In this document: positions 1 through 32,000 of the stretch, piece after piece
Layout of the letters: every line of letters starts with the position of its first letter
Numbering within the stretch: the first letter of the stretch is position 1
DNA from: Opitutales bacterium
Lineage (GTDB): Bacteria > Verrucomicrobiota > Verrucomicrobiia > Opitutales > PNEW01
Direction of reading: 5' to 3'
Assembly (NCBI GenBank): GCA_965219535.1
Contig: CBDCNV010000002.1
Span: forward strand, 1,260,001-1,292,000
Length of the DNA stretch: 32,000 nucleotides
The notes under the pieces: generated by a model
Told to the model about the DNA's origin: nothing
Databases searched by the model: none
Seen by the model: the letters and a program-made list of their open reading frames with translations, nothing else
Made by a program: the position numbers and the translations under genes

Positions 1-1092
1 TCGATGTCCTTCGTATCGGGATGTCAGCGCGGCTTCTAAAACGCCGCTTGTCAGTAAGGTTCGTTCAGCGGGGTAGGTCGGTGATCCACTGATAAACATT
101 TCTTCAATATTGAGCGACAAATAGGTGAAGTGATTGTGCGCTCCTTCAGCGCTGCCTTCAGCGCTGCCATGACCCTGACAATAAAATTCTGTCGCCTTGA
201 CCTGATTGTCGACCCTGGCTGCATAAGCTAAATCTGTAACATACCCGTTTAACATTAAAACCGCGCCCTTCAAACCATCTCGGTATTCGATCAGAAATAG
301 GGTGGGATTTTTACAGTGGTCCTCCATCTGTCCATCAGGTTTATTTACTATGCAAGCACAGGCTGCCTCGGCCAGTGTTCTCGACCATTGCCCCTCATTG
401 GCCGCTTCCCACACCACCTCACCCTCTAAGCAGGTTACTGCTTTGACACCGGTCTCACCGCCAATGCGTCTTTCAACCATGCATTGCAGGACCTCAAGGG
501 CGTGAAATCCATAGATATCCAGCCCGGAAAAACCGATGGCGACGGCCTCTTCAATCGGACTTTCCATATCATGCTCAAGCCAGGGGTTGCGCCAGCACAG
601 AGGAAGTGATGAACCGGCCATGAAGGGAGCTCCGAGTTGCTTTACTCGATCATACATCCATTTAATATCATGCCAGTTATAGGAGAGGTGCTTGTCGTTA
701 AAAATCGGTACCGCTTTCTCACTCGTCGCCATGACCCCACAGATTTGCTCCATGAAGTATTTCCTCGGATAAAGATGCTGTTCCTTCTCGTTCCATGCGT
801 AATCTCCATGTTCTCCGATTAAGAGCACACCATCAACAGCGAGTACATCCCCACCCAGCGTTAATGCTTTTACAATACTGGGAAAGATCGGAATGTTAAA
901 TTCGGCACTGAGTTTTCGGCTCAAATCCCCTTCGGGAAACTGATCGACATAAAGTGAAACAATATCAACACGCGGTGTAATCATGCCCTCATCGGTAGGA
1001 AAACCCTTGAGGAATTTCGTCATCATGACGTTGGCATGGGAGAAGGGCACGTACTCCGTAATGATTGCCGCAATCTTTTTTCTTTCAGCCAT
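1..1092 (-). CDS. conserved hypothetical protein, 3' end beyond the window edge
   Basis: An uninterrupted minus-strand frame of 364 codons runs from ATG (1090-1092) to position 1. It has no stop inside the window, so it is absent from the ORF track. N-terminus is MAERKKIAAIITEYVPFSHANV. Plus-strand ORFs 302-505 and 637-822 are shadows of it. I recognise no family by eye. Confidence 0.75.
   Translation of the reverse strand, partial: MAERKKIAAIITEYVPFSHANVMMTKFLKGFPTDEGMITPRVDIVSLYVDQFPEGDLSRKLSAEFNIPIFPSIVKALTLGGDVLAVDGVLLIGEHGDYAWNEKEQHLYPRKYFMEQICGVMATSEKAVPIFNDKHLSYNWHDIKWMYDRVKQLGAPFMAGSSLPLCWRNPWLEHDMESPIEEAVAIGFSGLDIYGFHALEVLQCMVERRIGGETGVKAVTCLEGEVVWEAANEGQWSRTLAEAACACIVNKPDGQMEDHCKNPTLFLIEYRDGLKGAVLMLNGYVTDLAYAARVDNQVKATEFYCQGHGSAEGSAEGAHNHFTYLSLNIEEMFISGSPTYPAERTLLTSGVLEAALTSRYEGHR
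143..166. repeat. in-frame 12-bp tandem duplication inside CDS 1-1092
   Basis: ccttcagcgctg occurs twice in tandem, giving SAEGSAEG in the protein. Confidence 0.9.
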
Positions 1093-1111
1093 TGTATCAA
1101 ACGATGTTTGA

Positions 1112-1138
1112 GTGTTAGGTGTTAAGTTTTAGGTTTTA
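1112..1138. repeat. TTAGGTG/TTAAGTG-type short-period array
   Basis: gtgttaggtgttaagttttaggtttta, directly upstream of the minus-strand start at 1092. Confidence 0.9.
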
Positions 1139-1350
1139 ATTAGATTCTAAATAAAATGGCTATTGTCATTAATAGATTTTATTAATTGTCATTGCGCCTG
1201 CCGGCCATAGCCTTGACGACGGATGAAGAATCATGCAATTGCGGGAGCCGCGGCAATCCAGAAAGTTATAATACCCTTACTCAGAACGATTAACCCTAAG
1301 ATGTAAACCTAACACGGTCTTGTGCGCCTTAGCGTGTCAGTACTCTTCCC

Positions 1351-1381
1351 TTTTGACATTTTGACGTTTTGACCTTTTGAC
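1351..1381 (+). repeat. TTTTGAC octamer array (x4), copy in first duplication unit
   Basis: ttttgacattttgacgttttgaccttttgac. Confidence 0.95.
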
Positions 1382-1396
1382 TAAAGTTAATCGAAA

Positions 1397-1495
1397 ATGA
1401 GCTCTGACGATCAAACCACCTACCCCGATGAAGAGGCGCGCTGCCGATTCTGGACGGAGCATATGGATCGCGGCTACGATGGCTATTGTCATTAA
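1397..1495 (+). pseudogene. duplicated 5' fragment (27 codons plus 5 junction codons) of the M15 peptidase gene
   Basis: Codons 1-27 of CDS 1720-2589 are reproduced exactly in the first copy of the 323-bp tandem duplication. The frame then runs across the duplication junction (GAT GGC TAT TGT CAT TAA) and stops at 1493-1495. Confidence 0.8.
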
Positions 1496-1673
1496 TAGAT
1501 TTTATTAATTGTCATTGCGCCTGCCGGCCATAGCCTTGACGACGGATGAAGAATCATGCAATTGCGGGAGCCGCGGCAATCCAGAAAGTTATAATACCCT
1601 TACTCAGAACGATTAACCCTAAGATGTAAACCTAACACGGTCTTGTGCGCCTTAGCGTGTCAGTACTCTTCCC

Positions 1674-1704
1674 TTTTGACATTTTGACGTTTTGACCTTT
1701 TGAC
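1674..1704 (+). repeat. TTTTGAC octamer array (x4), 15 nt upstream of ATG 1720
   Basis: Identical to 1351-1381 (shifted by 323). Confidence 0.95.
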
Positions 1705-1719
1705 TAAAGTTAATCGAAA

Positions 1720-2589
1720 ATGAGCTCTGACGATCAAACCACCTACCCCGATGAAGAGGCGCGCTGCCGATTCTGGACGGAGCATATGGATCGCGGCTAC
1801 GAGCTGGTTCAGTCTATGGCAAAGTACGAGGTCAATGAGTGTGGCGAGGGCGTGGTTTCAATTCCGGAAGCAGCTGAGAAAGCAGGGGTAAAAATGCTTT
1901 TTTCTGAAACTAAAATTGCCGGTAACCTGGATCGGATATATGTTATCCGTGAGAGTATCATGCCGGACCTCCTGGCGATCGCGCTTGATATGAAAGAGCG
2001 TGGGTGGATTTTAAAAATTGAAGAAGGGTACCGAACCCGGGAAATGCAGACCCAGCTCGGTCGCAAACCCGAGGTCTTCGATATGATCGTGCGCTCATGC
2101 TGGAGAGAAAATGGTGGAACGACACCTCCCCTCGATCTCGTCAAAAAAAGATCGATGTGCCTGGTGGCCAACTATCCTTATTCCGGCACGCACTTGATGG
2201 CCGCGGCGGTTGATATATCCGTATTCCGCATCGACGATGGAAGCGAGGTATCGCGCGGAAAACCCTACCTTGAAATGAGCGAGTACACCCCTATGGATTG
2301 CCCTTTTGTCAGCGCCGAGGAACATCAAAATCGCATGGACATCACAGCGATGATGGAACGACACGGCTTTCTACATTTCCCGGGTGAATTCTGGCATTAC
2401 AACAAGGGCGACGCACTCTACCACATTACGATGCGCAGCGGCAGACAGGCCCCCTATGGGCCTATCCACTGGAATCCTCTAACCGGCGAGATTACACCTT
2501 ACGACGATATCTCATCACCGCTCACACCCCCCGACCTGCTCGCCGAAAATCTGCAACAGGCCTTGAAACGGATGAAGCTTGTTCAATGA
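1720..2589 (+). CDS. M15-family zinc peptidase, VanX-like D-Ala-D-Ala dipeptidase family
   Basis: 289-aa ORF. GYRTREMQ, SGTHLMAAAVD (H-x6-D) and EFWH (E-x-x-H) match the arginine and zinc-site blocks of VanX-type M15D enzymes. The ATG lies 15 nt after a TTTTGAC array and has no Shine-Dalgarno. Confidence 0.65.
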   Translation: MSSDDQTTYPDEEARCRFWTEHMDRGYELVQSMAKYEVNECGEGVVSIPEAAEKAGVKMLFSETKIAGNLDRIYVIRESIMPDLLAIALDMKERGWILKIEEGYRTREMQTQLGRKPEVFDMIVRSCWRENGGTTPPLDLVKKRSMCLVANYPYSGTHLMAAAVDISVFRIDDGSEVSRGKPYLEMSEYTPMDCPFVSAEEHQNRMDITAMMERHGFLHFPGEFWHYNKGDALYHITMRSGRQAPYGPIHWNPLTGEITPYDDISSPLTPPDLLAENLQQALKRMKLVQ

Positions 2590-2599
2590 TTAGTTAATT

Positions 2600-2674
2600 G
2601 TGTTAGGTTTTAGGTGAATAAATATTTTCAGCTTTTACCCTAAAACCTAAAACATAACACCTAACACTTAAAAC
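2600..2674. repeat. inverted pair of TTAGG-type arrays forming a hairpin between convergent genes
   Basis: ttaggttttagg (2604-2615) is perfectly complementary to cctaaaacctaa (2639-2650), with a 23-nt AT-rich loop. The hairpin lies between the stops at 2589 and 2708. Confidence 0.85.
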
Positions 2675-2705
2675 GCGCATTCGCGCCATCACGCGCATAT
2701 GCGCC
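2675..2705. repeat. GCGC-rich variant of the ATGCG-type array
   Basis: gcgcattcgcgccatcacgcgcatatgcgcc. Confidence 0.7.
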
Positions 2706-2707
2706 TA

Positions 2708-3685
2708 TTACAGTCGAATCTGAGCCAGATAGATGTTAGCCGGATAGGTCCAGTGCTCAGCGCCGTATTTGACCTCGTGCTGGGAGTAGTAACTCAGCAG
2801 CACAGACTCGTCTTCCTGGACGATTACGCCCGCATACGAAGTATCACCACTTGACGGCAGATCGAGGACGTGTTCGATCTTGTCATTCTCCAATCGCCAG
2901 ACACTGGTGCGCCGTTCGACAATGTTATGCCGGTCGTTCGGATCACGCAAGTGTTGGCGCCCAATGATATATTCTTGATCACCCACTTCGATCAGTTTTG
3001 GCGATGCTATGATTTCGCCAAGATCGGTGAGCTGCCAGTGCTCGAAGGGCGGTTTGGCAGTGGCGAAGTTCAGTCGGGTCTCGTCGCTACGTCGAATGGC
3101 GACACGCATCGTGCCGTCAGTTGCGATACGAAACGTGGCTTCGGTCCCATTTGGCGACACCTGCGAGACTTTTTCCCAGTCCAAGCCGTCGCTGGAACGC
3201 AATAGGATTAGTTCTTTAGATTCATCTTCAAAACCCGTTTCATTGCCGTAAGCCAGATTGTAGAAGGTGCCGTCGACATAGCCCACGCCCCATAACCAGT
3301 ATCCGTCGCGATAGATCTGCTGGGGTGTCGACCAGGTGACCCCATCATCGGTGTACGAGCAGTAGGAGCGGATGTGACCCTCTGCCTCACCGCGCACAGC
3401 CAGGGGATGATCCCAAAAGCAGCTTCCTGTAATAATGAACAAGCGCTCTGGTGTCGCCACCATATGAGGATCGCGGTCATCACCCGTAGTGTTGATGGGC
3501 ACGCCAACTCGCTGCCACTGGTGCAGGTCGTCGCTGGCAATGACCACCACCTTGCCCTCGGTGCTTACATGCGAGAGACCATTGCGAAAACAAACGTAGT
3601 ATTTACCTTGGAACAACTGTAAGTCGGTAAACGCGTTGTGCCAGCCGTCACTGTGAATACAGCGTACCCAGTCAACAAGCGCCAT
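2708..3685 (-). CDS. BNR/Asp-box beta-propeller protein (sialidase-like glycoside hydrolase fold)
   Basis: 325-aa ORF with Asp-box-like motifs YTDDGVTW and SSDGLDW. It has an ATG start with a GAGAGGA upstream. The overlapping plus-strand ORFs are shadows. Confidence 0.55.
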   Translation of the reverse strand: MALVDWVRCIHSDGWHNAFTDLQLFQGKYYVCFRNGLSHVSTEGKVVVIASDDLHQWQRVGVPINTTGDDRDPHMVATPERLFIITGSCFWDHPLAVRGEAEGHIRSYCSYTDDGVTWSTPQQIYRDGYWLWGVGYVDGTFYNLAYGNETGFEDESKELILLRSSDGLDWEKVSQVSPNGTEATFRIATDGTMRVAIRRSDETRLNFATAKPPFEHWQLTDLGEIIASPKLIEVGDQEYIIGRQHLRDPNDRHNIVERRTSVWRLENDKIEHVLDLPSSGDTSYAGVIVQEDESVLLSYYSQHEVKYGAEHWTYPANIYLAQIRL

Positions 3686-3869
3686 AAGTTCCTCTCTCCA
3701 TCGCAGACTTATTTAGCGGTTCTTATCGATAAATCAATTAATATTACAAACGCGCTTTGGACCAGTCGTCACGCAAACAATATCGTGCCAAGGTTAACAG
3801 TGAACAGTAATCAGAAAATCCGATAGAATCATCTAGCATCCTAACCGTGAACCCTGAACTCTTCTTCAC

Positions 3870-3905
3870 ATAACACGCGCTGATGCGCTTTCGTGCGTCA
3901 GCGCT
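3870..3905 (+). repeat. 36-bp direct repeat, copy 1
   Basis: ataacacgcgctgatgcgctttcgtgcgtcagcgct. It overlaps the stop and last codons of CDS 3898-5721 and is preceded by a GAACC module (3845-3860). Confidence 0.9.
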
Positions 3906-5721
3906 CCGCTATTTCGTTTGGGACTACGGCACCATAGCCAAGGTATTCATCCTTAATCATGGACCCCCATATTTTTTCCAATTGCGGATTGCGCAGTTCT
4001 TCTCGCAGTTGGTTGGCAAAGGTAGCTGGAGTAGCAGCATCGGTCCATGGAGGGGGAGAGATGTTTTTGGTAGCCATCGGGTCCTCGACCCAGACACCTT
4101 TCAGACCGCGGCACTCTTCGAGCAATTCTTCAATTCGTGCTTCGGTCAACTGCCCCAGCTTGTAGTCTATGTACATCTCCATCTGTACGCGCCAGAAAAT
4201 GGCGTCATTCCTTCGACCTTCCAGACTGTCCAACACGTACTGATAACTATCCTTTTCGATAAGATTCTCGAGTCTTCGCCACAAGCGATCACTCTCGTTC
4301 AACAGGTCGACAGCTTCCTGCTTTGCTTCGATCATCTCGGACCGCAATTCCTCGGTGATTGGTACTTTATCGAAAGCTAACCGCACAGATGGATCTTTCT
4401 TAATCTCAGCGGCGTGCTCGGGAAGGTACATATCCACGGGTAAATCCATCCCCATCTTACCTTCGATCCGGTCCGTGGCGCGGTAGGGACCACATAATCG
4501 AGAATCCAGGTACAAAAGGTCTGCCATTCGAGAGTGATAGGCGTTCCAACCGCCGTCATAATAGAAGATCTTCATATTGGCTTCAGTCGCTTTCCTGACA
4601 ACCTCTATGACAACAGGAGCCGCCTCTGCGCCGAAGGTTTCTATTGCCCAGTCATTCATAATCGCTTTGGGATCAGCCTTGGGATTCTCCGCATAGCGGT
4701 CAGCGGCAATCCAGTTGACCCTGTTCAGGGGGTGATCCCAAGGTTCCTGGGCGCACACTACGGCATTCAACCAGATGCCCTGCTGGCCGGTCTCCTGCAT
4801 TCGCCTGAAGAGCTTGCTCCACCGATCGACCTCCGAGAATATCACCCATCCCATACCGTGATACTCACTTACCAGTTGGACACTCGTAATATAGGGAGAA
4901 TTGCTGTTCTCGGCTGTCTCGATCCTGTCATAGATTGGGTGTTCCGGCCAACCGATGTGACAGTCAAAGTATATTTCCTTAATGATGATCTTCACGTTAG
5001 GACGGACCTTGCCGTAAAGATCGCTGAACAGGTTAACTTCCAACCGCTGGCCGACGACATCGTCCTGGATGATTTCCCAGAACAGGGTCATGTCGTGTCG
5101 ACCTAGAATGTCACCGAGCAGGTTCAGGCCGTCGAGCGCTCTCTGTCGTTGTGATTTTTCAGCGCATGTAGGGCAACCACAATGCCACGGGCCCCCGTGA
5201 GTTGGCGCGTGTTGAGTTTCGATCCCCTGGAAACAGTAACCTGTCAATCCCGGCAGCATGGCTGCGTCTCGCGCCGCCCGAAATTCCCAGTACTCCTTGG
5301 TCTCGTCAGCGTAGGGACAGAGTAAGGTAGCTGTTTTCGGGGCAATACCGGGCGTAATCGGGGGCGGCCAGTCAATTCCCTTCGGCATAGGCGATAGAAA
5401 GTGATAAATGCCCTCGGATGGATCCGGGCGCCAGTCCGTTCCTCGTAAGACCTCATTCCATAATCTGCGCACAATCATGCCCATGCCGTGTTGACGAAGA
5501 TAGTTATTCAGACCGGCGTAGGCCTCCGGAGCATATTCAGGATCACCCCAAACCGTCAGTGCGCTGTAGCCGTGCGCGGCAATAAATTCGATAAACTGTC
5601 CCAACCTGGATGAGGGGGAAAGATTCACCATATCCTCTGTTTGCAACAGGCTGGGTTTGCCGGTATCCCAGGTTAAACTATCTGGCTCATGCCAGATTTC
5701 CAAGACTTTCCATTCGAGCAT
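3898..5721 (-). CDS. large hypothetical protein (possible carbohydrate-active enzyme, function not recognised)
   Basis: Long ORF. The track starts it at TTG 5754, inside the GTCAAAAG array. I prefer ATG 5721 (MLEWKVLEIWHEP). It contains a GGPWHCGCPTCAEK cysteine cluster. The last three codons and the stop lie in a 36-bp repeat. Confidence 0.6.
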   Translation of the reverse strand: MLEWKVLEIWHEPDSLTWDTGKPSLLQTEDMVNLSPSSRLGQFIEFIAAHGYSALTVWGDPEYAPEAYAGLNNYLRQHGMGMIVRRLWNEVLRGTDWRPDPSEGIYHFLSPMPKGIDWPPPITPGIAPKTATLLCPYADETKEYWEFRAARDAAMLPGLTGYCFQGIETQHAPTHGGPWHCGCPTCAEKSQRQRALDGLNLLGDILGRHDMTLFWEIIQDDVVGQRLEVNLFSDLYGKVRPNVKIIIKEIYFDCHIGWPEHPIYDRIETAENSNSPYITSVQLVSEYHGMGWVIFSEVDRWSKLFRRMQETGQQGIWLNAVVCAQEPWDHPLNRVNWIAADRYAENPKADPKAIMNDWAIETFGAEAAPVVIEVVRKATEANMKIFYYDGGWNAYHSRMADLLYLDSRLCGPYRATDRIEGKMGMDLPVDMYLPEHAAEIKKDPSVRLAFDKVPITEELRSEMIEAKQEAVDLLNESDRLWRRLENLIEKDSYQYVLDSLEGRRNDAIFWRVQMEMYIDYKLGQLTEARIEELLEECRGLKGVWVEDPMATKNISPPPWTDAATPATFANQLREELRNPQLEKIWGSMIKDEYLGYGAVVPNEIAER

Positions 5722-5749
5722 GACTTTACCTTTTTTGCCGATGGATAAA

Positions 5750-5774
5750 GTCAAAATGTCAAAAAGTCAAAAGG
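5750..5774 (-). repeat. GTCAAAAG octamer array (x3)
   Basis: gtcaaaatgtcaaaaagtcaaaagg. It reads TTTTGAC in the sense of the minus-strand gene that starts at 5721. Confidence 0.95.
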
Positions 5775-5775
5775 G

Positions 5776-5820
5776 ATATGCGTGTATGCGTCAATGCGTG
5801 TATGTGATGATGCGGTAATG
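5776..5820. repeat. ATGCGNNN octamer array
   Basis: atatgcgtgtatgcgtcaatgcgtgtatgtgatgatgcggtaatg. Confidence 0.9.
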
Positions 5821-5830
5821 TTAAGTATTA

Positions 5831-5863
5831 CTTGCATCGTGTATCATGCATCTTGCATCATCC
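5831..5863. repeat. GCATC heptamer array
   Basis: cttgcatcgtgtatcatgcatcttgcatcatcc, with GCATC/GTATC every 7 nt. Confidence 0.9.
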
Positions 5864-5881
5864 AACGTTTTGACTAATGAT

Positions 5882-5917
5882 ATAACACGCGCCAATGCGC
5901 TTTCGTGCGTCAGCGCT
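5882..5917 (+). repeat. 36-bp direct repeat, copy 2
   Basis: ataacacgcgccaatgcgctttcgtgcgtcagcgct, 34/36 identical to 3870-3905. It ends 8 nt upstream of ATG 5926. Confidence 0.9.
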
Positions 5918-5925
5918 TATCATCA

Positions 5926-7038
5926 ATGACATCAAAGAAACGGGAATTCTTAAAACACCTTCTTTGGTCACGAGAGGACGTCGACGCTTGGATCGCAGGC
6001 AGAGCATTTCCTTTTTCAAAATATGACAGTGAACTGGGTTATCTGCACTGCGATCGAGAATTTCAGGATGGCATAGAGGGATCCATTACTACCTACCGTT
6101 ACGATCCTTCGGGCTCACGCCGTATGATCAACTACGCTGATCAGGAATGCCGTATTAATACCTATGGGAATAGTTTCACCCATTGTGATCAGGTGAGCGA
6201 TGGTGAGACATGGCAGGAGATACTGGCCGCGCACCTTTGTGAACCGGTGCGCAATTTTGGGGTCGGTGGATATTCCGTCTATCAAGCATATCTGCGCCTT
6301 CAGCGGGAAGAATCACGATCACCGGCGAAATATATTATATTTAATATTTATGATGATGATCATTATCGCAACCTGCTAAGCTGGCAACGGTTTCGCTTTA
6401 GAGTGACGGCCTATTCCTTTAATTCCACCGTGCCCTATGTAAAAGTGAATCCTGAAAGAGGCGAATTCATTGAGTGTGAAAATCTATGTTCTACTCCGGA
6501 ATCTCTTTATAATCTCTGTGACTTGGATTCGGTCTTTGAAATTTTCAAAGATAACTTTGTCCTTAATAGAAAGGTAGCACAACAAAGCCAAAAAGAGCGC
6601 AAGCGTAAGGGTGAACTCCAATTATCTTCCTATGATGATTTAATGGACACGCTTTATACTGAGTCATCACTTTACGCCAGTATGCAAATCGTAGACAAGG
6701 TGGAAGAATATGCCAGGGATAACAATAAGAAGGTCCTTTATGTTTTATCCTATCGTTATCAGAATATTGAAAATATATTAGCAGGGGGATCACGTTTCGA
6801 TCTTAAATTCGTCGAATATTTGAAAAATAAAAATCTGTCCGTTGTCGATCTGATGAATGCGCATAAAGAAGACTATGCAGAGTTTAAAGGAAGTATTGAA
6901 GCATACATTAAGAAATATTATGATATAGATCTTTTTAACCACTACACCCCGCTTGGAAATTTCTTCTGTGCGTTCGCGATAAAAGATTCGCTTGTTTCAA
7001 TGCTGGAACCGAAACCGCTTTCTTACTCAAATCTATAA
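5926..7038 (+). CDS. SGNH/GDSL-like hydrolase (tentative)
   Basis: The ORF track starts at GTG 5905, inside the 36-bp repeat, so ATG 5926 is preferred. TYGNSFTH (block I-like), FGVGGYS (block II-like) and DLFNHY near the C-terminus are SGNH-like. Confidence 0.5.
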   Translation: MTSKKREFLKHLLWSREDVDAWIAGRAFPFSKYDSELGYLHCDREFQDGIEGSITTYRYDPSGSRRMINYADQECRINTYGNSFTHCDQVSDGETWQEILAAHLCEPVRNFGVGGYSVYQAYLRLQREESRSPAKYIIFNIYDDDHYRNLLSWQRFRFRVTAYSFNSTVPYVKVNPERGEFIECENLCSTPESLYNLCDLDSVFEIFKDNFVLNRKVAQQSQKERKRKGELQLSSYDDLMDTLYTESSLYASMQIVDKVEEYARDNNKKVLYVLSYRYQNIENILAGGSRFDLKFVEYLKNKNLSVVDLMNAHKEDYAEFKGSIEAYIKKYYDIDLFNHYTPLGNFFCAFAIKDSLVSMLEPKPLSYSNL

Positions 7039-7129
7039 ACGTTATTTTGTTTGATAGAAGTTTCAGGATTATACCCATTTCCGATTGTAGGATATATCAG
7101 TCACAATGACGAAGGGATGGGTGTTTATA

Positions 7130-7197
7130 CGCGTTCCACCATTGCTTATATAATAATTCTTGTTTCTTACGCTATGCATCGTGGATCACTCCGGCTT
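7130..7197. repeat. ~68-bp 3'-flank module, copy 1
   Basis: cgcgttccaccattgcttatataataattcttgtttcttacgctatgcatcgtggatcactccggctt. It is about 80 percent identical to 17788-17855. Both copies lie just 3' of minus-strand genes. Confidence 0.85.
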
Positions 7198-7358
7198 GGA
7201 AGATGTCGTTCCGCGATTGCGGAACTCGGAACTGGTCTTCCGGCTATTCGGTTTGGAAGATGTCATTCCGCGATTGCGGAACTCGGAACTGGTCTTCCGG
7301 CTATTCGGTTTGGAAGATGTCATTCCGCGATTGCGGAACTCGGAATTGGTAATACGGC
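7189..7358. repeat. 57-bp tandem repeat, ~3 copies
   Basis: Units start at 7198, 7255 and 7312 (ggaagatgtcNttccgcgattgcggaactcggaactggtcttccggctattcggttt). Each unit holds a ttccgc-gatt-gcggaa hairpin. The array overlaps the 3' end of CDS 7301-8149. Confidence 0.95.
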
Positions 7359-8149
7359 GCTGGGTCAAATCCGGGATATCTCTTTACCATTCCCTCGATG
7401 AATAGCTTGGTCCACAGCGGGTCACCGGGCGGCGGGAAACCCAACAGTTCTCGCTGGCGCGGTGTAGCCTCAACCATAAAGCGACACATCGCTTCGTTGC
7501 TGGCGCCGCTTTTATAAGTGAAGGTGCGACCCCCGTCCCAGGGCCGGTCTTTGCGGGAATAACAAACATGCATGACCGGGCGATGGCCTCGATGTGAGGT
7601 GAATTCGGAAGCAGCGTGCCGAGTGAATATACTGTAGAGACAGACTGAGCCGCCAGGTACGATCATCGGCACCGCTTCCTCGTCCGGTCGGCCATTAGGC
7701 ACCATACGGATCGGTGCCAAATCCCGCTCCACATCATCGAAGCAATAGAAAAAGTCCAGGTGCATATAGTCGTCGGGCTCGATGATTGGTCCCAGTGTAT
7801 TATTACTGTAGTCGATGTGAAATTTCGTATTGTATTCCTCGCCAGCGTATTTCATTCCCAGATGGCCTTCGCAGAGGCGGATTTCGCGGGTGCCGAAAAC
7901 GCGCTCAGCCGCATCAACCAGATCCGGATGGACGGTGACGTGATTGAGACCGGAGTGGTCCCAGGGGAAGAGTCGATGTTTCGGCGTATTGTTCTGTCGT
8001 TTTTGAGATTCGAATACGTCGAAAGGCGGGGCGAATAAAGTAAAGATTCCTTGGAGCGCAGCTTCCCGCTCATCTTTAGTCAGGAAGTTTTCGATAATAA
8101 GGAACCCCTGCTTTTTGTAAGTGGCGAGTTCCGCGTCAGTGATGTGCAT
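7301..8149 (-). CDS. phytanoyl-CoA dioxygenase (PhyH) family Fe(II)/2-oxoglutarate oxygenase
   Basis: 282 aa. The N-terminus MHITDAELATYKKQGFLIIENFL is typical of PhyH. It has an H-x-D (HIDYS) motif and a distal His. GAGGAG lies upstream of the ATG. The last ~17 codons and the stop are encoded by the 57-bp tandem repeat. Confidence 0.8.
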   Translation of the reverse strand: MHITDAELATYKKQGFLIIENFLTKDEREAALQGIFTLFAPPFDVFESQKRQNNTPKHRLFPWDHSGLNHVTVHPDLVDAAERVFGTREIRLCEGHLGMKYAGEEYNTKFHIDYSNNTLGPIIEPDDYMHLDFFYCFDDVERDLAPIRMVPNGRPDEEAVPMIVPGGSVCLYSIFTRHAASEFTSHRGHRPVMHVCYSRKDRPWDGGRTFTYKSGASNEAMCRFMVEATPRQRELLGFPPPGDPLWTKLFIEGMVKRYPGFDPAPYYQFRVPQSRNDIFQTE

Positions 8150-8276
8150 AGTCTACTCCTCTACAGTAATATCAAACAATGTAAAATGTTCCTTAATCAT
8201 CGTGTTAATTATTATTAAATGATCTTAGAGGATTTCGAGACGAATCGCATCTGCGATATTAGTTCGCATTATTTTT

Positions 8277-9392
8277 TCAATCAACGCATCTGGAAGCGAT
8301 CATTTTCTCATTGAGTTTAAAACCCAGCCCCGGTCCATCGGGTAAAATCAGGTGACCGTTCTCAATTTTCGTCGGGGGATCGAGCAGCTCGTGCTCCCAC
8401 TCATTCTTCGGTGCGCCGCCGGCATACTCCTGATAGAGGAGATTCGGAGTACGGGCACAAACATGGGTCGCCGCCCGTGTGACGATCGGGCCGCACCAAT
8501 TATGCACGGCGATCTTAACATCAAAGAGCTCGGCAAGATCTCCAGTTTTGGAACTCTCGAGAATACCACCATTGCTTCCCACCTCGGGCTGGAACACCTT
8601 AATTACACCGCTATCGAGAAGTGCCTTAGCATCCCTGCGCGTGGTTGTAAGTTCTCCTGTTGCGAGGGGAATAGAAGTTGCATCAGCAACTTTTCTCAGC
8701 ATTACAGGATCATCTTTGGTAGGCGCTTCGAAGAACAGTATGTTAAGCGGCTCAAGTTCCCTCGCAGCCATGATTGCGCCATCGACACTGAATCGGTTAT
8801 GGGCATCGATAGCCAGCTGGTAATCTTTACCCACCGCTTCCCGGATCTGCTGAACCTTATCGATCTGTTTGCCGAGTTCTTTCACATCGGGCGTTCCCTC
8901 TCCCTCAAAGGGGTCCCATTTGAACAGTGTAAATCCGGCTTCCTTTGCTTTCAATATCCGTTCGACTTGCTCCTCCCAGCTTTCAGCTCCATCGAAAATG
9001 CCATGATCTGCATAGAGAGGAATCTCCTTGTGTACGGATCCCCCCAGCAGGGTGTAGATGGGGAGACCAGCCATCTTGCCGACGATGTCCCATAACGCAA
9101 TTTCAATAGCCGAAATCGCGGCACACCAGTTGCGGTCGGTCGCTTGAGCAAAGAGAAAGCGCTTGAGAAAGGATTCGATCGCCATCGGATTGGCGCCCGT
9201 TATCTTTTGAGCGATCGTCTCGATATGTGACCGGATGGTCGATGCATGACCTCTCCAGGTAAAACCTTCACCGAGTCCCTCAATCCCTTGATCAGTCAGG
9301 ACGCGAACAATAACCCATTCTTCATACCCTCTTGTTGCTTTTATCGAAACCGGAGTTACGAGTTCGATCTTGATTGGATGATGAGCTTTCAA
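8277..9392 (-). CDS. enolase-superfamily enzyme (mandelate racemase/muconate lactonizing, sugar-acid dehydratase-like)
   Basis: 371 aa. It has an N-terminal capping domain (VIVRVLTDQGIEGLGEG) and barrel metal-ligand context (AIDAHNRF, FFEAP, ATGE). The start is TTG just after AAGGAGGG. Confidence 0.85.
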   Translation of the reverse strand: MKAHHPIKIELVTPVSIKATRGYEEWVIVRVLTDQGIEGLGEGFTWRGHASTIRSHIETIAQKITGANPMAIESFLKRFLFAQATDRNWCAAISAIEIALWDIVGKMAGLPIYTLLGGSVHKEIPLYADHGIFDGAESWEEQVERILKAKEAGFTLFKWDPFEGEGTPDVKELGKQIDKVQQIREAVGKDYQLAIDAHNRFSVDGAIMAARELEPLNILFFEAPTKDDPVMLRKVADATSIPLATGELTTTRRDAKALLDSGVIKVFQPEVGSNGGILESSKTGDLAELFDVKIAVHNWCGPIVTRAATHVCARTPNLLYQEYAGGAPKNEWEHELLDPPTKIENGHLILPDGPGLGFKLNEKMIASRCVD

Positions 9393-9458
9393 TTCCCTCC
9401 TTCGTTTAGAACCATCCGGTTAACGCGGCAGATTCCACATTACCGCTTAATCGTTCTT

Positions 9459-9482
9459 CCTTTCGACCTTCGACCTTTGACT
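9459..9482 (+). repeat. TTCGAC/TTTGAC array
   Basis: cctttcgaccttcgacctttgac, between the start at 9392 and the stop at 9489 of two minus-strand genes. Confidence 0.9.
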
Positions 9483-9488
9483 CACCTC

Positions 9489-9809
9489 TCAGGAAATTGG
9501 AATATTGTTCGTCTCACCGTCGTAACCTTCGACGAGGATGGATGAAATAACCGTCGATGCGCTTTTGCGTATCTCAGCTACCGGTTGATACTCAGGCGCA
9601 GCACCAAACTTTTCCATCTGCTCTTTGGATGGAAAATCGATTACGACCAGTCTGTTGGGTTTCCAATCTCCGACTCGGACGGTGATTTCACCCCCGCGAA
9701 TGTGGTAGTGCCCACCATAACTTTCGACGATCGGGCGCGCTTTCTCAACGTATTCCTGGTACTTGTCCCAGTCGTGAACTTTGATATCACTGATAAGGTA
9801 GACTGACAT
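9489..9809 (-). CDS. DUF1330 domain protein
   Basis: 106 aa. MSVYLISDIKVHDWDKYQEY...VVIDFPSKEQ is characteristic of DUF1330. GAGGAG precedes the ATG. Confidence 0.8.
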   Translation of the reverse strand: MSVYLISDIKVHDWDKYQEYVEKARPIVESYGGHYHIRGGEITVRVGDWKPNRLVVIDFPSKEQMEKFGAAPEYQPVAEIRKSASTVISSILVEGYDGETNNIPIS

Positions 9810-9921
9810 TTTTTCTCCTCGTTAATTATTTATAATCTAATGAATTGAAGCTTTAACCCAAAAGCTAAGTTTGCCGAACGTGTGGCGATGACAATCTAAA
9901 AAAGTGAGTGTCCAGACCGCC

Positions 9922-10797
9922 TTAATTAAAGGCGAGCACCGTATTTAATTCTTTCGAAAGATACGGTGATATTTTTCCCACTTCACTCACTGCATTCAGT
10001 AAAGGAAATGTCTCTCCTCCCCAGTCTCCGTTGCTATCATACACTTGTCTTCCGATGACAACCGCTGAGTCCTCGATGTAGCTTTTAAGTTGTTCAAGAC
10101 CTTCCTCTATCACCTCTGCGGGCAGGGGTTTTTCTCTTCGCTTTGACCACTCTACCAGATACAACAGACCCCGCAAAATATCGTATTCGAAAAAACGCGG
10201 GAATAAGGGTTTCAGCCATTCTTTATTTATTACACTGCCCTCCTTTTTCGAGCGGACGAGGCGGTGTTCTATCAAGTAGCGTGCGCCTTCATCGAGGAAT
10301 TTTTCCTCATCTGGAGTAAGGGCACGTTTTGTGCAGAACAGAATAGCTTCTAGGGGTGGTAAGGTGGATACAATCGAGCTCTTTTGCGAATTGTTGTAAG
10401 CCGAAGGCGTACAATTTAAACCGCCATCCGGTAACTGATGTTTAAGAAACCATTCCCGCATCCAGGGTAGCTCGTCATCCACATCACAGCCACAAGCCGA
10501 TAGAATCTGGTAAAAAACACCCAACTCACAATGGCAACAATCCATTTTTGTTTTGTCTGAATCGCTCTTTGGAGCATCCTCCCCGGTGATCACAAACTTT
10601 GGCCAAGCTCCCTGCTTAAGCAACTCTAAGGCTCGCGTAGCAGTAGATTTAGGAATCTGATTTGCTTCACCCATCTCGAAAAGAGTAGCCAAGTGCCACC
10701 ACGGACCGCTCCACTTCTTTCTCGTCCTCTTGTCAGGTAATGAAAACGTATCAGTTGACGTGAGGACTTCCATTGTTTGTTCGATTGCGTTTGTCAT
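9922..10797 (-). CDS. hypothetical protein (possible alpha/alpha-toroid, prenyltransferase/terpene-cyclase-like repeat)
   Basis: 291-aa ORF with an ATG start. A QLPDGGLN segment resembles the Q-x-x-DGG repeat motif. Nothing else is diagnostic. Confidence 0.55.
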   Translation of the reverse strand: MTNAIEQTMEVLTSTDTFSLPDKRTRKKWSGPWWHLATLFEMGEANQIPKSTATRALELLKQGAWPKFVITGEDAPKSDSDKTKMDCCHCELGVFYQILSACGCDVDDELPWMREWFLKHQLPDGGLNCTPSAYNNSQKSSIVSTLPPLEAILFCTKRALTPDEEKFLDEGARYLIEHRLVRSKKEGSVINKEWLKPLFPRFFEYDILRGLLYLVEWSKRREKPLPAEVIEEGLEQLKSYIEDSAVVIGRQVYDSNGDWGGETFPLLNAVSEVGKISPYLSKELNTVLAFN

Positions 10798-10841
10798 TCC
10801 TTGAAATTAGCACCTGTTTCTGACGTGTCCATCAGATTACA

Positions 10842-11576
10842 TTACTGGGGCTCATATTGAAGTTCCGTCTCTACGAGAATGGGCTTAAGCGCGTTTTGCC
10901 ATAGGGTGTAGCCCGCTCGGGTCATATGTAAGTCATCCTCCTGAAAGATTTCCTCCCTTGGATTTCCTCTTTCATCCAGCATGGCGGACGCTACGTCCAC
11001 ATAGGTGAGCCGATTGTCCTTTGAACAGGTCGCGGCGATGAGACGGTTAGCCTTCTTCATTTTCGGCCAAAGATGCCAGCGTTTAATACTGGGTTTGATA
11101 GACAGGAAATAGATGCGGCATTCAGGAAGTTCCCCCTGTATCTTATCAACGAATAGGCGAAAGGTGTCGGCAATTGTTTTCGGTTTAATTCCCTGGGCAA
11201 TGTCATTGTCACCTTCGTAAAGAACGATCGCCCGCGGTCGGTAGGGAAGCACGATTCTGTCGGCATAGTGAAGCGCATCGTTCATGTTGCTCCCGCCGAA
11301 CCCTCGAGGGATGACAGTCAGTGGTGCGAGATCTTTTTCGATCGTAGAGTGCCAACCCCGTATGCTTGAACTACCGATACATACAATAGCACCCATTGGC
11401 GGAGGCTGTTCATCGTCTGTGGCTTCGAAACGTTGTATGCTTTCTTCAAAACGAGCGGGGTCATTAGAGTACGCTTTTTTTGTCGCTGCTTCAGTACTCT
11501 GTACAAAACAGGTTATAGTTATTAAGCCAAAGATGAAATTGGAGTAAGTCGTTACTCCTGTTTTACCCCTCCACAC
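10842..11576 (-). CDS. secreted SGNH/GDSL esterase (acetylesterase-like)
   Basis: Hydrophobic N-terminal signal. All four SGNH blocks are present: CIGSSS, GFGGSN, YEGDNDI and DDLHMT (DxxH). The start is GTG at 11576, and there is no in-frame ATG in the signal region. Confidence 0.75.
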   Translation of the reverse strand: MWRGKTGVTTYSNFIFGLITITCFVQSTEAATKKAYSNDPARFEESIQRFEATDDEQPPPMGAIVCIGSSSIRGWHSTIEKDLAPLTVIPRGFGGSNMNDALHYADRIVLPYRPRAIVLYEGDNDIAQGIKPKTIADTFRLFVDKIQGELPECRIYFLSIKPSIKRWHLWPKMKKANRLIAATCSKDNRLTYVDVASAMLDERGNPREEIFQEDDLHMTRAGYTLWQNALKPILVETELQYEPQ

Positions 11577-11589
11577 ACGACGTTCCTCT

Positions 11590-11620
11590 TTTTGACCTTT
11601 TGACGTTTTGACATTTTAAC
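11590..11620 (+). repeat. TTTTGAC octamer array (x3-4)
   Basis: tttttgaccttttgacgttttgacattttaac. It is antisense relative to both flanking minus-strand genes. Confidence 0.95.
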
Positions 11621-11625
11621 TACAA

Positions 11626-13596
11626 TCAAACTGACAGATTGAATCTTGATTCCGTCTCTTCATCGATTCCGCCGCGGACAATGGATTCCCAACAGTGTAT
11701 GGGTAATTCACCAAGTATTGATGGAAGTTCAGCTTGCAAGTCTTTGACCAGTGGCAACGCTTCCCTGTCATTCGGATACAGGTTGGCAAGACGGTTCAAT
11801 GCATCCAATGCGAATCCGACACTGATGATATTATCGTCGTCGCGTATTACATCTTTTAAAGCGATTACCAGGGGATCCAACGCTGGGCCAATGATCTCGC
11901 AACCATGGGAACAGAGAATGACGACGGACCAGAGCACATTCTCACGCACCGCAGAACGGACTGGCTTAAATCGCTCGAGACCAAGGTCTCTAGCACCACC
12001 TTCACATACATCGCAGTCATCGGTTGGGCGAGTGAACTTAATGGAGCGTCCTTGTGCATAATCCATGCATTGCCGATTTTCTTCGCGGGGTAGGCTCTGT
12101 ACGAGTGCGTCCAGGCACGAGGGAATGAGTGAAGTTCCGTTCCCGGTGGCAATCGCCCGCCGACCCAGACAACCCAGTGTACCGGCGGCGACGGAGCGGA
12201 CATAAACGGAGGGATCGGATTGCAGACGCTCCGCGACGGCTTGAAAAGTTTCTTCGTTAAGAGGACTCGCATCACCGAGACCATAGACACCCGCCTTGCG
12301 AACCCATTTGACAGGTGAGCTCGTCGCTTTGAGGAAGGTCTTCGTTGCGTCAGGCCCAACGGCAATCAAGCCATAGGTAGCGGCTCGACGCACACTCTCT
12401 CGTTCGTTATACAGTGCCTGGCCCAGTAGTCGTACCGCCAGCTCCGTATCGCCAATGGAGGCGAGTTTGTAGGCTGCTCCAATGCGGGCAGGTTCAGCTT
12501 CTTCGTTTTTGGAGTGCATCTGTTCGAAAAGACGGTCAGCTTCTTTTTCGCGTTCTTCAGATGAAATAGACAAAACTTCCGGTCGCGGTGGCGGTGTCCT
12601 ACTCGTTTTCATCCAGTGATTATGGTATCGCCAGACCACAGTGATGTCGTCGCTGGCCTCAGATAAATCGATGCTGGTAAGCGGATCCACACCGGGGCTG
12701 TGCCAATCGACTTCGGTGGGGGACGCATTACTGGAAGAGACGGAATCGGTGGTTCGATATAACCAGAAACGCCACATGAAGCGAGGGTTGTCCTGCCAGG
12801 TTCGCCAGTCATCGCGGCGGTGGTTACCTCGGTGAAATGTGTTGTGGGAATAGAGAATAACGCTGCCGGCTCGAAGGGGTGCGGCTTCGAAGGGCTGCAC
12901 AAGCGGCCAACCGGTGTTCTTTACGGCGTCTCGCATCCGAATATCGTGGGTTGTTCGACGGTGGATGATGTCTTCAATCTCGTATACGGAATCAGGACCG
13001 CTAACGTTTACGCTCTCCATGCCTAAGATCTGGTAGTTGAAATCTAAATGGTCGGCACCTGCAAAATTGTCATGATTTTCTTCATGATTAGAGGCCCAGT
13101 AGTGTGAGTAGGGGATGGTCGCGGTCGGTCCCATGTCTTCGCGAACCGGTTGCGGATAGTAAAGCATCTCGATTTGCACGGCCTGGTGGTGGCGCTGTTT
13201 CCTGCCGTTGTAGGGGCTGTTGTCATCTTTGTGCCAATGCTGATCTTTCTTCCCGCTGACGAAGGATGCATTGTGCGTGAACGGTACGATCGCCCAGTTT
13301 TCACCGATGAGCTGATTGCACGCGCTGATGAGCCCGGGTGCTTTCAGAACTTCAAGCACGTCCGGAACGCTTGCCGGGGAAACACGCGAAACCGTGGGGT
13401 GGGTTGCTATGGCAGAAACCTGTTCGTCGTATGCTTTTTTTTCTTTCGCATATACCCGATTGTGAACTTCGGTGGGGATACCGAGGCTTTCCGGAGCCAG
13501 CACGACAATCCCTCGGCTTACAAAGTCCTGAACCAGTCGATCCATCGTACTGTAGGGTATGGAGAAAGTGGAAATTTCTTTGTAGTTTGTGCTCAA
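11626..13596 (-). CDS. PhyH-like 2-oxoglutarate oxygenase domain fused to C-terminal HEAT (PBS-lyase type) repeats
   Basis: 656 aa. The N-terminal half has HWHKDD (H-x-D) and NTFHRGNH. The C-terminal ~300 aa has repeated VRRAATYGL / VRKAGVYGLG / VRSVAAGTLG HEAT-like units. The start is TTG 13596 (AGGGG upstream) or ATG 13545. Confidence 0.7.
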   Translation of the reverse strand: MSTNYKEISTFSIPYSTMDRLVQDFVSRGIVVLAPESLGIPTEVHNRVYAKEKKAYDEQVSAIATHPTVSRVSPASVPDVLEVLKAPGLISACNQLIGENWAIVPFTHNASFVSGKKDQHWHKDDNSPYNGRKQRHHQAVQIEMLYYPQPVREDMGPTATIPYSHYWASNHEENHDNFAGADHLDFNYQILGMESVNVSGPDSVYEIEDIIHRRTTHDIRMRDAVKNTGWPLVQPFEAAPLRAGSVILYSHNTFHRGNHRRDDWRTWQDNPRFMWRFWLYRTTDSVSSSNASPTEVDWHSPGVDPLTSIDLSEASDDITVVWRYHNHWMKTSRTPPPRPEVLSISSEEREKEADRLFEQMHSKNEEAEPARIGAAYKLASIGDTELAVRLLGQALYNERESVRRAATYGLIAVGPDATKTFLKATSSPVKWVRKAGVYGLGDASPLNEETFQAVAERLQSDPSVYVRSVAAGTLGCLGRRAIATGNGTSLIPSCLDALVQSLPREENRQCMDYAQGRSIKFTRPTDDCDVCEGGARDLGLERFKPVRSAVRENVLWSVVILCSHGCEIIGPALDPLVIALKDVIRDDDNIISVGFALDALNRLANLYPNDREALPLVKDLQAELPSILGELPIHCWESIVRGGIDEETESRFNLSV

Positions 13597-13669
13597 TCTA
13601 TTAGTCCCCTTAATTTATCTGTTTAACTGCCATCTCAAAGAAAAGCTTTTATATGAGGAGGTATAAACA

Positions 13670-14836
13670 CTAAGCAACAGATTTTGGAACAATATCTCCC
13701 ATCGCGGCGGCGAGGGGGTCGGTCGAAACTTTCTCACGGGGCGGTGGTAGAGGCGTGTCGTAGGCATAGTCGGGGTCTTCAAGTTGTTTCTTCCAGATTT
13801 CTCTTATCTCTTTCCATGACCCCACGAGGGATCGGGTTTTTGGCATATCTTCGGCGACGACTTTGTGTAGTTTCTTGAGATTATAACAGGGCACCGCTGC
13901 GTACATGTGGTGTTCTATATGCCAGTTCATACGCCAGTAGAGGAAACTGGAAAGGGGGTCGAGGGTGATCGTCCGCGTGCACTTTCTGAAATCATTAACA
14001 TTGCTTTGCAGGCCGATGTGCATCGGTGTTCCGACAAAATAATGGAGCGCATTACCGAAGAAAATATGTCCGGAAATCAGGACGGCCAGTATCGGCTGAC
14101 CCATTGCTATGCAGGTGCCTATTACCAACATGTGAAACGCCAAAACAAACCGCGCCCAATTGACGGCTTTCTTACGCGCTTCCGGTTGCTCTGCGAAAAG
14201 TTCAGCTCCCCAGTGAGTCATGGGATTGTCGAACTTGTTTGATGCGATCTCGATGCATTTACTGAACGTGGGTATAATCCCCCTCGACATAAAGCCGCCC
14301 GTAATATTGAGGGTAAACAACTGGAGGAGGTAAAGGAAGCGTAGCGTGGGTTGGTAGGGCAGCACGACCTCCCGATCCGCTTCTATATGTAGCGTGAATC
14401 GATGATGGTAGCTGTGGCTCATTTGGTAGAGATGGAAGTGCTTCCATGAGAGCAGGCAGAATACGCGGAGAAAGAATTCATTGAGCCACTTAGTCTTAAA
14501 TGAGTTGCCATGGCACAGCTCATGTTCAGCCGCGCCAAAAAAGACACCCACGGTCCCGTGTACAAACAGAGCGACAAAAAAGCCGATCCACAACAGCTGG
14601 GTGAAGAGAACGTAAGTAGCTGTGCCGGTGATCGCCCATAGTCCCAGGTGACCCAGGGCTTGAAAAAGGCCGTGAAAATCACTGCGCTTTGAGAGGGCGC
14701 GGAGCTGTTTGGGTTCGATGTAACAGCGGTACCATTTAGGTTTTAAGGTCCGACTGATTTGGGACAGCGGTACTTTATTGATCTTGTTAATATTGCTTTC
14801 TTTGATTTGCGTTAGATTTTCTGGGATCTGTTGCAT
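13670..14836 (-). CDS. membrane fatty-acid desaturase family protein
   Basis: 388 aa. It has the three histidine boxes HELCHG, HSYHH and HIEHH with hydrophobic spans. A strong AAGGAGG lies 5 nt before the ATG. Confidence 0.85.
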   Translation of the reverse strand: MQQIPENLTQIKESNINKINKVPLSQISRTLKPKWYRCYIEPKQLRALSKRSDFHGLFQALGHLGLWAITGTATYVLFTQLLWIGFFVALFVHGTVGVFFGAAEHELCHGNSFKTKWLNEFFLRVFCLLSWKHFHLYQMSHSYHHRFTLHIEADREVVLPYQPTLRFLYLLQLFTLNITGGFMSRGIIPTFSKCIEIASNKFDNPMTHWGAELFAEQPEARKKAVNWARFVLAFHMLVIGTCIAMGQPILAVLISGHIFFGNALHYFVGTPMHIGLQSNVNDFRKCTRTITLDPLSSFLYWRMNWHIEHHMYAAVPCYNLKKLHKVVAEDMPKTRSLVGSWKEIREIWKKQLEDPDYAYDTPLPPPREKVSTDPLAAAMGDIVPKSVA

Positions 14837-15049
14837 AGGTACCTCCTTTTTAGGTCAACGCCCTGGCCGTTATTTCAAAGATTGAATAGGTTTCAATAGG
14901 TGTTTCTCACCGGAGAATTCTAGGTAAATATTTTTAAGGATAAAGCCAATATTGAATCCTCAACTCAAGTATGCCAATTCTGAATTCCCTTTAAAAGTTA
15001 AACTTATGTAAGTTCTGTCGTTTCTCTTTTCGATTCACTAGTGACAGTG

Positions 15050-15430
15050 TTATTCGTCTTCCTGCCCCACCGATCCATCTTTTCTCATGTGAATGTATAC
15101 CATGTTACGATCGGGGTCGAGGATCTCAAGCATCCAGCAACCCGACAGCTCATAGGGTGGCTTAACTATATCTACCCCTTTTTCCTTCAATTCTTCATGT
15201 GCCGCTTGAATGTCATCAACCGCAAGAGCAATGCGGCCACCCAAGACAACTTCAGGAAGCACAGCTCCGCTAAAGAGCGTAAGTGTAATATTTCCACAAT
15301 CGTACTCTGCCCAATCCCAGTCTTCTTTATATTCTGTCTGGGGAAGTTCTAAGATATCGCGATAGAAAGCAGCAGCTTTTTTCAGGTCCGATACCAGATA
15401 GACGACGAAATCTGCTCCTTTTATTTTCAT
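15050..15430 (-). CDS. VOC / glyoxalase-bleomycin resistance family protein
   Basis: 126 aa. The N-terminus KGADFVVYLVSDLKKAAAFYRDILELP and the overall size are typical of single-module VOC proteins. Confidence 0.75.
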   Translation of the reverse strand: MKIKGADFVVYLVSDLKKAAAFYRDILELPQTEYKEDWDWAEYDCGNITLTLFSGAVLPEVVLGGRIALAVDDIQAAHEELKEKGVDIVKPPYELSGCWMLEILDPDRNMVYIHMRKDGSVGQEDE

Positions 15431-15481
15431 AATTATGCTTCTATGATTTTCAATGGATTAGAGTTAGGGTGAAGCACTTTA

Positions 15482-16492
15482 TTAGTCTACTTTTTTGATT
15501 TCCAAAGTTAATACTACATTACCCTTTTTGCATCCTGTTTCGACATACCTGTGAGCCTCAACAACCTGTTCCAATGGATAGCATCTATCAATTACCGATA
15601 TTAATTTTCCCTCTTCAATTAGTTCTCTGAGGAAATTTAATTCTTCAGACTTTTCACTGGCAAACTCAAATATTACTTTCTTGCCTGTCCCACCGAAGGC
15701 GGGGCTGCTGATCATTGACGTCCAAAGCCCGCGAAACATCTGTAAAAACCCGGCAGGGTTAGTTAAAAGATAGCGTCCGTTTTGCTTCAGTGATCTTAAA
15801 TTACCTGAAAACGAACTTTTGATTACCACGTTAAAAATTACATCATAGGTCTCACCGTTTTTAGTGAAGTCCTCTTGTGAGTAATCAATGACATGGGCTG
15901 CACCAATCGAGCGCAGCATGTCCAACTTCTCAGTGCTGTCTACGCCCGTCACTTCAGCACCATAATACTTGGCAAGCTGCACGGCAAAAGTACCAAAACT
16001 TCCACCCGCTCCATTGATGAGGACTTTTTCTCCGCTCTGGATATTCGCTTTTCTAAGATAATGTAATGCGTTAAGTCCACCCAGAGGAACGGCGGCGGCT
16101 TCCTCATAATTCATGTTGGCTGGTTTAATTGCCAGCGATCCCTCTTCAGGCAAGCAGATGTACTCTGCATAAGCACCAAAACGAGGCCCAGAGCCCGCCA
16201 TAACCTGATCACCTTTTTTAAATAGTTTTACGTTCTTGCCGACTGCTTCAATTTTTCCCGCCAGGTAAGCCCCGAGTATTTGTTTTCTTGGTTTTAAAAG
16301 CCCAAAAAATATTCGCACGAGGAACCAGATTGAATTTGGGATTTCGGATCTTCTCATTTCGCAATCCCCCATGTTTACCGTTACCGCATATATTCTTATC
16401 AGTACTTCATTATCTTTTGGATCAGGTTTTTCTACCTCTTTGAGCTGAAGAACATCCGGTGGTCCGTATTTTGTGTAAACAATTGCTTTCAT
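15482..16492 (-). CDS. NAD(P)-dependent MDR oxidoreductase (zinc-type alcohol dehydrogenase / quinone oxidoreductase-like)
   Basis: It has the [18 protein letters not shown]-terminus and the [15 protein letters not shown] Rossmann motif. The track begins at GTG 16516; I prefer ATG 16492. Confidence 0.85.
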
Positions 16493-16601
16493 CCGGTCAT
16501 TTTCAGAGCTGTGCACAATAATGATTCCCGTAAGTTAGCTAAACTTAAGATTAGTTTACCCAGCAAGTCTTTTAACGAATGTCAGTTTTTCCCACAATAA
16601 A

Positions 16602-16829
16602 GGCAACACGCTAATATGTGTATACGCGATAATGCGTGTATGCGGTCATGCGGAGCATCTACTGGAGGGACAAGTGGTGCCTGTCGGCCATAGCCCAACG
16701 GGCGTCGGATGATCGTGTCTGTGAATATTCAACAAGAGTATTAAGTGTTAGGTGGAGCGGGCTGTCCCTAGCACGCTTCTTAATTAATCAATAATTATTA
16801 CAAAAGCGGTAGGGACACCGCGTTCCACC
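16602..16829 (+). repeat. composite direct repeat, left copy (ATGCG array + GGAGGGAC hairpin + GGTGGA hairpin)
   Basis: 16602-16727 matches 17571-17696 with 4 mismatches in 126 bp. 16728-16829 is a more diverged homologue of 17697-17797. It is followed by the terminus-like tcgcgatgacaaagg (16831-16845). Confidence 0.95.
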
Positions 16830-16989
16830 TTCGCGATGACAAAGGAAAAAGATTTTTGACCTTCTACCATTCTCATCGTACACACGCATGTTTGAGTATA
16901 CACATATTACTATCCTTTCAGCAGAACGACCTAATTCAGCCCCTGGCTAAGCGGTTGACTAGCTGCTGCGTGTCCTCCCCAATGACTGG

Positions 16990-17547
16990 TTAGAGTAAAT
17001 GGAATGATTCTTCTATCTTGTCACCTTTGAGGAATATTTCCTCAACGTCCTCCGGTATATTCGCGCGGCGAACTACTACAGGCCACAGCTCCAATGGAGG
17101 TTTGGTGGTCAGTATTGTGTCTAGCCGTACTATTTCGAGATCATTGCATATGTACGTTCCCATGTCGCACTGAGTGCCTCCGCAAGCTCGACGATAGTGA
17201 CACTCTCTGAACGAGCAAGTACGACCGAGATACTCCCCTTGCTCATTGCACAGGAATATGTCAGCTCCAGAGCTTTTACTTTGCGCACTACCCTTGAGTC
17301 TCCGGCCGAGCTTGGCCAGTGAAGCGATGTTGGCGATGGAAGTCACAGTCACCAACAGATCAGCATCTTTGGGCTTCCACTTTTTGGTGAGCAACGAACC
17401 GATCATCGCAATCCGGACAATCCCCTGCATTTGGCTTGCGTCGCAGACAAATTTGCGGACTCCCTTTAGTAGAAACGAACGAAGCGGTTCCTGGGAGGAC
17501 GTCTCCATACAGCCTAGCATTAGATTAGCCAACAAGCTTTTTAGCAA
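16990..17547 (-). CDS. orphan Pol-beta-type nucleotidyltransferase-like protein with Cys-rich C-terminal half
   Basis: 185-aa ORF. MIGSLLTKKWKPKDADLLV resembles the G-S...D-x-D minimal nucleotidyltransferase motif, followed by C-x5-C-x5-C-x4-C-x7-C. The start is uncertain (TTG 17547, ATG 17520 or ATG 17508). The ORF is bracketed by composite direct repeats. Confidence 0.45.
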   Translation of the reverse strand: MLKSLLANLMLGCMETSSQEPLRSFLLKGVRKFVCDASQMQGIVRIAMIGSLLTKKWKPKDADLLVTVTSIANIASLAKLGRRLKGSAQSKSSGADIFLCNEQGEYLGRTCSFRECHYRRACGGTQCDMGTYICNDLEIVRLDTILTTKPPLELWPVVVRRANIPEDVEEIFLKGDKIEESFHLL

Positions 17548-17570
17548 GTCTCAGTTATTACAGCGAGAAT

Positions 17571-17797
17571 GGCAACTCGCTAATATGCGTATACGCGATA
17601 ATGCGTGTATGCGGTCATGCGGAGCATCTAATGGAGGGACAAGTGGTGCCTGTCGGCCATAGCCCAACGGGCGTCGGATGATCGCGTCTGTGAATACGCA
17701 GTAGCGGATTTTTATTTTAGGTGGGGTGGGCTGTCTCAGCACGCTTAATAATTATTCAAATATTACTACAAACGCGCTAGAGACAGCACGTTCCACC
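17571..17797 (+). repeat. composite direct repeat, right copy
   Basis: See the left copy; the offset is 969 bp. Weaker similarity extends upstream to agcaagtct (17543 versus 16562), overlapping the 5' end of ORF 16990-17547. Confidence 0.95.
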
Positions 17798-17855
17798 ATT
17801 GCTTATGTAATTATTTTCGTTTCTTACATCATGCATCGTGTATCAATCCGGCTTT
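17788..17855. repeat. ~68-bp 3'-flank module, copy 2
   Basis: cacgttccaccattgcttatgtaattattttcgtttcttacatcatgcatcgtgtatcaatccggcttt, just 3' of CDS 17880-19601. Confidence 0.85.
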
Positions 17856-17879
17856 CCTGCCTTCTGGATTTCTGGTTTT

Positions 17880-19601
17880 CTAGCATTCCCCAAGATAAAA
17901 CGGTTTCGCTGGACGCCCGCCTTCGGGAAGCCCAATGGGTAGATGAACATTCAGGACGAAGGGACGACTTTCCTGCTCAACCAATTTAAGACCGTGGTCC
18001 ATAGCTTCTTCGATCTTGGATTCTTCCTGAACATGCATCCCTTCTACGCCGTAGCCCTCGGCAATTTTTATTGGGTCTATTTTATCTAATACCACACCCG
18101 CGTAATCTCCAGACTTATGCATCGTGCCGCCGGCTCCTAAGACGGAAAAGTTTTTTGCGACGATACCATAGCACTCGTTATTGGGGATCACATAGAGAAC
18201 GGGAATCTTGTGATGAGCGGCTGTCCAGAAACCGGTGTCCGCGTAGTAAACGGAACCGTCACCGACGAGACCGACAACCGGTTTTGACGAGGCGGCGAGT
18301 TTCACGCCGATAGCGGCTCCCATACCGTAGCCCTCCGACCCACCGGCAGGGGGAATATAGACATTGTTCCCGGCCGGTTGCATTCCGCCCAGGCAACTCA
18401 AGAGAGCGAAATGTTCCATCGAAATTATCCCGCCACCCAAATCTTCCAGGGATTTATCGAGCGTGTCAGCCAACACCCAGGGACGAACGCGGGCTGTTTG
18501 AGGTTCGACACTTTTCATGGCTTTAATACGTTTCTTTTGCTGAGCTGCCGTCTGCTCGAGTAATAGTTCCCGTCGATCCTTAAATCGGTTGGCATCAGCC
18601 GTCGATGACTCCAGGCTTTCAGTTAATCGTTCGAGCGTTCGATGCTCATCGGCTATCACTGCCTGATCAAGTCCTTCAATATTTTTTAAATTATCAACAT
18701 CTGTACCGATAGCGACGACGCTATTAGCGTTTGAAAATTGATTGTAAGCTAAGCGGTGACGAACGCCGATGGCGATGACGTAGTCCGGATCCAATGCGTT
18801 AAAATCATCCTGCCAGTAGAGCTTTTGATTTACTAAAATTCCGCGATTCCAAAGTTCTTCTCCGTATTTAATGGGGATGCCATAACGTTCCGCGAAAGCG
18901 ATGAGTTCGGCTTCCGCGCCGCTCTTCCAGATTCCATCGCCAAAAAATAAGAGCGGACGCTCAGCTTCAGTAAGGGCACGAGCAATTGTTTCTACATCGC
19001 TATCCGCGGGAAATCCGGCTCGAAGGTCGGGAAGTCCGCTCTCTACAATGTCTGTGTCAAAAGTGTCAGTGGTGAGCGTGTTTTCGTAAATAGCCAAATG
19101 TACTGCACCCACCGGGGGTGTTTTTGCCACGAGAAGCGCGCGATAAATCGCGTGCGCCAGTCCATCAGGTTTAAGCACCGTCCAACTCGCTTTGACATAA
19201 GGGGCCGAAATATGAGTGGGTCCTACACTCGGATTTATATGATGGCCCCAGCCAACTCTGTCCGTCCCACTACCTGTATCGGCTGCATAGGTAATAACAA
19301 CGACGGGTAATTTGGCATTATGAATGTTGAGCATTTGCCCCAGGGTCTGGCCTAACCCACAATCGAGATGGGCGAGCATCACCGCGGGATCGTTTTTTAC
19401 CTGAGAGTATCCCCCGGCCATGCCGGTCACCACACCCTCGTGGAGTCCCAGTATGCTATGAATGTCAGGGTGATCGTGTAAGGCATCGAAGAAACGCGCC
19501 TCGTGCGAACCCGTGTTATTAAAAATATACTTAACTCCCAGTGCCGAAAGCTGCTCAACCAAAACCTGGGACGGATTACCCTTGAACGCTCTTTTCTTCA
19601 T
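17880..19601 (-). CDS. thiamine-diphosphate-dependent enzyme (acetolactate synthase / sulfoacetaldehyde acetyltransferase-like)
   Basis: 573 aa. The N-terminal Pyr domain (HEGVVTGMAGGY) and the ThDP-binding motif GDGSVYY...IPNNECYG are both present. Confidence 0.85.
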   Translation of the reverse strand: MKKRAFKGNPSQVLVEQLSALGVKYIFNNTGSHEARFFDALHDHPDIHSILGLHEGVVTGMAGGYSQVKNDPAVMLAHLDCGLGQTLGQMLNIHNAKLPVVVITYAADTGSGTDRVGWGHHINPSVGPTHISAPYVKASWTVLKPDGLAHAIYRALLVAKTPPVGAVHLAIYENTLTTDTFDTDIVESGLPDLRAGFPADSDVETIARALTEAERPLLFFGDGIWKSGAEAELIAFAERYGIPIKYGEELWNRGILVNQKLYWQDDFNALDPDYVIAIGVRHRLAYNQFSNANSVVAIGTDVDNLKNIEGLDQAVIADEHRTLERLTESLESSTADANRFKDRRELLLEQTAAQQKKRIKAMKSVEPQTARVRPWVLADTLDKSLEDLGGGIISMEHFALLSCLGGMQPAGNNVYIPPAGGSEGYGMGAAIGVKLAASSKPVVGLVGDGSVYYADTGFWTAAHHKIPVLYVIPNNECYGIVAKNFSVLGAGGTMHKSGDYAGVVLDKIDPIKIAEGYGVEGMHVQEESKIEEAMDHGLKLVEQESRPFVLNVHLPIGLPEGGRPAKPFYLGEC

Positions 19602-19644
19602 AGAGAGAAATTTCTATTTCATTCACTGTTAAGTAAAGGTAAAA

Positions 19645-19702
19645 GCATATGCGTATACGCATATGCGATAATGCGGTAATGTGTGTATGCGATGATGCGG
19701 TA
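19645..19702. repeat. ATGCG-type array beginning with a 22-bp perfect palindrome
   Basis: gcatatgcgtatacgcatatgc (19645-19666) is a perfect palindrome, followed by gataatgcggtaatgtgtgtatgcgatgatgcggtac. Confidence 0.95.
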
Positions 19703-19821
19703 CAGTTATGATTTTCTAACATCATTGATCCTGAACCCTGTTATTAGTTTATCATTCTACCTGATATCCGACGTTTGATGTGCGAGATGTTGAACCTACT
19801 TCGTATATCGTATATCTTTCT

Positions 19822-19852
19822 CCCCGAACCCTGAACCCCGAACCCCGAACCC
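19822..19852. repeat. GAACC(C/T) heptamer array
   Basis: ccccgaaccctgaaccccgaaccccgaaccc. It touches the stop codon of CDS 19852-20307. A shorter cctgaaccctg lies at 19729-19740. Confidence 0.95.
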
Positions 19853-20307
19853 TATTTCTTCCCCCTCCTATGCCCGCGGCCGGTTCTCACATAACCGATC
19901 TGTTTGAGTCCCTTACCGTAGATGCGAAAAGCCTTCCCAAATCCGTATACCAGGGTGCCTTCACTCGGTTTCAAAAGAAATAGATCAAAGTCTACTAAGT
20001 TTTTCAGCATCCCGACCTTCTTTTTGAATTTTTTTTCCAAAATCGCAAATGCAGTGTTCCATTTCACACTCTCCCGTTTAATGACACTAACCTTAACCTC
20101 AAGGGTCAGTCGTTTGCGGGCAAAGAGCGTCGCCGCGGTCGATTCATCTTCGATGATCATTAGACTCGCTTTACCCGTAGCCTTGAGGTTGGCGGAGTGG
20201 CGAGCCAGCGCGCTCACATAAATATAGAAATTACATTTCTCATCGATGGCCGCCGGGGCATAACTGGCGTTGGGCTCACCGTATTCATCCACGGTGCTCA
20301 AAATCAC
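19852..20307 (-). CDS. pyridoxamine-5'-phosphate-oxidase-like / HugZ-like FMN-binding split-barrel protein
   Basis: The 151-aa ORF starts at GTG 20307. The frame stays open 28 codons further upstream (to 20391) and encodes a plausible N-terminal helix with no ATG, GTG or TTG. The stop codon abuts the GAACC array. Confidence 0.6.
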   Translation of the reverse strand: MILSTVDEYGEPNASYAPAAIDEKCNFYIYVSALARHSANLKATGKASLMIIEDESTAATLFARKRLTLEVKVSVIKRESVKWNTAFAILEKKFKKKVGMLKNLVDFDLFLLKPSEGTLVYGFGKAFRIYGKGLKQIGYVRTGRGHRRGKK

Positions 20308-20382
20308 TGTTTTGAAATGATTTAGCAGACTATCTCGCTCTCTCGCTGCCTCCTTAAATTCTTCTTCTGTTTTGATCGAATA

Positions 20383-20415
20383 GTCAAAAGGTCAAAAAGT
20401 CAAAAGGTCAAAAGG
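20383..20415 (-). repeat. GTCAAAAG octamer array (x4)
   Basis: gtcaaaaggtcaaaaagtcaaaaggtcaaaagg. It reads TTTTGAC in the sense of the PNPOx-like gene and overlaps the open upstream frame of that gene. Confidence 0.95.
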
Positions 20416-20416
20416 A

Positions 20417-20463
20417 AATGCGTAAATGCGATTATGCGAATAAGCGAAGATGCGGTAATGCGT
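20417..20463. repeat. ATGCGNNN octamer array
   Basis: aatgcgtaaatgcgattatgcgaataagcgaagatgcggtaatgcgt. Confidence 0.9.
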
Positions 20464-20486
20464 ACCGAGGGTGAACCCCGACATCC
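20462..20486 (+). repeat. 25-bp direct repeat, copy 1
   Basis: gtaccgagggtgaaccccgacatcc, 23/25 identical to 20767-20791. Confidence 0.9.
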
Positions 20487-20546
20487 TAATATATGGTATT
20501 GAAGAAATGGCTAGTAATCATATGTATCATACATCGTGATTATTTT

Positions 20547-20741
20547 CTTGTCATTGCGAAGGAGGCGAAGCCGACTGCGGCTACCGAGCGCCGCGACATC
20601 TTCCATTTCCAGGCGACTGACGATACGCTGTCCTATGTTCTCCTGGAATGGAAGATGTCGGACTACGTCCTCGGTAGCCACGACTGACAAGCAACCTTCC
20701 CCCGTCGCACGAGGCTATGGAGGACAGGCGCGATGACAAAG
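20547..20741. repeat. GTCATTGCG / CGCGATGACAAAG-bounded palindromic element (~195 bp)
   Basis: The termini cttgtcattgcg and cgcgatgacaaag are inverted. The inner arms ctaccgagcgccgcgacatcttccatttccagg (20581-20612) and cctggaatggaagatgtcggactacgtcctcggtag (20642-20677) are also inverted. Confidence 0.9.
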
Positions 20742-20766
20742 GGAATCTATCGATAATCTGCTATAT

Positions 20767-20791
20767 GTACCGAGGGCGAAGCCCGACATCC
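20767..20791 (+). repeat. 25-bp direct repeat, copy 2
   Basis: gtaccgagggcgaagcccgacatcc. Confidence 0.9.
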
Positions 20792-20846
20792 CTCAATCGA
20801 AAATCTTGCATCCAGGATTCTGCAAATATTATAGACGGTAATTAGT

Positions 20847-22115
20847 ATGATAAATAATAACGAAACAAAAGCTGATGTCGTGATTGTCGGTGCCGGTGTA
20901 ATTGGAATTTGCACGGCTTATTTCCTTTCTCAGTCGGATCGAGATATTATCGTCGTTGATAAAGATGAGGTCTGCTCGGGCTGTTCCTACGGAAACGCTG
21001 GCTTGATCGTTCCCAGCCACTGCGTCCCGCTGGCTGAGCCGGGAGTAATAAAAAAAGGAATGAAATGGATGCTGAATCCCGAGAGCCCTTTTTATATTAA
21101 ACTGCGTCTCGATAGGGACTTGCTTGACTGGCTATGGCGATTCCGAAGCGCTTGCAATGAAACTCATGTAAAGCGTTCGATGCCGGTAATCAGTGATCTC
21201 ACATTCGAGAGCTTGCAACTTTACAACGAGATAATCGGAAACGATGGGATAGACTTCGGTTTTGAGCAACGGGGTTCGCTCTACGTGTGCAATACTGAAA
21301 AAGCAATGGATGAGCTTGAGGAGAATATGGGTCAATTGCAGTCGGTGGGGATCGAATCAGAGCTCCTCGATAAAGTTCAGACCCAGGAGAAAGTGGGTGA
21401 TCTAAAAGTTAATACGGTCGGCAGCGTATACTACCCACAAGATGCACATCTCCAGCCGGCCCGGTTCGTCAGGGAGTTGGCGAAAAAGGTTATCGAATCC
21501 GGGGTGAAGATCCAATCTAAGACTGAAGTCCTGGGATTCGAAAGAACAGGCAATCGGCTTACGAAAGTCTGGACCACGCGAGGTGATATCGAGGCGAATG
21601 AGGTGGTCATTGCGAGTGGAGCCTGGTCACCTGCAATCGCGCGGCAGCTTGGGCTGCGCCTGAAAATTCAAGCGGGGAAGGGCTACAGCATTACCCTCGA
21701 GCGTCCTGAAGTTTCAGCGGACATCCCATTAATGCTTGTCGAGATGAAGGTTGGCGTGACCCCGATGGGAGATACTATTCGTTTCGCGGGAACACTCGAG
21801 ATGGCGGGACTGAACTTTGCAATCAACGAGCGAAGGGTTCAGGGTATCCTCAAGTCTGTGCCGCAATATTTGCCCGATCTCGATCCCAATCTCTGTCGGT
21901 TGATCGAGGTCTGGCGCGGGCTGCGCCCCTGCACTCCGGACGGATTACCGTATTTAGGACGCCCCAAAAATTTTGAGAATCTGACCGTAGCTGCCGGGCA
22001 CGCGATGATCGGAGTATCTCTCGGACCCGTAACCGGTAGAATCGCATCTAATATCGTGCTCCGTGAAGACCCCGGATTCGATTTAACCCCATTGAGATTA
22101 AGCCGATTTAACTGA
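20847..22115 (+). CDS. FAD-dependent oxidoreductase, D-amino-acid dehydrogenase (DadA)-like
   Basis: 422 aa. The N-terminal DVVIVGAGVIGICTAYFL dinucleotide fold and the overall DAO-family layout are present. Confidence 0.85.
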   Translation: MINNNETKADVVIVGAGVIGICTAYFLSQSDRDIIVVDKDEVCSGCSYGNAGLIVPSHCVPLAEPGVIKKGMKWMLNPESPFYIKLRLDRDLLDWLWRFRSACNETHVKRSMPVISDLTFESLQLYNEIIGNDGIDFGFEQRGSLYVCNTEKAMDELEENMGQLQSVGIESELLDKVQTQEKVGDLKVNTVGSVYYPQDAHLQPARFVRELAKKVIESGVKIQSKTEVLGFERTGNRLTKVWTTRGDIEANEVVIASGAWSPAIARQLGLRLKIQAGKGYSITLERPEVSADIPLMLVEMKVGVTPMGDTIRFAGTLEMAGLNFAINERRVQGILKSVPQYLPDLDPNLCRLIEVWRGLRPCTPDGLPYLGRPKNFENLTVAAGHAMIGVSLGPVTGRIASNIVLREDPGFDLTPLRLSRFN

Positions 22116-22121
22116 TCGGCT
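22101..22121 (+). terminator. stop-codon-spanning hairpin (weak terminator candidate)
   Basis: agccgat-ttaactg-atcggct has a 7-bp stem, and its loop contains the TGA of CDS 20847-22115. No T-run follows; a GTCAAAAG array follows instead. Confidence 0.3.
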
Positions 22122-22123
22122 TA

Positions 22124-22155
22124 GTCAAAAGGTCAAAAAGTCAAAAGGTCAAAAG
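22124..22155 (-). repeat. GTCAAAAG octamer array (x4)
   Basis: gtcaaaaggtcaaaaagtcaaaaggtcaaaag, immediately 3' of the plus-strand DadA-like gene. Confidence 0.95.
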
Positions 22156-22192
22156 GGGAGGAGCGCTGACGCGATAATACGAAGTATCTTCT

Positions 22193-22344
22193 GGAGGGAC
22201 GCGTGGAGCCTGTCGGCCATAGCCTAACGGGCGTCGGGTGATCGCGTCCGTGAACATGCCTTGTGTAAAGTTCTCCATTTACGGCTACGACGGAGCGTGA
22301 CCTTACATACCTTCGGACTATGGCCGATAGACGCGATGACAAAG
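22193..22344. repeat. composite palindromic element (GGAGGGAC hairpin + CCTGTCGGCCATAGCC arm ... GGACTATGGCCGATAG arm + CGCGATGACAAAG terminus)
   Basis: 22193-22255 is homologous to 16664-16726 and 17633-17695. cctgtcggccatagcc (22209-22224) is inverted relative to ggactatggccgatag (22315-22330). The element is followed by ccgaattccgcaatcggaaatcggaaattg (22354-22383). Confidence 0.9.
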
Positions 22345-22386
22345 AGTATCAATCCGAATTCCGCAATCGGAAATCGGAAATTGTCA

Positions 22387-23346
22387 TCATTTCCCATACA
22401 TCGCTCCTGCGATTGCGAGTTCAGCTGAATAAAGAGAAGTATCACTCGCAATATATAAGGTTGTGAAATTGGGGCCGCCAAAACAGCAGTTTGCCGTGCT
22501 CTGTTCGGGCAGCAGTATTTTTCCGATCAATTCGCCTCGTGGTGTATAACAGTGAACCCCATCTTCGGCGCTTGTCCAAATGTTGCCATTAACATCACAG
22601 CGGAAACCATCGGATGCACCCGGCCTCACCAATAAAAATTCACGCTCGTTGCTGAGCGTTTTTCCGTCGTCGGCGACATCAAATGCAAGGACGTTTCTCG
22701 GTTCTCCCGTGTCGGCCACGTAAAGGATGGATTCATCGGGTGAAAAGGCGAGGCCGTTAGGCCTGTCCATCGTGTCAATGGCGACTGACAGAGAGGAAGT
22801 TTCGGGGTCATAACGGAATACATAATTGGCTCCATAATCCGAATCGCGTTTAGTCCCCTCACGATTTGAGAGAATACCGTAAGGCGGATCAGTAAACCAT
22901 ATCGAACCATCAGATTTAACCACGAGATCATTAGGCGAATTAAATCTTTTTCCTTCAAAGTTATCGACTAATGTCGTCACGCTTCCGTCGTGTTCTGTTC
23001 TCGTGATGCGATTCGTCTGGTGCTCTGCAGTTACCATACGCCCTTCATGATCGGTCGTATTGCCGTTGGAAAAGTTTGATCGCTCCCGATGGACAGCGGT
23101 TTCGCCCGTAGCCGGATCATAACTGATCATGCGATTATTCGGGACGTCAGACATGACGACCAGTTTATGACGGGGAAGATAGACGGCACCCTCTGCCCAC
23201 TCAGCACCGCGCCAATGATGAACAATTTTTGGGTTTTCCGGTAAGAGTTTGTCAAAGCGAGGATCGATCGTCTCGAAACCCTCTCGTAGCTCGTCTCCGG
23301 ATTTATCGTTTCTATGCGCGGGAAATATTTTTGATTCAGCTGGCAT
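22387..23346 (-). CDS. SMP-30/gluconolactonase/LRE-like beta-propeller hydrolase
   Basis: About 319 aa. AEGAVYLPRHKLVVMSDVPNNRMISYDPATGE and repeated propeller blades are present. The track starts at TTG 23352; ATG 23346 is preferred. The ATG lies 9 nt from a TTTTGAC array with no Shine-Dalgarno. Confidence 0.8.
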   Translation of the reverse strand: MPAESKIFPAHRNDKSGDELREGFETIDPRFDKLLPENPKIVHHWRGAEWAEGAVYLPRHKLVVMSDVPNNRMISYDPATGETAVHRERSNFSNGNTTDHEGRMVTAEHQTNRITRTEHDGSVTTLVDNFEGKRFNSPNDLVVKSDGSIWFTDPPYGILSNREGTKRDSDYGANYVFRYDPETSSLSVAIDTMDRPNGLAFSPDESILYVADTGEPRNVLAFDVADDGKTLSNEREFLLVRPGASDGFRCDVNGNIWTSAEDGVHCYTPRGELIGKILLPEQSTANCCFGGPNFTTLYIASDTSLYSAELAIAGAMYGK

Positions 23347-23355
23347 GGGCAACTA

Positions 23356-23388
23356 GTCAAAAAGTCAAAAGGTCAAAAAGTCAAAAGG
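23356..23388 (-). repeat. GTCAAAAG octamer array (x4)
   Basis: gtcaaaaagtcaaaaggtcaaaaagtcaaaagg. It reads TTTTGAC in the sense of the gluconolactonase-like gene and lies 9 nt from its ATG. Confidence 0.95.
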
Positions 23389-23392
23389 TTTT

Positions 23393-23427
23393 GGGTTCAG
23401 AGGTTCACGGTTCAAGGTTCAGCGGTT
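23393..23427. repeat. GGTTC (reverse GAACC) heptamer array
   Basis: gggttcagaggttcacggttcaaggttcagcggtt. Confidence 0.95.
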
Positions 23428-23499
23428 GAGTGTATGATATCGGTATACTTTAGAATTAATTGTACCGGGGCTATGCTTGTCTTCCTGAATGTACTTAAT

Positions 23500-23529
23500 G
23501 GAGGGACGCGTTCCGTCGCGTCCGTGTAT
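23500..23529 (+). repeat. short form of the GGAGGGAC hairpin
   Basis: ggagggacgcg-ttccgt-cgcgtccgtgtat has the same stem as 22193-22255 but a 6-nt loop in place of the 39-nt insert. Confidence 0.9.
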
Positions 23530-23571
23530 TTCCTGGTATAATCTTACACATTCACGACCATTATCAGTCGT

Positions 23572-23609
23572 CGCCCGGTGGGCTATGACCGACAGGCACT
23601 GCGTGGCCC
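23572..23609 (-). repeat. reverse-oriented CCTGTCGG(C/T)CATAGCC module
   Basis: cgcccggtgggctatgaccgacaggcactgcgtggccc is the reverse complement of the module found inside the long GGAGGGAC hairpins. Confidence 0.85.
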
Positions 23610-23651
23610 TAAGAATTACTTGTATCTTGCACCCTGCATCTCGCGTCCTCT

Positions 23652-23763
23652 ATTGTCATTGCGAAGGAGGCGATGCCGACTGCGGCAATCCAGGGGGGCT
23701 GATATTACACTTCCGACATTCCCCTGGATCGCCACGGCTGACAGCAGCCTCGCGATGACAAAT
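23652..23763. repeat. GTCATTGCG / CGCGATGACAAA-bounded palindromic element (~112 bp)
   Basis: attgtcattgcgaagg is inverted relative to cctcgcgatgacaaat. The inner ggcaatccagggg is inverted relative to cccctggatcgcc. Confidence 0.9.
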
Positions 23764-23834
23764 TATATCAGACAACATATTAATACATTCGATGTATCTA
23801 GAAATAAGATATAGACATACGAGGAGAAGCGGAA

Positions 23835-24629
23835 ATGGAAGATTATAAGGACAAAGTGGTCATCGTCACAGGTGCCTGTGGTGGCATAGGAGAAGTGATC
23901 GCTGAAAAGATGGCCGGAGCCAGCGCCGCGCTGGGACTCTGTGATATCAATCGCGATAAGCTTGTTTCAGTCGCGGATAAATTTCAGAGCGCGGGTGCGC
24001 GTGTTCACCACTCAGTCACCGATGTTTCCAAGGAAGATGAGGTTCATGAATTTTGCGACGCGGTCGTTTATACACTCGGGAAAATCGATTGTCTGATAAA
24101 TACGGTCGGCATTGTAGATTGCCAGGGTGACATTGAAGAACTGTCTCTTTCGCTATTGGATAAAACCCTGGGTATCAATCTCACTTCAGCTTTCCTCATG
24201 GCAAAGTATTCACTTCCACATATCAAGCAGCAGGGTGGGGGTGCGATCCTCAACATATCATCGGCTTCAGGTCTCGCCAACCAGGCAAAGGCGATGGTTT
24301 ATTCGGTTTCGAAAGCCGCCCTCCTATCGCTCACACGAAGCGAAGCCATCGATCTTGCTCCCTATAAAATTCGCGCCAACTCCATCTCCCCGGGCTCGGT
24401 GTATACGCCATTGTTGGATGATGCACTTCGTGATCAGTCCAAAATCTACAACCGCACGGAGGAGGAGCAGTTGAAGGTATGGGAATCGCAATATCCAACA
24501 CAGCGTTTTTCGACGCCACAGGAAATCGCCGAGCTCGCCCTATTTTTGTGCAGCGATCGAGCGTCTAATATTACCGGCTCCAATTTTGTTATCGATGGTG
24601 GACTAACATCCCTGCTCCCCGAAAGGTGA
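23835..24629 (+). CDS. short-chain dehydrogenase/reductase (SDR)
   Basis: 264 aa with TGACGGIGE, NISS and YSVSKAAL (YxxxK). GAGGAG lies 8 nt upstream of the ATG. Confidence 0.9.
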   Translation: MEDYKDKVVIVTGACGGIGEVIAEKMAGASAALGLCDINRDKLVSVADKFQSAGARVHHSVTDVSKEDEVHEFCDAVVYTLGKIDCLINTVGIVDCQGDIEELSLSLLDKTLGINLTSAFLMAKYSLPHIKQQGGGAILNISSASGLANQAKAMVYSVSKAALLSLTRSEAIDLAPYKIRANSISPGSVYTPLLDDALRDQSKIYNRTEEEQLKVWESQYPTQRFSTPQEIAELALFLCSDRASNITGSNFVIDGGLTSLLPER

Positions 24630-24632
24630 ACG

Positions 24633-24851
24633 ATGAATCAACAAAGTGAAGATAAATTTGACGGCCCTTGCGATGTCTGTGGTAAACCTGGCTATGTACA
24701 ACAGATTCCCGGCGTGCCCGTTTCAGGTTGCTTCTGTGATGAGCACGTGCCAACAGGTCTACCTATTATTGCCGTGCTTTTTAATCTGACGGTTATATTG
24801 ATACTATTTTCAGTAATTGGAGGGTTAATTTATTTATTCTTCTTCAAATAA
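24633..24851 (+). CDS. small tail-anchored membrane protein with CxxC...CxC-x2-H motif
   Basis: 72-aa ORF whose ATG lies 3 nt after the SDR stop (GGTGAACGATG), suggesting translational coupling. It has a C-terminal hydrophobic helix. I recognise no family. Confidence 0.5.
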   Translation: MNQQSEDKFDGPCDVCGKPGYVQQIPGVPVSGCFCDEHVPTGLPIIAVLFNLTVILILFSVIGGLIYLFFFK

Positions 24852-24913
24852 TTAATAAGAATAGAATCAACATTTTGGATTTTTAAAAACGCACTGTAGA
24901 AAATACGCTCATT

Positions 24914-24948
24914 CTTCGACTTTCGACTTTCGACCTTTGACCTTCGAC
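24914..24948 (+). repeat. TTCGAC/TTTGAC array (x5)
   Basis: cttcgactttcgactttcgacctttgaccttcgac, 13 nt upstream of the RidA ATG. Confidence 0.95.
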
Positions 24949-24961
24949 TATCTATTCCCCT

Positions 24962-25342
24962 ATGAAACGAAAAAATATTTCTTCCCAAAGTCCCTTTGAG
25001 CCCGTATTCGGCTATTCACGCGCGGTTCGCGTTGGCAATCAGATTCACTTAGCGGGAACAACAGCGCAACCACCTGAGGATCAGGGTGACGCCTACGAAC
25101 AGGCAGCAGGGGCGTTACAGATTATTCGAAAAGGGCTCGTTGAAGCCGGTGCCGATTTTAAAGATGTCGTACGTACCGTCGTCTATATAACAGATATGAA
25201 ACACATGGAGGGAGTTACCCGTGCGCATAGCGAAGTCTTCCGTGAAATATTGCCCGCTTCAACCTTGGTCGCTATATCAGCCTTAGCTAAGCCCCATCTC
25301 GTCGTCGAGATCGAGGCTTATGCGATATTAGAGAATGAATGA
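24962..25342 (+). CDS. RidA / YjgF / UK114 family enamine-imine deaminase
   Basis: 126 aa. The size and the segments AVRVGNQIHLAGT and VVEIEAYA are typical of the family. The ATG lies 13 nt after a TTCGAC/TTTGAC array with no Shine-Dalgarno. Confidence 0.8.
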   Translation: MKRKNISSQSPFEPVFGYSRAVRVGNQIHLAGTTAQPPEDQGDAYEQAAGALQIIRKGLVEAGADFKDVVRTVVYITDMKHMEGVTRAHSEVFREILPASTLVAISALAKPHLVVEIEAYAILENE

Positions 25343-25349
25343 ATAATAA

Positions 25350-25425
25350 GGTGGAACGCGCTGTCCCCTAGCGCGTTTCAAAATGTCATAAGGGAAGAAG
25401 CGTGCTAGGGACAGCCCGCTCCACC
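25350..25425 (-). repeat. GGTGGA...TCCACC long hairpin, inverted orientation relative to 16751-16829
   Basis: The right arm cgtgctagggacagcccgctccacc is the exact reverse complement of 16751-16775. The left arm is ggtggaacgcgctgtcccctagcgcg. The element lies between convergent genes and is followed by a reverse TTAGG array (25431-25460). Confidence 0.95.
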
Positions 25426-25482
25426 GCTTACCCTAACACTTAACACTTAAAACTTAACACTGATCGATAAATCACCAATCAC

Positions 25483-27702
25483 TTAAAACGTTACTTCTTC
25501 AAAGTTAAGGGTGATCGTTTCTCCAACCTCGTTTTCGAAGGTAGCAGCAACGCTCTGTGTCGGTTGGGGCGTGTTGTCGGATTTGAAGTTGTTCTGCGAA
25601 ATCAAGGTCTCAATTCCGGATGTCGTCGAATCACTCTCCGCGACGACGACTGCGGCCCCGTTCGTCTGCAACAAATCTCCTCCCGTGATCCTCACCCCGG
25701 GGTTGCCGGCTGGCACAGTGAAAGAGCCTTCTCCAAACAAAAGGTACGGAACTGCATCCCCACTGGCATCGATGTCGCCTAAGGTTAAGCGAACCGCGAT
25801 CGGTACCCCGCGCGCGTCGACACCGGTCTTGCCGGTGCTTCCACTGAAGACGGTGTTCGATAACTGCACTCCTCCCATTCCTGTGGAATTAACGACTTCT
25901 ACGAGGGCCACGTCCGCTTGTGCGTCATAGACCTGTCCCTCGGGGAAGAGGGCCTGGTTAAACGCGTTGATCCTGCCCACGGTGAAGATACTGAAGAAGG
26001 TATTGGCATCCGCGCCGTCGATGACGACGCTCGGCTTGCCCGTCACGTACTCAACGGCCTGGTTGTAGCGTGGTGGGATGGCCGGGGGCAGGAAGGTAGC
26101 TGGGTCCAGGGTTACGGTAAAGGTACCATTACCTGAAAACTCTACCTGCACAATATCCTCGTTTTCGTCCATGAAGGAGACGCGTGTGATCTGTCCCGGT
26201 TTGGCCTGGAGTTGGACGGACTCTCCGGTAAGTAAAATCTGGTCGAAGACGTTACCGTTGGCATGCTGAATGTTTTCCCCGGCGATATCGCCCGAGCCGT
26301 CAAGCACGAGAGGGATAGCCGCGGCTGCGATCGTAATAACCGCAGTATCGCTGTCCGCGGTTCCTCCAGCGTTAGTAATCTGTACCCAAAAGCTTGTGCT
26401 CGCGGTGAGCGCGCCCGTGTCTAACGTGCCGCTGGTAGCGCCGGCGACGGGACTGGCGGTGTCGCCGCTGTTGCCGGTAAACCACTGGTAAGTGAGATCG
26501 TCACCACTGGCGGTAACGGACAAGCTGGCTGAAGCGCCCGAAGCGACCTCCTGGCTCGCGGGCTGGGTAGTGATGGACGGGGCATCCGCGGGTGGGGGTC
26601 CTTCGGAGCCCGTGCCCGGTGCTCCGATGGGCGTAAACCCAAAATCGTCAACTGCAGTACGACTGAAAAGAGCGTTTATATCCGGGTCATCTTTCATCAC
26701 AAGTCTGCTAATGCCGCCCGGGGCTCCCAATTCATCCGCATTAATCGTTATGAAACTAGGTTTGAATTCAGGGGTAATATCCCCCTCTAAATTCCTTAAG
26801 GTAACAAGCAAGTTATCGTTCGTATCATAGACTTCGATTGAGCCGTCAGGATCGGAGGTACTTGATGTCACCACTGCGGCTCCAAAAAGATCAATTTCAT
26901 AAGCTGGCGTTTCAAAAGTGATGGTCGCTTCTTCTCCATTAAATATTGCATAAGAATGAGGGAACGAGCGTACTTGTTCGAAGGCACCTGAGACAAATAC
27001 GATAGACCCCCCTTCAAAAGTAGCCGTATTAGGCGACGTCCCAATGACTAAGGGCTCAGATAATCCATCCCCTACGCCAAATTCACTAAAAGTGCTGTAA
27101 ACCGTGTTGTTCGAGGGAAATTCCGTCAGGGTGAACCCCAAGTCGTCGAGGACGAGTTTTCCGGTTACATTAAAAATCTTCACTTCTATAATGCCGCTGA
27201 TGAAATTAAAATCATCTTCATCCTGGAAAAATCCGCTGTCGGCGACAAAGCTGTATAAGGGGGGATTTGCGCCGGGACTGATATTTGAAGGCAGCCCATC
27301 CACAACACCATCGTCACCTATTACCGTTATCGCCATACGACCTGGGCCCGCTAAATTTGATTCATTGATTATTCCCCTGAACTCCATCCTGCCAGCGCCC
27401 GTTGTTTCTCCAGCATAAAATTCGATAAATTGAATACCTCTTTCCGAGATGATCTTTCCCTCCTGTCCGGGCCCGAGGGTTATCGCTTTTGTTCCTGAAT
27501 GTAAAAGCGCGGGATCCTCTAATGTCTCAATCGTGAAGCCGACCAGCTTAATCCGATTGGGCTCTTCACCGATAAAAAATTCACCTTCACCGCTGATGTC
27601 TTCAAAATCTGTGAATACCTCCAGGTCTTGAGGCAGGGCGATAAGAAGAATCGGGTTTAAAATTGAGAGTAAAACGAGCGTAAGTGCATTTTTAAAAAAC
27701 AT
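25483..27702 (-). CDS. large secreted/surface protein with Ig-like domain
   Basis: 739 aa. It has an N-terminal signal (MFFKNALTLVLLSILNPILLIALP). A central ITTQPASQEV...LTYQWF...TADSDTAVITI segment is Ig (I-set)-like. The composition is Gly/Thr/Ser-rich. The internal plus-strand ORFs are shadows. Confidence 0.7.
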   Translation of the reverse strand: MFFKNALTLVLLSILNPILLIALPQDLEVFTDFEDISGEGEFFIGEEPNRIKLVGFTIETLEDPALLHSGTKAITLGPGQEGKIISERGIQFIEFYAGETTGAGRMEFRGIINESNLAGPGRMAITVIGDDGVVDGLPSNISPGANPPLYSFVADSGFFQDEDDFNFISGIIEVKIFNVTGKLVLDDLGFTLTEFPSNNTVYSTFSEFGVGDGLSEPLVIGTSPNTATFEGGSIVFVSGAFEQVRSFPHSYAIFNGEEATITFETPAYEIDLFGAAVVTSSTSDPDGSIEVYDTNDNLLVTLRNLEGDITPEFKPSFITINADELGAPGGISRLVMKDDPDINALFSRTAVDDFGFTPIGAPGTGSEGPPPADAPSITTQPASQEVASGASASLSVTASGDDLTYQWFTGNSGDTASPVAGATSGTLDTGALTASTSFWVQITNAGGTADSDTAVITIAAAAIPLVLDGSGDIAGENIQHANGNVFDQILLTGESVQLQAKPGQITRVSFMDENEDIVQVEFSGNGTFTVTLDPATFLPPAIPPRYNQAVEYVTGKPSVVIDGADANTFFSIFTVGRINAFNQALFPEGQVYDAQADVALVEVVNSTGMGGVQLSNTVFSGSTGKTGVDARGVPIAVRLTLGDIDASGDAVPYLLFGEGSFTVPAGNPGVRITGGDLLQTNGAAVVVAESDSTTSGIETLISQNNFKSDNTPQPTQSVAATFENEVGETITLNFEEVTF

Positions 27703-27714
27703 GGCTATCTTTGA

Positions 27715-27750
27715 TATGTATTGATGGGGGGAGATGTATTGATGGGGGGA
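27715..27750. repeat. 18-bp tandem repeat x2 just upstream of the secreted-protein gene
   Basis: (t/g)atgtattgatgggggga occurs twice. On the coding strand it reads tccccccatcaatacat x2 and ends 12 nt before ATG 27702. Confidence 0.9.
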
Positions 27751-28003
27751 ACAATCTCATTAGAGAAGGTGACTAGGTCAAATCTAAAACCTAATATTCA
27801 ATTATATGTAAAAAACCTAATTTACGTAACATATGTGATTTACTAGTAAAGAATGAGCTTACACCTTGATCTAAGTTTACTTGGTGGCTCTCTATTACTA
27901 TTAAATAACTTGACGCTATTATAGTCCCGCTCGAGTATTTTAAAACTGTCGCACCTGCCATACCAATGGTTGTAAACCTGTGTATCTTTCAACGAATTGA
28001 GCA

Positions 28004-28873
28004 ATGATAAAAGTAAAAGAGGGAAAACAGACGATTGAGGATATTGTTCGTGAAATTAATATGAACGGCTTCAGTGTATCTGAAGGTGTAATCCCTGAAG
28101 ACAAAGTTGCCGAGGTCCGTGAAGGTGCAGTTAGTGCCGGTGCGGAAGAATTTGCGCGCGTCGCAGAAGAGAGAGAAAAGTCCCGGGCGCAAGGCCACAT
28201 TATTGGGGCTGAAGGCGTCGACCAGGCTAAAGGTCTTATTAATCATACTCAGGTATTTGTTCCCTATCTCACACATGAAAAATTTTTAGGTGTCGCCGAG
28301 GCAATTTTCGGACCCCATATAAGACTTATCTGGACCTCGGTTCTTATCAACAACCCGGGGACTAAACGGTTTTACTGGCACGCGGATTGGCCCTATAATC
28401 AGACCAATGCTTCGCATATTCCCACACCTTATCCCGATGTAATCATGGGATTGGCTTCATTATGGATGTTGACCCCCTTCAATAAAGAAACGGGTGGGAC
28501 CCTGGTGGTACCCGGCAGTCACCGGATGAATAACAATCCCTCGGCTGAAGGGATAAAAGGGATTGATCGTCATGCCCCCTATAAAACGGAAATGCAAGTC
28601 AGTGGAAATCCGGGCGATGTCCTGGTTTATGATCCGCGTCTTTGGCATGCCGTGGCCCCTAACGTCAGCAAGGAAGCGCGCGTAGCCCTGGTTATGCGAT
28701 TAGCCCCCTGGTGGTTTAATGTTACTCCCGCGATGAAAGGGTCACCGGAGCATACTAAAATGGTAATCGATACCGGGGGGAAAAATTACGACATCCCACC
28801 GATCAAACGCCATGTTCTTGAAAAATTACCTGAAGATATAAAGCCTCTCTTTAGTCATTGGGTAGTGGATTGA
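28004..28873 (+). CDS. phytanoyl-CoA dioxygenase (PhyH) family Fe(II)/2-oxoglutarate oxygenase
   Basis: 289 aa with NGFSVSEGVIP at the N-terminus, WHADWPY (H-x-D) and a distal LWHAVAPN His. Confidence 0.8.
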   Translation: MIKVKEGKQTIEDIVREINMNGFSVSEGVIPEDKVAEVREGAVSAGAEEFARVAEEREKSRAQGHIIGAEGVDQAKGLINHTQVFVPYLTHEKFLGVAEAIFGPHIRLIWTSVLINNPGTKRFYWHADWPYNQTNASHIPTPYPDVIMGLASLWMLTPFNKETGGTLVVPGSHRMNNNPSAEGIKGIDRHAPYKTEMQVSGNPGDVLVYDPRLWHAVAPNVSKEARVALVMRLAPWWFNVTPAMKGSPEHTKMVIDTGGKNYDIPPIKRHVLEKLPEDIKPLFSHWVVD

Positions 28874-28876
28874 GAA

Positions 28877-28926
28877 ATATGCGATAACGCGTGTAAGCGA
28901 AAACGAGTAGATGCGGACTTGCGTCC
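28877..28926. repeat. degenerate ATGCG-type array
   Basis: atatgcgataacgcgtgtaagcgaaaacgagtagatgcggacttgcgtcc. Confidence 0.8.
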
Positions 28927-28993
28927 CTCTATCATTGCAAGTGCAGCTATTAAAGGCACAGCCTGACATCTTTCATTTTAGGAAGTTCAAAAA

Positions 28994-29016
28994 CCGTGAA
29001 CCCAGAACGGTGAACC
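28994..29016. repeat. GAACC heptamer array
   Basis: ccgtgaacccagaacggtgaacc, between convergent genes. Confidence 0.85.
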
Positions 29017-29033
29017 TTCCCCCCTAACGGGCT

Positions 29034-31595
29034 TTATTTTTTATTGCGATTGAGCGTGTAGAGGGTGAGTCCTTCTAAGGGTTTTTCTTTATCCGGAATA
29101 ATGAGGCTGACAATATACCCTACGCTTAAGCATAAAAAGAATCCAATTATGGTGTAGAGGAAAAAGTGAATCGGCGTGTGGTATTTAATAAAGTAGAGGA
29201 ACAATGCGCTGGCGATGGCACCAATTAATGCTCCGATTCCTTTCGCCCGTCGCGTAAATATGCCGAGGGCAAAGAGACCGGCCAATCCACTGCTGAATAA
29301 ACCGACAATGGCAGCAGAAAATAAGGTAGCAGACTTAATGTCAAAGCTAACCATAATAAGGGCGATTGCCGTGGCAAAGATACCGCTGAGCAGGGTAATC
29401 CTGCGGGCGAGAATAAAATAGGAATGTTCAGACTTGTCGGGTATAAAGCGTCGGTAAATATCAGTGACAAAAACAGTCGAGATCGAATTCATCCCGCTAT
29501 CTAAACTGGACATCGCGGCAGAAAAAATAGCCGCTATAAGAAACCCAGCAAGTCCGATAGGAATGTTCTGTGCAACATAGAGCGGAAAAATCGCATCGTT
29601 CTGCATCCCGAGGTTTATACCCGTAGGATGCGTTTTATAATAAGCGTAAAGAGATGATCCCATAACATAAAATACAATGGCCGTCGGAATACCGATTATC
29701 GCATTTAACCATAATCCTTTAGCGGCTGATTTTTCGTCCTTCGTGGTTAAAAATCTTTGGATCCTAGCCTGGTCGGAAGTTAAAACCACAATCGTCCTGA
29801 AAACACCTCCCAAAACGACGACCCATATAGTCGGTGCGGTAAAATCCCAGTCCAGGTAAAGCATACGAAATTTATCGTTAGCCATACCGACATCGACAAC
29901 ACCCATGACACCGCCATCGACATGTAATGTGACCGTAATGATAGCGACAAAAATTCCGGTAAAGAAAATAATGACTTGTAACACATCCGACCAGATGACC
30001 GCTTCAATCCCTCCCAGTGCCGTGTAAAAAGTGCTGAGTAGCCCCATGGACAGTATGCACACATAAATATTAATCCCCGTAATCGTGGAGAGAACAATTG
30101 CTGGCAGGTACAAGATGAGGCTGATCCTAATCATTTGAAAGATGATAAACTGGAGGCTGCCAAATAAGCGGACTGCGACATTAAAGCGTAATTCCAGGTA
30201 CTCATAGACGGTCGTAATGTTTAATCTTCGGAAAAAAGGCAGATAGAAATAGATAATAATTATCGGTACGATGAAGGCTCCAATTGTAGCGGGAAACATG
30301 AACCAGTCCGTGGCATAAAGTAACGCTGGAGTGGCGATATAAGTCAGGGCACTGAGCCCGGTCCCCAGCATACTGATCGCCGCGGCCCACCAGGGAATAC
30401 GGCGGCCAGCTAGAAAATAATCGTCGGTTCCCTTTTCTCGTCTGGAGAAATAAAGCCCCATAAAGACAAGGATCGACAGATAGAAAATAAGAAAAGTGTA
30501 ATTAACGACACCGAAGGAAGCTTTTGCACCCGATTCATGCTTCATAAATTGAATTCTGGGTGTGTTTTCGCCGGAACTGAGCTCACCACTGACGAGCAGA
30601 AATCCTCCCTTCCATGGCACAGCCTCGGCATTTGCCACCGCGCGGGGAATTTCTCCTTTGACGAGCCAGGTGTCAGTAATCGTGTGATAGGCGAGCAGAT
30701 CGTGCGATTGTTTGAGTTTTTCATTTTCCCCAATATGTCTACCGCCAAAAATTATAATATGTGATTGGCCATAATTAATAACCGGAGCTGCAGTAATGGG
30801 GTGAGGGGTGTCAGCGATCCTTTCCCATATTTTTTGTCGAAGTGAATAACGATAGCCGTCGGTCAGCGACTGTGTTTGAAGATCACCTTCCTCGTGCTGG
30901 GTAATCCCTTCACCGCCTAAAAGATAAACATAACTCTTATCTCCCGTGTTTTGTCTGACCACTTTGGCATTTGTCCGGGCCGGACCATCCCAGGGGTCTA
31001 AACTATTCCACCCCGCCTCCAAATTAAGGAGATTGAGCGACCAGAATATTTTTGATAGCTCTGATTCTTCGGCTTCAACTTTTCCCCCTGCAACAAACAG
31101 CGTATCGCTGACAAGTGTGGCGTCGATGAATGAGACGGGATGTAGGAGAGGTGGCAGAGATTCCTGCTCTATCATCTGTGATTCGGTATTCCAGGTTAAT
31201 CGTGTCACCTGGTCTTGATTGCCATCTGCGTTTCTTCCACCAATCAGTATTAAACTGTTATCACTGATTACCGATGCACCATAAGCGAGTGGTGCCTTTA
31301 ATTTATATCCCTCTAGCCACTCATCCTGCTCATCATTGACGAGAACATAGATATCGTCGTACCAGGCAATTTTATCACTTTTCCATTTGGTGATATCAAA
31401 GGAGTCAGCGCCACCGGCGACAATCAGCGCGCCGTTGCTGACACCCGCGAATGCGCCACTCAAGCCAGATGGACGGGGCAGTTCGGGGAGTTCTTTCCAG
31501 GTGAAAGCTTCTTCCCTCTGGGACTCAACATTACTGCAACCACTAAAAAACAGGAGAGCCGCAATATAGGATGCAATGATCTGAGAACATTTCAT
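29034..31595 (-). CDS. lipoprotein-anchored Kelch/NanM-like beta-propeller fused to a sodium:solute symporter (SSS) domain
   Basis: 853 aa. It has a lipobox-like signal (LLFFSGC). Six hydrophobic-GG blades follow (LIVAGG, LILIGG, LFVAGG, YLLGG, IIFGG, LLVSG), then ~500 aa of multi-pass membrane domain with an SSS-like layout. Confidence 0.85.
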   Translation of the reverse strand: MKCSQIIASYIAALLFFSGCSNVESQREEAFTWKELPELPRPSGLSGAFAGVSNGALIVAGGADSFDITKWKSDKIAWYDDIYVLVNDEQDEWLEGYKLKAPLAYGASVISDNSLILIGGRNADGNQDQVTRLTWNTESQMIEQESLPPLLHPVSFIDATLVSDTLFVAGGKVEAEESELSKIFWSLNLLNLEAGWNSLDPWDGPARTNAKVVRQNTGDKSYVYLLGGEGITQHEEGDLQTQSLTDGYRYSLRQKIWERIADTPHPITAAPVINYGQSHIIIFGGRHIGENEKLKQSHDLLAYHTITDTWLVKGEIPRAVANAEAVPWKGGFLLVSGELSSGENTPRIQFMKHESGAKASFGVVNYTFLIFYLSILVFMGLYFSRREKGTDDYFLAGRRIPWWAAAISMLGTGLSALTYIATPALLYATDWFMFPATIGAFIVPIIIIYFYLPFFRRLNITTVYEYLELRFNVAVRLFGSLQFIIFQMIRISLILYLPAIVLSTITGINIYVCILSMGLLSTFYTALGGIEAVIWSDVLQVIIFFTGIFVAIITVTLHVDGGVMGVVDVGMANDKFRMLYLDWDFTAPTIWVVVLGGVFRTIVVLTSDQARIQRFLTTKDEKSAAKGLWLNAIIGIPTAIVFYVMGSSLYAYYKTHPTGINLGMQNDAIFPLYVAQNIPIGLAGFLIAAIFSAAMSSLDSGMNSISTVFVTDIYRRFIPDKSEHSYFILARRITLLSGIFATAIALIMVSFDIKSATLFSAAIVGLFSSGLAGLFALGIFTRRAKGIGALIGAIASALFLYFIKYHTPIHFFLYTIIGFFLCLSVGYIVSLIIPDKEKPLEGLTLYTLNRNKK

Positions 31596-31604
31596 TTTAT
31601 AATT

Positions 31605-31645
31605 GTATACGCGATTAAGCGTGAACGCGGGTATGCGGAATTAAG
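31605..31645. repeat. degenerate ATGCG-type array
   Basis: gtatacgcgattaagcgtgaacgcgggtatgcggaattaag, upstream of the symporter-fusion gene. Confidence 0.8.
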
Positions 31646-31682
31646 AGTAGAATGTCAAAAGACATTTCTATGACATTGTGCA

Positions 31683-31710
31683 GGTGAAACGCGGTCGACT
31701 CCGCCTCCAC
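31683..31710. repeat. miniature GGTGRA...CCAC hairpin
   Basis: ggtgaaacgcgg-tcgact-ccgcctccac keeps the outer arms of the GGTGGA hairpin family without the interior. Confidence 0.6.
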
Positions 31711-31711
31711 T

Positions 31712-31956
31712 CTTGTCATTGCGAGGGAGGTATTCAACCGATCGTGGCAATCCAGGCGAATAATCATTGTACTTACGAATACTTAGTCTACACTAAGATC
31801 TTTCCAATGAGGTTCATCTCCTCAATCAAGTTAATTGTTTAATTGAGAGTAAGCCCTAACATCCAGAGACCTGCATCACTCAACTGACATCCTCCTGGAA
31901 TGTAAGATGTCGCTACGCTCGGTAGCCGCGTCGCGTTGCTCCTCGCAATGACAAAC
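31712..31956. repeat. GTCATTGCGAGG / CCTCGCAATGAC-bounded palindromic element (~245 bp)
   Basis: The termini are a perfect 12-bp inverted pair (31715-31726 and 31941-31952). The element contains ggcaatccagg and cctggaatgtaagatgtcgctacgctcggtagcc, as element 20547-20741 does. Confidence 0.9.
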
Positions 31957-31977
31957 GAAGGGAATCGCTGGTGCGCG

Positions 31978-32000
31978 TTTTAAGTGTTAGGTGTTAAGCA
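31978..32000. repeat. TTAAGTG/TTAGGTG array, cut by the window edge
   Basis: ttttaagtgttaggtgttaagca. Confidence 0.85.

Follow-up and report, generated by a model that had tools for sequence, protein, structure and literature searches.

A 32-kb stretch of DNA from an uncultured marine Opitutales bacterium (the window, 32,000 nucleotides in full) raises the question of what kinds of repeats crowd its intergenic spacers. It had been proposed from the sequence alone that these spacers form a dense, BIME-like mosaic drawn from a small repeat vocabulary, and our analysis bears this out. We show here that the intergenic DNA holds two kinds of repeats, namely REP-related hairpin elements and tandem modules with units of 7–8 bp.

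Results

Non-coding DNA makes up 17.6% of the window. The sequence-only reading held that the spacers consist of modules; at least one is indeed present in 17 of the 23 spacers longer than 45 bp, but the wording is too strong, as dispersed repeats at the BLAST level cover 19% of non-coding bases (versus 0.3% of coding bases). Spacers 8150-8276, 9810-9921, 13597-13669, 14837-15049, 15431-15481 and 27703-28003 are essentially without modules. Our tally of listed features gives about 40–50 module instances, and the earlier figure of at least 50 is reached only if partial copies and both copies of a duplication are counted. An ORF at 23489-23758 was rejected as a gene, having no family match and being composed of repeat elements, and 23347-23834 is therefore a single 488-bp spacer.

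Tandem Repeats Finder (TRF) reported about 25 distinct arrays of period 7/8 (or 14/16), 23 of them in non-coding DNA. Under a strict test (at least three in-phase cores, with 100 Markov shuffles as background) 21 arrays of 7 or 8 bp remained, all 21 non-coding, compared with 0–0.02 per family in the shuffles. An unbiased autocorrelation scan of the window found periods 7 and 8 only, with no arrays at period 5, 6, 9, 10 or 11. Array density is 38–39 per 100 kb in the window and in relatives of 90–94% identity, 27 in independent low-GC metagenome contigs of the Planctomycetes-Verrucomicrobia-Chlamydiae (PVC) group, whose unit types match those of the window, and 1.8 in unrelated prokaryotic DNA (821 kb). 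All five array families named earlier are present, family 4 (GCATC) being weak with one strict array; that list lacked the TTCGACY heptamers and AATCGGA.

Detected both by TRF and as in-phase chains on the forward strand are TTAGGTG/TTAAGTG-type heptamers (1111..1139), (ATGCGNNN)n octamers (5776..5816), (GCATCNN)4 (5831..5861), (TTCGACY)3 (9462..9482), (GAACCCY)4 (19822..19853), which abuts the stop codon of gene 19852-20307 and has about seven units in the related contig L122 and about two in L124, and (TTAAGTG)n interrupted by the window end (31980..32000). The same two methods gave (ATGCGNNN)6 (20418-20465) and (GGTTCAN)n (23394-23427), each beside an (TTTTGACN)4 module. TRF also reported, on the forward strand, (ATGCGNNN)n at 19645..19702, whose first part is a perfect palindrome GCATATGCGTATACGCATATGC, and (TTCGACY)5 at 24915..24949, which lies 12 nt upstream of the ATG at 24962 and has six units in L122 and in an independent ENA assembly of the same strain; it further reported (AATCGGA)2.4 at 22365-22381, within a repeat region at 22316..22381. 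(TTAAGTG)4 (25430-25461, reverse strand) was recovered as an in-phase chain. Inverted heptamer arrays (GTGTTAG… / …CTAACAC, 2599..2674) fold as a hairpin (z −3.6) and are directly followed by GCGCAT-type octamer units (2675-2707). On the forward strand, ATGCG-type octamer units (28877-28925) and GAACC heptamer units (28995-29020) share the region 28877..29020, and an ATGCG-type octamer array (31599..31647) lies 4–14 nt from the start of gene 29034-31595, the distance being 14 nt for the strict chain at 31609.

One octamer behaves differently from a free microsatellite. The (TTTTGACN)3-4 module is a fixed-length, strand-specific unit, which is the newly recognised point of this study: 17 of 25 non-redundant copies lie sense-only before an ORF start and none antisense-only (p=1.5e-5), at a median distance of 12–13 nt, and none of the 25 exceeds four units. 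Independent contigs alone give 12 sense versus 0 antisense (p=5e-4), and the module is kept at orthologous sites as far as a relative of 82% protein identity. In the window, (TTTTGACN)4 occurs on the forward strand at 1351..1382, with a duplicated copy at 1674-1705 whose end is 14 nt (15 by chain end) upstream of the ATG at 1720, and on the reverse strand at 20382-20413 and from 23355 (region 23355..23427), the latter stopping some 8 nt short of the ATG at 23346, while (TTTTGACN)3 (5749..5772, reverse strand) abuts the start of a GH67-like gene. Only two window copies are not in sense before a start codon, namely (TTTTGACN)4 at 11590..11621 (forward) and at 22123..22156 (reverse) in a convergent spacer. 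All these modules were found as in-phase chains and, save the three-unit copy, by TRF.

Families 6, 7 and 8 and the GGAAGATGTC core were found where the sequence-only reading had placed them. The GGTGGA hairpins (family 7) are doublets of GTGG-tagged REPs; a pair of REPs that forms a long hairpin is known as a REPIN. In folding, families 7 and 8 surpass shuffled sequences by a wide margin (z −5.0 to −6.4), whereas family 6 does not (z −1.5). On the forward strand, an (ATGCGNNN)n array (16614..16655, in-phase chain), a family-6 hairpin GGAGGGAC…GTCTGTG (16664..16723) with a diverged 29-nt box (16680-16708) and a family-7 doublet (GGTGGAGCGGGCTGTCCC…GTTCCACC; z −6.4) followed by a CGCGATGACAA terminus remnant (16751..16842) form a composite of about 280 bp. 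This is repeated with 83% identity at 17519-17797, where an ATGCG array (17583-17624), a family-6 hairpin with box (17633-17692) and a family-7 doublet (17720-17797) follow each other on the same strand (17583..17797). Further family-6 hairpins, both forward, lie at 22193..22252, with a box (22209-22237), and at 23500..23526, without one (GGAGGGACGCG-TTCCGT-CGCGTCCGTG). In the family-7 doublet at 25350-25425 (z −5.3), which precedes the (TTAAGTG)4 array, each arm consists of GTGG, a 7-bp stem and a 9-nt loop.

The CCTGTCGGCCATAGCC motif had been described as an insert of family 6. It is carried by that family, but the same discrete 29-nt unit, CCTGYCGGCCATAGCCTYGGCGACGGCTG, is also the subterminal box of family 8. 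Family-7 arms, family-8 arms, family-6 loops and GTAG-REP loops that are otherwise the same occur both with and without this unit, its limits are the identical 29 nt in every host repeat, and it occurs inside other repeats across PVC genomes of 40–67% GC. A separate copy lies at 23572-23599 (reverse strand).

The GTCATTGCG…CGCAATGAC palindromes (family 8) are doublets of the tag-outside kind and share the frame of CGTC/TGTC-tagged REPs, although their arms do not meet the canonical CGTC REP stem and loop dimensions. A half palindrome at 1186..1275 (forward), with a second copy at 1509-1598, joins a TTGTCATTGCG terminus, the 29-nt box (1197-1225) and …GCGGCAATCCAG. The 57-bp tandem repeat (7192..7362, forward; 2.8–3 copies by TRF) contains in each unit a TGTC-tagged REP hairpin, GATGTC-(A/G)TTCCGC-GATT-GCGGAAC, and its last copy overlaps gene 7301-8149 at the 3' end. 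A small TGTC-tagged REP with the GGAAGATGTC core, REP-B (consensus GGAAGATGTCGGGCTACGCCCTCGGTAC), lies at 20462..20489 (reverse) and 20767-20794; 10 copies of it were counted across roughly 130 kb from the lineage (the window, L130, L122, L124, L125 and L061), against none in 886 kb of control DNA. Between these two copies, a long palindrome (20548..20745, forward; z −5.0) has outer TGTC-ATTGCG… arms around an inner REP-B pair (GACATCTTCC / GGAAGATGTC) and a box remnant in its right arm (20713-20728). A box remnant with a CGCGATGACAAA terminus (22316-22342) lies 5' of the AATCGGA array, and a 111-nt palindrome (23653..23763, forward; z −5.6) lies within the spurious ORF. The palindrome at 31713..31954 (forward) has perfect 14-nt termini (TTGTCATTGCGAGG / CCTCGCAATGACAA) and contains an inner REP-B (31902-31929) together with some 130 nt of unrelated sequence.

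A GTCATTGCGAG…GCAATC palindrome had been said to occur in unrelated phyla, and it is indeed present in alphaproteobacterial, gammaproteobacterial and cyanobacterial plasmids. One arm shows 38/38 identity to a Methylosinus plasmid sequence and recurs in Novosphingobium, Legionella, Halomonas and cyanobacterial plasmids. Across phyla the long hairpin is kept and its terminal 13 bp are sequence-invariant, which points to recognition by a protein rather than to RNA structure alone.

Comparison of orthologous spacers, proposed earlier as a check, revealed that, between relatives of 90–94% identity, the differences amount to entire elements. In the window, spacer 22116-22386 measures 271 bp, against 37 bp in L122, 125 bp with different modules in L124 and 25 bp in L125; the palindrome of spacer 20308-20846 is shifted in L122 and absent from L124 and L125; and a REP-B within a GAACC array of L122 has its empty site at about 29000 of the window. 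The same palindrome is present on the Opitutales contig L061, which encodes a protein 82% identical to that of window gene 25483-27702. Over the 32 kb, the only differences between two assemblies of one strain, all within repeats, are one SNP, one heptamer unit and a perfect 323-bp tandem duplication (1156..1801, forward; two copies by TRF). The latter contains the half palindrome with box, an (TTTTGACN)4 module and the first 82 nt of a peptidase gene, doubles the modules of the 627-bp spacer 1093-1719 and is absent from the independent ENA assembly.

The window was said to lack a transposase, integrase or RAYT-like gene, and Pfam and NCBIfam searches likewise found no such domain and no Y1 (HUH-type tyrosine) domain. 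No transposase of any kind was found in the window or in the roughly 310 kb of DNA from the lineage and the PVC group that was scanned for termini. A related contig, L151, encodes a RAYT-like protein between inverted GTGG REPs. Pfam does not recognise it; its homologues bear the name 'REP-associated tyrosine transposase' or 'putative transposase'. The two named by NCBI come from Verrucomicrobiae MAGs, and none of the top 120 lies on contigs of the window's lineage.

Discussion

The account that we favour, and consider on balance probable as a whole, is that the spacers carry two layers, mobile REP-type hairpins and short tandem modules at gene boundaries. The first layer (GTGG REP doublets, TGTC-tagged REP-like arm doublets, REP-B and the 29-nt box) would be young, mobile and largely selfish, its elements inserting into the loops and arms of one another and into tandem arrays, a nesting that would yield BIME-like mosaics. 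These elements may transpose as hairpins of single-stranded DNA, with cutting and pasting done in trans by an HUH/Y1 transposase of RAYT type that a single-copy gene elsewhere in the genome would encode. The second layer, the 7- or 8-bp tandem modules at gene boundaries, would be older and positionally conserved, changing by gain or loss of single units and doubling as preferred landing pads for the first. The (TTTTGACN)3-4 module most likely acts, within the 5' untranslated region, as an unstructured U-rich element for Shine-Dalgarno (SD)-independent translation initiation or for regulator binding. None of nine arrays is followed by an SD motif; as just 11 of the 53 other genes possess such a motif, this does not reach significance.

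Alternatively, the modules could be mainly host cis-regulatory rather than selfish, acting as 5'-UTR translation enhancers, arrays bound by an oligomeric RNA- or DNA-binding regulator, terminators or mRNA stabilisers kept by selection, which as a general account we regard as possible but rather doubtful. The (TTTTGACN)3-4 and CGCAT arrays are strictly sense, of fixed length and at a fixed distance from the start codon; arrays are kept at orthologous positions in relatives to 82% protein identity; GGTTC arrays show a tendency to lie in sense after stop codons; there is a slight excess of terminator-like sites (27 versus 18.3); and the palindrome termini are invariant across phyla. However, hairpins are gained or lost between 90–94% relatives, shifted within spacers and nested in one another, behaviour that would be unexpected for sites needed in regulation; the 82% relative copes with nearly module-free spacers of 25–114 bp; and sigma-70-like promoter sites are not enriched (19 versus 25.8 expected). 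The regulatory view is best taken as complementary to the two layers, as it is plausible in the case of the arrays but unlikely in that of the hairpins.

It is improbable that the palindromes are classical MITEs, which would have arisen by deletion from a DDE-type insertion sequence bearing TTGTCATTGCG as terminal inverted repeats and would be mobilised by its transposase. Perfect or near-perfect terminal repeats of 11–14 nt, typical lengths of 105–240 nt and polymorphic insertions would agree with this; however, neither target-site duplications nor exact insertion limits could be established for family 8, no terminus pair surrounds a gene-sized insert as a full-length partner in the 310 kb, the arms show the CGTC REP tag/tail frame and recur as 80-nt palindromes in distant phyla with no insertion sequence near, and solitary single arms occur. 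Very improbable is a family of small structured RNA genes or riboswitch-like elements: the folds are stable and the alignment has seven pairs with at least one double change, but Rfam gave no match at gathering threshold or E≤1 save one chance snoRNA match, the covariation term is about 0, the conserved stem being sequence-invariant rather than covarying, and copies lie in all spacer types, nested and truncated. That the repeats are assembly or chimera artefacts, confined to this contig region or vanishing on re-assembly, is scarcely credible, and despite the missing 323-bp duplication, to which the refutation does not extend, it is refuted for the vocabulary as a whole by the same modules at the same places in the ENA assembly and by modules in at least three related genomes, an NCBI MAG and 26 JGI metagenome contigs.

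Di Nocera et al. (2013; PMC3733652) described REP superfamilies with GTAG/GTGG and with CGTC/TGTC tags, identified no transposase dedicated to the CGTC type, and singled out Opitutus terrae, of the same order as the window organism, as highly REP-rich. The structured modules match these REPs (PMC3733652) in tag, tail and tag-outside doublet, and can therefore be assigned to named families, which the sequence-only reading had been unable to do. It had also held that a match to a described family with known function would overturn its view; the families are described, but no known function is attached to them.

In cyanobacteria, the STRRs are heptamer repeats, and the Opitutales arrays are analogous to them, and we found no description of such arrays for Verrucomicrobia. 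Taken as a whole, the mosaic represents a rich variant of a phenomenon already described rather than a novel type of system.

Results

The window has a G+C content of 48% and carries about 25 genes, mostly for catabolic enzymes and transporters, including PhyH dioxygenases, a GH67-like hydrolase, enolase-superfamily enzymes and a fusion of an SSF transporter with Kelch repeats; 17.6% of it is non-coding. There are no tRNA genes in the window, and a search of it against Rfam gave no match at the gathering threshold and one chance match at E≤1. A 116-kb ENA metagenome contig (L001 and L130) is 99.97-100% identical and belongs to the same strain. Based on homologues of the FAD oxidoreductase, close relatives, represented by megabase contigs, stand at 95, 94, 90 and 82% identity and the next at 62% or less. 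The related Opitutales contig L061 encodes a protein 82% identical to that of window gene 25483-27702 and contains the same palindromic element, which places the source among the uncultured, low-GC Opitutales. A family of proteins of about 400 aa without a Pfam or NCBIfam match is encoded at 1-1092 in the window and at L130:1644-2843 and 8503-9696, with two paralogues of 74% DNA identity at most 8 kb apart.

According to the sequence-only reading of this DNA, its spacers are built from a small shared vocabulary of tandem arrays and hairpins. With corrections, TRF, a self-similarity scan and a strict test against shuffles confirmed that these repeats are real. TRF reported about 25 distinct short-period arrays in the window, 23 of them within spacers. 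The self-similarity scan at a given shift revealed 11 strong arrays, all non-coding and all with a period of 7 or 8, and none at periods of 5, 6, 9, 10 or 11, with shuffles giving about zero. The strict test, for which at least three in-phase cores are needed, returned 21 arrays in the window, all non-coding, where 0-0.02 per family were expected. Those with a period of 8 are the TTTTGAC (seven) and ATGCG arrays (six), and those with a period of 7 are the TTCGAC (two), GAACC (two), GCATC (one) and TTAGG/TTAAG arrays (three); the TTCGACY arrays had been overlooked in the earlier listing. Of the non-coding bases, 19% fall within dispersed repeats that BLAST can detect, as opposed to 0.3% of the coding bases. 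The hairpin families were found where the reading had placed them, but its statement that most spacers consist of modules is too strong, as six of those above 45 bp have essentially no modules.

Arrays of period 7 or 8 occur at 38-39 per 100 kb in the window strain and its 90-94% relatives (L122 and L124), at 27 per 100 kb in low-GC PVC metagenome contigs with the same unit types, and at 1.8 per 100 kb in 821 kb of unrelated prokaryotic DNA; at the threshold used, the density was 0 in the 82% relative, L125. The vocabulary extends into the 8.6 kb upstream of the window. Relatives at 94% and 90% have it at the syntenic loci, and it is likewise present in L061 and in 26 JGI metagenome contigs that a search with the 29-nt box described below brought up. 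It is thus neither an artefact nor local.

On a practical level, the repeats give rise to spurious ORF calls and to differences between assemblies. ORFs 23489-23758 and 7051-7401 (89 and 116 aa) have no family match, are made of repeat elements and are probably not true genes; the first had not been recognised as such in the earlier division into genes and spacers. The spacer 1093-1719 (627 bp) is inflated by a perfect 323-bp tandem duplication (1156-1801), which takes in the first 82 nt of the peptidase gene and thereby creates a second ATG context at 1397. GGCTA stands at either end of each copy (1158-1162, 1472-1476) and may mark a microhomology junction. The duplication is missing in the ENA assembly of the same strain and is either a true polymorphism of the strain or an error of assembly. 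Two copies of a direct repeat of 18 bp (ATGTATTGATGGGGGGAG) lie at 27716-27750, just upstream of the start of the Ig_7 gene; the repeat is unrelated to the other modules and is present as a diverged single version in L122.

Among the structured modules, the GGTGGA...TCCACC hairpins (family 7) consist of arms of the form GGTGG + AACGCGC + TGTCCCCTA + GCGCGTT, in which a GTGG tag is followed by a 7-bp stem with a 9-nt loop, and two inverted arms form a hairpin of 75-80 nt. Such doublets are found at 25350-25425 (GGTGG-AACGCGC-TGTCCCCTA-GCGCGTT and its inverted partner; folding z −5.3) and at 16751-16829 (z −6.4). Families 7 and 8 fold far better than shuffles (z −5.0 to −6.4); family 6 hairpins fold no better than shuffles (z −1.5). 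Family 7 has the features of a GTAG REP or REPIN, namely a GTAG/GTGG tag by a short stem-loop and doublets that form a long hairpin. At the site of the window hairpin at 25350, L122 (14131-14460) has instead half a palindrome, followed by three copies of a tandem repeat of about 100 bp and then two copies of REP-B, a small TGTC-tagged hairpin.

In the long palindromes (family 8), each arm has the form TGTC-ATTGCGAGG…GCAAT-CCAGG, and the tags lie outermost. Every family-8 terminus has TGTC before ATTGCG as an unpaired tag of the CGTC type, and TGTC is also found before the stems of the 57-bp repeat unit and of REP-B. All full family-8 copies are inverted doublets with their tags outside. The CCA tail that goes with the CGTC type is present as …GCAAT-CCA-GG in the window and in the Methylosinus, Novosphingobium and Legionella plasmid copies; it is absent from the 57-bp unit (CTC) and REP-B (TCG). 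Neither the family-8 arm, in which ATTGC(G)/(C)GCAAT (5-6 bp) closes about 18-20 nt, nor REP-B, with a 4-bp stem and a 3-nt loop, has the stem and loop of the CGTC type. The 57-bp unit comes close, as it contains a near-canonical member with TGTC, a 7-bp stem and a 4-nt loop. The GGAAGATGTC core is part of REP-B, for which the consensus is GGAAGATGTC-GGGC-TAC-GCCC-TCGGTAC. REP-B is found by itself, as the inner pair within long palindromes and, in another form, in every 57-bp unit, and has 10 copies in DNA of the lineage versus none in 886 kb of control DNA.

Family 8 also has terminal inverted repeats of 11-14 nt, TTGTCATTGCG(AGG) / (CCT)CGCAATGACAA, as in MITEs. No target-site duplication is visible in the flanks, and the divergence between filled and empty spacers, which have been replaced wholesale, prevents their alignment. 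An autonomous element was looked for in 310 kb of related DNA, where no gene is bounded by a pair of termini at a distance of 0.06-4 kb. A uniform strand orientation of the family is ruled out by the arm types (L124:13673 is inverted relative to 31715).

The sequence-only reading had placed a palindrome of this kind in unrelated phyla, and the plasmid collection bears this out for proteobacteria and cyanobacteria. The consensus arm matches plasmids of Methylosinus, Methylocystis, Novosphingobium (11 places in one record), Legionella lytica, Halomonas and four cyanobacterial genera with 86-97% identity over 32-36 nt, in all cases in unannotated DNA. The tag is CGTC in the Methylosinus, Novosphingobium and Legionella copies and TGTC in those of Halomonas. 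Methylosinus, Novosphingobium and Halomonas have a palindrome of 80-90 nt with the ends (C/T)GTCATTGCGAGG…CTCGCAATGAC(G/A) found in the window lineage, and the first two also share the inner GCAATCCAGG/CCTGGATTGC. The copy at L130:5382-5419, a short way upstream of the window, matches that of the Methylosinus plasmid over 38 nt without a mismatch. When 12 copies from four phyla were aligned, a single long hairpin was predicted, of which the terminal 13 bp are invariant in sequence rather than covarying; such ends fit recognition by a protein better than selection on RNA structure. In BLAST searches against plasmids, the window's 126-nt palindrome had no match, and nothing was found for a related motif, CTTGTCCGCCGTAGCTTCGGCGAAGGCGGA, which was dropped; string searches of the literature for the palindrome yielded nothing relevant. 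A scan of the genome collection with the 16-mer CCTGYCGGCCATAGCC gave contigs L061, L048, L087, L089, L101 and L011 as well as about 0.8 Mb of control DNA, and among the matches listed most were due to chance.

The "insert" of family 6 is a discrete unit of 29 nt, CCTGYCGGCCATAGCCTYGGCGACGGCTG, which has the same limits in six contexts and which we refer to as the box. It is found in the loop of family-6 hairpins (L152; diverged in the window), in the loop of the family-7 arm (two copies in L130 versus the uninterrupted window arm at 25350), in the arm of family 8 (L061; window 20713), in the loop of a GTAG REP of high-GC Opitutia (L101, L159), inside CTCTTGTG arrays (L141, L150) and inside GTCCTAT arrays of a planctomycete (L011). 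Its host contigs have between 40 and 67% G+C. A G nearly always stands directly before the box, and the flank most often ends in (C/T)TG. The Planctomycetaceae MAG copy (L011:100-180) lies with four mismatches within a GTCCTAT heptamer array, and hence both the box and the habit of insertion into heptamer arrays reach beyond Verrucomicrobia. BLAST of the box against plasmids gave only chance-level matches, located in coding DNA. The first 16 nt (CCTGTCGGCCATAGCC; e.g. window 16680-16695) agree at about 14 of 16 positions with the 5' end of bacterial 5S rRNA; since Rfam gave no 5S match, an origin from 5S rRNA was set aside as a coincidence. The box is too short for the usual transposon ends. 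It may be an ultra-small mobile unit, conserved across the PVC group, that inserts after (C/T)TG, in which case hairpin loops, repeat arms and, as landing pads, tandem arrays may be its targets.

Orthologous spacers of the window, L122, L124 and L125 differ by whole elements. The spacer at 22116-22386 measures 271 bp in the window, 37 bp in L122, 125 bp in L124, where it has other modules, and 25 bp in L125; that at 20308-20846 measures 539 bp, 472 bp (with the palindrome elsewhere), 227 bp (without a palindrome) and 114 bp, respectively. The arrays keep their orthologous positions and vary in unit number. For the GAACC array that follows gene 19852-20307, the count is about 4 units in the window, 7 in L122 and 2 in L124; the window has 5 units of the TTCGACY array at 24915, where the second assembly of this strain has 6. 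In L122, a REP-B copy that has no counterpart at the matching place in the window lies inside a GAACC array, and a second REP-B likewise sits inside a GGGTTCA array (L130:2887). Furthermore, a GCATC array that is uninterrupted in L122 is divided in the window by the composite 20548-20800. The arrays therefore serve as landing sites. Spacers of L125 are 25-114 bp long where those of the window have 250-540 bp, and of the octamer module only degenerate, A-rich traces are left; the near-absence of modules from L125 suggests that the expansion of the repeats is limited to a sub-clade.

The slot between the ADH and TPP-enzyme genes (window 16517-17879; L122:6692-6857; L124:2511-5721) is variable in gene content. 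The window has one DUF6932 gene there, between the composites 16550-16829 and 17519-17797 (about 280 bp, 83% identical), L122 has a 166-bp spacer and no gene, and L124 has three other genes. A similar leader of about 60 nt (…CCAACAGG…GAGAAAGGCAAC.CGCTAATATGCG) precedes each inserted gene. The slot looks like a cassette-type hot spot or the product of recombination between repeats.

The TTTTGAC-type octamer arrays, (TTTTGACN)3-4, are not open-ended, as each of the 25 non-redundant copies consists of 3 or 4 units. When ORFs of at least 100 codons were considered, 17 of the 25 lay in the sense orientation only, directly before an ORF at a median distance of 12-13 nt, and none in the antisense orientation only (17 vs 0, p=1.5e-5); the independent metagenome contigs alone gave 12 vs 0 (p=5e-4). 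The start of the peptidase gene is fixed by an L125 orthologue of equal length, and the module therefore ends 14 nt (15 by the end of the chain) before a genuine start codon. CGCAT octamers have the same sense bias, 9 to 1, further upstream, and 5749-5816 and 20382-20465 both have the order CGCAT array, TTTTGAC module and start codon; for GGTTC heptamers there is a tendency to lie after stop codons. The space between module and start codon is too small for a −10 box and a leader. It seems more likely that the module acts in the 5' UTR, either as an unstructured U-rich initiation region or as a site for an oligomeric protein. A replacement of Shine-Dalgarno sites by the arrays would agree in direction with the absence of the motif from all nine array-led genes compared with its presence in 11 of 53 other genes, but this difference is not significant and the idea was not upheld. 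A role as sigma-70 promoters was rejected, as promoter-like sites are not enriched and one array only matches. Acting in the 5' UTR, (TTTTGACN)3-4 may be a dedicated module for SD-independent translation initiation or for regulator binding in this marine Opitutales clade.

No mobilising enzyme is encoded in the window. The related metagenome contig L151 (58% G+C), which carries the box, contains a 183-aa ORF with the HUH and tyrosine motifs of REP-associated tyrosine transposases (RAYTs), flanked by inverted GGTGGGGCGAGACTC(C/T)GTCGAGCCCTGA repeats, which are GTGG-tagged REPs. Pfam does not recognise the ORF; its homologues bear the name 'REP-associated tyrosine transposase' or 'putative transposase', and those two that carry NCBI names come from Verrucomicrobiae MAGs. 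None of the best 120 homologues lies on a contig of the window lineage. The gene (L151:3400-4300) is located between two FtsX-type permease genes and has AAATCCG/AAACCCG heptamer units immediately upstream. A weak RAYT-like tblastn match beside the box in contig L048 was discarded, as the ORFs there are not RAYT-like. A RAYT is predicted in the source genome.

Discussion

The identity of a 38-nt arm between a Verrucomicrobium and an alphaproteobacterial plasmid argues for strong sequence-specific constraint, and the constancy of the 29-nt box across a 27-point range in GC content argues likewise. Should the octamer module have a role in translation initiation, it would offer a simple, testable case of how translation starts in bacteria in which Shine-Dalgarno sites are few. 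REP-type repeats belong to the least understood bacterial DNA, and a lineage with several complete long-read genomes (82-95% protein identity), in which elements are present or absent, nested or inserted into arrays, is therefore a good natural system for studying both targets and enzymes.

The modules had been considered unassignable to a named family. This does not hold for the structured ones, which fall within described REP superfamilies; the arrays have an analogue in the cyanobacterial STRRs. Family 7 resembles the GTAG-tagged REPs (Di Nocera et al. 2013; PMC3733652) and REPINs (Bertels & Rainey 2011; PMC3116915) in its GTGG tag, 7-bp stem, 9-nt loop and inverted pairs. O. terrae, from the same order as the window host, is highly enriched in GTAG-tagged REPs, and most of its GTAG-20 units bear GTGG (Di Nocera et al. 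2013; PMC3733652); the likeness to family 7 is one of described tag, stem and loop. A difference is that in the window lineage the loops are also targets for a further 29-nt element.

The CGTC superfamily, to which Neisseria dRS3 and Rickettsia RPE-4/RPE-6 belong, is characterized by a CGTC tag (often TGTC or CCTC), a stem of 8-9 bp beginning with A-T pairs, a loop of 4-5 nt, mostly a CCA tail, and a prevalence of inverted tag-outside "HH" dimers, and no mobilising enzyme is known for it (PMC3733652). Family 8 shares with it the outer unpaired TGTC, a stem beginning with AT (ATTGC…), the CCA tail and the inverted doublets with tags outside, and no associated transposase was seen; family 8 and REP-B differ from it in stem and loop sizes. 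Verrucomicrobia and Cyanobacteria are not among the groups for which Di Nocera et al. 2013 (PMC3733652) reported the superfamily. Our results extend a CGTC-like palindrome to both, with near-identical arms across phyla.

Like the BIMEs of E. coli, the window spacers mix several REP types in varying order and orientation, a likeness that is organisational only. E. coli BIMEs are made of Y and Z REPs with set linker motifs and bind IHF or gyrase. To our knowledge, the window repeats do not resemble the E. coli REP consensus; the sequences appear to be unrelated, the density in the window is much higher, and the window has nesting and 7-8-bp arrays, whereas E. coli lacks such arrays. The arrays recall the STRRs, intergenic tandem heptamers of heterocystous cyanobacteria (CCCCAGT, TTGGTCA, CAACAGT), which together with the SDR were reportedly described by Mazel in 1990 and Elhai in 2008. 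STRR and SDR likewise comprise a few families of intergenic heptamers and units of 20-30 nt inside repeats, hairpins and heptamer arrays. The phylum of the host, which belongs to the Opitutales, and the units of the window differ, however, and half of the window arrays have a period of 8; we know of no STRR with a fixed-length, start-proximal module of 3-4 octamers. By analogy, the window arrays are best regarded as an STRR analogue and not as a member. Besides the cross-phylum palindrome, the 29-nt nested unit, the use of arrays as insertion targets and the fixed-length, start-proximal octamer module are new, though we consider it rather doubtful that the octamer module and the box together amount to new kinds of element. 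Compared with these systems, the window is a dense and real REP/BIME-like mosaic in a REP-rich order, accompanied by STRR-like arrays.

Follow-up and report, generated by a model that had tools for sequence, protein, structure and literature searches.

Why does the same inverted repeat, opening with GGTGG and closing with CCACC, stand in three separate spacers of the 32,000-nt stretch of DNA analysed here (the window)? A sequence-only reading had described these repeats as a family of long hairpins, each pairing an A-type with a B-type arm across an unrelated, AT-rich loop, and had argued for selection on their secondary structure, be it as a terminator, an RNA stability or processing element, or a recombinase target.

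Three inverted dimers of short stem-loop units

The three full copies lie where they had been placed, at 16751-16829, 17720-17797 and, in the opposite orientation, 25350-25425 (dimers 1 to 3), and their gene context is also as described. Copies 1 and 2 are between minus-strand genes (an ADH-like gene and a 176-aa ORF for copy 1, the 176-aa ORF and a TPP enzyme gene for copy 2), and copy 3 is between a RidA-like gene and a convergent Ig-domain gene. Metabolic genes are present among the window ORFs, and no transposase was found among them. The arm pattern matches the window seven times against 0.48 expected, a count reached in none of 100 shuffles; six of the seven matches are the six arms of the three dimers, and the seventh is a chance match. 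A covariance model of the unit (R1) recovers exactly six arms in the window, all within the three inverted dimers.

Each arm is itself palindromic, so that a full copy consists of two inverted stem-loop units with GGTGG/CCACC outermost. The unit is 27 nt long and comprises the tag GGTGG, an 8-bp stem (for example AACGCGCT), a loop GTCCCY (GTCCCT in this example) and a return stem, AGCGCGTT. Stems are 8-9 bp long. Across 40 units, tag positions G1, G2, T3 and G4 are invariant, and G5 is kept in at least 90%. The B unit has a perfect stem, and the A unit often carries a G.A mismatch at stem position 5.

In dimer 1, the A unit (16751-16777, plus strand) consists of GGTGG, stem AGCGGGCT, loop GTCCCT and stem AGCACGCT, with the G.A mismatch at stem position 5; it scores 42.3 bits with R1 (E 6.5e-07) and is identical to the A unit of dimer 3. 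The AT-rich linker that follows (16778-16802) has an edge beside the A unit, CTTCTT, that is conserved in window-type copies (alignment A2). The B unit (16803-16829, minus strand) consists of GGTGG, AACGCGGT, GTCCCT and ACCGC-TT, scores 29.1 bits (E 2.5e-04) and carries the G-C variant at the covarying pair 12-21. Dimer 2 begins with a degenerate A unit (17720-17745, plus strand; GGTGGGGTGGGCTGTCTCAGCACGC) that has four changes from the consensus, a loop C-to-T among them, and a low score of 12.7 bits (E 0.41). Its AT-rich linker (17746-17770, TTAATAATTATTCAAATATTACTAC, from the sequence and alignment A2) leads into a B unit (17771-17797, minus strand) with loop GTCTCT that scores 32.3 bits (E 6e-05); the reported change from GTCCCT to GTCTC is present on both arms of this copy. 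Dimer 3 starts with its B unit (25350-25377, plus strand; 36.4 bits, E 9.4e-06), 8 nt past the stop codon of the RidA-like gene, and ends with its A unit (25399-25425, minus strand; 42.3 bits). The linker between them (25378-25398, TCAAAATGTCATAAGGGAAGA) is similar to octamer arrays of the GTCAAAAG type that occur at other places in the window: 25378-25400 matches at 78%, and 25378-25398 is 95% complementary to 1344-1364 and 1667-1687.

The distinction between A and B arms is real: unaltered arms of both types are found in an Opitutales MAG (L016), at loci of marine metagenomes and in another three dimers just left of the window on its own contig. The A-arm identity between copy 1 and the reverse complement of copy 3 extends to 31 nt, beyond the 25 claimed. 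The loops are not unrelated, since the edges of the central part (TTTG... and ...AAGAAGCG) are conserved among window-type copies. The two lesser copies fared less well. What had been called a half copy at 7108-7140 is a partial copy, but of just ~12 nt of the B arm: an outer-end remnant of a B unit on the minus strand (7128-7140, ACGCGTTCCACC on the plus strand), recognisable chiefly through a 66-nt flank that it has in common with copy 2 (7132-7197 against 17789-17854, 86%). The miniature copy at 31683-31710 (GGTGAAACGCGG..CCGCCTCCAC) is weak; a match to CGCGTTCCACC with one mismatch in an 11-mer makes it a possible remnant of an internally deleted dimer, and it has no unit-model match.

Covariation lies within each arm

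Intra-arm pairing was assessed in 30 distinct partner arms from metagenomes, for which the 3′ half of the stem had played no part in selection. The intra-arm helix is paired in 87.9% of cells, compared with 68.3% in shuffles, and double changes occur at seven of the eight stem pairs. The covariation score of 0.443 exceeds the shuffled value of 0.132 (0 of 500 shuffles reach it), and controls with the helix slid out of register give 0.03-0.13. In about one third of these arms, stem position 5 is not base-paired; this is the G.A mismatch that the window A arm also has. The partner units use at least ten different stem sequences (for example ATCGGCTT/AAGCCGAT, ATCGCCTT/AAGGCGAT, AGCGCATT/AATGCGCT and AGCGGCGA/TCGCCGCT), some with longer stems or other loops; the hairpin beside CCACC is nevertheless kept. 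Linkers in related dimers range from ~0 to ~90 nt and often contain hairpins of their own.

The two B-arm positions that had been written as N, and that the search pattern left free, are a covarying intra-arm base pair: they form a Watson-Crick pair in 112 of 115 cases, against 75.7 expected (T-A 90, C-G 17, G-C 5). In an alignment of 12 window-type dimers (A2), which was used for both fold models, B-arm pair 12-22 is CG in nine copies and GC in three (window dimer 1, L141 and L236). A model of two separate hairpins leaves 93.7% of positions paired in these 12 dimers, and a model of one long hairpin, 89.8%. We conclude that the structure supported by covariation is two local stem-loops, each with a 5-nt tag, and not one long stem.

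The long hairpin and a possible role in RNA

The main proposal of the earlier reading was that the long hairpin is selected as such in RNA, as a terminator, a 3′-end stabiliser or a processing site. The fold itself is readily predicted. When both strands are folded, the long hairpin is the predicted minimum-energy structure of the window copies on each, for RNA (-29 to -45 kcal/mol, z -4.9 to -7.5) as for DNA (-15 to -23 kcal/mol), a result that favours the proposal, as does the double change in dimer 2, which preserves the long stem. However, that double change is the only one in the long stem among the 12 window-type copies, and 47 of 500 shuffles contain as many; the covariation test thus adds nothing to the copy from which the claim had been made. 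Columns 7-75 of the long stem never pair, columns 10-72 pair in one copy of 12, and the three copies in which pair 12-22 is switched each lose two inter-arm pairs through compensation within the arm. In the wider family, a mean of 18 of 27 inter-arm pairs can form; where the stems of the two units are unrelated, GGTGG/CCACC alone can pair between arms. The long-hairpin fold is a by-product of two similar units lying inverted. Selection on structure had been rightly perceived, but covariation places the constraint inside each arm rather than on the long stem. The two-hairpin model does not by itself account for the paired loop change of dimer 2, which may stem from conversion within the doublet, from selection for the long fold, or from exposed loop cytosines having mutated in parallel.

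The position of the dimers relative to genes also bears on this proposal. Every copy in the window and the majority of the window-type copies are found downstream of one or more genes, and none of 11 copies lies between divergent genes, a placement that speaks for the proposal. The orientation of the dimers is nevertheless mixed: in the broad set, ten are co-directional with the flanking genes, eight antisense, seven between convergent and six between divergent genes, and among window-type copies about five to six are sense, three antisense and three convergent. An orientation bias indicative of RNA function was looked for in both sets and not found. Note that crude ORF calling in G+C-rich loci placed 24 elements "inside ORFs", an assignment that is unreliable.

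A terminator scan gave one match, the B-unit stem of dimer 1 followed by TTTTG, which is terminator-like on the transcribed strand; shuffles likewise give one. The long hairpin, with a central part of 21-25 nt and ~17-29 nt unpaired in predicted folds, does not combine the G+C-rich stem, short loop and directly following U-tract of an intrinsic terminator, and no U-tract or T-run follows it at any of the three window dimers. Rfam gave no match on the window elements at the gathering threshold, on 16 related loci, or in a sensitive scan of 16520-16990. REP dimers are described as affecting mRNA in other bacteria (PMC3733652), and an effect on the host at gene 3′ ends, for example on mRNA stability, would be secondary. 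Given the lack of a U-tract, the occurrence in both orientations and an orthologous spacer of a close relative that has no dimers (see below), a terminator or other oriented RNA role is not borne out, and we consider it improbable that the long RNA hairpin is selected as such.

Distribution and turnover of the dimers

A first scan of genome contigs used an arm pattern that was too loose and returned mostly chance matches in high-G+C genomes; among the matches listed, full elements were present in seven Verrucomicrobiota MAGs or loci. One of these, the Opitutales chromosome OY829953.1 (L016), has the A and B arms of the window together with the same octamer arrays. A stricter B-arm scan of metagenomes gave at least 120 loci, and 91 of the 124 B-arm matches listed have a partner ending in CCACC 55-145 nt downstream. 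Judged by these matches, GGTGG-tagged elements are common and widely spread in metagenomes from soil and sea, and the family keeps its A/B heterodimer design over large evolutionary distances, from marine to soil Verrucomicrobiota. The host genome of the window is probably Verrucomicrobia-like and marine.

On the source contig itself, the 8.6 kb left of the window contain another three dimers as well as two units standing singly, as judged by model R1. In total, ~50 kb of this contig contain six dimers, two single units and two remnants, all intergenic. A relative with a 90% identical TPP enzyme (L246) has a TPP-ADH spacer of 145 nt, compared with 1363 nt and two dimers in the window. We found no dimer, no 176-aa ORF and no octamer array in this relative's spacer; since a whole gene and other repeats are missing along with the dimers, the difference does not amount to the clean insertion or loss of a dimer. 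Neither a precise empty site nor an intermediate of transposition was seen. A repeat block upstream is common to dimers 1 and 2, which may therefore not be independent insertions.

RAYT transposase genes lie beside the units in relatives

All ORFs of the ~120 loci listed (0.58 Mb), which had been selected by the B-arm pattern alone, were searched with E. coli YafM as the query. Seven RAYT-like ORFs were found. All seven match Pfam Y1_Tnp, and all seven match the NCBIfam model NF047646, 'REP-associated tyrosine transposase' (E 4e-29 to 4e-19), two of them above its curated cutoff. GGTGG units flank five of the seven on either side, and at a sixth (L213) a dimer adjoins one end. The seventh (L221) is flanked by a different class of REP. 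RAYT genes stand between or beside the units in L243, L235, L179, L145/L185, L174 and Actomonas aquatica (L242).

The arrangement is closest at L243, where the RAYT gene exactly fills the space from a B unit, 8 nt ahead of its ATG, to an inverted A unit just past its stop codon. This site, an aldehyde dehydrogenase gene, the RAYT gene (P0025) and a ThrRS gene, is the same in the six places shown (L243 and five others), out of 19 contigs that carry the protein. At L235, a B unit of the window type precedes the RAYT start codon by 22 nt, and an A unit is at the end of the gene; this RAYT has 114 homologues, many of which JGI calls RayT and several of which NCBI places in Verrucomicrobia. A homologue in Actomonas aquatica (Opitutaceae) is accompanied by G+C-rich dimers built in the same way, three of them upstream of the gene and one downstream. 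Compared as a check for fixed left and right ends, the orientation of the gene relative to the A and B units in soil-type loci differs from that in L243 and L235. Classical IS200 transposases in L123, L131 and L139 are 2-6.5 kb from units and were not taken as linked.

The L221 contig, from soil, carries GGTGG dimers, and at 13600-14684 its RAYT gene is flanked by the other REP class (GGAGTGCGATGCGTCCTCGCATCGC), which suggests that a single genome has two REP/RAYT systems.

For the window's own genome, the window and ~18 kb of additional flank, ~50 kb in all, yielded no RAYT gene; the RAYT link is therefore one seen in relatives. Among the roles first suggested, the recombinase target named the right kind of candidate, and the evidence points specifically to a RAYT, a HUH/tyrosine transposase. 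The units are imperfect palindromes of 27 nt, within the 20-40 nt usual for REPs, with a conserved stem-loop and a 5′-foot tetranucleotide, in the GTGG variant described for Opitutus terrae. Two such units lie inverted around a short spacer and are predicted to fold into one hairpin, as in a REPIN, and in relatives a RAYT gene is flanked by the same units in inverted orientation. Since GTGG-tagged REPs are known in O. terrae and RAYT genes lie beside the units in relatives, the elements belong to a known kind, the REP heterodimer. We conclude that they are very probably paired REP palindromes, that is, REPIN- or BIME-like heterodimers of the GTAG superfamily with a GTGG tag, presumably spread by a RAYT.

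Two other kinds of element were weighed against REP heterodimers. The dimers could be MITEs of a classical DDE-type insertion sequence, with the GGTGGA... arms acting as TIRs bound as double-stranded DNA. The arms do form 25-nt imperfect inverted repeats at the ends of a 76-79-bp element, and other small TIR-bounded elements occur in the same genome. However, none of the three dimers shows a target-site duplication, the covariation inside the arms is that of hairpins and is not required of TIRs, the ends are unrelated in the wider family save for the 5-nt tag, and the associated genes encode Y1/HUH rather than DDE transposases, so that a MITE origin is very improbable. Sites for a site-specific recombinase, such as integron attC sites, which are likewise imperfect palindromes recognised as folded single strands, came into view through a GTTAGGT before dimer 1 and through a small ORF (16990-17520) that lies between same-orientation dimers and direct repeats, like a cassette, and that L246 does not have, but this idea was dropped as scarcely credible because the ORFs of the window and its flanks include no integrase, the conserved ends are GGTGG/CCACC and not RYYYAAC/GTTRRRY cores, and the neighbouring genes are mixed in orientation and mostly have no dimer; elsewhere, moreover, the family is flanked by RAYT genes.

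Other repeats around the REP dimers

Several other repeats occur near the dimers. Almost every intergenic spacer of the window contains a tandem array with a period of 7-8 nt, of the types (GTCAAAAG)n, (ATGCGNNN)n, TAACACNT and GAACCCY (1347-1384, 2641-2674, 5740-5824, 11588-11622, 16614-16654, 17583-17623, 19647-19701, 20376-20472, 22122-22160, 23354-23390, 25434-25489, 28877-28925 and 31599-31647). These arrays often abut start or stop codons, in both orientations, and the same arrays are present in L016. A ~60-nt repeat family (AGGGAC..GCCTGTCGGCCATAGCCCAACGGGCGTCGG..GTGAA) has copies at 16665-16727, 17634-17696 and 22194-22256 and an inverted copy at 23550-23612; it is predicted to form an extended hairpin with a few compensated pairs, and has no Rfam match. 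Two of its copies lie 23 nt from dimers 1 and 2. Within 16550-17735, an octamer array, a 60-nt element and a REP dimer together make up a 969-bp direct-repeat unit that brackets the 176-aa ORF (16990-17520). This ORF has a weak DUF6932 match, and both it and the bracketing repeats are absent from the TPP-ADH spacer of L246.

Small elements at 20559-20745, 23653-23767 and 31712-31960 have inverted ends, TTGTCATTGCG...CGCGATGACAA, and internal ...CGGCAATCCAG and GGCTATGG motifs. One such end (16832-16848) is 2 nt from dimer 1, and another adjoins the miniature copy. A unit of 57 nt is present in three tandem copies, 84-100% identical, at 7192-7362, overlapping the 3′ end of a PhyH-like gene (7301-8149). 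A perfect tandem duplication with 323-bp spacing (1156-1455 and 1479-1778) extends across the start of an M15-peptidase-like gene. The ENA contig L245, which otherwise matches the window, has a single copy of this segment, and hence either is a near-identical rather than an identical assembly or reveals a polymorphic duplication at 1156-1778.

In several genomes, A as well as B units carry an inserted module of 30-40 nt (CCTGNCNGCCATAGCCTTGGCGANGG..., CCTGNCNGCCATAGCCTTGGCGANGGTTGG), always at the same position in the REP loop, G^TCCCT. It occurs in L245 (4201-4257 and 6921-6977) and in A units of L187, L227 and L238. To the left of the window, two B units, one single and one in a dimer, have a 30-nt loop insertion, and the paralogous spacers L245 5256-5330 and 6873-6977 differ by the loop module. 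The core of the module resembles the ~60-nt family. A combined reading, that the A and B units are functionally different ends and that the module is a mobile element parasitising the single-stranded REP loop, is on present evidence unlikely; if the module were mobile, one miniature element would specifically parasitise the single-stranded loop of another.

Discussion

The REP heterodimer reading explains a conspicuous repeat with no new mechanism, and corrects its conserved structure to two local stem-loops with a tag. By analogy with known systems, a RAYT, as a single-copy HUH/Y1 transposase, would bind the folded single-stranded unit with its 5′ tag and would cut and rejoin DNA, and dimers would spread slowly through intergenic DNA, decaying into remnants. 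The REP/RAYT picture is extended here to uncultured Verrucomicrobiota. For annotation, the dimers are best masked as mobile repeats, and not labelled as terminators or small RNAs; the unit covariance model built here recovers the units cleanly.

In the IS200/IS605 family (IS608, ISDra2), a Y1 HUH transposase recognises imperfect single-stranded DNA hairpins beside a short guide sequence. A similar feature here is the gene placed between two different hairpin ends in L243 and L235. Unlike in that family, the RAYT model fits the proteins better than the IS200 model does, there is no TnpB accessory gene, and the hairpins are dispersed in many gene-free copies.

In E. coli, binding by TnpA-REP requires a 5′ tetranucleotide and a mismatch in the stem (Messing et al. 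2012, PMC3479197). A comparable feature here is the G.A mismatch that A units have at stem position 5, and E. coli BIMEs (Y and Z REPs) resemble the window dimers in that two types of REP alternate in inverted orientation. The tag, GTGG rather than GTAG, sets the window units apart from those of E. coli, and stems and loops are unrelated in sequence.

Bertels and Rainey (2011, PMC3116915), who defined REPINs in Pseudomonas fluorescens SBW25, set a stable hairpin against a two-hairpin 'clover' fold and proposed the latter as the form recognised by the RAYT. Like the window dimers, SBW25 REPINs consist of two inverted REPs and a spacer, with one long hairpin predicted, and in SBW25, as in relatives of the window, the RAYT gene is flanked by the same REPs. 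SBW25 singlets are seen as decayed doublets, and single units and remnants occur here too. The SBW25 elements are, however, near-symmetric homodimers in which compensatory changes across the long hairpin were reported to be common (PMC3116915), whereas the window dimers are A/B heterodimers with covariation for the local stems only.

Another close comparison is with the GTAG-tagged REPs of Opitutus terrae (Di Nocera et al. 2013, PMC3733652), one family of which, GTAG-20, is described there as having a tag that is mostly GTGG. That account also describes head-to-head dimers, frequently heterodimers, whose two units fold each by itself or jointly into one large stem-loop. Both hosts probably belong to one phylum and order (Verrucomicrobiota, Opitutales), but the source of the window is an uncultured, AT-richer lineage (48% G+C) that is probably marine. 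Compared by description, GTAG-20 and the window units are alike in being short stem-loops with a terminal GTGG in place of GTAG; both sets also pair head to head, at a spacing of 20-100 bp and with outward-lying tags, often as heterodimers, and both are associated with Y1 transposase genes. To that description the present analysis adds the division of the units into types A and B, together with the G.A mismatch conserved in the A unit.

Follow-up and report, generated by a model that had tools for sequence, protein, structure and literature searches.

Short motif repeats and small hairpins crowd the gene gaps of an uncultured Opitutales bacterium. In a 32,000-nucleotide stretch of this genome, here called the window, an initial annotation described three spacers between divergently transcribed genes (5722-5925, 20308-20846, and 23347-23834) whose repeat modules appeared to follow one left-to-right order on the plus strand, starting at the minus-strand gene. 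It attributed this order either to propagation of large composite units or to functional constraint on the arrangement. The locus therefore raises the question of whether the order is nonrandom, to what feature of the genes it is tied, and which of the two explanations better accounts for it. The sequence covered comprises 50 kb of the source contig and, from relatives, scattered blocks of 8 kb. Among genomes, the Opitutales MAG OY829953.1 is the closest; its Ig_7 gene is 85% identical in nucleotides and 90% identical in amino acids; this relationship rules out a cyanobacterial origin and STRR membership.

Repeat modules of the spacers

The A, ATGCG, and GGTTCA arrays, the palindromes, and the 36-bp repeat that had been described in the three spacers were all located (Table 1). 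The GCATC-type heptamers were confirmed at 5831-5863 and 23621-23645, but the tract at 20521-20538 amounts to only two degenerate units. The motif families found here are GTCAAAAN, NNNATGCG, TGCATCN, GTGTTAG, GGTTCAN, and TTCGACY. An A array consists of three or four units of GTCAAAAN, usually 0 to 15 nt from a start or stop codon, and reads away from the gene. The sequence GTCAAAAG, which makes up the arrays at 5750-5773, 20383-20414, 22124-22155, and 23356-23387, is strongly enriched, with 16 occurrences in the window versus 1.2 expected. B arrays (NNNATGCG, ATGCG type) have a period of 8 and lie on the inner side of A arrays in the same orientation.

Table 1. Positions of repeat modules in the window
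Feature	Position	Strand	Context
A array x4, mirror orientation	1674..1704	-	15 nt upstream of plus-strand gene 1720-2589
Inverted GTGTTAG arrays forming hairpin, then CGCAT (B') units	2600..2707	.	fold z=-6.4
A array, GTCAAAAN x3	5750..5773	+	28 nt from start of minus-strand gene 3898-5721, reads away
B array, NNNATGCG x5	5776..5816	+	co-oriented with A; 5' arm of hairpin
C array, TGCATC heptamers	5831..5863	+	predicted G.U-wobble 3' arm partner of B array
Single inverted A unit CGTTTTGAC	5868..5876	-	closes A...A' stem
36-bp unit ATAACACGCGC...GTCAGCGCT	5882..5917	+	mirror-oriented edge module of plus-strand gene 5926-7038
A array x3	11590..11612	-	49-nt spacer between two minus-strand genes; adjoins stop codon of 11626-13545
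Composite: B array, H1, GTGTTAG, H2 hairpin (16751-16831), CGCGATGACAAAG	16611..16909	+	families D5, D6, I14
Second composite copy: B, H1, H2, then C array; no CGCGATGACAAAG terminus	17580..17847	+	D5 84%, D11
A array x4	20383..20414	+	75 nt from start of minus-strand gene 19852-20307
B array x6	20416..20462	+	period 8
P motif GTACCGAGGGTGAACCCCGACATCC	20463..20487	+	matches sub-terminal arm of MITE; second copy 20769-20794
Weak C array, two degenerate units	20521..20538	+	family D13; immediately before MITE
MITE-like palindrome TTGTCATTGCGAAGGAGG...GCGCGATGACAAAG	20547..20741	.	fold z=-6.3; 85% identity to L112 over 116 nt
A array x4	22124..22155	+	8 nt past stop codon of plus-strand gene 20847-22115; convergent spacer
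Degenerate B units, then GGAGGGAC hairpin (H1, long form), then MITE-end motif CGCGATGACAAAG	22157..22344	+	families D6, D15
A array x4	23356..23387	+	9 nt from start of minus-strand gene 22387-23346
E array (GGTTCAN)	23394..23427	+	in position taken by B elsewhere
H1 hairpin, short form (GGAGGGACGCG..CGCGTCC)	23500..23523	+	
C array (TTGTATC TTGCACC CTGCATC)	23621..23645	+	family D13; immediately before MITE
MITE-like palindrome, short copy of 20547-20741 family	23652..23763	.	fold z=-6.5
F array (TTCGACY, 7-mer sibling of A)	24915..24949	-	12 nt upstream of plus-strand gene 24962-25342
H2 hairpin and CTAACAC array	25350..25461	-	beside stop of 25483-27702
B array, then MITE 31713-31956, then 5' arm of GTGTTAG hairpin	31605..31998	+	B adjoins start of 29034-31595

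Across 169 units, the heptamer core of the A arrays, GTCAAAA, is ~100% invariant, whereas the eighth base is free, and 16 different eighth-base patterns occur. Run lengths are bounded: there are 10 runs of two units, 15 of three, and 29 of four, and none of five or more in 186 kb. The absence of a monotonic length decay, together with the invariant core and the free eighth base, does not fit a simple slippage microsatellite. A CRISPR array is excluded by units of only 7 to 8 nt that directly abut. The A arrays lack a consistent target-site duplication: TA precedes 29 of 56 arrays and stands on both sides in only some pairs.

The MITE-like elements (20547-20741, 23652-23763, and 31713-31956) end in the terminal inverted repeats TTGTCATTGCGA...TCGCRATGACAA. 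They are noncoding (ORF calls within them are spurious short ORFs only), 112 to 245 bp long, and multicopy, with at least five copies in the 50-kb source contig and two in the OY829953.1 loci. The flanks of seven copies hold no consistent direct repeat that would represent a target-site duplication, and no transposase gene lies within the 50 kb of the source contig. Solo fragments of the MITE arm (P motif) are dispersed among other spacers.

Order and polarity relative to coding sequences

The modules are ordered from outside to inside, pointing away from the nearest gene, and this order is not particular to divergent genes. From the edge of a spacer inward, an A array is followed by a B array and its partner arm C, then by a central MITE or hairpin, and then by B' and A'. 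In 45 multimodule spacers from three Opitutales genomes (the source, OY829953.1, and the CBDANS01 MAG), A arrays were outermost and inward-pointing in 31/32 cases (permutation mean, 12; p<=5e-5). In the same set, A was followed by a co-oriented B array in nine cases and by an oppositely oriented one in none (permutation mean, 2.1; p<=5e-5). Outside the window alone, 26/26 A arrays were terminal and inward-pointing, and seven were accompanied by a co-oriented ATGCG array (p<=5e-4). The permutation test of adjacency thus bears out the claim that the order is nonrandom, and the order recurs in DNA that the initial annotation had not seen: the rest of the contig, two Opitutales genomes, and two JGI metagenome contigs, each with an A-B junction in a start context. 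That three repeat-rich spacers simply happen to share a module order is contradicted by these permutation and replication results and is scarcely credible. The points in its favor are that three spacers made up the discovery set, in which GGTTC could stand in for ATGCG and the 36-bp repeat for the palindrome, and that the A arrays of divergent spacers lie on the side of the minus-strand gene by 4 to 1, which is not significant.

The polarity is set by the nearest coding sequence (CDS) edge, start or stop alike and on either gene strand. The G-rich strand is directed away from the nearest CDS in 87/99 arrays of all families in the three genomes (unit of 6 to 9 nt; 25/31 in the source, 50/56 in OY829953.1, and 12/12 in CBDANS01). 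The outer side of A arrays lies within 45 nt of a CDS in 35/43 cases (18 starts and 17 stops); the corresponding count for the inner side is 3/43. Starts outnumber stops by 10 to 3 among the arrays of the source contig, but OY829953.1 has about 15 of each, so neither end of the gene is robustly preferred. The octamer array is also present in Planctomycetota with a similar edge bias (17 versus 5); in Bacteroidota loci, the bias of 9 versus 5 was not significant.

Two parts of the original description had to be given up. Neither the plus strand nor a divergent gene arrangement governs the order: mirror copies adjoin plus-strand starts at 1674-1704, -4268..-4237, and about 39016-39040, and A followed by B is also found in tandem and convergent spacers. 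Among the eight divergent spacers of the 50 kb, four do follow the plus-strand order, but one is mirrored and another (27703-28003) is free of all these modules. What was called the "larger element" in spacer 5722-5925 belongs to the gene on the far side, as its edge module in mirror orientation; this 36-bp unit has a second copy at 3870-3905 (94%; family D8). The A array that opens 22124-22185 is present, but the "ATGCG array" said to follow it (22157-22185) is degenerate.

In the 50-kb source contig, TTTTGAC reads toward the nearest CDS in 13/13 A/F arrays, and most gaps are 7 to 15 nt. The CTTTTGAC arrays could be read as clusters of sigma-70 -35 boxes (TTGAC) driving the adjacent gene: TTGAC(A) is contained in every unit, most source-contig arrays read toward gene starts, and one candidate site exists (TTGACT, 18 nt, AAGAAT; 20387-20358, minus strand). 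An array that stops 7 to 15 nt short of the start codon, however, could not be followed by both a -10 box and a transcription start site. Sites resembling promoters are no more frequent than expected (6 versus 6.0), and half of the OY829953.1 arrays point into the 3' ends of genes. The spacing and the absent enrichment speak against promoter clusters of this kind, and we regard the reading as very improbable.

Nested elements or gene-boundary sites

The fold of 5745-5880 (z=-3.3) joins B to C and A to A'. The ATGCG array and the GCATC-type heptamers are complementary when G.U wobbles are allowed, and according to this predicted structure the heptamers are the partner arm of the array. The mirror image of 5750-5876 is present at 4225-4367 of locus L042. 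A complete example lies outside the window in the divergent spacer 37606-38014, a full mirror image (A, B, C, MITE, B', A') that folds as a single nested palindrome (z=-9.4); the fold of spacer 38894-39050 is weak (z=-1.6). In OY829953.1, inverted A pairs bracket entire spacers, with folds of z -6 to -7.5. In the pairs inspected by eye, the interiors (70 to 90 nt) are mutually unrelated. The A...A' pairs are therefore not a single MITE family of the classical type with a conserved core.

On balance, and with some reserve, we favor the reading that the spacers are mosaics of nested inverted-repeat noncoding elements, BIME/BOX-like, with arms made of short tandem motif arrays. The outer arm would be TA-(GTCAAAAN)3-4 and the next arm (NNNATGCG)n, with CGCAT units or the wobble variant TGCATC as its partner. 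An alternative inner series would run from GGAGGAGCGCTGAYGCG through GTGTTAG units to the GGTGGAGCGGGCTGTCCC hairpin, and the central loop would often carry a MITE or a small hairpin. Because a palindromic element is the same in both orientations, each arm would have its G-rich strand directed away from the adjoining CDS. The likeness of the three window spacers would come from each being the left half of such a structure, the right half being missing or decayed. Such elements may spread or persist as MITE/REP-like selfish DNA, MITEs may insert into the center of older palindromes, and single-sided arrays may be remnants; since the arrays of the source genome are mostly single-sided, the decayed halves are an assumption. 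Both the mobility and any function of the elements are inferred.

Propagation of composites, as originally suggested, has some support. The segments 16550-16829 and 17519-17797, which flank one gene, are ~83-84% identical over roughly 217 to 280 nt. Type I composites (A-B-C) are common to the source and the CBDANS01 MAG, and Type II composites (A-GGAGGAGCGCTGAYGCG-GTGTTAG-H2) are common to the source and OY829953.1. The composite at 16611-16909 is closed by an inverted B' arm (16877-16909), and its H2 hairpin folds with z=-7.3. Its claimed recurrence at 17580-17797 holds for B, H1, and H2 but not for the terminus. The supposed reduced form at 31605-31956 is instead an ATGCG array and a MITE, with neither the GGAGGGAC nor the GGTGGA hairpin. 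The pair of H2 and CTAACAC at 25350-25461 is found at the orthologous gene end in OY829953.1; among the loci covered, orthologous spacers could be compared with this genome at one shared gene end, past which synteny breaks. At 2600-2707, the CGCAT (B') units adjoin the stop of 2708-3685.

The shared order might then be purely historical, a product of recent segmental duplication of large composites without any general rule. The similar segments flanking one gene would fit this account, as would a perfect 323-bp tandem duplication at 1156-1802, through which the A array at 1674-1704 has a duplicate at 1351-1381, and the identity of the A arrays at 20381-20415 and 22122-22156. Duplication alone is nevertheless improbable. 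The three divergent spacers are alike at the array level only (60-80%) and differ in unit sequence, the order and polarity persist in genomes diverged by 10-15% and in unrelated array families, and the wobble patterns are diverse. Given 16 such patterns, a single master did not recently give rise to all the arrays. When the window is compared with the ENA contig, a near-identical assembly, the sole indels are the 323-bp tandem duplication and one TTCGACT unit, which makes the copy number of the F array at 24915-24949 unequal.

Constraint on the arrangement likewise has some support. The invariant core, the 16 eighth-base patterns, and the four-unit maximum are more suggestive of selection or of a specific binding site than of neutral selfish DNA. 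There is thus some chance, well short of even, that the arrays are functional cis-elements marking gene boundaries, acting as phased sites for a putative DNA- or RNA-binding protein, with the A-B-C order under selection. One such role would be that of a start codon-proximal leader in Shine-Dalgarno (SD)-independent translation, as proposed for the TAACTGA repeats of Beggiatoaceae (PMC4679880). Consistent with this reading are the narrow start-codon gaps (mostly 7 to 15 nt), the 10 of 13 source-contig arrays that adjoin starts, the start context of both JGI junctions, the edge bias in Planctomycetota, and the lack of an SD motif in all eight array-adjacent genes. The last point does not extend to arrays replacing SD sites, which was rejected: SD motifs are rare genome-wide, occurring at 7/30 genes that have no array, and 0/8 for array-adjacent genes is not a significant difference (p=0.31). 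Arrays in OY829953.1 adjoin stops as often as starts, and the mRNA strand therefore differs, being CUUUUGAC before starts and GUCAAAAG after stops; such context dependence is hard to square with a single RNA-level role. The array at 11590-11612, moreover, has the opposite sense and precedes a gene with its own SD.

A more specific and rather doubtful proposal is that the capped four-unit arrays would be dedicated recognition sites for a putative protein that marks off genes from one another in Opitutales and possibly across the PVC group. If so, this protein may organize translation starts that do not depend on SD sites, the pairing or processing of mRNA ends, or recombination gene by gene, and the nested A-B-C order would amount to a cis-regulatory grammar, not to selfish DNA.

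Relation to known repeat systems

No covariance model of Rfam 15 matched the window at its gathering score (19600-24000 gave chance-level matches only), no tRNA genes lie in the window, and nothing was found for plasmid DNA. The literature search on these motifs or on Opitutales repeats returned nothing specific.

The TAACTGA heptamer direct repeats of marine Beggiatoaceae, Cyanobacteria, and Bacteroidetes, whose function is unknown, form sets of two to six tandem copies that are nearly all intergenic, have a scattered phylogenetic distribution, and mostly lie a few nucleotides from a start codon without a ribosome binding site (MacGregor 2015, PMC4679880). The A arrays are likewise short, intergenic tandem sets with a scattered phylogenetic distribution; a place just before a start in one orientation is seen for 10/13 source arrays, and about half lie at stops in OY829953.1. 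They differ in motif, which here is an octamer with a free eighth base, and in the presence of several families in fixed order. The arrays described here also adjoin stops and often occur as inverted pairs, and it is the CDS edge, rather than the direction of transcription, that sets their polarity.

STRR and long simple sequence repeats (LSSR) include heptamer arrays in heterocystous cyanobacteria (for LSSR, Mrazek et al. 2007, as summarized in PMC4679880). As in these systems, there are multiple families of 7- to 8-nt tandem arrays restricted to intergenic DNA, and copy number shifts by whole units, here by one TTCGACT unit. Unlike them, the present arrays have a four-unit maximum, a conserved core beside a wobble position, and a strict edge position and polarity, and their host belongs to Verrucomicrobiota rather than Cyanobacteria.

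The BOX element of Streptococcus pneumoniae has the structure boxA-boxB(n)-boxC, and the BIMEs of Escherichia coli combine REP units with defined linker motifs. The spacers described here are likewise mosaics, built between genes from a small number of short modules in fixed order, and they form long stem-loops. They are not known to share sequence similarity with either system, their arms are tandem 7- to 8-nt arrays instead of single 35- to 60-bp boxes, and MITEs are nested inside. REPINs are inverted REP doublets mobilized by RAYT transposases. The A...A' pairs, too, are inverted, hairpin-forming short repeats in intergenic DNA that are the same in either orientation, but they stand 70 to 90 nt apart, enclose unique interiors, and have tandem-array arms rather than one palindromic unit. 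Bacterial MITEs, of which the minisatellite-bearing MITE of Porphyromonas gingivalis is one example (PMC4596501), are resembled by the palindromes at 20547-20741, 23652-23763, and 31713-31956 in being short (110 to 245 bp), noncoding, and multicopy, with terminal inverted repeats and a strong fold. The differences are that neither a target-site duplication nor a parent IS was identified (flanks of seven copies and 50 kb, respectively) and that solo arms are scattered.

Bacterial intergenic repeats are usually cataloged one family at a time, whereas here unrelated arrays share one geometric rule in three genomes. If the rule results from palindromes invading one another, the spacers would be a clean natural example of how a BIME/BOX-like mosaic is built; if it results from selection, it would point to a boundary-marking system in a little-studied phylum with scant SD use. 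A practical effect of the elements is that they give rise to spurious ORFs and assembly polymorphisms in MAGs.

Module families and sequences compared

The intergenic tandem-array modules are present where the initial annotation had placed them, but four details are weaker. The C module at 20521-20538 amounts to no more than two degenerate units, the "ATGCG" run at 22157-22185 is likewise degenerate, and the composite copy at 17580-17797 lacks the CGCGATGACAAAG terminus. The interval 31605-31956, previously read as a reduced composite, contains a B array and a MITE-like palindrome and neither of the small hairpins (H1 and H2). In the window, GTCAAAAG occurs 16 times versus 1.2 expected, and arrays of all six families (A to F; see the table) were recovered by Tandem Repeats Finder (TRF) and a repeat finder. 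The two elements described as palindromes belong to a single MITE-like family whose ends are TTGTCATTGCGA...TCGCRATGACAA (fold z-scores of -6.3 and -6.5).

The source sequence analyzed spanned 50.2 kb (window coordinates -8603 to 41595), and the pattern-scan sample added 15 8-kb blocks from the Opitutales MAG OY829953.1, two from another MAG of this order (CBDANS01), and about 95 from members of other phyla. OY829953.1 is the nearest genome in the GTDB species set and carries, at locus L113, a third Ig_7 relative (85% nucleotide and 90% amino acid identity). A 116-kb HiFi metagenome contig (ENA ERZ25067264 ctg829431) encodes the exact window proteins. The window does not come from a cyanobacterium. 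Its gene content is of the kind usually found in PVC heterotrophs, marine Verrucomicrobiota among them, and includes PhyH dioxygenases, a GH67-like hydrolase, an enolase-superfamily enzyme, an SMP-30 lactonase, Ig_7 proteins, and a Kelch/SSF fusion.

Repeat modules and other features of the source contig and related loci (window-based coordinates unless a locus is named)
Feature	Unit or extent	Coordinates	Remark
A arrays	GTCAAAAN
B arrays	period-8 NNNATGCG
C arrays	TGCATC heptamers
D arrays	GTGTTAG
E arrays	GGTTCAN
F arrays	TTCGACY	24915-24949	TTCGACT array
Mirror-image A arrays		1674-1704; -4268..-4237; about 39016-39040	adjoin plus-strand gene starts
A-then-B order, tandem spacers		35980-36048; -4436..-4222
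A-then-B order, convergent spacer		22116-22386
Short ORFs inside MITE palindromes	64 aa; 89 aa	20493-20687; 23489-23758	one annotated in public assembly
Solo copies	GTACCGAGGGYGAAVCCCGACATC	20463-20487; 20769-20794; L085 about 7086; L112 7114-7160
H2 hairpin and CTAACAC array by stop		25350-25461; L113 7069-7165	one orthologous gene end
Perfect tandem duplication	323 bp	1156-1802	one copy in ENA contig
Direct repeats	~280 bp	16550-16829; 17519-17797	~83-84% identity; either side of small DUF6932 gene 16990-17520
Tandem repeat	57 bp, 3 copies	7192-7362	96-84% identity; overlaps 3' end of gene 7301-8149 and doubtful ORF 7051-7401
H2-arm and C-array segment		7132-7197	before 57-bp repeat; 86% identical to 17789-17854
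Ig_7 paralogues		25483-27702; 32053-34278 (extended contig)	about 80% nucleotide identity; 4 kb apart
Direct repeat	18 bp, ATGTATTGATGGGGGGAG x2	27716-27750	directly upstream of start of Ig_7 gene 25483-27702; divergent spacer without A/B/C modules
Start-proximal non-A arrays	CCTGAAC, AATCCGA, CCTAACA, CGCAT	extended contig -5760..-5491; upstream of -101..1092; upstream of 29034-31595	right before start codons

Position and polarity of the arrays

A common plus-strand module order had been proposed for three spacers between divergent genes (5722-5925, 20308-20846, and 23347-23834). The order does exceed chance, both by permutation and by replication outside the window, but the rule differs from the one proposed. 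Compared with spacers in which module order and strand were shuffled, A arrays were terminal and inward-pointing in 31/32 cases (permutation mean, 12.0; p ≤ 5e-5), and B lay inside A in the same orientation nine times versus none in the opposite one (permutation mean, 2.1; p ≤ 5e-5). Spacers outside the window gave 26/26 terminal, inward-pointing A arrays (p ≤ 5e-5) and seven co-oriented B arrays (p ≤ 5e-4). Specificity for divergent genes or for the plus strand is contradicted by mirror copies and by tandem and convergent spacers. The 50 kb contain eight divergent spacers: four have the proposed plus-strand order, one is mirrored, and three lack A arrays; the resulting 4-to-1 preference of A arrays for one side is not significant.

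The arrays are instead positioned relative to coding-sequence edges. For the 43 A arrays that were oriented (window plus 17 Opitutales loci), the outer side, flanked by TA, lies within 45 nt of a long-ORF boundary in 35 (18 starts and 17 stops), whereas the inner side does so in only 3/43. In the 50-kb source contig, TTTTGAC reads toward the nearest CDS in 13/13 A and F arrays, of which 10 adjoin starts and 3 adjoin stops, with gaps of mostly 7 to 15 nt. A family-free version of the rule requires TRF arrays with 6- to 9-nt units to point their G-rich strand away from the nearest CDS; it was obeyed by 25/31 arrays in the source contig (p = 9e-4), 50/56 in OY829953.1 (p = 1e-9), and 12/12 in CBDANS01 (p = 5e-4).

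Proposed nested palindromes and MITE-like elements

Outside the window, a further divergent spacer (37606-38014) reproduces the module sequence of the initial annotation exactly; it runs from the minus-gene start through A (four units), B (five to six units), and a short C to the MITE. Beyond the MITE, the series continues in mirror image up to the plus-gene start, with CGCAT units followed by a degenerate TTTGAC array, and the single strand folds with B-B' and partial A-A' pairing (primes denote inverted copies) around the MITE hairpin (z = -9.4). At 5745-5880, B units (GAUGCG) pair with C units (UGCAUC) with one G.U wobble per unit, indicating that C is the partner arm of B rather than an independent module; the partner of the A array there is one inverted unit, CGTTTTGAC, at 5868-5876. 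The "36-bp repeat" at 5882-5917, listed as this spacer's larger element, belongs to the plus gene as its edge module, in mirror orientation; read as the reverse complement, it is the AGCGCTGAC...GCGCGTGTTAT motif found after A arrays elsewhere. Inverted A pairs bracket many OY829953.1 spacers (fold z of -6 to -7.5), and locus L042 (4225-4367) is an exact mirror image of 5750-5876. Type I composites (A, B, and C) occur in the source and CBDANS01, and type II composites (A, GGAGGAGCGCTGAYGCG, GTGTTAG, and the H2 hairpin) in the source and OY829953.1. The spacer mosaics would thus be nested palindromes with A outermost. Because a palindrome is identical in either orientation, its edge-anchored arms face away from both flanking genes on any strand. 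The earlier observation was largely right and replicates; its interpretation is best restated as a nested-palindrome grammar anchored at CDS edges.

The central palindromes have the structural features of MITEs, with no consistent target-site duplication in the flanks of seven copies and no parent IS found in 50 kb of the source contig. A...A' pairs were rejected as a MITE family, as the interiors of those from OY829953.1 look unrelated by inspection. The short ORFs inside the palindromes are almost certainly spurious. The solo copies of GTACCGAGGGYGAAVCCCGACATC are probably remnants of MITE arms, as this motif also forms the sub-terminal arm of the MITE family; the two solo copies in the window are direct repeats flanking the C array and MITE. 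Between the orthologous gene ends in the window and L113, the H2 arms are swapped in order, which points to palindrome inversion or independent insertion.

Turnover, comparisons, and possible function

The heptamer GTCAAAA is essentially invariant over 169 A units, and any base may stand at position 8 (A, 42%; G, 42%; T, 11%; C, 5%); the B-unit consensus is NNNA[T]GCG. In 186 kb, A runs comprised two units (10 arrays), three (15), or four (29), and never five or more. This cap, with 16 different wobble patterns among the four-unit arrays, argues against a neutral microsatellite or recent copies of one master. Over 32 kb, the window and ctg829431 differ by one SNP (3463), one TTCGACT unit, absent from the window, and the 323-bp duplication, implying ongoing unit slippage and local duplication. 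Since the otherwise identical ENA contig has the 323-bp segment once, the duplication reflects either structural polymorphism or a difference in assembly. Besides a MITE-like element and an A array, each copy takes in the start of gene 1720-2589 (its first ~80 nt). The ~280-bp direct repeats are similar across the repeat composite to ~30 nt before both downstream start codons, suggesting that an upstream region was duplicated or that a gene cassette was inserted.

The architecture is presumably like that of BIMEs and pneumococcal BOX elements, with a resemblance to REPINs, and we file the mosaics with known intergenic mosaic repeats, as a new form. Among described phenomena, the closest is that of the TAACTGA direct repeats in Beggiatoaceae, which occur in sets of two to six, usually ending a few nucleotides before a start lacking an RBS (PMC4679880); the Opitutales arrays differ in motif, multi-family order, stop-codon contexts, and inverted pairing. 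Beyond Opitutales, GTCAAAAN arrays were found in MAGs of Phycisphaerae, Planctomycetaceae, Poribacteria, and Bacteroidales (loci L007-L115), often adjoined by sibling GTCGAAAC and GCCGAAAC arrays and in some loci (L033 and L093) as tight inverted pairs. In Planctomycetota the edge bias is seen again (17 to 5), but in Bacteroidota it is not significant (9 to 5). An Alcanivoracaceae MAG (L087) has an array of dozens of units, in contrast to the four-unit cap in Opitutales.

We lean slightly toward a selfish or structural reading of the mosaics; that the arrays are functional boundary elements seems rather improbable. The equal use of starts and stops in OY829953.1 fits poorly with a single-sense role at the RNA level. 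In the three B/C or B/B' hairpins examined, the mismatches are G.T, not A.C, on whichever strand is sense for the gene downstream of C/A', which we count as a hint. A sigma-70 promoter role is unlikely, given that promoter-like sites show no enrichment and that the distance from array end to start codon is too short. Searches for Rfam family and plasmid sequence matches gave none. A Shine-Dalgarno motif precedes 0/8 array-adjacent genes versus 7/30 others (p = 0.31), a nonsignificant deficit given that most other genes also lack one. Differing arrays lie before other start codons; start-proximal arrays are thus a general habit of this genome, not of GTCAAAAN alone.

Follow-up and report, generated by a model that had tools for sequence, protein, structure and literature searches.

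The closest described counterparts of the repeats analyzed here are the Ssn nucleases with their hairpin repeats, the NTS and the Ssn-related motifs (SRM) (Chenal et al., Nat Commun 2025, PMC11893778), and the CGTC-tagged REP superfamily, which comprises CGTC-1 to -4 and includes dRS3 of Neisseria and RPE-4/-6 of Rickettsia (Di Nocera, De Gregorio & Rocco, BMC Genomics 2013, PMC3733652). For SsnA of Neisseria, binding to and cleavage at its hairpin repeat have been demonstrated experimentally (PMC11893778). CGTC-tagged REPs have been reported from five phyla, Verrucomicrobia not being among them; the only REPs noted in that group are the GTAG REPs of Opitutus terrae (PMC3733652). The text of PMC11893778 makes no mention of Di Nocera, and the two papers appear to describe one and the same kind of repeat, as CGTC-tagged REPs in 2013 and as Ssn-related motifs in 2025. 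Here we describe a family of long palindromes in a 32-kb stretch of DNA from an Opitutales bacterium (32,000 nucleotides, hereafter the window), and conclude that they are probably what is left, after loss of the gene, of a small and very widespread bacterial element in which a single-strand-DNA nuclease gene, putatively of the Ssn family, sits between two hairpin recognition motifs. The initial annotation had named a match between the termini and a known family as grounds for abandoning its reading, and the termini do match the CGTC/TGTC-tagged REPs (PMC3733652) and the NTS/SRM (PMC11893778). Because both the repeat class and its nuclease have already been published, this is not a new kind of system.

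The window contains three head-to-head palindromic elements, E1 to E3, together with solo ends, and every copy is intergenic. The long palindrome family that had been proposed from the letters alone is therefore real, and its three full members were borne out, with boundaries that we refine to 20548–20739 (E1), 23653–23761 (E2), and 31713–31954 (E3). Their common termini, TTGTCATYGCG…CGCRATGACAA, are far more frequent than expected by chance: GTCATTGCG occurs 7 times in the window against an expectation of 0.37 and GCRATGACAA occurs 11 times against an expectation of 0.14, with TTGTC at five of the five left ends and GACAA at the right ends. (One occurrence of GTCATTGCG, at 21606, was considered as an element end and rejected as a chance match: it is part of the DAO gene, coding there for the conserved motif VVIASGAWS.) The terminal inverted repeat of E3, described previously as a perfect 12 bp, is perfect but 14 bp long.

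E2 is a minimal head-to-head dimer, in which a left unit (23653–23694, + strand) with the stem ATTGC/GCAAT and a right unit (23723–23761, − strand) with the stem ATCGC/GCGAT are separated by a 28-nt loop that terminates in GACATTCCCC, a sequence that likewise closes the 3′ untranslated end of the ssn elements described below. E1 is likewise a head-to-head dimer of two Ssn-related hairpin units with their tags outward. In particular, its left unit (20548–20613, + strand) is of the A type and has a second hairpin module, module 2, nested inside it, its loop spans 20614–20641, and its right unit (20642–20739, − strand) is of the ATCGC B type and carries module 2 plus an extra insert of 33 nt that is related to module 3. 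The solo unit at 1186–1261 (+ strand) reads TTGTC ATTGC … GCAAT CCAG around a 60-nt insert that includes the module-3-like GCCTGCCGGCCATAGCC, and is followed by CCAGAAAGTT, a sequence that ssn elements have at their 5′ inner end too (compare GGCAATCCAGAAAGTTTGAATTAACC in locus L325); a second copy at 1509–1584 (+ strand) lies within a perfect 323-bp tandem duplication. Two one-ended copies are on the − strand. At 16820–16842 (end match 16833–16842) the 5′ end of a unit, CGCGATGACAA, is joined to another palindromic module, and the copy at 22318–22342 (end match 22333–22342), CTATGGCCGATAGACGCGATGACAA, is of a sub-type shared with the right end of E1 and with the 1186 solo unit. These four partial copies had all been listed before; a fifth, at 9885–9894, is a mere 10-nt match. 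The internal motif thought to be shared among the members, GGCAATCCAGG, is indeed present in E2, E3, and the 1186 and 1509 copies, but not in the left arm of E1, which has the longer arm GGCTACCGAG..GACATCTTCCATTTCCAGG in its place; the arm CCTGGAATGKAAGATGTCG..CTCGGTAGCC is common to E1 and E3.

Each arm is a directional hairpin unit made up of an unpaired YGTC tag, a 5-bp stem (ATNGC/GCN′AT), an insert, and an unpaired CCAG tail. The insert is a GC-rich mini-hairpin (GAGG-hairpin-CGAC), and the consensus of 461 units is YGTC ATTGC GAG … CG(A/C)(A/G) GCAAT CC A G. GTC is preceded by C in 44% and by T in 51% of the 461 units, and the stem is followed by CC (74%) or CT, then A (64%), then G (60%), with a CCAGG or CCAGA tail in every unit of the window. 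Pairing and covariation are limited to the 5 bp of the stem, which enclose a segment of 19–60 nt or more. Among 173 units unconstrained by the search baits, the third stem position is T:A in 121, C:G in 26 (from 20 loci), and G:C in 5, against no more than 5 of each type of non-pair (Fisher p = 1.7e-18, a statistic that ignores relatedness); compensatory changes are present in the unit stem. The 18-mer TTGTCATTGCGARGGAGG matches over 113 genome loci, with the remainder of the unit present at about 105 of 118 matches, and the unit occurs in at least 12 phyla, as taken from record titles. Like E1 to E3, 15 more dimers in Opitutales loci are head-to-head with tags outward. Whole dimers recur at non-syntenic loci with identical arm types and partly identical loops, and near-identical A+B dimers of the E2 kind are found at the non-orthologous loci L148, L149, L207, and L235 (9522–9653). 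A literature search with sequence strings from the units returned PCR primers only.

Several features of these units are those of the Ssn/SRM system: a small (<150 aa) single-domain GIY-YIG gene lies between inverted hairpin repeats (within 500 bp), the repeat opens with HGTC plus AT and closes with AT plus CC(A/T)G, and many extra gene-less copies of the repeat occupy intergenic DNA. However, the published motif, HGTCWYN(0-2)YYVSBRHN(0-5)WNVSBRGN(0-2)RNCYNB, matches none of 401 units and no site in the window, although the NTS itself does match; agreement is limited to the outer parts, with HGTCWY corresponding to TGTCAT and RNCYNB to ATCCAG. Whereas the stem of the NTS is 8 bp and its loop 4 nt, the units described here have a 5-bp stem and a structured insert of 19–60 nt, and they occur mostly as head-to-head dimers that recur as whole elements of ~110–270 nt. 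Our analyses document deletion derivatives with gene remnants, as well as insertion polymorphism, where PMC11893778 hypothesizes mobility only, and the host is a member of the Verrucomicrobiota (Opitutales), which that paper does not mention; biochemistry exists for SsnA, whereas the present sub-type is known from sequence alone. Because the published SRM search motif misses a sub-type that is very widespread (at least 12 phyla, going by record titles), censuses based on that motif would undercount Ssn sites. The CGTC-tagged REPs resemble the units described here in having an unpaired CGTC (often TGTC) tag, a stem that starts A-T, T-A, and a CCA tail, and in being intergenic, mainly head-to-head dimers, often heterodimers, with no associated transposase, a likeness judged by described outer features. 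Their stems are 8–9 bp and their loops 4–5 nt (PMC3733652), in contrast to the 5-bp stem and 19–60-nt insert found here; longer loops are allowed in some families of Bradyrhizobium and Kosmotoga, and no link to a GIY-YIG gene is drawn (PMC3733652).

Consistent with the long-hairpin potential noted initially, whole elements fold much more strongly than shuffled sequences on both strands (z = −5.3 to −6.5). A single unit alone folds only weakly (z = 0 to −2.3), which counts against the explanation that we favor. Very stable hairpins on both strands are what might be expected of structured RNA elements, such as terminators, mRNA stabilizers, or sources of sRNA or dsRNA, that are maintained by RNA-level selection, and E. 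coli REPs can act on mRNA. We nevertheless find it extremely improbable that the elements are of this kind: there is no Rfam match at the gathering threshold or at E ≤ 1, the hairpins have no following T-run, terminator-like and promoter-like sites are at chance level, and the mispairs in the stem (five T:G against five C:A) give no sign of RNA-specific wobble tolerance. Moreover, E1 and E2 sit between divergently transcribed genes, elements are found in both orientations, and their presence or absence differs among relatives. On the side of promoters, the unit end ATGACA resembles a −35 hexamer, and one promoter-like site matching at 10 of 12 positions faces the PNPOx gene; enrichment of promoter-like sites at units was not found.

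The gene-bearing counterpart of these palindromes is a unit-ssn-unit element of ~0.48 kb, in which a gene of ~290 bp lies between two inverted units, and which occurs in the closest relative of the window organism (Opitutales MAG OY829953.1), in the metagenome sample from which the window derives, and in other phyla. Its product is a single-domain GIY-YIG nuclease of ~97 aa (the ORFs range from 95 to 115 aa, with PF01541 as the sole significant Pfam domain), and a five-way alignment of the proteins gives identities of 49–59%. The "autonomous" partner with the same ends that the initial annotation had suggested looking for exists, but its gene is that of a GIY-YIG nuclease, probably of the Ssn family, and not that of a transposase. 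The linkage of gene and unit was observed from both directions. When loci were selected by the repeat, a GIY-YIG ORF was the sole ORF between head-to-head ends 385–637 nt apart in each of three phyla (L149, Opitutales; L179, Bacteroidota; L214, Patescibacteria), and the gene, intact or decayed, adjoins the bait unit at 7 of 113 loci. When 80 metagenome loci were selected by the protein, with denominators that vary with the flank available, a correctly oriented unit end was present within 350 nt upstream in 50 of 72 and downstream in 45 of 72, and on both sides within 350 nt in 35 of the 64 loci with enough flank; the density of unit ends is 4.56 per kb near the gene versus 0.53 per kb beyond 700 nt. 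Base-by-base reading confirmed the flanking units at L149, L179, L214, L322, L324, and L325. Relatives of the window organism have at least two paralogous unit-ssn-unit copies each, and one ssn copy (L324) is in the window's own sample, ERZ25067264, and may belong to another organism; the 32-kb window itself has no ssn gene.

A first pass over the genome loci yielded no gene family recurring beside units. ORFs between units in IMG/VR loci, considered as possible transposases, are phage/GTA structural genes (portal, capsid, terminase, tail) and reflect the sampling bias of that collection, and a 401-aa ORF between two dimers in L122, considered as a mobilizing gene, encodes a secreted repeat protein.

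To place the partner protein we compared it with short GIY-YIG ORFs that lie between copies of the canonical NTS, CGTCATTCCCGCGMAVGCGGGAATC (L384, L335, L407, and L440). The L149 protein is 44% identical to these (E = 2e-24), and the L203 protein is up to 58% identical. Judged against these NTS-bracketed genes, the partner protein is probably a member of the Ssn family. A specific NCBIfam model for it was not found, and its best match in the PDB is merely UPF0213 1zg2.

E3 provides a direct connection between the window and these elements. Read on the − strand, it consists of a 5′ long unit (31954–31894), a 57-nt segment of unassigned origin, an ssn remnant (31836–31757) comprising the last ~20 codons, frameshifted, and the 3′ UTR, and a 3′ unit (31756–31713). 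The core of E3 (window positions 31748–31836) is 83% identical to positions 1733–1821 of L149 (E = 5e-20), and the remnant still encodes the peptides INLIEEMN and PHWKDLSVD. Because E3 retains the last ~20 ssn codons, it is a deletion derivative of a unit-ssn-unit element; two further copies of this type of derivative are present in the non-syntenic locus L152. We consider, with a probability of roughly 0.8, that the elements are arrays of Ssn-related hairpin motifs and that the window copies are what remains after loss of the ssn gene. Gene loss would have left E3 with the end of the gene, E1 and E2 with just two units and a few tens of inner bases, and the 1186 and 1509 copies with one unit.

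Bacterial MITEs that derive from DDE-type insertion sequences, such as Correia/NEMIS and Nezha, have target-site duplications and a parent that encodes a DDE transposase. Like these, the elements described here are short, non-coding, multi-copy, intergenic deletion derivatives of a gene-bearing parent, with inverted ends, variable cores, and polymorphism among relatives, and to that extent the original description of them as MITE-like is apt; it fails for the ends, which are not classical terminal inverted repeats but directional, covarying hairpin units. It is very unlikely that the elements are classical MITEs, that is, deletion derivatives of a DDE-type insertion sequence that moved by a cut-and-paste mechanism acting through terminal inverted repeats. 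Specifically, a target-site duplication is absent from 18 of 18 dimers, the flanks being merely purine-rich extensions of the palindrome; the ends fold on themselves, covary internally, and are also found singly; and the sole gene found between such ends encodes the 97-aa GIY-YIG nuclease, with no DDE parent and no recurrent transposase family near units in ~2 Mb of flanks.

The REP/REPIN-RAYT and IS200/IS605 systems were reportedly described by Nunvar in 2010, Bertels and Rainey in 2011, and Ton-Hoang in 2012. In REPIN-RAYT systems the tag is GTAG, the inverted doublet is the replicating unit, and the enzyme, an HUH/Y1 transposase, acts through a covalent intermediate. The layout seen here is the same: two inverted hairpin units, each with an unpaired 5′ tetranucleotide, are separated by a short spacer, one small gene may lie between the same units, the substrates (here predicted) are ssDNA, and there is no target-site duplication. 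Moreover, RAYT genes are present in PVC bacteria. The possibility that a RAYT, an IS200-like Y1 tyrosine transposase, mobilized the elements as REPs or REPINs is nonetheless highly improbable, given that the tag is YGTC rather than GTAG and that the gene the units flank is a GIY-YIG nuclease gene. A tblastn search with E. coli RayT of 2.0 Mb of sampled flanks revealed a single RAYT (in L168), which is bracketed by GTAG REPs and not by the neighboring TGTC unit, and a protein search with the L168 RAYT gave relatives from Planctomycetota alone, with no match on contigs belonging to the window's relatives. Di Nocera et al. likewise did not find a transposase flanked by CGTC units (PMC3733652).

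A search for empty sites had been proposed as a check on mobility, and we observed that orthologous spacers of relatives with 90–95% amino acid identity differ in whether they contain E1, E2, E3, and other copies. The E1 site is empty in L235 and L238 and occupied by an ortholog in L236; E2 is missing from the orthologous SGL–SDR spacer of both L235 and L236; the E3 site is empty in L235 and partial in L236; and the spacer that holds the 22318–22342 copy is wholly absent from L235 and L236. Element copies are thus not fixed among close relatives. The spacers differ by compound blocks, and none of the filled/empty pairs among them is cleanly delimited by the boundaries of one element. In L235, a 480-nt block has CTTTC at both edges, and gain and loss of copies could equally reflect recombination, gene conversion, or slippage between repeats, as for this block. 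Gene-bearing copies, deletion derivatives in which part of the gene survives, and insertion/absence polymorphism are what a mobile element that is active, or was so recently, would be expected to leave behind, and closely related Opitutales genomes have all three.

Alternatively, the host may keep the repeats as functional sites rather than as selfish DNA, their spread being a by-product. The repeats might serve as marks of self that let Ssn restrict incoming ssDNA, as the NTS does in Neisseria transformation, or as recombination hot spots that speed gene exchange in spacers. Indeed, SsnA and the NTS modulate transformation of N. meningitidis (PMC11893778), the arms are better conserved between the window and L236 than the spacer around them, and module-bearing spacers vary in gene content among relatives (a DUF6932 ORF lies between 280-nt repeats). 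However, copies are not retained at orthologous positions in the 90–95% identical relatives, and many are decayed, one-ended, or broken by other modules, which makes such a role unlikely. Maintenance by the host would in any case be compatible with, and not opposed to, the proposed origin from an Ssn element.

By analogy with SsnA (PMC11893778), we predict that a nuclease whose gene lies elsewhere in the genome binds the single-stranded unit with its hairpin extruded, depends mostly on the C immediately 3′ of the stem for binding, and cleaves the tagged strand close to its GTC. The two invariant features that border the stem, GTC on its 5′ side and C on its 3′ side, are at positions that mutagenesis showed to be critical for cleavage and binding by SsnA (PMC11893778). 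For the Ssn proteins of OY829953.1 (encoded at L149 1758–2051 and L322 1501–1794), the predicted ssDNA target is TTGTCATTGCGARGGAGG…GCAATCCAGG. Repeated nicking, followed by repair or copying at the hairpins, would disperse whole dimers over the intergenic spacers and rearrange them there, and we infer that the Opitutales enzyme binds and cleaves the units and drives their mobility. GIY-YIG nucleases form no covalent intermediate, so the nuclease alone could not carry out strand transfer. A tentative extension, which we rate as possible but on balance doubtful, is that unit-ssn-unit elements are mobile elements of an unrecognized type that are driven by a ~97-aa GIY-YIG single-strand nuclease together with host repair, rather than by a transposase. 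Such elements would have spread between phyla (the proteins are 49–59% identical across four phyla), would spawn MITE-like deletion derivatives such as E1 to E3, and would themselves be host to a parasitic 29-nt hairpin module, whose insertion point is a single position in the 3′ half-stem of the unit. If this were true, Ssn-driven mobility would supply the "missing" mobilizing enzyme of the orphan CGTC REPs of 2013. The Opitutales lineages are suited to asking how a nuclease without strand-transfer chemistry multiplies its recognition sites, and their Ssn elements could yield new single-strand cleavage specificities.

The hairpin module in question, module 2 (TACCGAG-hairpin-CGACATC), occurs both nested inside element arms and alone. 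The 25-bp direct repeat that flanks E1 (20462–20486 and 20767–20791, both + strand) had been reported as 23/25 identical and as something other than a target-site duplication; both points stand, and the two copies are solo copies of module 2, the left one reading GTACCGAG-GGTGAACC-CCGACATCC. Consistent with the rejection of the repeat as a target-site duplication of E1, the left copy is kept at the same place in L235 and L236, even though the site in L235 is without E1, whereas the right copy is degenerate in L236 and absent in L235. In the L236 ortholog of E1, the right arm is without the 29-nt module 2.

The 32-kb window, part of a metagenome contig of ENA ERZ25067264 carrying ordinary metabolic genes, contains a real palindrome family, as the initial annotation had claimed; the motifs named there occur far above chance (GTCATTGCG 7 times versus 0.37 expected, GCRATGACAA 11 times versus 0.14 expected). 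The three full elements have refined coordinates of 20548-20739 (E1), 23653-23761 (E2) and 31713-31954 (E3). Partial copies proposed at 1186-1261, 1509-1584, about 16833 and about 22333 are indeed one-ended copies; that at 9885 is a mere 10-nt match. An additional match at 21606 was rejected as a coding coincidence because GTC ATT GCG there encodes VIA of the conserved motif VVIASGAWS. Whole elements fold into the long hairpins that had been predicted, and do so far better than shuffled sequence (z = -5.3 to -6.5) on both strands, as DNA or RNA; a structured RNA is less well supported than the nuclease-linked repeat described below. The copy at 1509-1584 lies within a perfect 323-bp tandem duplication (1156-1802, 100% identical) that takes in the solo unit together with the opening codons of a peptidase-M15 ORF, and is either recent or an assembly artefact.

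Each arm of an element is a directional unit of four parts. An unpaired YGTC tag, which is TTGTC in the window, precedes a 5-bp stem (ATNGC … GCN'AT); the stem encloses a segment that reads GAGG-(GC-rich mini-hairpin)-CGAC-NNN, and an unpaired CCAG tail follows. In the 461 units, pooled over all loci, on which this consensus was built, length from GTC to TCC has modes of 27 and 33 nt, with some units reaching about 87 nt. The stem is supported by covariation. Among the 173 units not forced by the search baits, stem position 3 and its partner are T:A in 121, C:G in 26 (from 20 loci in several phyla), G:C in 5 and each kind of non-pair in at most 5 (Fisher's exact test, p = 1.7e-18, not corrected for relatedness). 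The E2 stems are ATTGC/GCAAT in the left unit and ATCGC/GCGAT in the right, and compensation therefore occurs within a unit, not between arms. A lone unit is thermodynamically weak by itself.

Units of this type resemble the CGTC-tagged REP superfamily, reported without a dedicated transposase (Di Nocera et al. 2013, PMC3733652), in their TGTC tag, stem starting AT, CCA tail and head-to-head heterodimers. Our hunt, over about 2 Mb of flanks, likewise found no dedicated transposase. A DDE-type MITE and a REPIN driven by a RAYT transposase are both less well supported. Decisive was a listing of head-to-head unit ends with 320-4000 nt between them: at three loci, one in each of three phyla (L149 in OY829953.1, a close relative; L179, Bacteroidota; L214, Patescibacteria), the sole ORF between paired ends encodes a 95-115-aa GIY-YIG protein. 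The partner anticipated by the initial annotation thus exists, with a nuclease gene in place of the expected transposase. By tblastn, the gene, intact or decayed, adjoins the bait unit in 7 of the 113 listed repeat-selected genome loci. Starting from the protein instead, we scored 80 metagenome loci for correctly oriented unit ends within 350 nt of the gene: 50/72 have one upstream, 45/72 have one downstream and 35/64 have one on each side. Unit ends are 8.6-fold denser near the gene than >700 nt away. Each relative has two or more paralogues with this same layout, roughly 0.48 kb in length, and the window's own sample contains one such gene-bearing copy.

Small single-domain GIY-YIG enzymes, the Ssn nucleases, bind single-stranded DNA at a hairpin repeat and cleave immediately upstream of that repeat (Chenal et al. 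2025, Nat Commun, PMC11893778). Their repeat, NTS, is CGTCATTCCCGCGMAVGCGGGAATCYRG, an extended dRS3, and is generalised as the "Ssn-related motif" (SRM); mutagenesis of SsnA showed that binding depends most on the C after the palindrome, and cleavage most on the three bases before it. The insertion-sequence-like look of the NTS-ssnA-NTS layout was noted, and mobility was raised only as a hypothesis (PMC11893778). Compared with small GIY-YIG genes that canonical NTS copies bracket on IMG/VR contigs, the partner proteins show 44-58% identity (E = 2e-24), and on this likeness we provisionally place them in the Ssn family. The published SRM search motif matches 0 of 401 units of the window type and nothing in the window; agreement is confined to the outer parts. 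The Ssn-like proteins of L149, L179, L214, L203 and L196 are 49-59% identical across Verrucomicrobiota, Bacteroidota, Patescibacteria and Chloroflexota, and an identical 18-mer lies in their flanking units, which together suggest transfer between phyla.

Several likenesses connect the window to these gene-bearing elements. Homology joins the E3 core to the 3' end of the L149 ssn element (31748-31836 versus 1733-1821, 83% identical, E = 5e-20), and the core retains a frameshifted remnant of ssn codons about 78-97 (peptides INLIEEMN and PHWKDLSVD); this deletion derivative is found twice more, in the non-syntenic locus L152. GACATTCCCC ends both the E2 loop and the 3' untranslated end of ssn elements, and CCAGAAAGTT follows the solo unit at 1186 as it does at the 5' inner end of ssn elements. 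On these likenesses, the window elements are gene-less relics of unit-ssn-unit elements.

Arms in the window and its relatives fall into three types (A, B and C), which pair head to head, tags outside, to give A+B or A+C heterodimers. Loops of dimer copies are homologous in part, the same whole dimers recur at non-syntenic loci, and no target-site duplication lies beside any of 18 dimers. Arms may carry a nested 29-nt insert, module 2 (TACCGAG-hairpin-CGACATCTTCCAT), always at the same point within the 3' half-stem, GC^AATCC. Nested copies lie at 20582-20607, 20648-20676 and 31900-31924; that in the right arm of E1 is polymorphic between the window and the orthologous arm in L236. The 25-bp direct repeat reported to flank E1 consists of two solo module 2 copies (20462-20486 and 20767-20791) and, as had been argued, is not a target-site duplication; one of these is kept at the orthologous place in L235, where the corresponding site lacks E1. 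Apart from the window, only two Opitutales MAGs were seen to have the composite "long" unit, which contains module 2. Module 2 (TACCGAG-hairpin-CGACATC, about 29 nt) also occurs at L235 14470-14540 and, in L324, within the 5' unit of an intact ssn copy; it shares a CGAG-hairpin-CGAC core with the unit itself.

Element copies are not fixed among relatives. Syntenic spacers were compared via orthologues of DAO, which adjoins E1, on long contigs that include the 4.49-Mb chromosome OY829953.1 of an Opitutales MAG (DAO identity 95% for L236, 94% for L235, 90% for L238/L239). E1 is present in L236 and absent from L238/L239 and from L235, which has a different dimer elsewhere in that spacer. E2 is absent from L236 and L235, and not comparable in L238/L239, where the SDR gene is absent; E3 is partial in L236, absent from L235 and not syntenic in L238/L239. 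The DAO-SGL spacer holds 271 nt of modules in the window, and measures 32 nt in L236, 37 nt in L235 and 125 nt, of other modules, in L238/L239. When the window is compared with L236, the E1 arms have diverged less than the spacer that flanks them. A purely host-functional site is less well supported than an Ssn-type element.

The MITE-like reading of the initial annotation was partly right. The kind of system is already known (its repeat class since 2013, its nuclease since 2025); the window-type elements are a new, divergent and very widespread member, and give clearer in-silico signs than any before them of present or recent mobility in such elements. If SsnA is a guide, an Ssn encoded in trans would bind these units on single-stranded DNA and nick near the GTC tag; speculatively, such activity together with host repair or copying might multiply and relocate the elements.

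The pattern GTCATTGCGA-N(8-36)-GCAATCCAG occurs on at least 120 IMG/VR contigs, and the 18-mer TTGTCATTGCGARGGAGG at no fewer than 113 loci in species-representative genomes, the remainder of the unit being present in about 105 of the 118 listed matches. Record titles place hosts of listed matches in Verrucomicrobiota (many Opitutales), Bacteroidota, Chloroflexota, Cyanobacteriota, Planctomycetota, Armatimonadota, Patescibacteria, Bacillota, Actinomycetota, Pseudomonadota, Desulfobacterota, Marinisomatota and Mcinerneyibacteriota. In a Planctomycetota MAG (L168 5300-6440), tandem GTAG-tagged REPs stand on both sides of a RAYT gene (45% identity to E. coli RayT), and a TGTC-ATTGC unit and a dRS3/NTS-like unit (TGTCATTCCTGCGGAAGCAGGAATCCAG) lie 300 nt from it; three kinds of hairpin repeat thus share one spacer.

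Almost every window spacer also contains short tandem arrays of 7-8-nt units (GTCAAAAG, ATGCGNNN, TTCGACY, GGTTCAR, CCCCGAA, GTGTTAG), at 1351-1381, 1674-1704, 5747-5804, 11590-11617, 16612-16650, 17585-17621, 19650-19700, 19822-19852, 20383-20460, 22124-22156, 23355-23427, 24915-24949, 25434-25461, 28877-28920 and 31605-31640. The GTCAAAAG arrays by the PNPOx and SGL start codons occupy the same place in L235, L236 and L238; the palindromic elements of those spacers are not kept. A second assembly of this contig (L001) has 0 mismatches to the window over 21 kb, the sole difference being one extra 7-nt TTCGACT in a heptamer array (L001 ~14070, window ~24915).

Interspersed among the Ssn-related units are modules of two further palindromic families, GGAGGGAC…GCCTGTCGGCCATAGCC… and the hairpin GGTGGAGCGGGCTGTCCCTAGCACGCTT; these modules lie at 16642-16730, 17611-17699, 22171-22259 and 23550-23610 (inverted), and at 16751-16830, 17720-17795 and 25350-25425, the 31-nt arms 16751-16781 and 25395-25425 being 100% complementary. 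A DUF6932-like ORF (16990-17547) lies between ~280-nt direct repeats (16550-16829 and 17519-17797, 83% identical) composed of intergenic modules; it is absent from syntenic L235 and L236 and three other genes stand there in L238, which marks this spacer as a hot spot of gene gain and loss. Finally, a 57-nt unit at 7192-7362 forms three tandem repeats (96-84% identical) that overlap the 3' end of an opposite-strand PhyH-like ORF (7301-8149).

Follow-up and report, generated by a model that had tools for sequence, protein, structure and literature searches.

Short tandem arrays of TTTTGACN in the intergenic DNA of this Opitutales bacterium obey a polarity rule, pointing toward the nearer end of a neighboring gene whether that end is a start or a stop codon. 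Most probably they are modules of fixed polarity at the ends of mosaic intergenic repeats, and some may have been co-opted as leaders of genes that lack a Shine-Dalgarno (SD) sequence; we have moderate confidence in this explanation. Besides the polarity rule, we directly observed inverted pairs of arrays, homologous composite elements dispersed among loci, presence and absence of arrays at orthologous sites, and slippage in the number of units.

The window, by which we refer to the whole 32-kb stretch that was analyzed, contains 32 exact copies of TTTTGAC against 5.9 ± 2.6 expected (maximum of 13 in 100 shuffles). With Tandem Repeats Finder and direct reading, 8-bp tandem arrays of three to four units each were found, and all of the arrays listed in an initial annotation of this DNA were present, as were the single sense copies that it had placed before the genes starting at 5926 and 31595. 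The features are as follows.

1351-1381: duplicate of the 1674-1704 array, within a 323-bp tandem duplication (1156-1801)
1674-1704, plus strand: four-unit array, 15 nt before ATG 1720 of the Peptidase_M15 gene
5747-5875, between divergent genes: complete mosaic element consisting of GTCAAAAN x3 (5750-5772), ATGCGNNN x5 (about 5777-5815), TGCATCN x4 (5831-5861), and one outward TTTTGAC (5868-5874)
5750-5772, minus strand: three-unit GTCAAAAN array, sense, 28 nt from ATG 5721
5868-5874: single outward TTTTGAC, end of the 5747-5875 composite
9459-9482, plus strand: three 7-bp TTCGACY units aimed at the DUF1330 3' end, 6 nt from the stop codon at 9489
11590-11620, plus strand: array of three units and one degenerate unit (exact units 11590-11612) at the HEAT/PhyH 3' end, stop codon at 11626
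20383-20413, minus strand: four-unit array, then six ATGCGNNN units (20418-20460), directed toward the PNPOx-like gene
22124-22154 (feature 22124-22172), minus strand: four-unit array 8 nt past the DAO stop codon (TGA 22113-22115), aimed back into DAO
23356-23386, minus strand: four-unit TTTTGACN array with TTTTGAC reading toward the SGL/gluconolactonase gene, then TAGTTGCCC, then ATG 23346
24914-24948, plus strand: five 7-bp TTCGACY units ending 13 nt before ATG 24962 of RidA
31654-31660, minus strand: single TTTTGAC, in sense orientation, before the Kelch/SSF gene (ATG 31595), with CGCAT-type units in between

The arrays had initially been described as octameric throughout; this applies to most of them, but those at 9459-9482 and 24914-24948 have a period of 7 bp. 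Distances of 9 to 28 nt between sense arrays and start codons were confirmed at ATG 1720 (15 nt), 5721 (28 nt), 23346 (9 nt, based on the gene calls of identical public contigs), and 24962 (13 nt), but the PNPOx array is situated 75 nt from the annotated GTG at 20307. Three arrays that had been regarded as exceptions (9459, 11590, and 22124) turned out not to be exceptional, as each aims into the 3' end of the adjacent gene at a distance of 6 to 13 nt. The array at 11590-11620 occupies a spacer of 49 nt and lies 13 nt from the HEAT/PhyH stop codon, and that at 22124-22154 is followed by the shared inner motif GGGAGGAGCGCTGACGCG.

The array at 1351-1381 exists only because of the 323-bp tandem duplication, whose two copies are 100% identical and comprise the array, the sequence upstream of it, and 82 nt from the beginning of the Peptidase_M15 gene. 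The duplicated segment is single-copy in another assembly of the same genome (L120), and the duplication is either a strain polymorphism or an assembly artifact. Other 7- to 8-bp tandem repeats (ATGCGNNN, TGCATCN, CTAACAC-like, GAACC-like, and AATCSGA) crowd the intergenic DNA of the window. Repeats with longer units are also present: a 57-bp tandem repeat (2.8 copies, 97% identical) at 7192-7350 overlaps the PhyH gene (7301-8149) at its 3' end, and two exact copies of an 18-bp unit, ATGTATTGATGGGGGGAG, at 27716-27750 lie directly upstream of the Ig_7 start at 27702. Just past the window (L001 18226-20451) there is a paralog of this Ig_7 gene with 80% identity.

A search for three exact units in one genome per species matched at least 114 loci, where well under one chance match was expected by a rough estimate (4^21 21-mers versus approximately 1.2e12 positions, both strands). 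According to a tally of record titles, PVC bacteria are the majority among the matches listed, with two Opitutales MAGs, many Phycisphaerae, and Planctomycetaceae, and Bacteroidales form a second group. The single Poribacteria match among those listed (L020) has no sequence in common with the window. In Planctomycetota, related arrays with TTTCGACG units are found. An Ig-domain gene of the window displays 85% nucleotide identity to a piece of the Opitutales MAG OY829953.1, and when the window repeats were compared by blastn with the fetched loci, 71 of the 80 matches were in this MAG or in the second Opitutales MAG. Flanking motifs and other repeat elements are also common to the window genome and the Opitutales MAG, and the two genomes thus use the same intergenic "grammar." Among 2.9 million viral contigs, only 5 matches to the four-unit array were found, which makes a phage origin unlikely. 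An Rfam scan of the whole window gave no family at the gathering score, and we found no description of TTTTGAC or octamer repeats in Verrucomicrobia, Planctomycetes, or PVC bacteria in the literature searched.

The orientation of the arrays was examined with TTYGAC units spaced by 6 to 9 bp in the window genome, including 18 kb of additional sequence, and in the Opitutales loci among the matches listed, using the gene calls supplied for the window genome and our own longest-ORF calls elsewhere. In 47 of these 49 arrays, the motif read in the 5'-to-3' direction aims at the nearer coding sequence (P = 4e-12), the median distance to coding sequence being 9 nt ahead of the motif and 138 nt behind it; an array is usually within about 0 to 25 nt of the neighboring coding sequence. 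Of the 47 arrays, 27 face a start codon and 20, in mirror orientation, a stop codon, so that the arrays do not simply stand in for the ribosome-binding site. An earlier count restricted to Opitutales among the matches listed had given the same picture, with 28 of 31 arrays directed toward the closer ORF (binomial P = 5e-6), median gaps of 8 nt and, behind, 140 nt, and 15 arrays aimed at a 3' end as opposed to 13 at a 5' end. Taken by itself, the window genome has 9 arrays that face starts and 3 that face stops. Practically all arrays (49/50) are intergenic, and the genes abutted at their 3' ends encode Pfam domains in 10 of 10 cases. Other repeat families display the same polarity, namely TAAMAC (9/9), CGCAT (5/5), and GAACC (5/6).

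Among the matches listed, 14 of 15 arrays in Phycisphaerae are also directed toward the closer ORF (binomial P = 1e-3), a result that is the least reliable because it depends on our own longest-ORF calls in high-GC DNA. The Bacteroidales arrays among the matches listed exhibit no polarity (11/20 toward the nearer ORF) and may be a separate matter. Some of the abutment at 5' ends is forced, since three TTTTGACN units close all three reading frames and the ORFs were called by length. As a counterweight, ATGs at 7 to 15 nt recur and are conserved in orthologs, and the abutment at 3' ends is not forced by the ORF caller.

The composite nature of the elements is most readily seen at 5747-5875, where the plus strand is predicted to form a long hairpin (z = -3.7). 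An nhmmer profile built from this element and two copies recovered full-length copies at unrelated loci (L043 and L097) of another Opitutales MAG, with E values of 1e-31 to 1e-36, along with many partial copies consisting of an array plus ATGCG. Full composite copies occupy unrelated loci in three genomes, between genes that are arranged divergently, convergently, or in tandem; the copies are only 71 to 80% identical, and thus no recent movement was caught. When neighboring arrays lie within 400 bp of each other, they point outward (5 pairs) and never inward (0 pairs). The outward pairs enclose whole spacers of 118 to 245 bp, for which long hairpins are predicted (z = -7 to -8), and there are many arrays with no partner at the far end of the spacer. 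Homology extends past the array through a junction motif, ACGCATTTCC or CAGCGCTCYTCC, and within the arrays the variable base N alternates between C and T to generate a 16-bp super-unit (13/28 versus 16% expected; P = 1e-4). The dinucleotide TA follows 21 of 40 array ends, and the flanks of paired ends do not match.

MITEs are small, non-coding elements with terminal inverted repeats (TIRs), and in foldback elements the TIRs consist of tandem short repeats. The mosaic elements resemble them in their size (about 120 to 250 bp), absence of coding capacity, high copy number, and occurrence of filled and empty orthologous sites, and differ in the lack of a consistent target-site duplication, in that no autonomous partner was found, and in an interior that varies greatly. 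More specifically, terminal inverted repeats, a length of 118 to 245 bp, a non-coding sequence, and many dispersed copies were all observed, but the elements are not proven MITEs because no consistent target-site duplication was present in the flanks of eight paired or full-length copies. We found no transposase flanked by outward arrays in 8-kb pieces of the relevant genomes and no mobilizing gene in the loci examined. The BOX elements of Streptococcus pneumoniae and the BIME/REP elements of enterobacteria are likewise non-coding, dispersed, and modular, with a variable number of modules and inverted, hairpin-forming ends, and they reside in intergenic regions beside gene ends and affect the expression of neighboring genes. 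The elements described here share with them the modular make-up, inverted ends, and intergenic location. In contrast to BOX and BIME/REP, every module here is a 7- to 8-bp tandem array; there is no sequence similarity, and no RAYT-type gene was found in the loci examined.

Several other repeats were noted in the same intergenic regions. Inverted CTAACAC-like heptamer arrays (GTGTTAG... loop ...CCTAAAACCTAACAC) are located between convergent genes at 2600-2675 of the window and at 9550-9620 of locus L121; a hairpin is predicted for them (z = -3.4), which makes them candidate bidirectional terminators. Another hairpin repeat, approximately 76 nt long (GGTGGAACGCGCTGTCCC...GGGACAGCCCGCTCCACC), at 25350-25425, with similar sequences at 16745-16844 and 17718-17797, is found in several copies in L120 and in the Opitutales MAG (L049, L114, and L077), is intergenic and dispersed in both genomes, and resembles a REP-like element. 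A separate MITE-like family of 109 to 192 bp, with TIRs TTGTCATTGCG(A) and (T)CGCGATGACAA, is present in the window (20548-20739 and 23653-23761), in L117 (2506-2612), and in L120 and L121.

Taken as end modules, the TTTTGACN arrays and their TTCGACY relatives would be the outermost parts of mosaic elements dispersed in the Opitutales lineage. Each element would be a string of short tandem repeats (TTTTGACN, ATGCGNNN, TGCATCN, and others) bounded on one side or on both by TTTTGAC arrays that are inverted and point outward. The elements would take up spacers that were formerly very short, which would place the array near a coding sequence at starts and stops alike. We infer that they spread as blocks and that later insertions landed inside them, leaving arrays stuck to the genes. 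At gene starts, a four-unit array would have come to serve, from about -9 to -41, as the proximal leader of genes without an SD, where it would be tolerated and possibly co-opted.

Orthologous loci on two JGI metagenome contigs (L117 and L118; 85 to 90% coding identity) illustrate how arrays are gained, lost, and altered in length. The array at the 3' end of DAO has 4 units in the window, 3 in L118, and 0 in L117, in which the empty spacer is 37 nt. L118 has the same start context, TCCCCTATG, at RidA as the window but no TTCGACY array, and its spacer there measures about 17 nt. The RidA array contains one additional unit in the near-identical assemblies L001 and L002, the sole indel in 18 kb. 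In phase-variable simple-sequence contingency loci, the number of units varies within a population and switches expression; here, the 7-mer array varies by one unit between assemblies, and the 8-mer arrays, which are short tracts of 3 to 4 units, are all identical across the three assemblies. The arrays thus touch genes because elements come and go in very short spacers (17 and 37 nt when empty). The array before the SGL gene has four units in all three lineages (window, L118, and L117), with a few point changes and the ATG 8 to 9 nt away. It has kept its four units over about 12% coding divergence, and the sequences of the window and L118 beyond it are unrelated. As a separate observation, the C terminus of SGL (VWEMM*; window 22387-22410) is replaced in L118 (7380-7430) by ICSVINDR*, which derives from an inserted repeat module, indicating that the repeats are able to overwrite gene ends.

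At the PNPOx-like gene, L118 has 8 nt between the array and the ATG. In L117, a MITE (TTGTCATTGCG...CGCGATGACAA) is situated between the ATG and a decayed array; it lies exactly at the PNPOx start, whose ATG is provided by the CAT in the end repeat of the MITE. The window copy no longer has the ancestral ATG, the position at which L118 and L117 do show one, and the loss apparently took place where the array joins the gene. The conserved N-terminal 28 codons remain at 20308-20382 without a canonical start codon, and there is none between the TGA of the array and GTG 20307. The AAGGAGG at 20345-20351 is ancestral PNPOx coding sequence (K-E-A) and not an SD.

The main rival to the end-module explanation is a primary role in translation, in which a (UUUUGACN)4 leader would be bound by the ribosome (via S1) or by a cold-shock-type protein and would drive or regulate SD-independent initiation, the 3' copies being by-products or acting on antisense RNA. 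From our analysis of the sequences, we consider this possible but rather unlikely. It corresponds to the initial proposal that the arrays replace the SD, and a part of that proposal has held up. Sense arrays repeatedly end 7 to 15 nt before conserved start codons with no SD in between, a pattern seen in the window, in a further 18 kb of its genome, and in an Opitutales MAG. The spacers contain no GGAG, GAGG, or AGGA, although the GH67-like gene does have a weak AAAGGT at about -12, a partial departure from the claim that array genes lack an SD. The SD-like elements reported for array-free genes were confirmed at 13670-14836 (AAAGGAGGT) and, as GAGGAG, at 23835, 9489-9809, and 7301-8149. The 5' arrays are also more regular than the 3' arrays, with four units in 13/15 versus 8/17 (Fisher P = 0.028) and TA after the array in 12/15 versus 6/17 (P = 0.016). 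The SGL and PNPOx arrays are conserved beside the ATG, the array parted from its ATG by the MITE in L117 has decayed, and the window genome has its surplus of arrays at starts. The greater regularity at 5' ends and the retention of the SGL array while the sequence beyond it turned over hint at selection that a passive model does not predict. An SD-independent leader is thus a possible secondary use of the 5' arrays, as judged from these patterns.

A primary role in translation is difficult to reconcile with the 20 of 47 arrays, in the window genome and the Opitutales loci among the matches listed, that face the stop codons of genuine genes. Since such arrays lie beside the stops of Pfam-bearing genes, neither a leader nor a promoter function can explain them. 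At RidA, the L118 ortholog shares the start context of the window copy, also without an SD, and carries no array. Among 36 genes of the window genome, an SD is present in 11, an array in 7 to 8, and neither in 18, so that lack of an SD is common in this genome and half of the genes have neither feature. The position of the 5' arrays suits a U-rich, unstructured standby site for S1. When start regions were folded, the mean unpaired probability between -15 and +10 did not differ among genes with an array (0.52), an SD (0.59), or neither (0.57), and unrelated repeat families show the same polarity. We know of no convincing complementarity between UUUUGAC and the 16S 3' tail (E. coli sequence). 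In the Opitutales MAG, the array-to-start spacers of two tandem PhyH paralogs (L049 6419-6440 and 7544-7570) are perfect palindromes that include the ATG (TATCCATCGATGGATA; TATCCATCGCCGATGGATA), and a related motif, TATCCATCG, follows the arrays before several genes of the window genome.

The remaining explanations have less in their favor. TTGAC is the core of the sigma-70 -35 hexamer, and the spacers of divergent gene pairs are wholly filled by mosaic repeats, so that promoters must lie somewhere within them; phased -35-like stacks, or sites for a DNA-binding regulator, could then mark promoters with very short leaders. This possibility, raised in the initial annotation, is very improbable. 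A promoter and terminator scan around the arrays identified 6 sigma-70-like sites versus 7.9 expected, only one of which uses an array unit, and no -10 element is present at a workable distance. With gaps of 7 to 9 nt between array and ATG, a -10 element placed 16 to 18 bp past TTGAC falls in or beyond the start codon, and the transcript would begin inside the gene; moreover, arrays are found inside the probable operons hyp72-RidA and SSF-GH172 and at 3' ends aimed into genes. The arrays might instead be barriers at gene borders, at which stray translation or transcripts from the spacer would be stopped or cut, as three or more TTTTGACN units give TGA in all frames and the units resemble RNase E sites. 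With a period of 8 bp, TGA falls in frames 0, 2, and 1 and the reverse strand is open in all frames, and the polarity is symmetric about the spacer. However, a filter supplying stops at 3' ends would favor the opposite orientation, and the TTCGACY units and the TTTCGACG units of Planctomycetota obey the same polarity without a stop codon. The latter finding rules out a three-frame TGA barrier as the general cause, and barriers in any form appear quite unlikely from the sequences. Neutral microsatellites, arising by replication slippage in place with no common origin, would account for the one-unit polymorphism in the 7-mer array and for the unit numbers that differ among orthologs, but not for the same unit, junction motifs, and C/T alternation at dozens of loci in several phyla, the strict polarity, or composite elements that are homologous between loci. 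They are already disfavored, and we regard them as extremely unlikely.

A broader and distinctly doubtful possibility is that PVC bacteria (Opitutales, Phycisphaerae, and Planctomycetaceae) share a cis-regulatory code. A (UUUUGACN)4 leader 7 to 9 nt before the AUG would recruit ribosomes or an RNA-binding regulator in place of an SD, mosaic elements would carry and spread this leader and rewire the adjoining genes, and the mirror-image ends at 3' positions would form long hairpins that terminate or stabilize transcripts.

The nearest precedent is the TAACTGA heptamers of Beggiatoaceae, of which there are 170 sets of 2 to 6 copies, 147 facing starts and 12 facing stops, with the SD being rare; some Cyanobacteria and Bacteroidetes have them as well, and S1, Csp, or CsrA was put forward, without a test, as a binding protein (MacGregor 2015, PMC4679880). 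The preponderance of sets facing starts in that system would favor a primary role in translation. Both systems consist of direct tandem repeats of short units that are nearly all intergenic, are aimed at ORF boundaries near starts where the SD is rare, carry stops in all forward frames, are patchy across phyla, and in some cases face stops (PMC4679880). The tandem arrays described here are likewise intergenic, with a 7- or 8-nt unit repeated 3 to 4 times (up to 7 elsewhere), but because the repeated sequence is a different one, either TTTTGACN with 8 bp or TTCGACY with 7 bp, they are an analogue and not the same repeat. They also differ in their hosts, which are PVC bacteria, in the proportion facing stops (approximately 40% in the window genome and the Opitutales loci among the matches listed, versus 7%), in the gap to the ATG (7 to 15 nt versus mostly 1 nt), and in forming the ends of larger mosaic elements with inverted partners (PMC4679880). 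In Nostoc PCC 7120, STRR heptamers, (TTTTGAA)3-4, are located near start codons, and deletion of an STRR altered the regulation of a recO reporter, the role being speculative (bioRxiv 10.1101/2022.06.06.494920). The arrays are similar to the cyanobacterial STRRs in comprising 3 to 4 contiguous short units near the starts or promoters of many genes and in the presence of several families per genome, and differ in phylum and unit; polarity toward stop codons and a composite architecture were not reported there (10.1101/2022.06.06.494920).

Short tandem repeats that abut start codons have been unexplained for decades in cyanobacterial and Beggiatoaceae genomes, and PVC bacteria are a third, unrelated group with a different unit. 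Our results add two new constraints on any explanation, namely the polarity toward the nearest gene boundary, stops included, and the position of the arrays at the ends of larger elements made entirely of tandem repeats. Should a function be demonstrated for the start-proximal arrays, they would represent a portable signal for SD-independent initiation. Otherwise, repeat colonization would fill all dispensable intergenic DNA up to the codons themselves, with a bearing on gene-start prediction and promoter inference in lineages that are represented only by MAGs.
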